This document shows positions 1-64,000 of a stretch of DNA of 64,000 nt, piece after piece. The notes below the pieces were generated by a model. The model had not been told where the DNA came from. It did no database searches and saw only the letters and a list, made by a program, of their open reading frames with translations. Source of the DNA: Dimorphilus gyrociliatus. Its lineage: Eukaryota; Animalia; Annelida. The stretch is taken from NCBI GenBank assembly GCA_904063045.1, contig CAJFCJ010000025.1, positions 992,001-1,056,000 on the forward strand, written 5' to 3'. A program made the position numbers and the translations under genes. The stretch's first letter is position 1, and each line of letters starts with the position of its first letter.

Positions 1-800
1 TGTTCGAACAGAAATATACATTCCTCCCAATCAATGAGTATATTCTTATAACTTCTATCATCTTTTATAAAGTAATTAAAAAACAAAGAAAGACAGGAGA
101 GACAAATAAAAGGAAGAGAAGTAAAGAGAATAAAACTATTCTGTTATTATTGAGCTGATGATACTTATTATTATTACTATTATTGCTGTTATTATTACCA
201 ATGATGCACAAGGGTTTTTGACTTGGATTACTACTTAATAAGCGTTCGTTATCCGTTCTTTTTAGAATTACATGCTACTTTGAAGATAATAATGGTTTTA
301 TATTAACGAAAGTATGCCATGACGATACGTAATATATACGAAGGATTTACGTGACCTACTTTCACGCCTTACTTCTTTTCCCCAAGATTTTCATCCTCTT
401 TCCTATTTGTGCTTAATCTTTTGTCAAGTAAATTTCTCAAATCGTCACCCAAAGAAACTTTACGTTTTGACTATTCATTTATAGTTTTCTATTATTTATA
501 GAATATATTTCTTTCCATTACATAAATTACTTAATTCTCCCGATTCATTTCATAATAGCTAGTAACAACATGTGATTCATTCCTTCTTCAAATACCAATA
601 TAGTATAAAAAAAAAGATTCTAATGATTAATTATTTCGTTTTCCGAATGACCTAATTGCTGTTTCAATTCTAACGTCCGCTCTTTTCTGTACAAGATTAT
701 CGTATGCGTGAGAGACAGACTCGTGAGAAAGCTTCTGGATATATATTGTACATTATAGCAAAACATACATACATCTATAGATAGATACATAAATATACAG

Positions 801-804
<4 letters not shown>

Positions 805-841
<37 letters not shown>

Positions 842-923
842 GGCAGATAGTGACAAGAAAAGAGTGACGGAGAGACGCAAATAGACAGATAGACAGACAG
901 CAAAGCAGACATACAAAGAGACC

Positions 924-954
<31 letters not shown>
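805..954. repeat. (AC)n and (AG)n microsatellites
   Basis: (AC)n about 805-838 and (AG)n about 927-954, with (AGAC)-type repeats between. Confidence 0.95.
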
Positions 955-965
<11 letters not shown>

Positions 966-2462
966 GCTGTAGAGAGGTAGACTGTGACGCCAAACTGTTC
1001 GATAAAACCAACTTTGTATCCATCTATTTTGTTACTTTTATAGACAAATATTAAACCATCCATCCTGATTAGATTTTGGCTAAAAATTCCAAATTTCCAC
1101 CTCGCTTACTTTTACAACAGTAGCCAAATGCACTTTGTATATCGTTTAGAAGACTGAAATTGCCTTAAAACGAGGACATATTATTTATTCTTATATCGTC
1201 TCCAGCCTATTTCTGATCATTCAACGCGTCAAAAAGAGATCTATACGTACATATAAGCACACGTATAGATTTGTCTAACAGCGTTTATTTATTTGTATGT
1301 ATACTTCTGGTAACATTAATAATCACGTTACGTATTATTGGGTTATAGCTTTCAAAGGACACAGATGCTGTATAGTAGGTTGTAGTGATAAAACTGCCCT
1401 CTGTTGTCAAAATACAGAAACTTTTTACAAATTATGTTACGTCTTTTTCTCATTTATACAAGTTGTTTGACGACGAAAGAGAAGGAAAGAGAAAGAATAC
1501 TAAGGAATAGAAAATGATAAAAGTCATTTTTTATGAACAAGTTATTACAAGATAAAAACTTTATTAATATTAATACATTAAAGTATGAAAAGGGAAAAGA
1601 CTATCACTCTACTATTGTGCTATTGTACCATTTACTGTGTATAACATCATTTCATATGATATGCTATATGTTTAATTATGATAATAAGAAAAGTACTTTC
1701 TATCCTTTTACAAGTAGAAAATGTATTTATAGATATGCAAAAGGAATTTTTAACTATTTCCTTTTCATAAATATTCAATAGTTGGTACGTTAATAACGTA
1801 TCTTACAGTTATTTTAATCTTTACTTATATTTTCATATAGACGCCTTTGATGGTCATAGTATCTCTTGTCTATTTTCTCTCTTTTACAACATGCGCTCTA
1901 CCTATATCTTCTATGTAAAAAAAGGAAATATCCATAAAGATTTGTTTATCTTCGTATACACGAATGCAAACACACATTACAGTATATATTTATAGTTAGG
2001 TTCATACTCTTTAAATATGGCTCATAAATTTATTAGATGTTTATTACAAGTATTAAATATAGACAGTTCACCTCTAGGAGTTTTAAATGAACGAAAATGG
2101 AGCGGAAGGTCAAGCATTAGTTTGCAGAAAGATCACTTACCATACATAAAGATTAATATTTTTCGTTAAATGTCAACTTGCACGCTTGATTATATAACGT
2201 AATAATATTTAAATACTAACAATTACATTCTACCATTAGGGTTAATTAAGAAAAACGGAGATTATTTCTTAATTTTCGATATGCTAGCAGCTCTTTAGTC
2301 AAAGAGACTGTTGAAGTCGAATATTAAAAATCTACCAGTTTCTACACAAAACTTAACATTTAACTCGCACAGTCGTGTGCATAGGAAATGTAACTATGAA
2401 GAAATAAGATATTTCCAAGGCTTTCTGTAATGATGCAGACAGGAATAGGCTGAGAAATCGAG

Positions 2463-2466
<4 letters not shown>

Positions 2467-2496
<30 letters not shown>
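2467..2496. repeat. (AG)n microsatellite
   Basis: Uninterrupted agag tract. Confidence 0.95.
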
Positions 2497-2498
<2 letters not shown>

Positions 2499-4162
2499 AG
2501 GAGGAGGAAAGGCAAGAAAATTACCTTTTTCAGATTATTACGGGCCTTCTGGCATTCTCATTAAATGTTTAATATTTTGAGATTGGAAAAAATCGCTATA
2601 AAAAGAAAAAAGTAAGTATTACTTGCTACGGGACAAGATTGTAAATAAAAGTTAGAAGAGAGAATGACATTCTAAGATATGTCCAAAATACACATAGAAA
2701 ATGCCATTAATGATTTTTCTTATATGTATAAATAGTGCAGTTTATGTATACATTTATACGAGTAAAAACAAAATTATATATGCGCCATTGCTTTGTTCCG
2801 GAATTAAATATCGAGTCTAAACGATTGAAAACGACTAACAACGACATCGATCAAGTAGAAAAGGGAAACAAGTAAAGACAAATAATAATTCAAGACTTAA
2901 ACTAATGAAATATTAAATTAGATAGGCAAAATTACCAAAGTTAGCTGTATCTAATTAGTATTAATGCTCTAATTAGTGTTTGCATCTCCCTGTCTCTGTC
3001 TTTCTCACTTTCATTCTCACTCCTTCTGCCCAAGACTCGAAAATATTATTATTATACTACTGTATATATATATATATATATATTAGTATTATGTATACTG
3101 CATATTCAGTATATGCAGAACAGGGTTATACAGAATATATTGCATTGTCACACTGCAAGATCGTTTTAAAACACCTTTAAAGAGATAACACTATGAATAC
3201 AAAATGTATACATATCGTCTTTTATACCCGATTAACAATAATATCGATGACAGTTTCTTCACATGCTGTTTCCATGACTATCACCTAAATTGATCTTATC
3301 AAGCAAAAAAAAAACTCTATACACTATTCCAAGTCGGAAATCGCGTTATTGATTATCTCATGATAAGGTTAACTTAACCATGATACTCGTTCAACTATTT
3401 TGTACACAAAACTAAAAAATTACTGTAATTACTATTAGCACTTTCCAATTTTTAATTGGCTAATTATTAATGATCTTAACACGCTTTATTACCACTGGTA
3501 TCCCCTGATTCTTCGACCAGCCTCCCACCCATGAATTATCCCCCTTTATGTTCCTGTCTCTCTGTTTCTCTGTTTCACTTTCTCTTTCTCTCTCTCTCTC
3601 TCTCTCGATATTTGTACAATATTGCTATAATACCCCATACGTATTTTTTTCCTTGTATTTACCGTACTATTTTTGCCAGTCCTGTCTCTCTTACACCTAG
3701 CTTCTCTATTACATGGACAGGTATCCTTTAACATAATTAATATTTGTAAAGCAGCTGGTTTAGAAAGCATTCAGAGGAATGTAATAAAAGGCAACTTAAC
3801 GACACCTTGGAGTGATTATAAATTAAAACCGACAAATTTACAAAACGCTTTAATAGATATGCAACAAGTTTTAAACGAGATTCGTTCCTAATGTCACTCT
3901 TTACGTTTACTTTTTCTTTACAGTTATTTCGCTTTAATTACATTTGCAGATCACTTAAAATTTTCTCGCCGGCCCTCCGGATATAGTTAATACTTAAAGA
4001 TTTTCTTGATTTATTAAGACTCTTTTAAGCGAAGGAATCCACTAGGCATCCAAAAAAACATGATGATTTAACAGAAATTTTCCCTTTAAGAATTCAATAA
4101 TCTATGAATTTTTTCTAATTATTTACAATAAGTTAAGGATTTCACTGTAAGAAGAAGGTTAA

Positions 4163-4165
<3 letters not shown>

Positions 4166-4196
<31 letters not shown>

Positions 4197-4217
4197 TATA
4201 TATATATATATATATAT
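4166..4217. repeat. (TA)n microsatellite interrupted by CAG
   Basis: tatata...atacagtatatata... Confidence 0.95.
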
Positions 4218-7200
4218 TTTTATGTAAATGTCAATTGATTTTTTCCAACTACATCTTGCTAACAGATCCAACAGCATTTTTACAGTTTTCCCACTATATT
4301 GCTGTGCCGCCAAAAGAACAAAGAGACCTTTGAAAAGTCATTTATACGGCACGACATTTTCATGACCGAGTAATAGAAGTAGACTTTTACCATAATGTCT
4401 GTGCCTTCAACCATACATAAAAAAGGCCTATGTTTACCCTTAATTTAGTCATTTGTGTTAATACATACATATATATATAAATTTCTATATATACATCTGT
4501 ACAGAGGTGACGCCTTATACAACTGTTAAAGTCTTTGAAACTACATAACATGTGTAATCAGTAGATCAACGTAGACTTCCACTTCTAAATATACATCTAT
4601 AGATGTATTTATCTACTATATACGTAAGATTCATCAATAAGTACATATACTGGATTTATGTATAAATATATACATAACCTACAAGGCATATTTAAGAGAA
4701 AGACTGGTTATAGAAATGAAAATAGTTTGAACCGGCATCCCCCACTATCATCATCTAAAGAAATTAATAAAACAACCCCTATAGATTATTTTATAAATGA
4801 AAGAAAACTGAAATGAAAATGAAAAAGCCCAGACTGCAATCAATAGTTATAATGCATTAAATAAATCGGTTGGAACCATCGAGCATAGATGAAAAGAAGG
4901 GAATATCATATTGACCCTAATTTCTACTATGTAAACATAATAATCAGATTTATTAAAAAAAAATAAATAAAATAAAAATAAAGGAGCTTCCAATTACAAT
5001 ATCCTAAAAGCTCCAACAGATTTATATAGGCTTTAAATTGAAGGTTAAGGATTATGTTAAAGCTTGAAACGCTTAATTGTATATCTTAAGGCCTGGCTTC
5101 CTTCACTTTAAAGATTACGTTTAAACCAACTTTCTTCATCTCTGGGATTTTGATTAGAAAATTAATTATAGGTAGTTTCGGAAATTAAGACAACAAATAA
5201 AGAATTTACAACGCTGAATAAATAGACTTAATTTCACTACAACATTTTTCTATTATTCATAAAGAATTAAGAAACCATTTAAATAGAATTTTATATATAT
5301 ATATATATATATATACTGTATATATATTAGTATATTTATACATTTAAATACATATATAATGGGAATAATAAGTGAGAGCAAAAGAAAAAAAGACATATAG
5401 ATAGATTAAGTGGTAATTAAATAAAAGTCCAAGGTCAGTGAACTATATATATATATATATATATGTATTAGGATATATTACATATACAGCATACTGTATA
5501 TATATATATATACTGTATATTAATATATTATACATATACAGCAAAGTTATGTTGTAATTTAATGGAAAACCCTACGTTTCTTTCATTTTTTTGTTGCCAG
5601 AGATTTACTAGATCCCTCTAAAAAATCCCATTCTCTCATTAAAAGATTTATGTTTCCAAATGTGTTTTCTCCAATTGCATATGCTCTCATTCTTTACGTC
5701 ATTCTTCAAGCTCTCTCTCTCTCTCTCTCTCTGCCTTTTCTCTTTTCTCTCTTTTATATAGCCAGCCATCATTTATTGTTTTATCTCTTACAAATTTTTA
5801 CTATCAGCTATAAATTTACCCATCTAAACAAAATATATTGGCATGGACATAAAGAAAACAACTGCTCATTAATTGTTCAGTCAACCCTAGAGAAGGTTTA
5901 TAATTTGAGGCTCTGCCATATTTTCCTCTATAAATGTCTACATCAAACACTTTTAATTAGACGTAATGGACTTGAAGGAAATTGTGAAGAGAATCAATCA
6001 AAAGTATACTCTGTACAGTGGAAATATTAGCAGAAATAAAAGTTCATTTATTATTGTTGTTTGTTCTCAAGGAAATCTTTATCCAAACGAAATACGGAGC
6101 TGTCATTCGAGTTTCTTTAGAAATATTAAATTACGAATAAGAAGGCATTGCCAGGCATTCCCGCCTCTTTTTATAAACATAGCGTGTGGAAAGGCTTAAC
6201 AAGAGAGAAAGAGGGAAAGAGGTAGAGAGAGCGAGAGAGAGAGAGAGAGAAGGGGAAGGGGGATAGAAGAGGAAAGAGTGCGAAGGAGAAAGGTATTGTG
6301 AGAAGCTGAAGTGTGAGAAAAAGACCCTACTTTAATTAGTAATAGAGAAAGAGAGAGAGAGAGGATAAATTAGTAGTAGAGATAGCAAATATTTCCTGCC
6401 TATGATACTATTATTGCGTTATCCGCAGGATTATATTAAGAAGATCTTTATAAATTCTATACGTTTTACCATATGAAATACTTTTACGAAGGGGTTATAC
6501 GAATCATTCTCTCTCTAATCGACAAACTAAAAAAAAATGAAAAGGCCAAACAATACGCCAAAGCCATAAAATATTGAGTAGACTAATTTTTGCATAGCTA
6601 ATTTGTTATTCATGGCCTTGTGTGCCTTGAATACAGACACACTGTTTCATTATTATTTAAGTATATTAATAAGTATACGCAAAAGCTCATCTTTATCTTT
6701 AAAAAACTTTCTCTTTATCTTTTTGTTCTCTGTACTTGTTCCCTTTCGTTTCGTCTATTCAGTTCTTTATTCTAATGCCTTTAATTCATTCTTTAATTTT
6801 TTTTTCTCTGTCACTCTTTTAGCTTATTACCTTAATCATTTTCGCTCTTTTTCATCTAATTTTCTTCCTTTTTCATCAGAGTTTTATTTACTTTTTTTAT
6901 CGACTTGAACAACGTCAATATTTACAAAAAGTCAACAGTTAAAGTTAATTGGATTTTAGCTCGATTGAACGCTTTTCCGACTCTTTTTTTTTTTTTCTTT
7001 TTTTTTCCTTCAACATTTGTTTTCTTTCTCTCGATTGGCCCATTGTTTAAGATGAAGTAGGTGGCTTAGGCTATTGAATAGACAGATGGCTAGAGTGGTA
7101 AAAAAAAAAGTGGCTAAAAAAAAAGTAAAGAAAACAACCGAAAGACGTGTAACTAAGTAAAAAGCGAGGAAATGAAATTAGGGGAATTTTCGAATATATC

Positions 7201-8425
7201 GATCTCTAACAACAGAATAACTTCCATAGATCCTGCCAAATCTACAAACCAATTTCCGTTCTCACTAGAAATAAAACTTGATTCTCGTGGACGTGAAGAG
7301 CCCCATAACGACGTGGTACAAAGGCGTTACTTTTCTCTTATTTTCCCAACTGTTCAATTATAACAATATAAGTTGTTTAGCATGAAAAACTTCTACTGAG
7401 TGGTTTTTCCGACTTTTTCATCTTTCTTAACGAAATATTTCAGTTGGTTAAAAACTAAAATGACGGCCGCTAAACTTGAAACCTGAATATTTACTAAGCA
7501 AGCAAACGTTTGAGGCGAAAAATGAATTATTTGCAGTCTACTCCATCCGCCTACTACTGTTTGTATAATGGATTTTAGTCGAATTGGACAATCTGCGTAA
7601 TTTGTTTATTAAATTATAGACATTTTACCGGGAAGAAAGGAAATGCTCGTAAAAGACGTAATTTATAGAGTGAGAAAATTGACGTAATTCCTACCGTACA
7701 TTTATTATCCAACACTTGAAGTATCCGAATAGAAAAAGAGACATAAAGAAAGAGAATAAAATATGACAAAATAAGCCTAAACAAACATTAAAATTTGTCA
7801 ACAGAAACAGAAAAAAAACACGTCGTCAACAGAAAGATTTTCTGTCATTTGCACCAGCCCCAAGCTTTATTATATAAACATTACAAACTGCATAAGATAC
7901 TGTTTATATACAACAATAATAAGTCATAACGATATAATAGCACTCATAAAACAGTTGTATACTTTCGCATTTATTCAGGATTATATACAGAATTCTGTAT
8001 AGAGAAGAGAAAAATATTCCTCCTTCTCTTTACTCCGGGGAACAGTCATTACAATAGACAAAAAAATCATAAGCAATTAACGACTATAGCCGTATAAGAA
8101 AGCCTTAAAAAGTCCTAAAAACGAAAAAATAGCTTTGTCAACTTTATATCAATCGATAGTTTATTCTTGGTTTTTACTCTAAATAACAAAGTCAGTTGTA
8201 TATCTTAGCATGGTCAGTAAATAGACGATGCATCTCGATTGTCTTTAAAAGACGTTGCAAGCAATTAAATAAACGGAACCATCAGGATTCGGCTGCAGTC
8301 TGCTGAGGATTATGGAGCAGGATAAAAAATCTATAAATAATGGTGCGAGACTACAAAAACGAGAGTAATTCTATGTCGAAATCTTAGCAGATCTCATATA
8401 GAACATTGACTGCCAAAAAAGAAAT

Positions 8426-8428
<3 letters not shown>

Positions 8429-8470
<42 letters not shown>
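8429..8470. repeat. (GA)n microsatellite
   Basis: Uninterrupted gaga tract of about 42 nt. Confidence 0.95.
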
Positions 8471-8472
<2 letters not shown>

Positions 8473-10436
8473 CTGAAGGGGAGAAAAGAACAAGAGAAGA
8501 GGTGAACAGGGTGAAAGTAGGAAAAAAATGGTGGAGACAGAAAGACATAGAGGAAAGAGAGAGAGAGATGATTACATAAGTAACCTGCGAAATATATAAA
8601 ATACATATAGTATAGATCATTATTATTATTGATTGATCAAGTTGCAAGAGTTGGTGAATAGTACTAAAAATCAAATGCTTAATTATCGCCTATTTGAGGT
8701 TCATTCAAAGGAATCTTTTGAAAATTTTCTTTTATTTTATTTTATTTCATATTCAAATCTAATTTGTTTTTACAGCCGTTTCTTTTTTAACCTCTTCGAC
8801 GCTTTCACTTCTCTCCTACCCACCATTCCACCATCTCCACATCTCCCCTTCTTCTTCTTCTCTTTTCCTCTTTTCCCAAAACTCATTCTTATTAGCCGCC
8901 TTGTGATCAAAGAGCAAGCTTATAAATCAAAAGTCCACTATGCTCTTATAATCTCTATTCCAACTGTCCAAGCATGCGTAATATTTCATAATAAGCTATA
9001 AACAGTACTTACTTCTTTCATATACTTTCTTATTTTGCCTATTACATATTGGAAATATAAAGAGTCTTTATAAGCATACAATTTTATAGTATGCGTACTT
9101 AGCACGTGCAAGATTGTACATGCTGTATATCTATGCGTGTAATACATTATACAGTATAATCATCCAACGCCATTTATATTCATTTATTGAGAAATTTATT
9201 GAAATATCTAGGCACGCTCTTTGCAGAATTTAAGAGCGCGCACTCTTAAATTTATGAATATGACTAAATACATTACAGTATATACAGTATAAAACGATAT
9301 ATCGTATATTCTTTATAATATATATAGAATAAATTCTATTATACTCGGTATGTAAGTTATATAATTCAAGTGTTAATTATTTAAAAGCTTCCCTTGTCGT
9401 TTGATGAATGTTTCCAGCTAATTAGAAAGTTGCATGCCAGCAAGAATGAAATTAATTCCAACTTATACATTTGATTTATTAACAAGTTTTCATATTTTTC
9501 TTTCGTTTTTGTTAAACCCTCTGTCGTAAGTTGGAAAATATCCATCTTTAGTTTCTTCGTCTTTCTCTTCTTCTTATCGTTTATTAATATCATTATTATT
9601 ATTTCTTATTCATTATCTTTTAATCTTTATGCTCAAAATCTCTCTAAGTAACGAGATTAAGAAGACTTTTTAAAATAATTACTAGTCAAACAATAAAGAA
9701 AAAGATAAAGGAAATAAGAAAAAAATAAAAAGAAACATAGCATTAAAGAGGGGAACGAAGGGAAAGAATGTAGGATAAGAAAGATGACGACGATGATTAG
9801 AATAATATAGTTGGATTTTCTCAATATGAAAAGAGAATATCAATCGAAAAAAATGATGTAAAAGAGGGCATTTGATGTGAAACTTTGAGTCTGAATTTGA
9901 TGTATGATTTTACGCCTTCTAGATCTTAGGCAAAGTTCTTTTCCAGTATGTGGGCAGCAATTTTTTTCAATAGGCCTATATCTTTATCAATTTTTGTTGT
10001 CGGATTGCCAATCGATCCTATATATATATATATTTATATATATTTGGTTGGGGCGTAAAGGATAGAATAAAGAAAATAAGTGGAAGGGAGAATAAAAAGG
10101 ACAATAACTGGATTACGAGCAGTTGGAAATGGATTGTTCTTTATGTTAAAAAGAAAAGAAAATATCCTTTTTTATAGCTACTTTCTTTTATTCAAAAAAA
10201 ACTAATGAAAGAATCGAAACAATGAAAACTATAAAGGAAAAATGTGTGACAGAGGGAGCTAATCAGAATCGTTACGGATGCTTGATGAAGCGGTTAATGT
10301 TTATTAGAGTGTTAACTTAACCCTTTATCTACAAATTAGTTTTCTTTTTCTAATAGGCTAAGCTAAAAAGTTATTATCTACTATTGAAGAATAAGGAGTA
10401 AAGAAATGGTGTAAAGCAACCAGCAGGAATAAAAAG

Positions 10437-10446
<10 letters not shown>

Positions 10447-10489
<43 letters not shown>

Positions 10490-10502
10490 GTGTGTGTGTG
10501 TG
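10447..10502. repeat. (AG)n/(TG)n compound microsatellite
   Basis: agagag...gtgtgtg tract. Confidence 0.9.
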
Positions 10503-12218
10503 GGTGAATGAATAAAAAACAAAAAAAGAGGAAAAGAAGAGAAAAAACCTTTGATAAGAGTGTTTTCTTTTTAAGTAGGGAAAGAAGAAAAATATTAAGT
10601 AAATTAATAAACAATTGGTTTCTTTTTCAAGATAGTTTCGTGCCAGTTAGCAATCCGTCTTAGTCGGCCACAAAACAAATGACATATATGGCGTCCTATA
10701 ATACATTGAATAGGGTAAGGAAGTAAACAAATTGGCGTCTATTTCCTCAATTTGCTATAATTAATACTAAAAGCAGTTAGGTTATTTGCTTAGGATTTCG
10801 CGTGTGCAAACTATTCAAGTATTAATGAATGACGTGAACATATTTCCATATATAGAAGGTAGCGCTATTGTCCGATTGTGTGTCTACGAGAAATTATTAC
10901 AAAGAGATATTTTGTTAAAAGTGATGATATTAAGAAATTTCTTTATGCTTCGTTTGCCTCTTCGAATAATGAAATACTAAATGGAAAGTGACGCTTCAGT
11001 TGGGCGTCTCTTTTACGGTCAAGTGATTAGTTTCAGGTCTGCGAAGGGATAGAACGATATTTACTATTGTAGGTCTGATTTCACCTATTAACCGCTAAGT
11101 TCATCGGTTGATGGATGTAGTTTGCCGGTCTGACCAGGCGTTTTTTATCCCTTTCATCCAGCGGTATGACGAATAACCTATTAAATTATAGACTTCCGTT
11201 CAGAGTAGACAGCTTTTTAGATGAGCTAAACGCTCTTACAGCGTATCTTGTTTCTGTAAAATCCTCTAATCTTTTGCTATTTCAGCTGCAAACCAAATCA
11301 AATTACTGATTAGTAAATAAAAAAGCTATCAAGTCGGACGAATTTTATAATTGTATTAGTTTGGTTTTCTCTCTCGCCTAAAACACGTAGAGAGGAAGGC
11401 AAGGAGGAATGGAGAGAGAGAGAAAGTCAGACAGAGACAGAAACAAAGGAAGAGGGGGAGTAAAAGAGACAGAGAGCGATGTAGACTGTAAATTATTAAT
11501 ACATACAGTCCAGCATAGTATACGTTATACAGTATATATTTAGCATATTAGATAAGGCAATATATATGGAATATAGCTGTATATTTATGATTATTTCGAT
11601 TAATGTCTAAGCCATCATTGTAATTGTACTTTTTAAAAATAATATAAATACTGTACCACACTTGCAAAATGCATTTACTATATTTACTATACGTAGACGA
11701 TTTTCTTTGAGAGAAGCCCAAAAACGATTTCTGCTCTCGACCTTTTTTTTTCTATTCCGTCATTAGTTCAACGATAAACGGCACTCGTTCGTTTTTGTGT
11801 TCATTGTCAATCTACGCCTAGAGTGTTCTATTTAGACAGTTGTCGAAAAGTCATAGGACCACTTGTAATTTTCTTCACCTAATCGACGAATGATTAAAGA
11901 GCCTTTTTCTAAGTGGACAATTACGAACAAGGCTATTATAATTGAGCCTACTTTTCGACCAACTTTATGAATAATCATCCAATCTCTAATATAAGAATTT
12001 AATGCTCCATCGCCATTACTATCATTATCAACTCAAACCAAAAGGCTTCAGTCTTTTAAGTTATTAGTTACAAACGCCTATAAATGCTCATTATCCTATA
12101 TTTAAATGAGCCATCTAAAAGCACGAACAAGAAATATAAAATGTCCCTTGTTACAGGTTCGCCGACTCGACGTGACTATAAAAAGCTTGCAAGAGCAACT
12201 AAGAGCAGCAAAAAGCTG

Positions 12219-12255
<37 letters not shown>

Positions 12256-14257
12256 TGATACTATTACTACAAAACTAGTTATTAGCATCAACGTAACAGA
12301 TAGAAGAATATGTAAGCCCTATATACTGTATATTTCGTATACTGTATATAAATATATACATAAAAGAGATAGACAAGAACTATATAAAGCAAATATCTAT
12401 ACACATCTAATGGATAAAAAAGTACCATATATATAAATATATACAGTATATACAGTATATACTGTATATATCCATAAATATTTATATATACATATATATG
12501 TATATATATATTTATCTACATTTAATGTGTGCTATTTGTTTATTCTAATTGATCTGTTCCGTCATCGTATCTGTATTTCTTGGCAGATCAAAGAATAAAT
12601 AAATACGCTATACCTTAATGTATATATTGGCGTAATTCAAGTCGGTAGAATCATTATGTCTTTGATCCCGTATAGAACTTATCTGCAAGATTTATATTGA
12701 TACTATGGAAGAGTTTATTTCTGATATCTATTTTTATGCATAAACTATACATTTGTGTAAATCAGTCAATTAGGTAGAAAAAGAGAGAGTGAGAGAGAGA
12801 GAAAAAGGGAGGGGGAGGGAGGGAGAGAAAAAGATAAAAGAGAAAAAAAAAGAAAAAAGATGAAAGGAAATTCTGTGGGTTACATACAAGTGAAAGAATG
12901 AAAAAATGGTAATTGCCAAGGTGAATTTAATAATTGTTCAACCAGATATGCCATAGAAAAGAAGCGTATAATGGACTGAAAATTAAGTAGATCTTTAGGC
13001 TTTTATCACTGCTCTTAGACTATTATTGGCAAAGGTCATTGAATAATAAAATAATAAAAGAGAAGTGAACAATAGAGTTTGGGATGGAATCAAAGAGAAT
13101 GCTGAATAGAATCGATTCGATTATTGGGTTAAGTTGTGCTGTAAAGGTAGAAAACAGTTGATACATTCACCGAGTTATGGATCTTGTGTATTCTATGCGG
13201 TAAGCATAAAAGGAAAGGCGATAAGATCGATTAGTAACAATAAATAGGTGTTTATTTATATTTATATACAATATTCTGTCTCTTTTGATGAACTTTATAG
13301 AGAGACTACAAAAATGCTATTCTTTCTTTCTATAAAACCAACTGACACGAGTCTGGTTCGAATTTCCATATATATTTTTAATACAAAGTCTCATTTCTGT
13401 TTAATCTCGTATAAAACTAAAGATTTAAGCTTAGTTTCTTAATTGTTAATTGATGAAAAGATTGGGAAATACGCAAGTAAAACTGTTAATACCATCGGTT
13501 TAACTTATCATTAAAAAGTTTAATTTAATTAACCTCTATGGATTTACCTATTGATCTTCTTCTTTTATTAATAATCGATAGCAGTTGAGTTTGCTTGTAT
13601 TTATTGTTTGTTTTGTTTGTTTGTTTGTTTTTGGTTGGAAAATATGTAAAGGGAAAAAGGAAGGAGTAGAGGAGTATAAGGAAGAGAAACAAGCCATGTA
13701 TTAAATGTTATATACTGTATATTGTATATTGTCATTGCTTATTTAGAACAATTTTAAACGTAGTTATTAATTATTTATCGTATTTTGTTATTCTCTAAAC
13801 TTTATAATTTCCAATAATCTTCTTTTCTTTAAAAGAGAAATACGTAGGTTGCAATTTCTATTCAGCTTCTAAACCGATCTCAGTCAGAACCGGAACTAGT
13901 TTCCCATTTCTATTTTAAACTATGATATTCTACTACTTGAAAATACCTTTCTCCTATTTACCTTCTTTCTTCTTTCTCTCTTTCTTTCTCTCTCTCTCTC
14001 TTTCCCTCTCTCTCATCTTTACTTTATTAATTTTAAATTTTGAACCGGCTAAAAGAAAATTCAGAAACTGGATTATGTCTCTAATCTTAGCTGTTTACGC
14101 TCTTCCTTGTTCAATTATTCACTTTAAAGAAAAGATAAAGCTTGTAATTTTACTTTAATTAATTCTAATTGAAAGCGAATAAGAATGCTTCTCCTATCCT
14201 ACCGGAGAGAAATTGCTGGCTCTTACCAAATTTAAATAATTTACATAATTATAAGAC

Positions 14258-14501
14258 CACCGCCCACGACCAAATTAATCCAAACCACAGTCGATTCTCA
14301 TTCAAAAGCCGACAATCAATTCCGTTACATTGAGAGAGTTTGTCAATAATCAAGCGTCTCCATATTTAATGAAATCGCGTAGATTCGTCGCCAACTAACT
14401 CACGAAAGAATTCAACATTTACTTTTTAACAATATTAAAAACATTGATACCTGATATTTTAACAATTACTTAGTTTAAATATCATTTTGCTCTTTACCAA
14501 G
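14258..14501 (+). promoter_or_regulatory. Putative promoter and first non-coding exon of the CC2D1/Lgd gene
   Basis: GC-box-like CCGCCC near 14260 in a locally CpG-richer stretch, followed by a consensus donor AAG|gtaagt at 14501/14502. A further candidate 5'UTR exon lies at 15613-15677 (ttcctttgtag|...ACG|gtatga). Assignment to this gene is inference. Confidence 0.4.
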
Positions 14502-16141
14502 GTAAGTTTTTTGATTGGAGAGAGAGTGTGTGTGTGTGTGTGTGAACATTGAAATATTCATAGAATGTCATGCTAAATATTCAGTTTTTCATAATATACA
14601 AACGGAGAAAGGTGAATCTATTTTTAATTATCAAACGAAAACAAAAAAGATTGTTAAGTCTTCTTTTCCGTCGATTGTTGTAACATCATCCAAATCATTT
14701 ACAAGTAGAGTAGCAATAACAAAAACAGAAGGAAATTGAGTGGGTGAGCTAGTGTGTGTATAAGGCAGAGAGAGAGAGAGAGGGGGGGGAAAGAGACAGT
14801 GAAAGAGTGAAAGAAGGAGGGGAATGAAAAAGAGAGAAATAGAGAGAAAAAAGGGAAAATTAATTCCTCCTCACCCCGTTGCTTCTGAGCAGTCAATAAG
14901 CTAAGTAAAGCGGAAAGGAGATGATTCGGATAAAGGGAAAAATTAAAAAAAATGGAAAAACCTATAACTATTAAAGTAAAATATGAAATTTCAAATGAAA
15001 TAGAACACGTTGATGGTGAAATAATTACAAAAGAAAAATTGAATAAGCTATTAAATTTACTGGACATCGACGCAATAATTAAGCCAATAGTCGCCTATTG
15101 TAAATATATTGAACAATCGGCGTTAATTGGTAATTATCTAGAGTGCGTGTAATTATTTTGAATAAAAAAAAAAGCAACTGAAAATTCAGAGTAAATTCTT
15201 ACCAAAGAATTATTTTTCCTCTGTTTATTCATTTTGCTGATTTATCTTTTATTTTTCAATTTCCCTCTTTGATTAATATTGCAAAATAGTAGAATATTAT
15301 GAATATGAACGCTTTCTCTCATTCTAAATATTCCCTTCCGCCTTTCGGGAGTGATTTGCGTTTGTTATGGGAAATGATTATTGTTTATTTAACGATCATT
15401 AACTTATGAATATTAATGAGGTTGTGCCAGCCTATTCTCTAGAGTTTTCATTATTTATTTGCCTGAAGGAATAATTCGAAGGCAATTTATCATTCATTTC
15501 TTGTCCTCTATTTGCTTTTCTCATGTATTTACGCATTAGAAGTATATTTGTATACTTGAATAGTTTATTTAAAAAACACTCAGTTACTTATTTCCTTTTC
15601 ATTCCTTTGTAGGCGTATTTACCCTTCTACCTGTCCAGGTGGAAGAGAAGGTTGCATCAAATTAGCTTAAAAAGACGGTATGAGTCCTTACTTACGGTTA
15701 GCTCACTTTCTCATTCGCTCAGTCACTCACTAATTCACTCAAACATTTCCTCTCTACATTTATTTTTCAAGGTACTTTTATGGCTATTGGTATTGTATAT
15801 ACTATATACTATGTATGCAGGATATATGCGTGTGTGGTATATAATTCGTTTCATTTTTCTTTTTTTTCCTTTGCCATCAAAGAGATGGCTATCTCAGCAG
15901 TTTAGTCTTAAAGGCATCTTTCTTCAGTAATTATAAGCCAGGAAAATACTACATTTAAATAAATACTCATCAATATTTCTCTGTGATTGCACTTAAAAAT
16001 AGATCAGATCCTTGACTTTGCTGTAAATAGAAAGCAAAATATAGATAGATAGATAGAGAGGACAGGACTAGTATTTTGTATAAACATAGTCACCAAATGT
16101 TACATAGAAGCAAAGAATACCTTCCAATACTATTTTAGAAA

Positions 16142-19100
16142 ATGGCAGATGTTAATAGAGCAATCCAACTCGGTCTTACTGGCCAGACGACCAGTTGTAA
16201 ATTTCTTTTCCCTTAAATTAGGAAGGATTCAACTCTTATTGATGAACTTGTCAAATATCGATCCTGAACTAATTAAACTATCCTAAGATCAGTTCCACAA
16301 GAGTATTTATAGAAAATCGATTTATTTCTTTACTTTACTTAAATTGCTCTTGTATTTTGTTACTATTAAAGTAATCAAGTTTAATTATGAATGCTTAATA
16401 AAATTGTAGCTTTCTTAGCTCACGTATCGTCAACAAGGAATGGAAAAATAATTAAAAAAATAAAAGGAAATGTATGAAATTGCTGAGACAGCAATCTTAT
16501 TAAATACCTTCAGTCAAAAAGGGTAAAATTATGAAAGTAGGAAAGGGTTGGCGAGTGAAAACAAAGCAGGGGGGATGGGGTGGGAGGGGAAGAGGGGACA
16601 AATGAGAAAAAAAGGGTAGTTGGGGAGTACCAGAACAGGGAAGTGAGAGTGGCTTGAGTGAGAAAATGATACAGAGAGAAATTTTTAAATATAAAGAAAT
16701 AAAAGAGCAAACGAAAGGATTTTCATCTTAAAGCGAATGAGATAAAACTAAGCCGTTTGATAAAACGCATTTATTAAAATAACCATGTGGTTGTTATCAT
16801 CATTTCATTATTTTTGTTATGGATTTATACCTCAAACATCTGTTAGGTTTCAAACAATATATAAAGAGAAAAAAACAGTTTGTTGGCGGCGTCTCTTTCT
16901 TTTTCTCCATCTCCTACTCTCCCTTAAGGGATTTCTTTTGAATTTGATACGAATCGTGTTAGATGTTCTGTTGAGTTTTTATCGATGCGAAGACTACAGA
17001 CTCACTCCCACACCTCTTTTAGTTACTCAGGCCTATTTAGAGTTTGTTTTCTTTTCATTTCTCATATTGTCTGTAAATTCTGAAGAGAAATTCGCCGATT
17101 TTTACTCTTTGATAGATGAAGAGAATAATCATAAAAGACAACTTTTTTAATAGCTTCTTCTTTCTCTTTATTCCCATATATTTTCACTTTATCTCCTCTG
17201 AACAAACAGGTAAGCAAACGCAACGCACCGATATAACGAATTTCAACTTGTCACCGGTAACTCCCCCTAGCGACGATGAATTTAAAGATAACGAAGCCAA
17301 TCTAGGTATAATTACTTTTTTTAAGCGTGAAAAGTCAACTTCATTCCTCCCCTTATGAAAGAGTAAAAATTCTGAATGAATCTGTATGTCAATAGCCAAA
17401 CCGATAACGCCACCTTGGACGCCTACGCCAGAGACGTCGCCACTTTTGAAGAGGAAAGACGAGGAGGCACATTCGATTCGCGGTTTACAATTATCAGAAT
17501 ACGTTTTGAATGAGCACAATTTCATGCTTGAACCAGACTACGATTATCCTTTGGATTCAATGAAGTGCCAAGTGAGTTGATTATATTGCTTTTTCACTTT
17601 TAATTAATTAATTAATTAGTTGTTTTCTTGTTAATTATTCTGTTTTTCACTTTTGTAGTTTCCTTCCCTAATTCATTAGCTTGTTTGTCTAACAAATAAC
17701 TTTTAATTTGTCTTTCTATCCAATTTTCTCCGTCTTCTCCGTTTTGCAGCTCCTTATCTGCTACCTCCTTCTCCTTCTACTTTTCCTCTTCTCCCTTCCG
17801 CCTTTCCCCTTATTTATTCTTCTACGTCTTCTTTATTATTCTTTCAACCTTAATTCCTATTTAACGTATCTACTTTTACATTTAAAAGGATCCGCCTCTT
17901 GACTTAAATCTACCGCAATCCTCATCTTTAAATGAAATATCCGAAGCGTCTAGGGCGTCAACGGAAGAAAGTAGCGTCTCTGACGAAACTCGGCAAATTT
18001 TAGCTAATCCGCCTAAATCCCTATTGGAAACGCTACGAATCCGACGGGATGAATTTGCAAAAAAATCGAAAAAGGCGGAAATATGTGGTAACGAAATCAA
18101 GAAACGGAGATATACTAAAAGCGTCATGATGTATGAAGAAGCAATAAAAGCTCACAGAACCGGTCGTCATTTTGACCTTGATGAACTTCCTACACCGCCC
18201 GGCTTCCCCTCTATGCAGTTTGGCTTTAGTGAGAGTTCAAGCGAAGCATCCAATTCAAACCTTGCACCATCAACAAGGAGTTTATCACCCTTTGGTAGCT
18301 TGCAATCGAAATCGGACGATGAACTCGACTTTCCAATGCACGTCACTAGAATAAAACGAATACTGGAGAGAAGAAAAAATGAATATGAAAACGCGGTACT
18401 TGAAGCTCTTGAAAGGGACGAAATTGAGAAATATGAAAAGTTCAATACTGCCTTACATAATATTGAAGATATGTTGAAAAATTTAAATATAACTGGAAGA
18501 GTGGAACGTTTCCGTATTCCTCCTCCGCCTAACGCAAAGACATTACCGGCTGTTAGTTTCGATTCTGGCATAATGGACGCTGAAAATAGGGAAGAAAAAT
18601 TTCATAAAATTGAAGCAGAACTCAAAGATCAAATAAAATTCTGCGACGAAAATCAGGAAAAGTGTTTTGAATATGGTCATACAAGTTTGGCCGATAAGTT
18701 CAAAGACTGGGGAAAGAAGACAAGGAGAGAATTGAGTTCATTAAAAAGAGCTTTCAGAAATGATGACAAACTCCCTGAATTTCTGAAAGAAAGCCGGAGC
18801 TTTAGCTATGCCAAGTTAGTTTAATTTTCTTTGAATTAGGCTAATATAAGAAAATTATATTTAATATATATATAGTTTCCTTGTCAACGTATATTCCCCA
18901 GAAGTAATCTTTTTCCCTTCTCTTTCCTCATTCAATTTTCACAAAGGAAACATTGAAACAGACACAATCGCAGACCATACGTAAATAATGCAATGATAAA
19001 ACTACATAAAAACTATTAATTGCCATATAACTAAAGATTGAAAAGAAAAGGGAAAATCGTAATATGTTTGTTCTTAGTTGTGAGAGCGCCGATTCTTTTA

Positions 19101-22100
19101 GCGCAGGTGCGTCATCACCGAATTGAAGAAATCGTTGCAATTTTCAATTGATACCAATGAAATTTATTCCTATAAAAGGAATTTCTCAGTAGATAATAGC
19201 TCTTCGAAGAAAATAATCTCATAAGTAGTGCTAAAAATGATGCATTGACGTCTAATACCACTTCATACGGTCATTTATAAGGCGGTCACGTGATCGGATA
19301 TATATTTTTTCATTTATAATAGGTTTTTTAATCATCTGTCACCAGTGATTCTTTATTAAAAATGGTAGAATTCGACGAAATAAAAGCAAATCAGGCATAA
19401 ATACAATGTATAAATGCAGCTATAGTTATATACTGTATATATACATAGATACGTATATACGTATATACATATACTATATATTCTGTATACAGAATGAAAT
19501 ACTGCATATACTGTCTATGAATACAGTCGATGCACGCTCTATTGAAAGAAAGAAAAGAGTTGAAAGAGCGAAAGAATGTAGACACAAATTAATCGTTATA
19601 CAGTATTTCAACGTCTAAATGAACAGTCTTTTGTTGATTTGAACCCGAGAAAAATACAAAAGAACGAATGAAAATATAATAAGTTTACTAGTCAGGTAAA
19701 GAAATATCTCTCTCATTTTCTTCTTTTTTCTTTCTTTCTTTCTCTCGTTCATTTATCGCTTTCATTGCTTTTCCTCTTCGAAAGAGAAATCTGTTTAACC
19801 CATCCTTTGTCATTCTTCAATTGAGAAGAGACGCCTTCCGACGTCTAATTATGTTCTTTAGGGAGATCGGAAAGCCGTCTAATATAAAAAAACTACTTTA
19901 TTTTGTTTTAGAAATTTTAATAAGTATAACAATACTTCCTAGGTTTTAACTATTCGACTAAGTAACATATCATGTTGACCTAGATTTTAATCTCTGACTG
20001 CAAATGACATGTTCCTTTTTAGGTCATTTCCTCACCTGGAAAGCGATGAACTAGAAATTTTGGCTATTCGCGCTCACAATCTTCCAATACCGGACGGTTT
20101 TACTGCTCAGAGCTTGGTAACGCTCCTAAAGTACGAATTTGCTCATCCCAAAGTGAGTAGAACTTATTTGAAACGTCTTAAATAGAATAAAAAAATTGAA
20201 TAAGATTAGCATATTTCCTCTTGGTTATGCGATGGAGGAAAAGGGAAGAGAGAGAAAAGTTTTATCTTCCCTTCCCCTCCCCCCCTCCCTCCTCTTCTAT
20301 TCCTAGTTTTTCAACGTTGCAAAATTACTAGAATATACTATAGGATTTTTCCTTGTAGGATAATCCTCAATCAGGAGATTTGAGCAGCCCGGTAAAAGGA
20401 ACTTCTTATCCTGAATATCGAGCTACAAAAAATCTAAAAATCGTTAGAAAGTCATCGTCTTTACCAAGGCTTTACGAGCTGTCCCTGAGGATTGACTTAC
20501 TATATAAACGAGGTTAGCAGAAATTTCCATAGCTTTTGATTATCTTTTTATAAATGGAAGCAATTTTCAGGATTTATGAAGAGCGATAAAGTACTTGGTT
20601 CGACTTTTCTCAAGTTAGACTCACTAAAGGCTCATTGTGAATGCCAAAAGGCCTATGACCTTTATCAAGGGCAGAAAAAAGTCGGAGGCCAGTTGGAGGC
20701 AAGATTAAGAGTGAGAAAACCCTTGAACGGAAACGTTGAAGAATTAGAATTCAACAGAGAATGGCTATCAATGATATCTTTCGACGATAGTAGCAGTAGC
20801 ACAAGTGGAGATAATCATAAGAAATATGCAAAAAATCGGTAATGCAACAAATTTACACTTGAATAAGCATCTTACCTAAACTGCACACGTTTCGCCCACT
20901 AGATGGAGACAATTCATTTTACCTATCTCCCTTGTTTGCGTCTAGTTTGTCCCAAATGGTTAGGCGATCCGTTTTTTCCATACGTCTTTTAGCGTGACGC
21001 AGTTGAAAGAGACGTCGTAGGTTTTTCTTTTTTTTTTTTATCAACAAAGACGCTTAAGCAATTATTCATAGCATATTTGATTGAGCAAGAAATTCGGTTA
21101 GTAAACTCGTGTCAGTTGCTGGAGAGATCTTTTTAAGAATTTTCTATAATCTTCAAGGGAATTTGTCAGGATAAAATAAGCGAATAAACCAAGGATGGCT
21201 AGATTTTGGTCATTTATTTCATTTTTTTTAAACCAATAAGGAAAAAGTTGACTAAAATAAGGAAAGAAATATAAATAATATATTATATTTATTATCGCGC
21301 ATGCGTAGAGATAAGGGATTAGTTGAAAAATGTTTTTTTTTATTTTTTTGTACTAGTTACAAGAGATAAGAGAGGAGAGAGAGAGAGAGGACTAGAGAGG
21401 GGAAGGGGTTAGAAAGAGAAAGAGACAGAGGAAGAGGGAAGAAGATAGGTTTATTTATATTAATATAACTAACGATTAATGAAATATTTATGGATACAGA
21501 TAAATATGCGTAAGATAAACGGGTAACAAAAAGAATACCGCCCCTTTAATGTTAACCATTGAAGTAAATATAACGTACATAAGCTACATATAATTTGTTA
21601 TTGTTTGTTTTTATACAGCCAGAGTGTTTTGTAAAGACTTTACGCTAAGCCCACCCAATATTCTTCAATATAGGTTTTATTTCATTGATAGTTCTATATA
21701 CAGTATATATGCGCGTATATACTGTATATTTATATATTTTGAAAATGCACTATTTGCTATATGGATAACATGAATTAATCATAGTCTGAACAGTTTGCAG
21801 TATGAAAAGCATATTGCACTAACATTGTTTGCCTAAAGCATTAGACTGTGCCAAATGTAATCAAATCCGCCAATATTTTCGCGCCAATATACTTAATCCA
21901 ATAACTTCACCCAAAATATTCTTTGCCCCTGCAGACCCGAAAAACTGGTAACGCCCTCTGCAATACATTCCCTGCAAGTGCTCAAATTTGAACGAGAACT
22001 GGTCTGCGCCCAGTTAAGTAGAAGAAATTCCTTAACTGCTGCTCAATTAGCGAAATTAAGAAGGAAACACGAAAAACTGGGAGAGTTGAGTGAGAAAACT

Positions 22101-22307
22101 CATAATAATTTGAAAAAGGGTGGAATTCCTGCATTAGAGACTTATGTTGAAAATGTTAGGGAGTTGTGCGATTCTTATAGCGTTGAGATAAAATCCTTGA
22201 AGAAGGCGGGTGAAAAAGAGTCTTCGAAAATCTTAGCAAAAAAGAAGGAACTTGCAGAACATGAAATTAAACGCATTACTGAAAGGTTGAATAAATTGAA
22301 AAAGTAG
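16142..22307 (+). CDS. CC2D1: Coiled-coil and C2 domain-containing protein 1 / Lethal(2) giant discs homolog (DM14 repeats + C2), about 725 aa
   Basis: Phase-consistent exons: 16142-16196, 17210-17305, 17396-17571, 17889-18814, 20023-20152, 20359-20512, 20571-20838, 21935-22307 (2178 nt, open frame). DM14 motifs: PPKSLLETLRIRR..YEEAIKAHRTGRHFDLDELPTPPGF and LERRKNEYENAVLEA..IPPPP. Pre-C2 helix KIEAELKDQIKFC. C2 domain: FPHLESDELEILAIRAHNLP..KYEFAHP..SDKVLGS..KKVGGQLEARLRVRKPL. C-terminal helix IHSLQVLKFERE..GG..Y..ELAEHE resembles the CC2D1A tail. The first two exons (MADVNRAIQLGL, cf. AARQLGL of CC2D1A) are less certain. Confidence 0.9.
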
Positions 22308-24873
22308 GATTCTCTTCTTTTTTCTTTCCTTTTCTCAATCAATGCATCTCTTCTATCAAGTTGGAAACATTTTCAGACCATTCTTCATAATATTTTCATT
22401 TTCCTATAGATTTAGCTTCAGAATATAAAAAACAAAAATTAAATATACTTGTATACATTCCCTCCTCACCCCTCTCCTAAGGAGAATATACTATAATACA
22501 AATGCTCGCTTTTGTACTTCCGGTACAAATTATATATTCTATTCGTATATTAGTATATCCCTATGTATACAAGTATATCTTAATATATTTCGAGTATTGT
22601 TTTTTCCTTTTTTGTATATTGCGTATTATTAATAAGATACATAGTGTAAAAAAAACAAACAAACAAACAAACAAACAAAATAACCCAACAACTATCTGCA
22701 ATACTGCTTTACGGTGCTGTAGTAATGTTATATACTACGATTGTACCTTATTCTTATATATGCATATACAATTTCCTGTATAAAATATTATTTATGATTA
22801 CGTATACGGTCATTTACTATGTTTCGTATACTTTGTTCTGCTAAATATAATACTGTAAAGAAAGAATGAGAAAAACTGCAAAGAAAGAAAGATAGTGAAC
22901 GGTATAGCGAATGAGAGAGAAAGAGAGAGAGTGAGAATGAGAGAATGAGAGAGTGAAAGAGACAGAAAGACAGGCAGACAAACAGAAAAGAAAGAAGGAA
23001 GAAAAAAGTAGAGAGCAGTATATAAATAATGTTGCTGGTGATGACGATGATGATAATATTGAAAGGAATTTTTTTCGGTCAGCTCCCTTGAGAAAGTATG
23101 TACTGCACATTTTGAATTCTTTTTTCACTGTTGTTGTTTTTTCATGGTTTTTTTTTATGAATAAATTTTTTTGTTGAATTGTTAGAATTTGAAGGGAAAC
23201 AAAAAAACAAAAAACAAAAAAAAAAGAATTTGCAAAGGTTGTTTGATGCGTACAATAATTTGTTAATTAAAATTTATTCTCTTTTCATCTAGTCATCTTT
23301 TCTTCCTATTCTTTATTCTATTTTTAGTTTTCTACCTCCCGCTCTCCATCTTTTTCTTTCCATTCTTCGCCCAGCCTCCCTTTATCTCTTTCCATCTTCC
23401 ACTTGCCATACTCTATCGGGGGATAGAAAAAAATCAATGTAAAAAATAGAATAACATCCTTATTAGTAGAAAAATTCAATAACTACCTGGAAACCAACTC
23501 CTCAGGTCATATGTTCGTGGAAAGATGAAATCGGCCTATAATTTTTTTTCGCAGATAATTTTTTATATTTTATTTTTTCCGGGCAATTAATTGTCCTAAG
23601 TATTTTTTCCTGTAATCGTAAAATTCCCTTATTTCCTAAAGGACGGAAAGCAATTAAAATATTTCATTACACTTAAATTCCAACTGTTTACACAAGAGCA
23701 CAACAAACGACTTTTACGCCCCCTTTGAAATATTATTATTGCCGAAAAATCCTCTTTTTTCTTTTTCACTTTATCACTTCGATTAAATTCGTTCCCTCGT
23801 TTTCTAATGTTTTAGAAGAAGATCAAGGCGTATTCTTCTCTTCTTTGAAACTGTTCGTTGACTGGTTAAAAAACAAAATTAAAAAAATAATTAAACAGTC
23901 TTTTCCTTCATTTTTATTCTTTTCATTTATAATTTTCGCTGTGATGTTTGAAATAATAAGCTTGTTAGAAAAAATAGATTGCCTGCGTATAGACTAAGGA
24001 AGGAACGAAATATGGAGGAAGAGAAACATTTAGGGATAGAATACTAATCAGTGTGATAATGTCATTGGTATGAACTTCTAAACGATCGATAGAACTAAAT
24101 GCCATTTACTCATAGATGACAAATTTACATAAACACAAAGAATAAACAGAAAATGTATTCTACACATTGATTTCCCAATGGAAAATACATTGATGCAAAT
24201 ATATATATATATATAAATATATAGGTTTTATAATATAGGTTGTATATATAAAAAAAAACGCTTCTAAAACCCATATTTTTAAATTCATCTACTTTTTTCT
24301 CTCTTCTATTCCTTTACAATAAAATCCGTGTCTATTCTCCTTTTTCACACTAAACTGACAAACTGAACGTGCAAAATCCGACACAATAGTTCTTTGATTA
24401 CGAGAGCTTTTCGCTCATTACTCTTTTCCAGCTATTCTTTAACGATTTCCCTTTACAACCTACAAAAATACATATTTTCCACATAATCTTCCATCTATTC
24501 CCATCGTTTAATATTCAATCAGGAAAAATCATCTGGAATATTCTTTTACAACATCTTTATCTCTTCTCAACTATTCTTAATAAAGTATCTCTCTTTTCTC
24601 CCATTTTCTCTTCTCTACCGTATAGTTAATCAGACAATACATTCTATAATTTTTTTTTTGTTAACCATGCACGAATAGGCCTAAAATTTGCATGGAAACT
24701 GTTCAATATAAAATCGTGACGGTAGTACGTTATAAGCCTTCGCAACTTTAATAGGGTAGGGTTTTACTAGAGAGAGAACGGCCAAAAAGAGGCCTAATTT
24801 ATCGACTGTTCTGATTCATTTCCACAGTTAGTCAGCGACGTTTTTGTATTAAAAATCACGAAAAACGTTGGAA

Positions 24874-27359
24874 ATGAACTGCAAGAGATATCGCTTATCG
24901 TTGACTCTAATTATTATCGGCTATGTCAATATAATTAAAGGTAAGAAAACTACCGAGAAAAATTATATAGTGCGTGAGCGAGTGATAAAGTCGACGGACG
25001 AACGAACGAATGAATGCATGCATGATCTAGAAGGAAGGAAGTAAGAAAGGAAGGTTAAATAACGCTATCTCTCAAATAGTGATAGATTAACAACCTAGCA
25101 GAGATTGAAAGAATAGGAACAATTTTAAGAGAGAGGGTTGGAAGAGGAGAGGGAGAGTTAGAGAGAGGATAAGATGAACTAAACAGCTCTTAGAAGGATC
25201 TTTTATATTTAATAATTTATTAGAAGAAAATGTGTCAGATTTCATTATTAATAATAATACTAATAGACTTTTCTTTCATATTTAAGTATATATACTGCAT
25301 ATCGTGATAATAATTCAGTGACAAATCTTAAAATATAGCTTTAGATTGTCCTGTCAACGTCTTTCTATTGGTTGATTCTTCATCATCAATTGAATATTCA
25401 TCGTGGAAAGTTCAAACGGAATTTATGAAGGATTTCTTGAACATCCTCGAATTTGGATCGTCGTCTAAAGCCTCCTTTCTAACTTATAATAGCAAGACTA
25501 CTGAGAAACTTGGTCTGACTGATAATAAACCCGAATTACTGAATGTTGTAGATAGTGTCGATGTAGCAGATGGACTAACAAACACTGCTGACGCTCTTAA
25601 ATATATAGAAGACAAGATTTCTTCCTTACCGAATACGCACAGTACGACTTTTTAAACGCTCCGAGAGATTGTCCCAAAAGGAAAGATATTCTAACCCCGT
25701 CCCGAGTCCTCGCCCTCCCCAATGCCCATACAACTTAATATCTCTTCGCCTCTTTCACTTCTGGTTTTAATCCGATAGTTGAGTATTCCAAGTGCCCTAT
25801 TAAATATCATAAGTAAAATATGATTCGATTTTACTCACAACCAGTACAGTCATGACTGGACTGGTAATAAACGAACAATTCCGTTTAAATATTCACAATT
25901 TAATAAAGAATATGTAAAACCAGAAGTGATCTTTTACAATATTCATTTTGAAGAGACAACGGGCCTCAAAAAATTCGTATTGTGCGTATGGGAAAAATAA
26001 CAGATAGGAACGTATTAATGCTATTTTCCGATGGTCTATCCAACCGAAATACGGATAAGCTTAGCGACCAAGCTAGGAAATTGCACTCTAAAAATCTTAC
26101 TATATTCGCCTTATCGTCCAGCTATATAAGGGATGAAAAAGAATTGAGAAGCATCGCTTCAGTTCCTCAAAAGTATCATTTTATATCGACCGACGAGTTC
26201 GGCAAATATGGAATCGACGAACATGAGATGGCGCGTAGAGTGTGCGAAATTTCTTCTTGTGCTGACACCTGTAGTGATAATTGCATTAAATGTCACAAAA
26301 GTTGTAATTGTCTAGAATGTTCTGCTGGCTCATACAAATTATCAACACCATCACAAATAGACATATGCATAAGTAAATATATTACAATACTATTTATCTC
26401 TCCCTTTATCAGATCTATTCCTAAATTTGTTTTTGTTTCTCCTCTTTCTTTCATTCTCATTTCTTCTTCTTCTCCTTCTTCTCTCTCTCTCTCTCTCTCT
26501 CTTTTTCTGCTATCTTTTTCTTTGCAGAATGTCCCGACAACTGCGCTGTTTGCAAAAATGAAAATTCATGCAAGCAGTGCTTGCCTTCGTATTATTTACA
26601 CGAAGATGGAAGTTGTAAAGAATGCCTATTTAATTGTAAAACTTGTAACAATTCATTTGTATGCAACGAATGTAATCCGAGTTTCTATTGGGATACTGTC
26701 TCTCTTCGATGTCAAAGATGTCATATTTTAGCCGATATGGTCTTGTTAATTGACTCCTCGGGTTCAATCAAAGATAAGGCAAATGATAGTTTCGTGAATT
26801 GGGATATGATGAAGTCGTTTACGAAGAGTCTTTTAGGGCGGATGTCCATAGGCTCTGATCAGACAAGAGTATCTACAATAACATTTTCCGCTCAACCCAC
26901 TAAAGAGTTTGGCTTAAATGGTATTTAAAATATTAGATATTTCATTTGTTTAAATAAGTTTATTAATAAACAGAATACTTCAAAAGAGAAGAAATCGAAA
27001 ACAAAATAGACAATTTAATGTATGCCGGCAGTAAAACAAATCCTACGGCGGCCTTAAGAATGGCTTGTACAGAGATATTATCTAAAGAGGGAGGTGCAAG
27101 AGATGACAAACAGAACATAATAATCATACTAACCGACGGAGAGTCGAATGAAGGGGGAGATCCAAAAATTGAAGCGGAATATTGTAGAAATGAGAAAGGC
27201 GTTCATATATTTGGTATAGGCGTTACGAATGATATCAATGTGGAGCAACTACAATCAATCGTTTCAACACCACTAAGTACTCATCTATTTATGTCTCCGA
27301 CATTTTCAACACTACAATCGCTATTAACATCCATAGCAAGAGGCATTTGCGCCCGCTAA
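24874..27359 (+). CDS. Secreted protein: signal peptide - VWA - furin-like Cys-rich repeats - VWA, about 503 aa
   Basis: Exons 24874-24940, 25345-25641, 26004-26372, 26528-26920, 26974-27359 (1512 nt, all introns phase 1). Hydrophobic N-terminus MNCKRYRLSLTLIIIGYVNII. VWA1: LLVDSSSSI..TNTADAL..LFSDGLSN. CxxxCxxC repeats: CADTCSDNCIKC, CPDNCAVC..CKQC, CLFNCKTC..CNEC. VWA2: LLIDSSGSI..TNPTAAL..ILTDGESN..FGIGV. Both DxSxS MIDAS motifs are intact. Confidence 0.88.
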
Positions 27360-27872
27360 CTCTTGACTTTTGTGTTGTTTAAAGCTTTTAATTGTTTGTT
27401 CATTCAAGTGACTTGTTCATTTACTTTCCTCTCTACTTTTCAAAGTACAATAGTATTTTTATAAAGATGATTATTTTAATAAATGATTTGATCAATTGTG
27501 TATCTTTTTCGTAATCTAAGCTATCTTCACAAGAGCATATGGAGATATTGCGAAAACATTGGCCAACATAAAACGTATTTTTAACTTAATTATTTACGAA
27601 ATGCATTAACGGCAATTCAGCATTTATGGAAAAGACTAATTGTTCATAAATCAATAGACATTACAAATAAATTAATGAAAGATATTCAATTTACTCATTG
27701 AGGTATTCCTGATATATTTTGTTGCACTATAGTATCTTTATTAAATGCTACTATCTTCCAATAATTTATACATATATATATATAATTATATTATTATATT
27801 AATATATATTGTATCTATGTTATCCACCTCATTTGTCTTTAGTTCATAGAGCGACAAGCAGCAAATGCAAAG

Positions 27873-30800
27873 ATGACTGAAGACAATTCATCTTGGAAGA
27901 AACTCTTCTTTGAATTTTCCCAAGATACAACCTTTCACGGCGTAAAATACATCACAAAGCCAACTAAGTTTGAATTTCGGAGGTAAGTTCCTGAAAATCT
28001 TTCTTAAAAATATTTTATCTCTACCTTAGTAGCTAAACAGATAACGAACAGTGTGATATACTTGTTCAATTCTGCACGATATACAGTATATTGAGTACTT
28101 GAAGATTTCTCTTCCATATTGGTTGTATTGTATTATTCTATTCAATAAATACAATTCATAATTTGGTTATCTTGAACATTTTCCAAGAAAATTCAATACT
28201 TAAAACGTATTGTTTTGACAGTTTAATAACGTCCAACTCATACGACAACACAATGTAATTTATTTTAATAGTTAAAAACTAATAACATAGTCAACTTTAA
28301 ATTTGTATTGACATTATTCGCCATTAATAATTGATAACCGCCTTAAATTTACTATATATACTGTATATAAACATTGTAATACACATCTATATCTATATAT
28401 TTACCTATATATATATATATATATATAATATACAAGTCATTCTGAATTATTTAATAATAATCTTTTAAATCAGGCTAATTTGGATATTAATAATTCTCTC
28501 CGCCTCGGCATTCTTCACTTATATTCTAATTGTTAGATTTTTGGACTATTTTAGCTATCCAAAAGCTGTTGATGTTGAAGTTATTTATACAAAACAATTA
28601 GATTATCCACTTATTACGTTTTGCAATCAAAATGTCTACAAAGCAACTGCAACTGTAAAACGTGGTGTTTTCGATACTTTTGAAAGACATTTTAATAGAA
28701 AGGCAACTAAAAGAGGTAAAAGGAAATATACTGCATTTCTCATAATAAGATATTTATTCATCCACATAGACACAGCATGCACAGATGATTTTAGATTAAT
28801 CCTCAATCGAATTCTTCTTCATCCTTCTAATAATTTTAAATCGGAAACTCATGTAAATGTAACGCTTGGTGTTTGCAAATATACTTGCATCAATTTGGCT
28901 CTAATTGATTGTAATTCATTTCTGTACATTCAGTCAAATTTGACATGTTTATTACTTCAAGCTAGCCATCAAACGCCAAATATTACGTTTCAAGAATCTC
29001 AAGGCGTTGATTACTATTCAAGGTCAAGATGCGACAGTTAGTTTACAATTATTACTTCTTTAACCTTTAACGCTTATTACTTTTCACTTACGCGTCGCTT
29101 ACTCCTGTGAAATTGGCTCATTTTAGGCAAGGAGAGTTTTTGCTCTTTCGATTTAGACTTTTGCAACTTTTATCAAGTGAAAAGTGATGATATCGACTGG
29201 CAGAGAAGAAAACTTGGCAGTATTCAAACTCTTTCGGGACCGGACAAAGATCATACAACTGGATCCGGATACTTTATTTATTTGGAAGGGGGGAAAGAAC
29301 AACTGGGACGTTTAATTTCGTCTTGGTATTCGACCAAAAATTGGAAGAAAACGTGCATTACTTTCTATTATTTCATGTATGGATCGTCAGTAAATAAATT
29401 ACAGTTTTATGTTGTTGACCCTGACAACTATAGTTATAAACTTTGGGAAAAAATTGGTTGTCAAGGAAACAGATGGTCTGTAAAATAAATAACTATGCAT
29501 ATTTGATCTAATAACCCAAGATTAAGCCTACCTAATAGATTTAAATACTTTTTTTTAGGTTTAAGGCAACGATTGTCCTAGATCTAGAGCTTTTTCACTT
29601 GAGATTCGATGGACTTTTGGGAAGGGGACAGCGTCATATTATTGCTATCGATGATATCTCTGTATCAAGCTGTCAAAAACGTATGACGGCAAATTATTTT
29701 CAAGTCTTCTATAAGACGAAACTGTTAATCTTTCATCTAAAAAAATATCTGTTTACCCAATTCAGAGTCGAGAGATTGTAGAAATGATAAAACGGGAGAT
29801 TTATACAGAGGAAATCAATCATTTAGTATAAATAATAGACGTTGTTTATACTGGAATGATGTTCATTCTGTCGAGTTGTTGTTCTTTGAGGACGAAACAA
29901 TTCGGCAGACTAAAAACTTTTGTAGGAATCCTGGAGGTAGAAAATCCGAACCTTGGTGTTTCGTACAACGAAACCCTCTTCTTTGGGAATATTGTAATAT
30001 TCCTTTATGCGGTTCGTAAGAAAATGATCATTTTTCCAGTTCGGTAATCGTCTCTTGTATTCTTTTTCGTAGAAAGCATCGATTCAACAAATAAGACGAT
30101 TTCAAAAGTCGGCGCTAAAAAGGGCGCTGACTACGGTAGGTTTTATTCATTGTTCATGATTTATCGAAGAGAAATTCAGATATTTCAAAGATAAAAAGTG
30201 TTTTTATAATAATTTTATAGAAGTATCGATCAGCTGCGCATTTGAAAATTCATTTATTTGCGGTTACACGATTGCTTCCGATTCTGAATCTTTCATCTTT
30301 AAATTGGAAAATGGACGATATCTACAACTGCATTTTGGCCCTGGAATGGATAGTACTTACTATAGTCCTCTCAAAGGTTCCTCTTTTCCTTTTCTCTTTG
30401 TCAATCGATCATCAATTCCGTCTCTCCCTCTCTTTCTTGTCGTTTAGGGAATTATCTCTACGTTGACAGTCAACTGGCCGTTGAAAATTCCAAATCGTGG
30501 ATTACTTCTCCTCAAATTTTCCTTCGTCAATTATCGTGTTTGTCGTTCGTTTGTTCTAAGAAAGGACTAAACTCCCTCGACGTGTATCTTCTTAAAGAGG
30601 GAAATCTTCGAATTCCCCTCTACGAAGTTGACGAGTCGACTGTTGGTTGGAGTGAAAAGACTGTTGCAATTCGTTATTGGCCAAAAATTTCATTCGGGTT
30701 GACGAGCATAGTCTTTGAAGCTGTTCACAAATTTGGATACGACAACTCTTTGGCAATTGATGATGTGAAATTCAACGAAGGTTACTGTTCAATTGCAGGT

Positions 30801-33800
30801 AAGTCTGTTTTATTAAACTGCAATAATTTACTCTACTGATTGTCACGACGGTTGTTTCCAGAATGCGAAAGTGGGAAATATCAATGCCAAAATGGAAAAT
30901 GCATTAGCAATGAGCAAATATGCGATGGAATAAACGATTGTTTCGATAATAGCGACGAAGAGATTCCGTGTTGTAAATAGATTTCTTTACTCTATTAATG
31001 ATAGGTTTCTTGAAAAGACTCTAATGAGGAAACTCTCTTTCTCGACAGCATCGTTTGATTGTAACTTTGATGGTAAAACCTTATGTGGTTATATAATAGA
31101 AAATACAGTTAGTTATTACAAATGGGAAAAGAAGATTGTATCCTCTTTGAACAGTCAGTTAAAGATTTCTTCATATTTTATAATTAGTTTTTTGTTTTAT
31201 CTTTGCCCCTGAGCCTTCATTCGTAAATATTTTACATATTATGAATCGTCCCAAAGGGATATTTTAAATTACAATTTAATGAATTATTTCTACTGTAATA
31301 GTACTAGCTAAATTGATATTTGAAAACACAAGATTTCTCTCAGAATATAAATAATGTCTCTTCTCTCTTTCAGTAACAATGCTTGAAGTGTTTAGCTATG
31401 GACCTCTTGTTACAGCCTCAGCTTTTTTAAGATCACCATTTTTGCTAACTTCAAATCGGACGTGTGCTCGTTTTTCAGCAATTTTTAGTCGTACGCATTC
31501 GGCAACTTTAAATATTTATGTCAATTATAAAACAATGCCGACAAAGCTTGTTACTACAATTACGACAGTTGGAAATAATGAAATATCTCTACAGACTATT
31601 CCCTTACCTCCCAATGTAGTAATTTCGCTAGTTTTTGAATCTCGAATGGATACTTTTGGACACAAATTATTAATCGGAAATATATCTCTTGATCGCCATT
31701 GTGCTAATTTTGAAACTGCAATTGGTTTAAACTGTACCTTTGAATCAAATATACTATGTGGTTACATTGTTGAATACCAAAAACACGGATATTCTTGGTA
31801 CAGATCCCAAACGAGTCTAGCGAGCAGTAGTGGGCCAAAAAAGGATAACACTCTAAAAAATAACCGTCTGTTCTTAAGCATACAAAATTATGTCAGCTAT
31901 TATTAACATTGAACTTTGTTTTACAGACGGCTTTTTTATGCTCACTAAAGGTATTGTTGGTGTAGAAGGAGATGTTGCTAAAATGACAACACCTGCTTTC
32001 AGCATAACAATGCCAAAAGTATGCTTCTCTTACTATTATCACATGTATGGCAGCATGGTCGGAAAACTTCAAGTGTTTCTGCAGTACAATGGCTTGTTTA
32101 TTACTATTATAGGCATATCTATTTACTAAGACACATTTTCTTCTATATTATAGATAGTATAAACAATATAATATACCAGCACGCGTTAAATCATGGAAAC
32201 AGATGGATTCTTAATGAAATACTGATTAAAAAATCTCAAAATACATCTCTTAGAATAGTCTTTCAAAGTATTCGCGGTTTTGATAGAAGTAATCTTTTAG
32301 GTTTAGATGATATAAGGCTCTACAATGGTTTCTGCGAAACACTTAGAGGTTATCATTAATCTCAACAAAAAATTATACAACACTAAATCAATATACCATG
32401 GCTTTTTTTCACAGATAAATGTATTAATTCAAGTTTTCAATGCAAAAACGGAAAATGTATTGACAAGAGTCTGGTTTGCAACGGAGAAAGCGAATGTTTC
32501 GACGGAAGTGACGAAAGCAATTGTTCCGATTGCCTACACGACATTCAAGGCAGATTCTACACAGGAAAACTTTCAACAACCGAATCTGGAAAGAGATGCA
32601 TGAGTTGGAAAGAGGCTGTTGGCGAAACGCAAACCACCATCTCAGTAGAGACGGGAGAGACGAGTTTGACAGAAATGACAAACTATTGCAGAAACGTTAA
32701 CGGAAAGAAATCTCCGTGGTGTTACGTATCAAAAGAAAGATGGGAATTCTGCAGCATTTCCAATTGCGGTACAAAGATTAATATTCCAATTCAAAAAATA
32801 TCTCTTTCGCTTGAAACGAAAGAAACAATAAACTGTAAATATTTGCAGAATGCCGAGAAAATCAATACAGATGCAACAATTCGGCTTGTATTTCTTCAAA
32901 ACAAAGATGCAATGGAATATCGGAATGTCCTCATAAAGACGACGAAGAATCGTGCAGTAAGAATTCACAAGAACGTTCTTTCTAAGTTTAAAATCATAAT
33001 TCCACTTAGATTCAACGATATCATGCGACTTTGACGATCCTTTTATGTGTGGATATTCAATAATACCATCCGATAATGGTTATAGATGGTTTAGATTTAA
33101 TTTTAAAACGCCATCGGTAAACACGGGACCACACGCCGATCACACAACAATCCATAAAACAGAAAGAGGTTAACAACTAATCATATTTAAAGCTGTATCA
33201 CTACATAAGAATTCTCTTTTCAAGGTTTTTACATGTACGTCGAATCAACGCAGGAAGGAACATTTTTGAAAGGAGGGGATGAAACATATCTACTAAGTCC
33301 TCTCTCTCATATTTACGGAAATTTTTGTCTCAAATTCTTTCATCATTTAAAAGGCAGAGATATAAATATATTGAGAGTATACAGAAAGATTGGAGACATA
33401 TATTCTCCATTAGGAAAACTAGAAGGTCAATCACAGAAATATATTTGGAAATCATCGGAATATACAGTCAATAAAATCACTCATCAGATAGTATTTCATT
33501 ATATTAGAGGAGTTGATTTCAGAAATGACCCTGGTATTGATGATGTTCTCCTATATCCTGGAAATTGTAAAAGTAACCAACATTAACATTCATAACATTC
33601 TCTTTATTTCATACTGATTTTAATGCCAAAACATTCCGTTCAGCTCATCGAACTTGTTCACATTTTGAATTTACTTGTTCCAATGGCCACTGCATCAACA
33701 ACACTTACACTTGCGATGGATACGACAACTGTGGCGACTTTTCAGATGAACTAGTCTGCGGTATAACACCTCCTTCATTCCTATTATTCATTTAATCTAT

Positions 33801-36800
33801 TCCATTTCTTTCCTCTCCTCTTCCTATAGAAACGGAATGCAAGAGATCTTTGCAAGAACAATGGTATATAGGGACGAGAAATGTTTCGCAAACTGGCAAA
33901 AAGTGTCTCTACTGGAGGAACATGTCAAACTCTTTCAAGATTCCCTATCGTTTCCCGGATGAAAGTCTGCAAAGTGCGGAGAATTATTGCAGAAATCCAA
34001 CGAATAGAACGTTTGGTCCTTGGTGTTACGTTGATAAAGAGAGTGAAATGTGGGAATACTGCAATATCCCTAAATGTTCAGGTTTGTAGAATCAATAAGT
34101 TGAATAATAAAGAAAGTAAAAGAAAGTTGCAATCAGTTTTCCAAAGTTGTCAGTCGAACGAATTTCAATGCGCGAATGGAATGTGCATTGATAAAAAACA
34201 CTTGTGCGACGGAGTAAACGACTGCAACGATAGATCGGATGAAATGGAGATTTGTGGATCGGCGTACAACATCTCGTGTGATTTCAGTGATCGTTATATG
34301 TGTGGCTACACAGACGATAGTCCTAATTGGAACTACAGATTTCAAAGGAAAGGTTCTTTTGATGGTTCAGTGCAATCAGTAATTCGGCTTTTAACTACAA
34401 AATGGGATGAGTGTTTTCATGAGGATACGGCTGGAATTGATTATGAAGGAAATGTTCAGATTCGAAGTGATGGAATCACTTGTCAGAAATGGAATGTGCA
34501 ATTTCCTACTGCGCACGCTTTTTATATGAATGAGTTTTTCCCTGAAAAAAGTGTAGCCAAAGCTGAAAATTATTGCAGGTAATAAATTGTTTTCTCATGC
34601 AATGAAAGTGTAAAAATGTCTTTTCTTCTCAGAAATCCAGCTGTCTATGTTCCTGGAAAGAAGTATTCTCTTGCTCCACATTGCTTGTCGTCCGATCCAG
34701 AGATTTCCTATTATAGATATTGCTCTATTCCATTATGCAAAAGTAGTTTAAATGTTTTCACAGAATTTCTGATCTGTTTACAAAATTCATGCAATTAGAT
34801 ACATTTATAAAGACAAAACCATCGACTGAACAAGGCCAAATAGCCAAATTCAACAGTCCTAAAAGTCAAGGCTTTGGAGACTCATGTATCCAATTCGCTT
34901 ACATGTTGATTGGAGATGACGCCGGATCTCTAAAATTAATGTGCAGCTAATTTTTGTATCCTTATCTTCCCTATTTTTTTCAGAGTTAAATCTGTTTTTT
35001 GAATTGTTAAACAGGTTGAATACTAACAGCACCACTCGTTTGTTGTGGTTTACGGAGGGTAAGAAGGCGTCAACTTGGATTGAGGCGTCTGTTGATTTCA
35101 CATCGAATGACGAATTCTATTTGACTTTCCAAAGCGAATCTGGATTGAAAAGTCCAGGCGTCGCGTTGAAATACGTGAACATCAGACGAGGTTTCTGCCA
35201 TATTCAAAGTAATCATCATTGAATGATTTTGCCAAAGAGCACAATTAATTCTATAATGAAAATATTGTTTGCAGACGATTGCGTAGGAAAATTTTCATGC
35301 AAAGCTGATTCGAAATGTATAGAATCATCAAAAGTTTGCGACCATCTTGTTGATTGTATTGACGAATCTGATGAAGTTTCGTGTAGTAAGTTTCCGTCCA
35401 CTTTATCTTCAAGCTTGAGAATTTGACTTTTTATTTGCGAATTTTCTATTCAGAATGTTTGGATGACGAATACAAATGTAGGAATGGAAAATGTGTCAGT
35501 CGTAATAAATTACTCGATGGCATAAATGATTGTTATGATAACTCGGATGAAGATCATTCAAACCTCGATAGTCTAATTAGGGAAAAGAAAAATTGGAAGA
35601 ATATAAAAATGTTTGAAAAGAACAGCAATTTTCTAATTAATCGAACCATGTTTGCGGAAAAGGATTGGGAACCAAAGATAAATGGAGCTCACTTTGTCAG
35701 ATTTCTCACTGAAATGAGTCATCAAAGATCTGACTTAATATCAGAGTTTGTTATAATTTTTTCTATTGTTTGTCCTTTTCATTAGAGTTGCGTTTTGTTT
35801 TTGCAGTTGCGATTGGAGAGGAAGCCCGTGCAAGTACCAAAATGTTAAAATATTAGATAGATTTACGGATCATGGTCAATGCTTTTCGTTCAGTCGGAAA
35901 GGAGATAATGATACTCTTCTCGTTACAGAATCAGGTTGACTTTGGTCCCTTCAAAATTTTCTTTCAAGATCTTTTTTGGTCGATTGTTTTAGAATTAAAT
36001 TTTAACTGAGTTGTGTTTCAGGTGCTCAAGCCGGACTGAGATTAACTTTGAATATCGAATCGTACGAATACATGATTGGTCCTCACACCAATAAAGGAAT
36101 TAAAGTATTGTCGTCCAAATCTTCTGTTATTCTTCCGATGTATCTACGTTTCCTGTTTCTTTTCAGGTTTACTTGCACGATGCAAATGAAACACCGAGAA
36201 TAAATCATTTAGGATTCTCGTTAGCTCCTGGCTTTCACCATTCTATTGCCATAAAGAATACGAAGGTTTCACATAGTTTTATCTGTCTAATGCCACGTAT
36301 GATAACGTTGCTTGTTTGTTTCGCTACAGGTTTATAATCTGGAAAAGCCATGGGGAAATTGTGGTCGAAGTGAATTAACACATTTTGCAGACTACACTGC
36401 GAATAAATGTAATCTGGACTGTACGATTAAGGATATCTATAACAAATGTGGATGTCTGGCTCCGTATATGAATACTAAATTAAGTGAGTTGTTTTTGCTG
36501 TATTTTATTAATTAATTTAGCTATTTGTGAATGATATTTCTGATAAAAAGATAGGACTTATTGTGGATTCTATGATTATTTTAATTGCATTATTAAGGAA
36601 GGTAATAAATTTTTACAATTTTTTATCTTTACTAATTTTAATATGTTAACGTGTTTTGCTTAGAGGAAAATAGTCAAATTTCATTAAATAATTCCTGTAA
36701 ATGTCAACAAGCTTGCTTCCAGAACGTTTACGAAGTTTGTTATTATTTCATAATTCGTCCTAGTTTGAGAATAAGCATTTTTATTGTTGAACTCTTTTAG

Positions 36801-38542
36801 CCGGTTATATCATCATCGGCTCTTTCGGATCTCAGTGTCGAGAGAATCTTACAATTTGAAAATGAATCTTTACAGATAGAGTATGAGAATGCCGTGGATG
36901 TTAAAGCTAGATCAAGAATTACGGATTATTCAAATGAAATTACCATATTTTTTACGTTATACAACACTTTAGATAGCGTTCAAGAATTTTTTTTCAATAA
37001 TATTGCTATAAGTGGAATTGGCGGAATATCTAACAAGATTGAAAGTGCAACAATTTTCTATATGAACAAAACAAACGAAGATTTAGGAATAATGAAAAAT
37101 TATCTTCGTACATCTATCCAGAATTTTGAAGACAAACTTTTGAAAAAACACCAAAAGTTTGAAGCCAGCTTCAAGAATGTGGAAGATAAAATTGCGTTTT
37201 TCCGACACACCGAATATTCTCAACTATTCAATAAAACCATTTTAGAAAATGTAATGGAAAATTTAATACAGAATTTGAGTTCTTTGATTTCCAATGAAAG
37301 CTTTAACGCTATTAAGTTAAATGTTCGCATCTTATCAAATTGTTTGAGAGAAACTGAAAATATACAAATGCATTTAGTGAATTTAGCAACAAAGTTATCG
37401 GATATGCAGCTATACAGTTCTACATTTCAAAATTTATCAATTTCAGTAAGAAAGTATTTAGGATGCTTTCAAAATATTCAAAAAACCATCATAGCTGCTA
37501 AAAGATCCATCGAAATGTTTGACGAAGAATTCGAGACATTTTCTAGTGAGAGACAAGATATGTTCAGCTTTCTACAGAATTCCAACTACGATCTTGTTAT
37601 TAATAAAGAGAAAGCGATGTTTGCAGAAATTATTCGTTTATATCTTTCCGGTCAAAGCATCATTAAACTCTCTCGAAAATATCCAACAGATTTATTTGAA
37701 AAATCAAAGTTAAACGTGAATTTCTTAATTTCTCTCTTCAGAACAAAATTCACTGAAGTATATAAAATGTCAATAATACGTTTAAACAATGAAATTGTTA
37801 AACGATACTCTAAAACTATAGAAATCGCTAAGACCCTGAAAGATATTTTAGGAGAAGATAAGATTAGAGAAATAATAAATTCCTTTTCAATTTGGAAGAG
37901 ATATTCATTATCTCTATTAAATAAAAAGGTCACTTTTACCAGGACCAGAGATAACACTCCTATTCAAACCGAAGATTTTAAAGTTATTGGTGAGGTGATA
38001 AAAGATAATGTAGGCCTATATTTAACGCCTATTACGAATAGTCTGAACCATTTTCAAGAGTTGGTAGACGGCTATATAGTGAGGTTGAAAATGTCGTTGG
38101 ACGACGTTCTGGACATGTTTCACAGATATAAAAAAAAGGCCGAGTTGGGTTCGGATTTCGTTAAGGAAAATTTCCTCATCGTCGACGTTTTCTTTGGCGA
38201 ATTAAGCTATTCGAAAATCACGCAGAGAAGGGCATTTAACATCGAAGAACTCTTAGGTAATCTCTCTTTATATTATCACTTATACTGATAACTCTCTCTT
38301 CATTTCACTTCCATGTTTCAGGCAACGTTGGAGGTTTTATGGGTCTTTTATTAGGAGCCAGCGTTTTAACCGTCTTTGAGCTATTGGATTTGTTAATATA
38401 TAACATTTTGCTAAAACTTTCCAATGGTAGTCATACAGTAAAGAGTGATGGTGTTGTTTTGGAAAATGAACTAGTTAAAAATAATCTAGTTCAAATGAAG
38501 GAATTGGAAAATTTCACAACAAGCTCTATAAAGTATGCATAA
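27873..38542 (+). CDS. Giant DEG/ENaC (ASIC-like) subunit, copy 1, with PAN/MAM/kringle/LDLa ectodomain cassette; 34 exons, about 2621 aa
   Basis: Exons: 27873-27982, 28474-28715, 28770-29036, 29127-29475, 29559-29680, 29766-30011, 30073-30135, 30221-30376, 30448-30798, 30862-30972, 31049-31153, 31374-31865, 31927-32091, 32154-32348, 32415-32768, 32849-32956, 33010-33168, 33225-33572, 33644-33760, 33830-34081, 34137-34578, 34633-34742, 34799-34940, 35015-35208, 35275-35385, 35454-35745, 35807-35934, 36022-36104, 36167-36265, 36330-36483, 36551-36601, 36664-36734, 36801-38256, 38322-38542 (7866 nt, open frame). Core motifs: [12 protein letters not shown] (HG), TM1, [55 protein letters not shown], 10-Cys thumb, [23 protein letters not shown] (TM2). 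Confidence 0.9.
28770..29036 (+). other. PAN/Apple domain exon of channel copy 1 (equivalents at 42074-42340 and 53302-53568)
   Basis: [35 protein letters not shown] matches the 6-Cys PAN_1 pattern (C..F, CxxxC, C.SF.Y, C.L, DYY..C). Confidence 0.75.
29127..35560 (+). other. MAM/kringle/LDLa array of channel copy 1: MAM1-KR1-MAM2-LDLa1-MAM3-MAM4-LDLa2-KR2-LDLa3-MAM5-LDLa4-KR3-LDLa5-MAM6(KR4 nested)-LDLa6-LDLa7
   Basis: MAM: [52 protein letters not shown]. Kringle: [26 protein letters not shown]. LDLa: C..FQC.NG.CI....CDG.NDC.D.SDE. MAM3 is degenerate. Confidence 0.85.
29780..31092 (+). repeat. Near-identical duplicated tract, copy 1 = copy 2 (43039-44351)
   Basis: Exons and introns read as identical at a constant offset of 13259 (e.g. 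the ORFs at 29856/43115, 30242/43501 and 30540/43799 are identical). Confidence 0.9.
32454..36332 (+). repeat. Near-identical duplicated tract, copy 1 = copy 2 (about 45667-49545)
   Basis: Constant offset 13213 with only scattered single-base differences, introns included. Confidence 0.9.
37800..38409 (+). repeat. Near-identical duplicated tract, copy 1 = copy 2 (about 50995-51604)
   Basis: Identical from aaacgatactctaaaac through the last intron into TM2. Confidence 0.85.
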
Positions 38543-39021
38543 TAAAAGATAATAGCCTCCGTGACCTAAATAAATGTATTTAGACAAGAATTGTTATATA
38601 GAATATGACAAGATGTTTATACATATACCATTACTTCAAATGATTGAAGATCAATCGACTGGCGTTAGGTTCAAACAAATGTACATTTCGTATTTTATCA
38701 ATTATCACTTTTATTGGAATATCGAATCATTCTTATTTTTTGTCGTATTTAAATGTTTACTTTTACTAGTGTTTCTCTTTAAAAAGAAGAGAGCCATTCT
38801 TCCATTTAAGTGATAAAACTTCTTAAAACGTTGGAAAACATATCTCTATTTAAACTGAAAAGCTAATTATAATCTTTTATGTCCATAGACAATATACGTT
38901 CCTTATTTTCTTTCAATAAAGTAGATTCTTACATAACTGTTTAGCTAATATTTTATTACTGTATTTAACATACGACACGATTATAGATTGTGGGAAGAGG
39001 GTTTTGTATAGTTAAATGGTT

Positions 39022-39024
<3 letters not shown>

Positions 39025-39079
<55 letters not shown>

Positions 39080-39080
39080 A
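39025..39080. repeat. (AT)n(AG)n compound microsatellite between copies 1 and 2 (a similar one at about 40394-40454)
   Basis: catatat...atagagag tract. Confidence 0.95.
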
Positions 39081-40386
39081 AGAGGGAGAGTACAGGAAAT
39101 ATTTAATACAATACGTATTTAAATAAGCAACTCGTCATAAAGAAATATTGAGATAATGTTGGAAAACTTGAACTGAGGAGACTTTTTCTTAATTAAAAAA
39201 TGATGTTACTTAATTAATAAGGGCTAGAGAAAGAAATATTGAGGAGAAAAGCAAACATTGTTTATTTATAGGCTGGTTTTTATCTATCCCTAAACAGAAG
39301 AAAGTACTCATATAAACTGAAGTTTCATTAGAAATAGTCCCAATAGAGAGTTTGTTTTTGTCTTTCTTTATGTTGAAAACTAGTCTGTTAGGTGTTTCAG
39401 AAATTGATATATGAAATATGAGCAATTTTATGAATCTGTAAATAAATTATTATCGTATTTAATTAGCATAACGAGCCTGCCTCGAACAAAACATAAAGCA
39501 CCATAACACAGTAATTTAGTGAAAGGAAACTGAAAGAGATCGTAGAATAATGAGAAGAGAAGGGGGCAAAAATGAGAGACAGAGAATGATAATTATATAC
39601 TCGAATGACTTTTGATAGTGACTGTAATAATGACGATGAAGACTAGATGATTTACAGATGGATGACATAAAGCCGCAAAGTGGCATATATAGCAATACAT
39701 ATATGTATGTACATATTTATACAATTGTAAAATCGGTTTATGTATTATTTATAACTTGTACAGAGAGAAAAGAGCTATAACAAAGTCTTATTCGCTCATT
39801 ATTTCAATAATTTAATTATAAGATAAAAGCTAACTGATATGATAGACATAATATATATTTCTATACATCGCTCTCTAAGGTTTTATCAAAGTTTTTGTAT
39901 GTTTGTTCCAGCTGCGAAAAGACTATTTAATACTGTAGTCAGTCTGTTTTAGATGTTCTGAACATGTGGCAGATAGTCTCTATTCTATTCAAAAGCAGAA
40001 AATATGGTCAATTTATTTCCACTGTGCAAATTCAAGTTTATTTCGTTCATGTCTTTCACCTTTTTATCGAGTAGTAAACAGATAGAGTGCGTAACAATAA
40101 CTTTTCTGAAAAATTCTCCACTGTTCCTCCCCCTCCACCCCCTCCCCACCCCCTCTCTCTCTCAAATGCCAAAAGTTTTGGCTAAATAAGAGTTTCACAC
40201 ATTACTAAAAGTTCGTAAAAGTTAGAGGAGAGACCTTGTGTGCAAGAAGAAGAAGAAGAATTAGAAGAAGAAAAAAACATTACTAGTTCTTGAAGATAAT
40301 ATATGAATAAATTATTGATTTTATTTACCGTTATTATTAAACGCTTGGGCAATAAATGGAAGCGCAATATAACTGTTTATATGAAT

Positions 40387-40455
<69 letters not shown>

Positions 40456-40910
40456 AACTTTTGCTCTTATTCACTGCAAATGAAATATTCGACCAAGTAC
40501 AAACGGATTCTGAGCAAACTCATCTAACAAAGGTAATAAGAATTTATCTAGAATTGCATAAAACTTTTTAAACTATTATCTATTAATTAACTAGTAGATA
40601 TAAAATAAAGTATAGCGACATTATTAAATTTGTGAATAATTAACGCAATGCACTCAAAACGTTTTAACCCAACATATAAAATAATGATAGCCAGTAAATC
40701 AATAACATAGGTTTCTCCAAAGTTGAAAGTAGTCAGTGGAACTTTATCATTTTAAGTAATTTATCTTCAACATTTTAATTATACTACAAAATAACATTCA
40801 AACCGAGTCTACTTATGTAATTTTAATATATGCTATATTTATAAAAACAGAACAAGACTGGCAGTATTTCAGATGCATGTTTACCGTCAATCAAGTAAGG
40901 CTTAATCAGC

Positions 40911-43900
40911 ATGACTGAAGAGAATTTTACGTGGAAGCAGCTTTTCTTTGAATTTTCTCAAGATACAACATTTCATGGAGTAAAATATATAGCAAAGCCT
41001 ACTAAATTTCAACTTCGAAGGTAAAGTTTATCTATTGATTAAACTATTAAGACAAAAATAAGTTAAACATTATCGGTCGTTCTTTCTACGCCTACTCCTT
41101 TCTCTCTCTCTCTCTCTGCATCTTTGTCTCTCTGTAGACAAAGACAACTACAAGTCTGTTTTTAAACATAACTTATCTCTTTTATTGTTAGAATTATGTT
41201 TTTTATAATTAGCAATTATATCGTACAAAATTCTAGTACAAAAGTCCTCTGAAACAATTAACGGACAATCATAGAAAATGCCCCTATTCAATTCTAACAT
41301 TTTTTACGTTTCTATTCAGAATACAACAATAATAGTCAACATCTCATTTGAATGAAAATTAACGAAAAATAATAAGCAAATTATCATAATTTAATTATTC
41401 TATATAGCTACGAAATATCATGTCGTTTAACACTAATACTTTCTTCTTCATAAATTAATTCATCATCAATTTCCACTCTTCAATTTCTTCAACAAAACAT
41501 AAATTTCCACTTCCAATAAACCAAAGTACAAAGAAAAAGAGAGAGACAAGGAAAGAGATAATTTACCCTTCCACTTCAATCATCTCCTACATAAATTATA
41601 AATTTCCTTATTATTTAATTGTGACTCATAAATTTAGTATAATGTTGACACGATATGTATTTTAAACATCATTTGTACATTATTTTCCCGTTTTATGTTC
41701 CAGGTTGATTTGGATCCTAATTATCCTTTGTGCATCAACATTCTTCACTTACATAGTTGTCATTCGATTTATGGATTACTTCAGTTATCCTAAAGCAGTT
41801 GATGTCGAAGTTTTGTATACTAAACAACTCGAATATCCAGTTATTACACTCTGCAATCAAAACGTCTACAGAGCATCAGCAACTGTAGAAACGGGCGTCT
41901 TCGACGCTTTTGAATCATATTTTACTAAAACTACACAAAACAAAGGTACGCCTCTAGTTGTACCTATTCATATTAATAATTATTAATTATTAATCCTATC
42001 TGCCTAATTATCTTTATGATTTTTATGTAAATTTCTCTCTGTAACTTACCAATTCCAATATTTCTTCACTTAGATACAGAGTGTCAAGATGGTTTTCAAG
42101 TGCTTCTCAATAGCGTCCTAATTCACCCTAGTAGCGTCTTCATTTCGGAAATTCACGTAAATGTAACGCCTGGTGTTTGCAAATATACTTGTCTCAATTT
42201 GGCTTCGATTTCCTGCAATTCACTTTTATACTATCGATCAAATTTGACGTGTCTCTTACTTCAATCAAGTCATAAAACCCCAAATACTCTTTTACAAAAT
42301 TTCCAAGGCGTCGATTACTACTCAAGGTCAAGACGCGACAGTCAGTTTACAATTACACCTTCTTCTTTACCTTTCCACTATTATTCCTTTAATTCTCCTT
42401 CATTAATCTATTCAATGTGACACGTTTCAGGCAAAGAGAGCTTTTGCTCTTTCGATTTAGACTTTTGCAACTTTCATCAAGTCAAATTTGACGATATCGA
42501 CTGGCAGAGAAGAAAACTTGGCAATATTCAAACTCTTTCCGGACCGGACAACGATCATACAACCGGATCCGGATATTTTCTCTTTTTGGAGGGGGGCAAA
42601 GAGCAAATGGGACGTTTAATTTCGTCTTGGCATTCGGCGAAAACTTGGAAGACGAGCTGCGTTACTTTCTATTATTTCATGTATGGATCATCGGTTAATA
42701 AATTACAGTTTTACGTTGTTGACCCTGACAACTATAGCTATAAACTTTGGGAAAAATCCGGATGTCAAGGAAACAGATGGTCAGTTGAACGAAACGGAAA
42801 CGTCAATGCAAAAGTATTGTCTAAACCATTGTGTTCTTTAACAGGCGAAAAGCGAGTGTCAGTGTAAACCTTGAATTGTTCCAAATTCGGTTCGATGGCT
42901 ACACCGGAAGAGCAGATCGCCACGTTATTGCTGTCGATGACGTGTCTATCAAGCAATGCCATAGAGGTAACGATGGAATATCGATTCAAAACTGCTCTAT
43001 TCTATTCATAATTATGATTTTCAGAGTCGCAAGATTGCAGAAATGATAAAACGGGAGATTTATACAGAGGAAATCAATCATTTAGTATAAATAATAGACG
43101 TTGTTTATACTGGAATGATGTTCATTCTGTCGAGTTGTTGTTCTTTGAGGACGAAACAATTCGGCAGACTAAAAACTTTTGTAGGAATCCTGGAGGTAGA
43201 AAATCCGAACCTTGGTGTTTCGTACAACGAAACCCTCTTCTTTGGGAATATTGTAATATTCCTTTATGCGGTTCGTAAGAAAATGATCATTTTTCCAGTT
43301 CGGTAATCGTCTCTTGTATTCTTTTTCGTAGAAAGCATCGATTCAACAAATAAGACGATTTCAAAAGTCGGCGCTAAAAAGGGCGCTGACTACGGTAGGT
43401 TTTATTCATTGTTCATGATTTATCGAAGAGAAATTCAGATATTTCAAAGATAAAAAGTGTTTTTATAATAATTTTATAGAAGTATCGATCAGCTGCGCAT
43501 TTGAAAATTCATTTATTTGCGGTTACACGATTGCTTCCGATTCTGAATCTTTCATCTTTAAATTGGAAAATGGACGATATCTACAACTGCATTTTGGCCC
43601 TGGAATGGATAGTACTTACTATAGTCCTCTCAAAGGTTCCTCTTTTCCTTTTCTCTTTGTCAATCGATCATCAATTCCGTCTCTCCCTCTCTTTCTTGTC
43701 GTTTAGGGAATTATCTCTACGTTGACAGTCAACTGGCCGTTGAAAATTCCAAATCGTGGATTACTTCTCCTCAAATTTTCCTTCGTCAATTATCGTGTTT
43801 GTCGTTCGTTTGTTCTAAGAAAGGACTAAACTCCCTCGACGTGTATCTTCTTAAAGAGGGAAATCTTCGAATTCCCCTCTACGAAGTTGACGAGTCGACT

Positions 43901-46900
43901 GTTGGTTGGAGTGAAAAGACTGTTGCAATTCGTTATTGGCCAAAAATTTCATTCGGGTTGACGAGCATAGTCTTTGAAGCTGTTCACAAATTTGGATACG
44001 ACAACTCTTTGGCAATTGATGATGTGAAATTCAACGAAGGTTACTGTTCAATTGCAGGTAAGTCTGTTTTATTAAACTGCAATAATTTACTCTACTGATT
44101 GTCACGACGGTTGTTTCCAGAATGCGAAAGTGGGAAATATCAATGCCAAAATGGAAAATGCATTAGCAATGAGCAAATATGCGATGGAATAAACGATTGT
44201 TTCGATAATAGCGACGAAGAGATTCCGTGTTGTAAATAGATTTCTTTACTCTATTAATGATAGGTTTCTTGAAAAGACTCTAATGAGGAAACTCTCTTTC
44301 TCGACAGCATCGTTTGATTGTAACTTTGATGGTAAAACCTTATGTGGTTATTTATTAGAAAGCTCTGTTAGCTACTTTAAATGGAAAAAGATTCTGATAG
44401 ACAATTCTACTAACTGTACGTATTTGTGTTCATATTGGTGTATTGACAGAATCTCGTACATTTTTCAAATGACTCATAAAATATTTCATTAGTTTAAGTA
44501 GTCTATAAATAATTAAAATAATTACTAATTGAATAGTCCAACAGCTCATTATATTACTTTGTCTTGATATATTGATTCTCTTAATCAAGATTTTTTTTAT
44601 AGTGTTCTTCTTGGGAACCTACAGCTACGGTCCAAGATTTATTTCTGCAGCCAAGATTCGATCTCCTATTGTTGAGACAAATGAACGAACGTGTGCCAAA
44701 TTCTATAGTTTGTTTAATTCTTCTCTTCCCGCTGTGCTTAAAATTTCAGCACATCTTGAAAGCAGAGAATCACAACTGTTAGCGACGATTTCGAATCTAC
44801 CTAATCAGCAAATAATGGAGAATATAATTCCTCTACCACCGAATAAAAAATTGTCGGTATGGTTCGAATCTTTTATGGATACTTTTGGACATGAGGTTTA
44901 CATTGGGAAAATATCACTTGATCGAAATTGCTCTACCTACGAAACTGAAATTAATGTTAATTGTACGTTTGAATCGGAAATCATTTGCGGCTATATTATT
45001 GAATATGAAAAACACGGATACTCTTGGACAAGGATTAAAAAGAGCACTTCAGTCAATAATGGTCCAAAAATGGATCATACCCTCCAAAACACTAGTTAGA
45101 AAAACATAATGTATTTCCATAATATATAAAAAATATTTCGTTTCATCCAATAGATGGATTCAGTATGGTGACTCGAGGTTTGGTGGGAACAGAGGGCGAT
45201 ATTGCCAGAATGTCTTCTCCACTATTTGTTCCAAAGTCTAAATTCGCATGTCTTTCATATTACTATCATATGTTTGGGAGTATGTTAGGAAAATTAATAA
45301 TATATTTCCAATACACAAGTCTGTAGGATATTATAAAAGAATCTTCATCTTGATAACTAACCTTCTTTTATACAGATAAACTTATACGTCGGGCATTTCA
45401 ACATGAGTTTAACCAAGGCGATGTATGGCTCCACAACGAAATTCTTATTCGTAATCAACAAAATGTAGAAATGAAAGTGATCTTTGAAAGTATTCGCGGT
45501 TTTGATAGAAGTAATAAAATGGCATTGGATGATATTTCTTTCTATAATGGATTTTGTCAAACTCTTCAAGGTTTCCTCCAATCCTTTTTTCATTCTTACA
45601 CAACAAAATCACTTTATATTCATGCAGCTCAATGCCTCAATTCGAGCTTTCAATGCCAAAATGGCCAATGTATTGACAAGAGTCTGGTTTGCAACGGAGA
45701 AAGCGAATGTTTCGACGGAAGTGACGAAAGCAATTGTTCCGATTGCCTACATGACATTCAAGGCAGATTCTACACAGGAAAACTTTCAACAACCGAATCT
45801 GGAAAGAGATGCATGAGTTGGAAAGAGGCTGTTGGCGAAACGCAAACCACCATCTCAGTAGAGACGGGAGAGACGAGTTTGACAGAAATGAAAAACTATT
45901 GCAGAAACGTTAACGGAAAGAAATCTCCTTGGTGTTACGTATCAAAAGAAAGATGGGAATTCTGCAGCATTTCCAATTGCGGTACAAAGATTGATATTCC
46001 AATTCAAAAAATATCTCTTTCGCTTGAAACGAAAGAAACAATAAACTGTAAATATTTGCAGAATGCCGAGAAAATCAATACAGATGCAACAATTCGGCTT
46101 GTATTTCTTCAAAACAAAGATGCAATGGAATATCGGAGTGTCCTCATAAAGACGACGAAGAATCGTGCAGTAAGAATTCACAAGAACGTTCTTTCTAAGT
46201 TTAAAATCATAATTCCACTTAGATTCAACGATATCATGCGACTTTGACGATCCTTTTATGTGTGGATATTCAATAATACCATCCGATAATGGTTATAGAT
46301 GGTTTAGATTTAATTTTAAAACGCCATCGGTAAACACGGGACCACACGCCGATCACACAACAATCAATAAAACAGAAAGAGGTTAACAACTAATCATATT
46401 TAAAGCTGTATCACTACATAAGAATTCTCTTTTCAAGGTTTTTACATGTACGTCGAATCAACGCAGGAAGGAACATTTTTGAAAGGAGGGGATGAAACAT
46501 ATCTACTAAGTCCTCTCTCTCATATTTACGGAAATTTTTGTCTCAAATTCTTTCATCATTTAAAAGGCAGAGATATAAATATATTGAGAGTATACAGAAA
46601 GATTGGAGACATATATTCTCCATTAGGAAAACTAGAAGGTCAATCACAGAAATATATTTGGAAATCATCGGAATATACAGTCAATAAAATCACTCATCAG
46701 ATAGTATTTCATTATATTAGAGGAGTTGATTTCAGAAATGACCCTGGTATTGATGATGTTCTCCTATATCCTGGAAATTGTAAAAGTAACCAACATTAAC
46801 ATTCACAACATTCTCTTTATTTCATACTGATTTTAATGCCAAAACATTCCGTTCAGCTCATCGAACTTGTTCACATTTTGAATTTACTTGTTCCAATGGC

Positions 46901-49900
46901 CACTGCATCAACAACACTTACACTTGCGATGGATACGACAACTGTGGCGACTTTTCAGATGAACTAGTCTGCGGTATAACACCTCCTTCATTCCTATTAT
47001 TCATTTAATCTATTCCATTTCTTTCCTCTCCTCTTCCTATAGAAACGGAATGCAAGAGATCTTTGCAAGAACAATGGTATATAGGGACGAGAAATGTTTC
47101 GCAAACTGGCAAAAAGTGTCTCTACTGGAGGAACATGTCAAACTCTTTCAAGATTCCCTATCGTTTCCCGGATGAAAGTCTGCAAAGTGCGGAGAATTAT
47201 TGCAGAAATCCAACGAATAGAACGTTTGGTCCTTGGTGTTACGTTGATAAAGAGAGTGAAATGTGGGAATACTGCAATATCCCTAAATGTTCAGGTTTGT
47301 AGAATCAATAAGTTGAATAATAAAGAAAGTAAAGGAAAGTTGCAATCAGTTTTCCAAAGTTGTCAGTCGAACGAATTTCAATGCGCGAATGGAATGTGCA
47401 TTGATAAAAAACACTTGTGCGACGGAGTAAACGACTGCAACGATAGATCGGACGAAATGGAGATTTGTGGATCGGCGTACAACATCTCGTGTGATTTCAG
47501 TGATCGTTATATGTGTGGCTACACAGACGATAGTCCTAATTGGAACTACAGATTTCAAAGGAAAGGTTCTTTTGATGGTTCAGTGCAATCAGTAATTCGG
47601 CTTTTAACTACAAAATGGGACGAGTGTTTTCATGAGGATACGGCTGGAATTGATTATGAAGGAAATGTTCAGATTCGAAGTGATGGAATCACTTGTCAGA
47701 AATGGAATGTGCAATTTCCTACTGCGCACGCTTTTTATATGAATGAGTTTTTCCCTGAAAAAAGTGTAGCCAAAGCTGAAAATTATTGCAGGTAATAAAT
47801 TGTTTTCTCATGCAATGAAAGTGTAAAAATGTCTTTTCTTCTCAGAAATCCAGCTGTCTATGTTCCTGGAAAGAAGTATTCTCTTGCTCCACATTGCTTG
47901 TCGTCCGATCCAGAGATTTCCTATTATAGATATTGCTCTATTCCATTATGCAAAAGTAGTTTAAATGTTTTCACAGAATTTCTGATCTGTTTACAAAATT
48001 CATGCAATTAGATACATTTATAAAGACAAAACCATCGACTGAACAAGGCCAAATAGCCAAATTCAACAGTCCTAAAAGTCAAGGCTTTGGAGACTCATGT
48101 ATCCAATTCGCTTACATGTTGATTGGAGATGACGCCGGATCTCTAAAATTAATGTGCAGCTAATTTTTGTATCCTTATCTTCCCTATTTTTTTCAGAGTT
48201 AAATCTGTTTTTTGAATTGTTAAACAGGTTGAATACTAACAGCACCACTCGTTTGTTGTGGTTTACGGAGGGTAAGAAGGCGTCAACTTGGATTGAGGCG
48301 TCTGTTGATTTCACATCGAATGACGAATTCTATTTGACTTTCCAAAGCGAATCTGGATTGAAAAGTCCAGGCGTCGCGTTGAAATACGTGAATATCCGAC
48401 GAGGTTTCTGCCATATTCAAAGTAATCATCATTGAATGATTTTGCCAAAGAGCACAATTTATTCTATAATGAAAATATTGTTTGCAGACGATTGCGTAGG
48501 AAAATTTTCATGCAAATCTGATTCGAAATGTATAGAATTATCAAAAGTTTGCGACCATCTTGTTGATTGTATTGACGAATCTGATGAAGTTTCGTGTAGT
48601 AAGTTTCCGTCCACTTTATCTTCAAGCTTGAGAATTTGACTTTTTATTTGCGAATTTTCTATTCAGAATGTTTGGATGACGAATACAAATGTAGGAATGG
48701 AAAATGTGTCAGTCGTAATAAATTACTCGATGGCATAAATGATTGTTATGATAACTCGGATGAAGATCATTCAAACCTCGATAGTCTAATTAGGGAAAAG
48801 AAAAATTGGAAGAATATAAAAGTGTTTGAAAAGAACAGCAATTTTCTAATTAATCAAACCATGTTTGCGGAAAAGGATTGGGAGCCAAAGATAAATGGAG
48901 CTCACTTTGTCAGATTTCTCACTGAAATGAGTCATCAAAGATCTGACTTAATATCAGAGTTTGTTATAATTTTTTCTATTGTTTGTCCTTTTCATTAGAG
49001 TTGCGTTTTGTTTTTGCAGTTGCGATTGGAGAGGAAGCCCGTGCAAGTACCAAAATGTTAAAATATTAGATAGATTTACGGATCATGGTCAATGCTTTTC
49101 GTTCAGTCGGAAAGGAGATAATGATACTCTTCTCGTTACAGAATCAGGTTGACTTTGGTCCCTTCAAAATTTTCTTTCAAGATCTTTTTTGGTCGATTGT
49201 TTTAGAATTAAATTTTAACTGAGTTGTGTTTCAGGTGCTCAAGCCGGACTGAGATTGACTTTGAATATCGAATCGTACGAATACATGATTGGTCCTCACA
49301 CCAATAAAGGAATTAAAGTATTGTCGTCCAAATCTTCTGTTATTCTTCTGATGTATCTACGTTTCCTGTTTCTTTTCAGGTTTACTTGCACGATGCAAAT
49401 GAAACACCGAGAATAAATCATTTAGGATTCTCGTTAGCTCCTGGCTTTCACCATTCTATTGCCATAAAGAATACGAAGGTTTCACATAGTTTTATCTGTC
49501 TAATGCCACGTATGATAACGTTGCTTGTTTGTTTCGCTACAGGTTTTCAATCTGGAAAAGCCGTGGGGAAATTGTGGAAGAAGTGAATTAACACATTTTG
49601 CAGACTACTCTCCGAATAAATGTAACATCGATTGTTCTATTAAAGATACATTAAATAAGTGCAACTGTTTAGCTCCGTATATGAAAAGTGTAGCGAGTGA
49701 GTTTTTAGAGAATTTTGTTTGATTTAACACTTGAAGATTGTTTTTTTATTATCAAAAAGCCGATAATTTTTGTGGATTTGACGAATATTTTAACTGCATC
49801 CTTGTCGAACGTAAGCTATTGTGCTTTTTCTTTTCTTAGATATATTTTTATAATCACTTTTAATAGCGGATGATCTTAGCGCTCCATTGAATGAATCCTG

Positions 49901-51755
49901 TAAATGCCAGCAAGCGTGTTATCAAAACATCTTTGAGGTTGGTTTTATACTTAATTTGTGCCTTTCATATACTTTGACTAACTAATGATTGATATTAGCC
50001 AGTTATTTCGTCATCGGCGCTTTCGGAGCTAAGTGCCGAAAAGATATTACGGTTTGAAAATGAGTCTTTACGAAGAGAGTATGAACATGCTCTCGACGTA
50101 AGGGCTCGGTCTAGAATTAAGGACTATTCGGAGGAAGTTATAATCTTCTTCAATTTGTCGAGTACTTTTGAGAATCTACAGGACTTTCTTATAAAAAATA
50201 TTCCTTTATTTGAACCGAATGGAATTTCCTCTAAAATCAGCACAGGAACAGAATTTATAATGAATATTGCTAATAAAGACATTGAAGTTTTTAACAAATG
50301 CCTGAATTCAACGCTAGAAGAATTTCAATCTAAAGTTTTAAAGAAAGTAGACAAAATTAAAAATGTTTTTCAACTGTTAAAAAATCAAATTCACTTATTT
50401 TCCTATTTGGAAACGATTCACGACGTTCATTTAAACATCGTAAAGAACTTGTTAAAAGAGTTCATAAGTCAATTAGATGATCTTCGACCGAGTGACAATT
50501 CTACTGCTTTTCAAACAACGATTCGAATATTACCACTCTGTTTAGCTAACACAGAGAGTATTCAGTTATATCTTTTAAATTTAACCGATAATCTCTTAAA
50601 TAATACAATAAGAGCTAGTCTCTCTGAGGATCTTTTCGACGAAGTGAAAGACTATCTAGACTGCTTTGAAAATATTTCAAGAATTATCGTCGACTCTAGA
50701 GACGCTCTTAATTTTGACCAAGCGTTTAATGAATATTTTGACGAAAGAAAGAATATGTTTAACGCAATTGGTATATCCAGTTTTGATGAAATAATTGAAC
50801 AGGAGAAAGCACTGTTTTTGGAAATTATCCATTTATATCTTTCCGGTCAGAGCATCATTAAGCTCTCTCGAAAATATCCAACAGATTTATTTGAAAAATC
50901 AAAGTTAACGGTTGATTCGTTTTCCGGAGCCGTAAGATATAAATTCACAGAAATATATAAAGTTAACATTGGACATTTAAAAAGTGAATTGTTAAAACGA
51001 TACTCTAAAACTATAGAAATCGCTAAGACCCTGAAAGATATTTTAGGAGAAGATAAGATTAGAGAAATAATAAATTCCTTTTCAATTTGGAAGAGATATT
51101 CATTATCTCTATTAAATAAAAAGGTCACTTTTACCAGGACCAGAGATAACACTCCTATTCAAACCGAAGATTTTAAAGTTATTGGTGAGGTGATAAAAGA
51201 TAATGTAGGCCTATATTTAACGCCTATTACGAATAGTCTGAACCATTTTCAAGAGTTGGTAGACGGCTATATAGTGAGGTTGAAAATGTCGTTGGACGAC
51301 GTTCTGGACATGTTTCACAGATATAAAAAAAAGGCCGAGTTGGGTTCGGATTTCGTTAAGGAAAATTTCCTCATCGTCGACGTTTTCTTTGGCGAATTAA
51401 GCTATTCGAAAATCACGCAGAGAAGGGCATTTAACATCGAAGAACTCTTAGGTAATCTCTCTTTATATTATCACTTATACTGATAACTCTCTCTTCATTT
51501 CACTTCCATGTTTCAGGCAACGTTGGAGGTTTTATGGGTCTTTTATTAGGAGCCAGCGTTTTAACCGTCTTTGAGCTATTGGATTTGTTAATATATAACA
51601 TTTTCGTAAAACTTTCAATATCTAAACAAGAGGAGAAGAGCGCGGAAAATTTTCCTAATCCATCAATGGAAAAGAGACATTCTCAGAATTATGTCACAAA
51701 TTTCAATAAAGAATATACTAAAGATGGCGGATTCACATCTTTAAATAGATTTTAA
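40911..51755 (+). CDS. Giant DEG/ENaC subunit, copy 2, same architecture; 34 exons, about 2627 aa
   Basis: Exons: 40911-41020, 41704-41945, 42074-42340, 42431-42779, 42845-42966, 43025-43270, 43332-43394, 43480-43635, 43707-44057, 44121-44231, 44308-44415, 44603-45094, 45154-45318, 45376-45570, 45628-45981, 46062-46169, 46223-46381, 46438-46785, 46857-46973, 47043-47294, 47350-47791, 47846-47955, 48012-48153, 48228-48421, 48488-48598, 48667-48958, 49020-49147, 49235-49317, 49380-49478, 49543-49696, 49760-49810, 49867-49937, 49999-51451, 51517-51755. Exon sizes and phases match copy 1. HG motif, CNQN and GAS TM2 are intact. Confidence 0.9.
41800..43279 (+). repeat. Near-identical duplicated tract, copy 2 = copy 3 (about 53027-54509)
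   Basis: Exons 2-6 and their introns are shared (the ORFs at 42100/53328 are identical); one 2-nt intron indel. Confidence 0.9.
45420..47653 (+). repeat. Two near-identical tracts, copy 2 = copy 3 (45420-46162 vs 56920-57662; 46710-47653 vs 58218-59161)
   Basis: Constant offsets 11500 and 11508; the intervening MAM5 N-half is diverged. Confidence 0.85.
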
Positions 51756-52521
51756 CAGTTGAAATGAATAAGTATTCCATGACTTTGCTGCTCAAAATTA
51801 GAATTAAAAAACACTCACTCCTTTCACCTTTCCATCTTGCTTTGAATTCAATTATGAAGATAAATAAGACTATTAAATGTATTATAAAGTTTCTATACGT
51901 GACATGTAAAATATAACAATATACTAATAAATTAAATAAAGGTGTTATTTCTAATGTTTGATAAATGTTTTTCCAATTTCGGAATGGTTTTAGTTGATAA
52001 AATATTCATAAAATATTGTTGAATGTCACTTTGATCTTAAGTGAAAAATGTTACAAAACGGTTTCCATGTTTGTTATCTTCGTACTCGAGTCAATTTTTA
52101 CCGTTCAGTCCAAATGAAACAATCAACAATATTATTGTTAGTTCTGTTTATAGCTATCAACTCAACCGTAGATGTAGGTTCAATTGTACGAAAATCCTGG
52201 AAGGAGTTGTTCAGATAGGAGAGGGAAGATAAAAAGGGTTAAAGACTTTTGGACAGCAGTTGGAAAATTGTGCGAAAGAGGCTACGGTCTATGCGAATCA
52301 CGTAATAGGAAAGAAATATTTACATAAATATATTATAATACTTGCTCATATTCCATTCGACATATTGCATAGAATGAATGATTAATTCATAATGTAATTT
52401 CCTTCAAGCTTATTTGTCCGCCATAATTAAATGACATAGACCTACCTCTTCCTATGATCTTTTGCCACTGTCCTCTTCCTACCGTGAAAAAACACATAAA
52501 ACAATAAACTTTTCAATAAGA

Positions 52522-55500
52522 ATGATTGAAAAGAAATTGAATTGGACAAGTTTATTCTACGGATTTTCACAAGATACAACTTTTCACGGCGTTAAATATA
52601 TTACTAAATCTAGTAAATTTCTATTAAGAAGGTAAGCATTTTCTTTAACATATATATTCTCTTTCAGAGATCGTTACCTTTTCTACATAGATCTGTTCAA
52701 TAAAAATGATCAACCAATAATCTCCAATAATATATAGTATACATATTGTTCTTTCCACAGCCTGAATGCATCGGTCAACATCGCGTAGATGCGCAATTCT
52801 ATATCAATATCAATTATAGATAAAACAAAACATTGCTACTATAACCATAAACTAATTAATTTATTGTTTACAACTTTCCCTATAAAACTAGACCCTAAAA
52901 TAATTTCTTTTATCTCTTCTACTTTTTACAGAGTCGTTTGGGCAATTCTTGTTCTAGTCTTGTCAACATTCTTCTCTTACATCATTATCATCAGATTTAT
53001 GGATTATTTCAATTATCCTAAAGCTGTTGATGTCGAAGTTTTGTATACTAAACAACTCGAATATCCAGTTATTACACTCTGCAATCAAAACGTCTACAGA
53101 GCATCAGCAACTGTAGAAACGGGCGTCTTCGACGCTTTTGAATCATATTTTACTAAAACTACACAAAACAAAGGTACGCCTCTAGTTGTACCTATTCATA
53201 TTAATAATTATTAATTATTAATCCTATCTGCCTAATTATCTTTATGATTTTTATGTAAATTTCTCTCTGTAACTTACCAATTCCAATATTTCTTCACTTA
53301 GATACAGAGTGTCAAGATGGTTTTCAAGTGCTTCTCAATAGCGTCCTAATTCACCCTAGTAGCGTCTTCATTTCGGAAATTCACGTAAATGTAACGCCTG
53401 GTGTTTGCAAATATACTTGTCTCAATTTGGCTTCGATTTCCTGCAATTCACTTTTATACTATCGATCAAATTTGACGTGTCTCTTACTTCAATCAAGTCA
53501 TAAAACCCCAAATACTCTTTTACAAAATTTCCAAGGCGTCGATTACTACTCAAGGTCAAGACGCGACAGTCAGTTTACAATTACACCTTCTTCTTTACCT
53601 TTCCACTATTATTCCTTTAATTCTCCTTCATTAATCTATTCAATGTGACACGTTTCAGGCAAAGAGAGCTTTTGCTCTTTCGATTTAGACTTTTGCAACT
53701 TTCATCAAGTCAAATTTGACGATATCGACTGGCAGAGAAGAAAACTTGGCAATATTCAAACTCTTTCCGGACCGGACAACGATCATACAACCGGATCCGG
53801 ATATTTTCTCTTTTTGGAGGGGGGCAAAGAGCAAATGGGACGTTTAATTTCGTCTTGGCATTCGGCGAAAACTTGGAAGACGAGCTGCGTTACTTTCTAT
53901 TACTTCATGTATGGATCATCGGTTAATAAATTACAGTTTTACGTTGTTGACCCTGACAACTATAGTTATAAACTTTGGGAAAAATCCGGATGTCAAGGCA
54001 AAAGATGGTCAGTTGAACGAAACGGAAACGTCAATGCAAAAGTATTGCCTAAACCATTGTGTTTTCTTTAACAGGCGAAAAGCGAGTGTCAGTGTAAACC
54101 TTGAATTGTTCCAAATTCGGTTCGATGGCTACACCGGAAGAGCAGATCGCCACGTTATTGCTGTCGATGACGTGTCTATCAAGCAATGCGATAGAGGTAA
54201 CGATGGAATATCGATTCAAAACTGCTCTATTCTATTCATAATTATGATTTTCAGAGTCGCAAGATTGCAGAAATGATAAAACGGGAGATTTATACAGAGG
54301 AAATCAATCATTTAGTATAAATAATAGACGTTGTTTATACTGGAATGATGTTCATTCTGTCGAGTTGTTGTTCTTTGAGGACGAAACAATTCGGCAGACT
54401 AAAAACTTTTGTAGGAATCCTGGAGGTAGAAAATCCGAACCTTGGTGTTTCGTACAACGAAACCCTCTTCTTTGGGAATATTGTAATATTCCTTTATGCG
54501 GTTCGTAAGCAAATGAATAGTTTCATTAAAACAGAATGTGTCTTTTAAATTATTATCTTATTTTGTTAGACTCAAAGGAAAAGGTAAAGATTGAAATTGA
54601 AGGTAAAAGAAGATGAATATATCGATTCATATTGGATGATATTTGTTTTGCTGTTTAAATTTAGAATCGTCGGTTGACTGTAATTTTGAAAAGAGTTCTA
54701 TTTGTGGTTATGATAAAAGTTCTAACACAAATGATTTCATGTGGACTCTAAGGAATGGAAGTTCAACCCATGATCACCTTGGCCCAACAATGGATAAGAC
54801 ATTTTACAGTCCATTAAAGGGTAAGCATAACCATTTTTTAATGACAACATTACGAGATTAAAGACTATAGACAATTGAATAGGAAATTTCATGATGGTTG
54901 ATAGTAGATATGCCGTTGAGAATTCAATAAGTTGGTTAGAGTCACCACCCGTACTGTTGAAAGTTTCGTGCTGTTTGAAATTTTACTTTTGCAAGAGAGG
55001 ACAGATAAACTTACGATTGTTTTTAATCAAAGATAATAATATACGTACTCCTCTAGATGAAATTATTGAAACAGCAAACTCCTGGAAATTGAAAACAGTA
55101 AATATTAACAAGTGGAAAAGAAGCTTGTTGATGTTTGTTAGAGTTTTATTCGAAGCGGAACATAAATTTGGATTTGATAGTACAATTGCAATAGATGAAA
55201 TAGAGCTGCAAAGAAGAAATTGTCGTTTGGAAGGTAGATTAACAGAGAGAGAACTGTAGATTTCAAGTCAGTTTATCTAAAATGAGGCAGCCGATAAGGA
55301 CAAAGGAATTATTTAGAATTTTTTAGTCTTTTTACTACTATTCACTTTTTGTTATGTTTTAATTGACACATTTATTAATAGCTTTGAAAAGACTAGCCTT
55401 GTTTAGGTGAGCTGAACTGAAATCTCTTTAAACCCTATACTTTTATTACTGTACACCCTATAAATTTTATACAACTTCTTTGTAGAAGTCTCATTTACAT

Positions 55501-58500
55501 ACTTGATTCTTTCAAATACAAAATACTTGCAGAATGTAAAACAGACGAATTTAAATGCAGTAATGGTAGATGTATCGACGGTAAAAAAGTTTGTAACGGC
55601 AATAACGACTGCTTCGACTATAGTGATGAAGAATTGCCTTGTTGTGAGTAGTTCTACTGGCAAAGTATTTGACCCAGATTTATTAATCATTAATTATTAA
55701 AGAATTAATATCTAACTACGTATGTTAAGTAACAAGCCGTTGTTCGTGTCTTTTTTTAGTCCTCCTCTTTGACGTCATGATCCTATATAGATTTTCTTTA
55801 ATTATTCCCAATATCTTAAAGATTATTATTAATTTAGGCTTTTTCATCTCTTTTCTCAATTAAAATTAATGACTACTCCCCTTAACATATGCTCTTTCAC
55901 TCTCCATAGCAACATTTCAATGCAACTTTACTGGAAAAACTTCTTGCAGTTACGTAATGGAGCATATTCTTCATTATTACAAATGGGAAAAGACTAATGA
56001 ATCAAATTGTTCGATTTTTACATGAACAAGTTTTCCATACACTTGATTACATAGAGAATTTTTCTTTAATTGCAGTCGGCTTTATGAAAGTATTCTCCTA
56101 TGGTCCTAAAGTTACTTCTTATGCAATTCTGAGGTCGCCTTCCATTAATACAAGCTCCGAAAGTTGTGCCGTTTTTTCGACATTACTGAATTCTTCAGTT
56201 TCGGCTGCTTTAAACATCTATGCTGATTTGGAAAAAGGGCCAACAAAAATTTTAGCTACTATTTCAAAATCACCTAATAAATATATAACAAAAAATATCG
56301 TTCCTTTACCGCCAAATGTTCAAATGAGTTTATCATTCGAGTCTCGTATGGATACTTTTGGACACGAAGCTTATGTTGGAAATATCTCACTTGATCGAAA
56401 TTGTTCTACTTATGAAACCGAAATTAATGTTAATTGCACGTTTGAATCGGAAATTCTCTGCGGTTTTATAATTGAATACGAAAAACACGGATATTCTTGG
56501 TATAGAACCAACAGCAGTTCATCCATATTCAATGGTCCACTAACCGACCATACGTTTCAAAATTCTAGTGAGAACACAATATCAACATCTTTCAGTTTTT
56601 CATAAGATTCGGAATTCTACTATTAAACCTTTCATTCCAACAGGTAGTGGAAATTTTATAATCACGAGAGGGTTGGTGGGCGTTAAAGGCAATAGAGCAA
56701 GAATAAGCTCGCCTAACTTTAAACCACAATCATCCATTTCCTGCTTATCTTATTACTATCATATGTTCGGTAGCTTAATCGGAAGACTCCAAGTCATCCT
56801 TCGACTTGAAGGTTTCTTTACTAATCCCTAAAAGGTTATTTAAATTTTCTAATCGCTATTCCATTTTTCTTACAGAAAAACTTACTATTCACGTATTCAA
56901 ACATGAATTTAACCATGGCAATGTATGGCTCCACAACGAAATTCTTATTCGTAATCAACAAAATGTAGAAATGAAAGTGATCTTTGAAAGTATTCGCGGT
57001 TTTGATAGAAGTAATAAAATGGCATTGGATGATATTTCTTTCTATAATGGATTTTGTCAAACTCTTCAAGGTTTCCTCCAATCCTTTTTTCATTCTTACA
57101 CAACAAAATCACTTTATATTCATGCAGCTCAATGCCTCAATTCGAGCTTTCAATGCCAAAATGGCCAATGTATTGACAAGAGTCTGGTTTGCAACGGAGA
57201 AAGCGAATGTTTCGACGGAAGTGACGAAAGCAATTGTTCCGATTGCCTACACGACATTCAAGGCAGATTCTACACAGGAAAACTTTCAACAACCGAATCT
57301 GGAAAGAGATGCATGAGTTGGAAAGAGGCTGTTGGCGAAACGCAAACCACCATCTCAGTAGAGACGGGAGAGACGAGTTTGACAGAAATGACAAACTATT
57401 GCAGAAACGTTAACGGAAAGAAATCTCCTTGGTGTTACGTATCAAAAGAAAGATGGGAATTCTGCAGCATTTCCAATTGCGGTACAAAGATTAATATTCC
57501 AATTCAAAAAATATCTCTTTCGCTTGAAACGAAAGAAACAATAAACTGTAAATATTTGCAGAATGCCGAGAAAATCAATACAGATGCAACAATTCGGCAT
57601 GTATTTCTTCAAAACAAAGATGCAATGGAATATCGGAATGTCCTCTTAAAGACGACGAAGAATTTTGTAGTATGTATTTAGTTATCGTAAAAAATTTTAA
57701 CTTAAAATACTATAGTATAGCAATGTTATTGCAGATTCTTCAATAACATGTAACTTTGAAGAGGATAACATATGTGGATATACTATTTTAATATCTAATA
57801 ACAATTATCAGTGGATTCGTACAAATACTCCGACACCCTCCCAAGGTACTGGACCTGATCATGATCATACTTATGGCAATAGAACAGGTATTACAAATTA
57901 CTTGAAGTCTGTATTGTTAACACCAGTTCCATTCGGGTTGCATAGGTTTTTACCTTTATGTGGAATCTACTCAAGAAGGGCCACCTTTGAAATTCGGTGA
58001 TGAAACCTTTCTCTTTTCTCCTATCGTCAAGCCAGTAAAAAATCATTGTTTACAATTCTTTTATCATATCTTCGGCTTGGATATTAACAAACTAAATGTT
58101 TATATGAAAGTAAACAACCTTTACAAGTCGCTAGCAAAATTCAATAAATCAACTCAGTTGCCGAATTGGTTTATGGCTGAATATTTCATTCGACCTAACA
58201 TTGAACAAATAGTTTTCCATTATATTAGAGGAGTTGATTTCAGAAATGACCCTGGTATTGATGATGTTCTCCTATATCCTGGAAATTGTAAAAGTAACCA
58301 ACATTAACATTCACAACATTCTCTTTATTTCATACTGATTTTAATGCCAAAACATTCCGTTCAGCTCATCGAACTTGTTCACATTTTGAATTTACTTGTT
58401 CCAATGGCCACTGCATCAACAACACTTACACTTGCGATGGATACGACAACTGTGGCGACTTTTCAGATGAACTAGTCTGCGGTATAACACCTCCTTCATT

Positions 58501-61500
58501 CCTATTATTCATTTAATCTATTCCATTTCTTTCCTCTCCTCTTCCTATAGAAACGGAATGCAAGAGATCTTTGCAAGAACAATGGTATATAGGGACGAGA
58601 AATGTTTCGCAAACTGGCAAAAAGTGTCTCTACTGGAGGAACATGTCAAACTCTTTCAAGATTCCCTATCGTTTCCCGGATGAAAGTCTGCAAAGTGCGG
58701 AGAATTATTGCAGAAATCCAACGAATAGAACGTTTGGTCCTTGGTGTTACGTTGATAAAGAGAGTGAAATGTGGGAATACTGCAATATTCCTAAATGTTC
58801 AGGTTTGTAGAATCAATAAGTTGAATAATAAAGAAAGTAAAGGAAAGTTGCAATCAGTTTTCCAAAGTTGTCAGTCGAACGAATTTCAATGCGCGAATGG
58901 AATGTGCATTGATAAAAAACACTTGTGCGACGGAGTAAACGACTGCAACGATAGATCGGATGAAATGGAGATTTGTGGATCGGCGTACAACATCTCGTGT
59001 GATTTCAGTGATCGTTATATGTGTGGCTACACAGACGATAGTCCTAATTGGAACTACAGATTTCAAAGGAAAGGTTCTTTTGATGGTTCAGTGCAATCAG
59101 TAATTCGGCTTTTAACTACAAAATGGGATGAGTGTTTTCATGAGGATACGGCTGGAATTGACTACGAAGGAAATGTACAAAAAACAGTTAATGGGATTAC
59201 TTGTCAAATCTGGCGTGTTCAGTTTCCCAAAGCTCATCCCTTTTATCTTGATAGTTTTTTCCCAGAAAAAAATATAACAGAAGCTGAGAACTATTGCAGG
59301 TTCAGATTTAATAATAGTATATTGAATATTGCTTTATTTAAAAGGTTTATCTCTTTAAGGAATCCATCAAAAAGCGTTCCAAACTATGATCACCTTGCCA
59401 AACCTTTCTGCATATCTTCGAGGAGTGTTAACCAATCAGTCGGCGATTGTAACTTGAAAGTTTGCCAATGTAAATATTGTTTGCATTAATGAAGTGCTTG
59501 TTTAGTTAACTTTCTATTTAGATTCATTTCTGAAAACGAACTGGGGATTAAGCCAAGGTCATATTGCTAGAATAAATAGCCCTATTGTTAAAGGTGGTGT
59601 TGGTGATTCCTGTTTAGAATTTATATTTTTAATGATTGGCGAAAACGCAGGATCTTTAACTTTAATGTTTGTTGAAAAAGTTAATCCTGACTGTTTGAGT
59701 TGGAAATCTTTGATATTTCTTTTTTTTAGTTTAAATAATGAAAAAGGATCGAATGTTTTATGGAAAGGAGAGGGAGATTATGGAAATACTTGGAAGATAG
59801 TATCTGTTAATATCAAATCAAATACCTCATTTTTTATAACGTTTTTAAGCGAATCCGGAGAAAAGAATTCGGCAATAGCAATAGGAAAAATTTCGCTAAA
59901 GAATGACTCTTGCCGAAAGGACAGTCTGTATTGTTCGCTTTGACTTTCTATTGTTCTCCAACAAAATATCTTTGATAAAAACAGATTGTTCTGGAATGTT
60001 CCAGTGTAAAGATTCTTCCGTTTGTATTGATAAGAAAAGAGTTTGCGACGGTTTAACCGATTGCAAAGACAGTTCTGACGAAAATTCCTGTTCAAGTAAG
60101 CGAATGAGAAGAAAGAGAAAAAAAACAACAGGCTCTTTCATTATTGTATTCCATTAATTCACTTTTCCCCCTTGTAGGCTGTTCAAACGACAATTTTCAA
60201 TGCAAGAACGAAAGATGTATAAGTCTTTTTAAAATAGACGATGGAAGGAACGATTGTTTCGATAATTCAGATGAGAATATTTCGTATTATTATCCGAAAC
60301 TTGCGAAACTAATTTCAATGAAGAAAGAAGAAAACAACTCGAACGTTCATTCTTTTTCGAATAGAAACTGGAATAAAGATTACGTCTTCTCTAAAAAGGA
60401 TTACGAACCGGATATTGAAGGTATTCTTATAATAAAAAAAGGAAAGAGGGACCGAGAAGAGGGAAGGAATGGGTGGATGAGTGAATGAGTGAATGAGTGA
60501 GTGAGTGAGTGAGTAGAAGAGAAAATGACAAGATAATTTGAAAAAAAAAAAGAGTCTATTAACGAACAGGTTTAGAATTTCGAAGTTTCCTTGAAAATTT
60601 ATCCCATCAACGAGAAAATCTTATTTATGAGTAAAATTATTAAATTCAAATTTTGTGGTTTATTCAATTTACATAATAATATTTATCTTCTTCCTCTTCC
60701 TTAGTTGCTCTTGGCAGGGGAAAAGTTGCATTAGTCAAAATATTAATATGTCTACTAAATTTACCGATCACGGTACGTGCGTTTCCATCAACGGAAACGA
60801 AGCGAATAGTAGTCTCTTTACTGAAGAATCGGGTACGTTTTGTCCATTCCACATCTGCTAAGTGCATTTTTGATTAGATACTAACCCTAAAAGGGACTCA
60901 AGCGGGAATGAGCTTGACGCTTAACATCGAATCTTACGAATACATGATTGGTCCGCATAAGAATGAAGGAATAAAGGTTGAGAGCTTTTTACTTCAAGTC
61001 ATAACGTTCCCCTTAGAGTTTAATTCTATCTTATTAAATACGAAAATATTATTCCCATATATTTAGGTTTATCTACATGACGCTAAAGAAAGTCCAAGAA
61101 TCAATCACCTAGGTTTTTCTCTCGCCCCAGGATTTCACCATTCGATTGCTATCAAGAACACAAAAGTGATTTAAATTAAGGAAAGATCTATGAATAAGTG
61201 ATTAACACTCTTAAATGATTTACCTTAAAGGTGTTTAATTTAGAAAAGCCTTGGGGAAGTTGTGGCGAAACAAAATTGAACCATTTTCAAGATTACTCCC
61301 CTAATAAATGTAATTTGGACTGTTCGATTTCTGATACCATAAGGAAATGTGGATGTCTAGCCCCCTACATGAACAGCATCACTAGTAATACGACTGATTA
61401 GCTTATGTGGAGAAGGTAGTCTTTGAGGATTTATAGGCAAAAGAAATGAGTATGCCTCAACAACACAAAAAGGATTATTCCTATAGCGACTGTATAAAAA

Positions 61501-61937
61501 TTGATTTATTAGGCATTTTCTTCCAGAAGGCTGTCAAATAATAAACTATAATCCTCATAAGCCTAATCTTCTTTTTCTTCTTTTTCTTTTCCTCCTATTC
61601 TACCTTTTTTTCTTTACATCTATAAAATATCCCAATAATGCAGAGGGTCAATTCTCTTTATCCTCGTTTTGTTGCAGATGATAATTATTGCGGTTATGAA
61701 AAATACTTTAACTGCATCGTACAGCACTGTAAGTAGGAATGTTACAGTATATCTATTAGTATATGCAATTGTAGTTAGTATTAAAACGGCTTAAAATGAA
61801 AGGATTTTTTTGTTTGCAACAGCGGATGAGAGCGTTAATCTCTCCTTCAACGAATCTTGTAAATGCCAACAAGCCTGCTATCAGAATATCTTTGAAGTTT
61901 GTTTGTTAAATTTTTTTGCTAAGATTATTACAGTGGG

Positions 61938-61976
<39 letters not shown>

Positions 61977-63842
61977 AGACAGACAGACAGACAGACAGAC
62001 AAAAGGCGGAGAGAATAAAGATGGGTGGCGGAAGGGAAAGATTGGACAAATAAAACTAATATATTTTTTTTCGTTAAGCCGGTAATTTCATCGTCGGCTT
62101 TGTCCGAACTGAGTGCCGAAAGAATTCTTCGTTTCGAGAACAAATCCCTTCAGAAGGCATACGAACAAGCTTTAGACGTTAGGGCAAGGTCAAGGATAAA
62201 GGAATATGAAGAAGAGGTTACAATATTTTTCAATTTGGCTAGCACATTCGAAAACCTGCAAGAATTTCTAATGAAAAACATTCGAATAAATGTCGCCAGT
62301 GGAATATCGAATAAAATAAACAACGCTGTAGAATTTATTATCAAACAGACGAACAACGATATCGAATTATTTAATAAAGTATTAAATTCAATATTTATCG
62401 ATTTGAAAAGAAATTTAATCGATAAATTAAACGATTTAGAAGATTTAGTAAAAAGACTAAATATCCATCTGGATTTAATGTCCTTTACCGATAAATCTTA
62501 CGAAATTCAAAGAAATATTTCATGGATGCTTCTAGATAAATTCAACAGAAAATTGAATAAATTTCATCATTTATTCATTGAAAAAGATATTTATAGAAGG
62601 AAAATTCCCATCTTAACGAACTGCTACAAGAATTTTGCGGTTCTCCAGCAAAATATTCATAATTTAATGACAGCTTTCTCCAATGATTCATTACGTAATA
62701 ATATATCTAGTGAATTTCTTCTCGGCGTAAATCTGTATATAAATTGCTTTAAAGGGGTGGAAATTATCCTTGGAACATCCCTAAAGGAGATGGAGTTTGA
62801 CAGTACATTCGAAAGCTTTTATAGTGGGAGAGATTGCGTTTACTCGAATATAGAAGTCGCAGACATTAACCAAGTAATTGAACAGGAGAAGGCGTTATTC
62901 ATGGAGATATTTGAACTATATGTATCTGGTCAGAATTTAGTGAAATTGGGTTCCCAATATCCAATGTTCCTATTCGAAAAGTCGAAATCAACGGTTGACT
63001 CATTCTTCAATATAGTCAGATATAAATTTACTGAATTCTTTAAATTGGAATTACATAATCTTTTATTTCAAATACAACAGAGGTATTTAACCGTATTTCA
63101 GACAATTAGACGCCTTAATGGCATTCTCTCTGAGGATATTATACACGAATCAATTAGAGAATTCTCGATATGGAAGAGAACTTGTATATCTTTAGAAAAT
63201 AGGAAAATTAAATTCTTTCCAACAAGAATTAACATCTATCCAAATTTCTCAAATTTCACTACGCTAAACGAAATTATTATTGATAATACAAACGTTTATT
63301 TTCAACCAATACAAACTGGTTTAACAAACTTTCAGAACGAAGTTGGTCAATATATCGTTCAATTAAAAATCTCTTTATCAAACGTCCTTGAAATGTTTAA
63401 TCTTTACAAGACAAAATCGAAGCTAGAAGCCAATTTTATCAGGTAAGAGAAGAGAGAGAGAGAGAGAGAGAATGCGTACATGCATGTTTTTAATTCCTTT
63501 CTTTTCCGTATTTAGAAAGAATTTTCTAATTGCTGATATATTCTTTGCTGAATTAAGCTATTCAAAAATCACTCAAAGAAGAGCTTTTACCTCTGAAGAA
63601 CTTTTGGGTAGAACACATTTCCTTTCTTTTTATCTTTTCATGAATTTTACTAACATGTTTACAATATCTTCCTTTTTCTCTTCTCTCTCTCTCTCTCCCT
63701 CTCTCACTCACTCTCTTTTCTCCTAATAGGTAGTGTTGGAGGTTTTATGGGCCTACTTCTGGGAGCAAGTGTCCTCACAGTATTTGAATTAATCGACTTG
63801 ATAATCTACAACGTAATTGTGAAATTGACAGCCAAATTATAA
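52522..63842 (+). CDS. Giant DEG/ENaC subunit, copy 3, same architecture; 36 exons, about 2578 aa, very short C-terminal tail
   Basis: Exons: 52522-52631, 52932-53173, 53302-53568, 53659-54007, 54075-54196, 54255-54500, 54570-54602, 54665-54820, 54883-55233, 55533-55643, 55910-56008, 56076-56567, 56644-56811, 56876-57070, 57128-57481, 57562-57669, 57735-57887, 57946-58293, 58365-58481, 58551-58802, 58858-59299, 59360-59469, 59522-59666, 59730-59923, 59985-60095, 60178-60420, 60570-60630, 60705-60832, 60894-60976, 61067-61165, 61231-61384, 61678-61728, 61823-61896, 62079-63442, 63516-63607, 63730-63842 (7737 nt, open frame). TM2 [23 protein letters not shown], stop TAA at 63840-63842. Confidence 0.88.
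61941..62000. repeat. (AG)n + (AGAC)n intronic microsatellite in copy 3
   Basis: agagag...agacagacagac tract within intron 61897-62078. Confidence 0.95.
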
Positions 63843-64000
63843 TTACTTTAGCTGTTTTTCACATATTTGTATTTCTAATACTACATTTTAAAGACGACAA
63901 GCCGAGTAGCATTTAATCACTTCATCGATCAATCAATCAATCAATCAATTTGTTTATTCTATTAGAAAAGAAAAAACAAGGAAACAGGTTACAAAATTTA

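Follow-up and report, generated by a model that had tools for sequence, protein, structure and literature searches.

The locus studied here, in a 64,000-nucleotide stretch of DNA that we call the window, raises the question of whether a DEG/ENaC channel subunit can carry, inside its finger domain, a long array of PAN, MAM, kringle and LDLa modules, and what such an array would be for. An initial annotation, made from the letters of the sequence, had proposed proteins of this design; the array is referred to below as the antenna.

Gene models of the tandem locus

Between 27873 and 63842 the window contained three DEG/ENaC genes in tandem on the + strand, designated A, B and C (Table 1). Searching by tblastn with exon 1 and with the TM2 exon gave a copy number of three at both gene ends, with starts at 27873, 40911 and 52522 and ends at 38542, 51755 and 63842. 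Hand curation, based on the sequence, the RNA joints and copy-to-copy projection, gave final models with uninterrupted coding sequences of 7,866 nt (A), 7,836 nt (B) and 7,737 nt (C), which bore out the protein size of about 2,600 aa given in the initial annotation. The motifs it had described were found in the curated protein models, and it had numbered the exons as here, junctions 2/3 and 26/27 included. All introns in the three models were GT-AG, bar one possible GC donor in A, and use of an alternative GT donor of intron 13 would make the product of gene A 2,617 aa long. Gene B could be aligned to A exon for exon. Gene C had additional introns at 60421-60569 and 63443-63515, and Pfam analysis of its diverged exons returned the same module types as in A.

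Automatic exon chaining recovered most exons but produced false short introns and missed TM1, and self-trained splice matrices split the gene into too many pieces. For exon 27 we preferred the acceptor at 35807 to that at 35786: its pyrimidine tract is better, and it yields a sequence (...DLISDCDWRG) that matches ASIC1. A 33-nt micro-exon candidate (28222-28254) kept the frame but was not conserved in B or C and was omitted, although RNA depth in its bin was 3.5. An Rfam scan of the window gave no match. The sequence is that of an animal genome rich in AT, with introns that are short.

Table 1. Positions in the window of the three genes and of the exons of gene A.
Feature	Position	Strand	Content and evidence
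Gene A	27873-38542	+	34 exons, 2,621 aa; curated model, open frame
Gene B	40911-51755	+	34 exons, 2,611 aa; A exons projected, AG/GT kept, open frame
Gene C	52522-63842	+	36 exons, 2,578 aa; projection and hand curation
Exon 1	27873-27982	+	Cytoplasmic N-terminus, HG motif TTFHG; first ATG after in-frame stop, GTAAGT donor; conserved in B and C
Exon 2	28474-28715	+	TM1, FPxxTxCN-type strand, putative finger helix alpha1; phase 1 donor; Pfam ASC 22-100, 40.3 bits
Exon 3	28770-29036	+	PAN/apple, first module of antenna, phase 1-1; Pfam PAN_1, 32.6 bits
Exons 4-5	29127-29680	+	MAM 1; Pfam MAM, 79 bits
Exon 6	29766-30011	+	Kringle 1, 6 Cys; Pfam Kringle, 62.9 bits; intron 30012-30072 spliced in RNA
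Exon 7	30073-30135	+	63-nt linker exon
Exons 8-9	30221-30798	+	MAM 2; Pfam MAM 42-158; introns 30136-30220, 30377-30447 and 30799-30861 spliced in RNA
Exon 10	30862-30972	+	LDLa 1; Pfam Ldl_recept_a, 39.5 bits; intron 30973-31048 spliced in RNA
Exons 11-14	31049-32348	+	MAM 3, MAM 4; exon 12 holds MAM 3 end and MAM 4 start; RNA contig over 31374-31865
Exon 15	32415-32768	+	LDLa 2 and kringle 2; Pfam, 45.1 and 63.9 bits; intron 32769-32848 spliced in RNA
Exon 16	32849-32956	+	LDLa 3; Pfam, 35.5 bits; intron 32957-33009 spliced in RNA
Exons 17-18	33010-33572	+	MAM 5; Pfam MAM 1-39, 42-158; introns 33169-33224 and 33573-33643 spliced in RNA
Exons 19-20	33644-34081	+	LDLa 4 and kringle 3; Pfam; intron 33761-33829 spliced in RNA
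Exons 21-24	34137-35208	+	LDLa 5, then MAM 6 enclosing kringle 4; Pfam LDLa, Kringle, MAM 44-92, 91-157; splice sites set by hand
Exon 25	35275-35385	+	LDLa 6; Pfam, 31.8 bits
Exon 26	35454-35745	+	LDLa 7 (4 Cys only) and ~62 aa of remaining finger (to ...SHQRSDLIS); Pfam LDLa; open frame 35390-35782
Exons 27-32	35807-36734	+	Beta-ball, palm, thumb; Pfam ASC 153-188, 224-321; splice sites curated
Exon 33	36801-38256	+	Palm strand, ~430-aa helical insert, pre-TM2 segment; ASC 398-434 at its end
Exon 34	38322-38542	+	TM2, GAS filter, C-terminal tail; Pfam ASC 432-454, hydropathy

Channel core, antenna and insertion site

The channel core was complete, with the HG motif, TM1, palm, beta-ball, thumb and TM2 with its GAS filter. 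Pieces of the Pfam ASC profile (PF00858; cut-off 23.6 bits) scored 40.3 bits in exon 2, 28.9 and 34.0 bits in the palm and 23.6 bits at TM2, and profile positions 22-100 and 153-454 were matched in the correct order. Each of A, B and C had exactly two hydrophobic segments, which in A were residues 37-60 and ~2551-2579. The HG motif TTFHG occupied A residues 19-23, the strand after TM1 could be aligned to FPAVTFCNLN of ASIC5, and a G/S-x-S filter in TM2 with a small residue at the degenerin position was present in all three copies. The best solved match of exon 2 was to ASIC5 residues 64-128 (E 1.6e-11), and it also aligned with chicken ASIC1 residues 46-111; CDWRGSPC...GQC aligned to chicken ASIC1 from C173. 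The thumb cysteines CNLDC, CGC, YCG..NC and CKCQQAC were present; alignment to a solved structure covered part of this cysteine pattern. The AlphaFold2 model of the ~430-aa insert before TM2 was all-helical (pLDDT 77), and a fold search with this insert gave no PDB match with TM >0.21.

The antenna comprises A residues 118-1803 (1,686 aa). Pfam analysis of stop-free pieces of copy A confirmed the initial count of one PAN, six MAM, four kringle and seven LDLa modules, 18 in all, the majority of matches exceeding the gathering score. Their order was PAN-MAM-Kr-MAM-LDLa-MAM-MAM-LDLa-Kr-LDLa-MAM-LDLa-Kr-LDLa-MAM[Kr]-LDLa-LDLa, flanked by ASC 22-100 on the 5′ side and by ASC 153-188, 224-321 and 398-454 on the 3′ side. 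The N-part of MAM 6 was missed by Pfam; it shared 50% identity over 26 aa with that of MAM 5. The EGF family was not among the Pfam matches of any piece examined. LDLa 1-6 had all six cysteines, and five of these six modules had the D-x-S-D-E motif (K-D-D-E in LDLa 3); LDLa 7 had four cysteines in every copy and in L005, a contig from a second genome described below. All four kringles had six cysteines and were without the Asp-x-Asp lysine-binding centre of plasminogen kringles, so that lysine binding is not to be assumed. Almost all module exons were phase 1-1 and the array stood at a phase-1 position; it was built by exon shuffling, which here placed phase-1 modules into the loop of an ion channel. 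Kringle 4 was nested in MAM 6 at MAM profile position ~39-43. One kringle thus sits where an intron interrupts the other MAM domains.

At the 5′ junction, exon 2 and the PAN exon were 54 nt apart within one open frame in A, and a phase-1 donor met a phase-1 acceptor. At the 3′ junction, LDLa 7 and the rest of the finger lay within one exon in A, B and L005, and were split by a microsatellite intron in C. Reading phases were compatible at both ends of the antenna. Alignment placed the insert at about residue 124 of chicken ASIC1, between aligned residues 111 and 173; the aligned gap holds 61 finger residues of ASIC1, a length matched by the 13 and ~62 residues retained here. From this we infer that the insertion lies between finger helices alpha1 and alpha2. 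A PDB search with the 62-aa finger remainder gave no significant sequence match. The Pfam order, the single open frame and the matching phases uphold the proposed PAN-MAM-kringle-LDLa array within a DEG/ENaC finger. The site within the finger stands as first described, with the refinements that the finger is split and not replaced, the putative helix alpha1 being kept and ~62 residues following the array, and that a second insert of ~430 aa precedes TM2.

Expression, selection and a second genome

The genes are transcribed and spliced. At least 10 GT-AG joints of the gene A antenna were present in an RNA-derived run (X1) and absent from a DNA run (X8). Dividing the RNA depth of each bin by its exonic share gave 27.1-28.1 for exons 1, 2 and 3, while the value in intron 1 was zero, consistent with one spliced contig over these exons. 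Additionally, X1 contained 0.57 and 0.65 of the words sampled from stretches that are ~63% and ~81% exon, respectively.

The genes are also under purifying selection: dN/dS was 0.29-0.33 for the antenna and 0.29 for the core, values of ~0.3 that denote constraint without saying for what. In diverged blocks the similarity of exons exceeded that of introns. L005 is a 16.8-kb contig (GC 26%) of a different genome that is richer in AT. It matched A residues 88-2578 in collinear order, with 38-73% identity and both antenna junctions intact. The antenna cysteines were kept at 94 of 96 positions in C and 93 of 96 in L005. Every module of the architecture is conserved in this second, diverged genome, and the design is not a one-off.

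These data bear on whether each model might instead join a gene nested in an intron to its host, arise as an artefact or describe a decaying pseudogene. The junctions of exons 1/2, 2/3 and 26/27 are not among the RNA joints listed, so that RNA supports the two key junctions indirectly, and the protein-library matches included no annotated protein of this kind, both of which such an explanation would accommodate. It is, however, close to refuted by the three open frames of >2,570 codons each, by an antenna in which no start, stop, signal peptide or membrane segment was found, and by the further observations that favour single genes with a finger-inserted array over nested or wrongly joined ones: LDLa 7 and finger sequence in one exon, compatible phases, two hydrophobic segments, spliced RNA, dN/dS of ~0.3 and the collinear gene of the second genome. 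We are accordingly highly confident that the locus holds three tandem paralogues, each encoding one giant DEG/ENaC subunit of ~2,600 aa.

Role of the antenna and comparison with known systems

In ENaC, helices alpha1 and alpha2 of the finger flank the GRIP domain, a lineage-specific insertion at the ectodomain periphery adjoining the thumb (PMC6197857). By alignment to ASIC1, with the helices of the giants assigned by inference, the antenna would be another lineage-specific insertion at this place. GRIP consists of a few beta strands in a ~100-residue insertion with furin sites and is protease-sensitive, whereas the antenna consists of 18 autonomous disulfide-bonded modules, has no conserved furin site and shows no sequence relation to GRIP. 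MAM and LDLa modules alternate, on phase-1 exons, in MALRD1, MAMDC4/endotubin and enteropeptidase-type ectodomains, as they do in the giants. Those proteins are single-pass or secreted and have no pore, whereas the giants also have PAN and four kringles (one in a MAM) and carry the array as a loop of a channel subunit.

By homology the subunits would be trimeric, which would give three antennas per channel. Both ends of each antenna would be fixed in the finger, at the place that GRIP occupies in ENaC, beside the interface of finger and thumb, which controls gating in ASIC and ENaC. Given the full set of cysteines in six of the seven LDLa modules and the D-x-S-D-E motif in five, and since MAM, PAN and kringle modules bind proteins or mediate adhesion, the most likely role of the antenna would be that of a built-in extracellular binding device. 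It would link the channel to matrix or a macromolecular ligand, and binding or tension would be passed to alpha1/alpha2, so that the pore would be modulated or gated. This account as a whole, a giant subunit whose antenna senses matrix or macromolecules and is coupled to gating, we consider rather probable; for the coupling of antenna binding to gating taken by itself, the chances appear a little short of even. More tentatively, each polypeptide may be a receptor-channel gated by a macromolecule or by tether tension, signalling via the finger at the GRIP site, in a family that was expanded and reshuffled by tandem duplication and gene conversion for different partners.

The antenna could alternatively serve placement or assembly only (adhesion, clustering, trafficking or holding at matrix or cell contact), with the core gated by an ordinary DEG/ENaC stimulus such as protons, a peptide or leak. 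MAM domains are homophilic or oligomerising in the meprin/RPTPmu families and LDLa modules function in endocytic sorting in the LDLR family, the core has every usual channel motif, and equal constraint on antenna and core is compatible with any essential role. This explanation nevertheless seems unlikely, as the array is inside the finger and not terminal, with both ends, by alignment, beside alpha1/alpha2 at the ENaC gating-control site, and as this placement was retained in a diverged genome although a pure anchor could be anywhere on the ectodomain. The apparently shared topological site with GRIP, and the typical occurrence of kringle, PAN and LDLa in protease and zymogen partners, would also suit a protease-gated channel in which the antenna is an autoinhibitory plug, an oversized GRIP-like element cut or removed to open the pore. 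We regard this as improbable: a search for R-x-K/R-R furin motifs gave none in copy A and none shared by all three copies, the sequences flanking the antenna differed (NRKATKR in A, KTTQNK in B and C, TKKYT in L005), and long-term retention of all 18 modules is hard to reconcile with a disposable plug.

If the antenna is a sensor coupled to gating, its closest functional parallels would be MEC-4/MEC-10 with the matrix proteins MEC-1, MEC-5 and MEC-9, and the CUB-LDLa auxiliary subunits NETO, SOL-1 and LEV-10, in which matrix-type or LDLa modules likewise tether or tune a channel externally. There the modules belong to other polypeptides and act in trans, whereas in the giants they are within the pore-forming subunit. 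The MEC-4 model includes a matrix tether, of which no direct demonstration is known. The way in which mechanical or macromolecular signals reach DEG/ENaC channels is a long-standing question; in the giants the putative tether or receptor is covalently joined to the subunit and would enter at the ENaC gating-control site, so that coupling could be tested with one cDNA.

The big exon, used as a query against a representative protein library, gave seven matches, none of them a giant annotated protein. In a word-indexed protein library the TM1 and PAN piece gave no match and the big exon matched three single-exon ORFs only, and an atlas search with exon 26 returned LDLa clusters only. An ENaC expansion is known in spider mites; no such architecture is mentioned in PMC5203786. 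The novelty suggested initially is borne out to the extent that no channel of this design was found in full-text literature or in protein-database searches with single exons or pieces as queries. Apart from the giants, added modules are known among DEG/ENaCs only in EGAS-1 to EGAS-4 of C. elegans. These are functionally uncharacterised channels with EGF and ASC domains (PMC10424705, PMC5203786), in which, as in the giants, a DEG/ENaC core is joined to extracellular protein-interaction modules; theirs are EGF repeats, whereas the giants have PAN, MAM, kringle and LDLa instead, and far more modules. EGAS-1 to EGAS-4 gave no currents in oocytes (PMC10424705), so such module-bearing proteins may not act as simple homomeric channels. 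Compared with ASIC/BASIC (ASIC5/BASIC, ASIC1; PDB 9mky, 6ave), the giants share the two membrane segments, HG motif, FPxxTFCN-type strand, CxxRGxxC...FTxxGxC beta-ball, PWGxC palm, Cys-rich thumb and GAS filter. They differ in being ~5 times longer, with the 1,686-aa mosaic in the finger and the ~430-aa helical bundle before TM2, and extend the size and design range of the DEG/ENaC family about 5-fold.

Three single genes in tandem

Self-comparison of the window, AT-rich animal DNA (GC ~32%) in which most introns are 53–90 nt, revealed a tandem array. Searches using tblastn with first and last exons placed three DEG/ENaC genes, A, B and C, in it (Table), and their outer ends coincided with the limits 27873–63842 of the initial annotation. 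Gene models were drafted with our own exon-chain finder and corrected by hand from the sequence, RNA joints and exon projection between copies. The models had no internal stops and all splice sites were GT-AG, except for one possible GC donor in A. If the sites homologous to those of B are used, intron 13 of A (32092–32153) has this GC donor (G|GCTTGT), with exon lengths of 165 and 195 in both A and B; an alternative in-frame GT would place the intron at 32084/32158.

Features of the DEG/ENaC array and its surroundings
Feature	Position	Strand	Remarks
CC2D1 DM14-domain gene (Lgd/Freud-1-like)	17886–22304	+	upstream of array
Gene with two VWA domains and Cys-rich furin/EGF-like repeats	25332–27356	+	ends ~500 nt before gene A start
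Gene A	27873–38542	+	tblastn, first and last exons; 34 exons, 2,621 aa
Gene B	40911–51755	+	tblastn, first and last exons; 34 exons, 2,611 aa
Gene C	52522–63842	+	tblastn, first and last exons; 36 exons, 2,578 aa
RNA-joined introns of A	30012–30072, 30136–30220, 30377–30447, 30799–30861, 30973–31048	+	X1 joints
RNA-joined introns of A	32769–32848, 32957–33009, 33169–33224, 33573–33643, 33761–33829	+	X1 joints
A/B block	29761–31132 vs 43020–44391		98–100% identity, introns included
A/B block	32426–36472 vs 45639–49685		98–100% identity, introns included
B/C block	41735–43286 vs 52963–54516		98–100% identity, introns included
C-only introns	60421–60569, 63443–63515		split homologues of exons 26 and 33; missing in A and B

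Seven lines of evidence point to each copy being one gene. Within the antenna, the module array in each protein, there was neither a separate start codon context or stop nor a signal peptide or membrane segment, and each of the three proteins had exactly two hydrophobic segments. Exon 2, which encodes TM1 and the first finger helix, matched ASIC5 residues 64–128 (E 1.6e-11) and aligned to residues 46–111 of ASIC1; the PAN exon follows it after 54 nt, and in copy A the two share a frame. At the other end of the antenna, LDLa7 and the following ~62 residues form a single exon in a single open frame (35454–35745), and the next exon, beginning CDWRGSPC, aligned to chicken ASIC1 from Cys173. In ASIC1, 61 residues lie between the two aligned blocks, and here 13 + ~62 non-module residues were retained, which argues that the finger was split rather than replaced; the alignments put the predicted split at about ASIC1 residue 124. 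Exon 2 ends in a phase-1 donor and exon 26 opens with a phase-1 acceptor, and the array lies between them. The open, phase-consistent frame proposed initially held through the antenna, and the models also bore out the expected protein length of about 2,600 aa.

Transcription of gene A was examined by comparing an RNA-derived run (X1) with a DNA run (X8). Among the joints listed, ten GT-AG joints of X1 were missing from X8 and all ten agreed with modelled introns of A; five of these were bridged by one RNA contig and four by another. RNA depth divided by exonic share, in 200-nt bins over exons 1–3, was 27.6, 28.1, 27.1 and 27.1, with 0 inside intron 1, which indirectly points to one spliced contig of N-terminus, TM1 and PAN. 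Of the sampled words, X1 also contained 0.57 and 0.65 in stretches with exon shares of ~63% and ~81%, indicating that the channel-core exons are transcribed too. Within intron 1 of A, an RNA depth of 3.5 was found at 28060–28259; a 33-nt frame-preserving candidate exon with good splice sites (28222–28254) is conserved in neither B nor C.

Composition and conservation of the antenna

All stretches of copy A free of stops were scanned with Pfam, which gave the order ASC (profile 22–100), PAN_1, MAM, Kringle, MAM, LDLa, MAM, MAM, LDLa, Kringle, LDLa, MAM, LDLa, Kringle, LDLa, a MAM split by the fourth kringle (C-part, profile 44–157), LDLa, LDLa and ASC (153–188, 224–321, 398–454). The N-part of this sixth MAM gave no Pfam score and was recognised by an alignment of 26 aa with the MAM5 N-part at 50% identity; together these confirmed the earlier count of 1 PAN, 6 MAM, 4 kringle and 7 LDLa modules. 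The antenna comprised residues 118–1803 of A (1,686 aa). Copy B matched A exon for exon, and Pfam found the same module families in the diverged exons of copy C. Almost all module exons were phase 1-1, the hallmark of exon shuffling. In every MAM domain a phase-1 intron interrupts the profile at position ~39–43 and the nested kringle of MAM6 lies at the same position, so this kringle probably came in through the MAM intron.

Six of the seven LDLa modules had all six cysteines and five had D-x-S-D-E, with K-D-D-E in LDLa3. LDLa7 (35454–35560; 6530–6640 on L005, a contig described below) had four cysteines, the fourth and sixth being missing in A, B, C and L005, and retained DNSDE. The kringles, as read from their sequences, retained six cysteines and were without the Asp-x-Asp lysine site of plasminogen kringles. 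No furin motif was conserved.

The dN/dS of the antenna (0.29–0.33) was compared with that of the finger-palm-thumb part (0.29), and by this measure the antenna is under selection as the core is. In diverged blocks exons were more alike than introns between copies, and copy C retained 94 of the 96 antenna cysteines but 64% of other residues.

With the large exon as query, assemblies of other samples yielded single-exon ORFs, one of them on L005, a 16.8 kb contig (GC 26%). Protein A and L005 were collinear from residue 88 to 2578 (38–73% identity). L005 encoded NQNVY to alpha1, an intron, PAN and all MAM, kringle and LDLa modules in A's order, then a single open frame for LDLa7 and the rest of the finger, followed by palm, large exon and TM2; 93 of the 96 antenna cysteines were retained. 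Judged by sequence, this second genome has the same gene, which adds to the support for the initial structural reading of an antenna in the finger of a DEG/ENaC subunit. ORFs matching LDLa, LRR, TSP1 and calcium-binding EGF were present on L005 downstream of the channel gene (11,690–16,215) and probably represent further mosaic genes for extracellular proteins.

Relation to known channels and possible role

In all sequence features tested, the channel core was that of an ordinary ASIC/BASIC-like DEG/ENaC; the family is known and the antenna architecture is unexpected. Among described DEG/ENaCs, added modules are otherwise known only from the EGAS (EGF plus ASC) proteins of C. elegans (PMC10424705; PMC5203786), which gave no currents in oocytes (PMC10424705). 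Full-text literature searches that paired channel terms with MAM, kringle, LDLa or PAN returned nothing relevant, and protein libraries searched with the large exon or a TM1+PAN piece contained no annotated protein of the giant antenna-channel kind. The function of an architecture that specialists would not expect is open to direct testing.

In ENaC, alpha1 and alpha2 are separated by the GRIP domain, a gating-control element wedged between the finger and the thumb (PMC6197857). If the subunits are trimeric, as homology suggests, each channel would carry three antennas, each a loop with both ends fixed in the finger, and an array at the GRIP attachment point would be well placed to shift alpha1 and alpha2 on binding or pulling. 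We favour a built-in device that would bind matrix or macromolecules and be coupled to gating, because of the predicted attachment at the GRIP site, the retained LDLa motifs and the lack of a conserved furin motif, the last of which also counts against an ENaC-like proteolytic switch. The main rival to such a gating-coupled device is an antenna that serves purely for anchoring.

Probable exchange among copies and a predicted helical insert before TM2

A and B were near-identical over exons 6–10 and 15–29 and 64–89% identical elsewhere, and B and C had other near-identical blocks in common (Table). This mosaic pattern indicates recent sequence exchange among the tandem copies, by gene conversion or unequal exchange. 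Both C-only introns were mostly compound microsatellite, (GA)n and (GAGT)n, and a third, enlarged intron of C (61897–62078) held (GA)n(GACA)n. The second C-only intron falls where P0004, an ORF from a related species, ends, so this intron is probably older than copy C. (TC)n/(GA)n microsatellites were also very common in the intergenic DNA of the window (e.g. 623–1105, 8387–8689 and 10361–10646).

Exon 33 of A (36801–38256) encodes ~430 residues, located after the last palm strands and before TM2, that had no Pfam match. AlphaFold2, using an alignment of seven relatives, predicted an all-helical bundle (pLDDT 77, pTM 0.68), for which no match was found among solved structures (highest TM 0.21). 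Among AlphaFold DB models its nearest neighbour was K1PHY3, named amiloride-sensitive channel (TM 0.38), and the ninth was the uncharacterised R7T5W4 (TM 0.34); from their accession series we take these to be oyster and Capitella proteins, respectively. P0007, an ASIC-like ORF of another organism, had a shorter helical insert in the same place before TM2, and this helical (knuckle) insert may predate the antenna and have a wider distribution than it.
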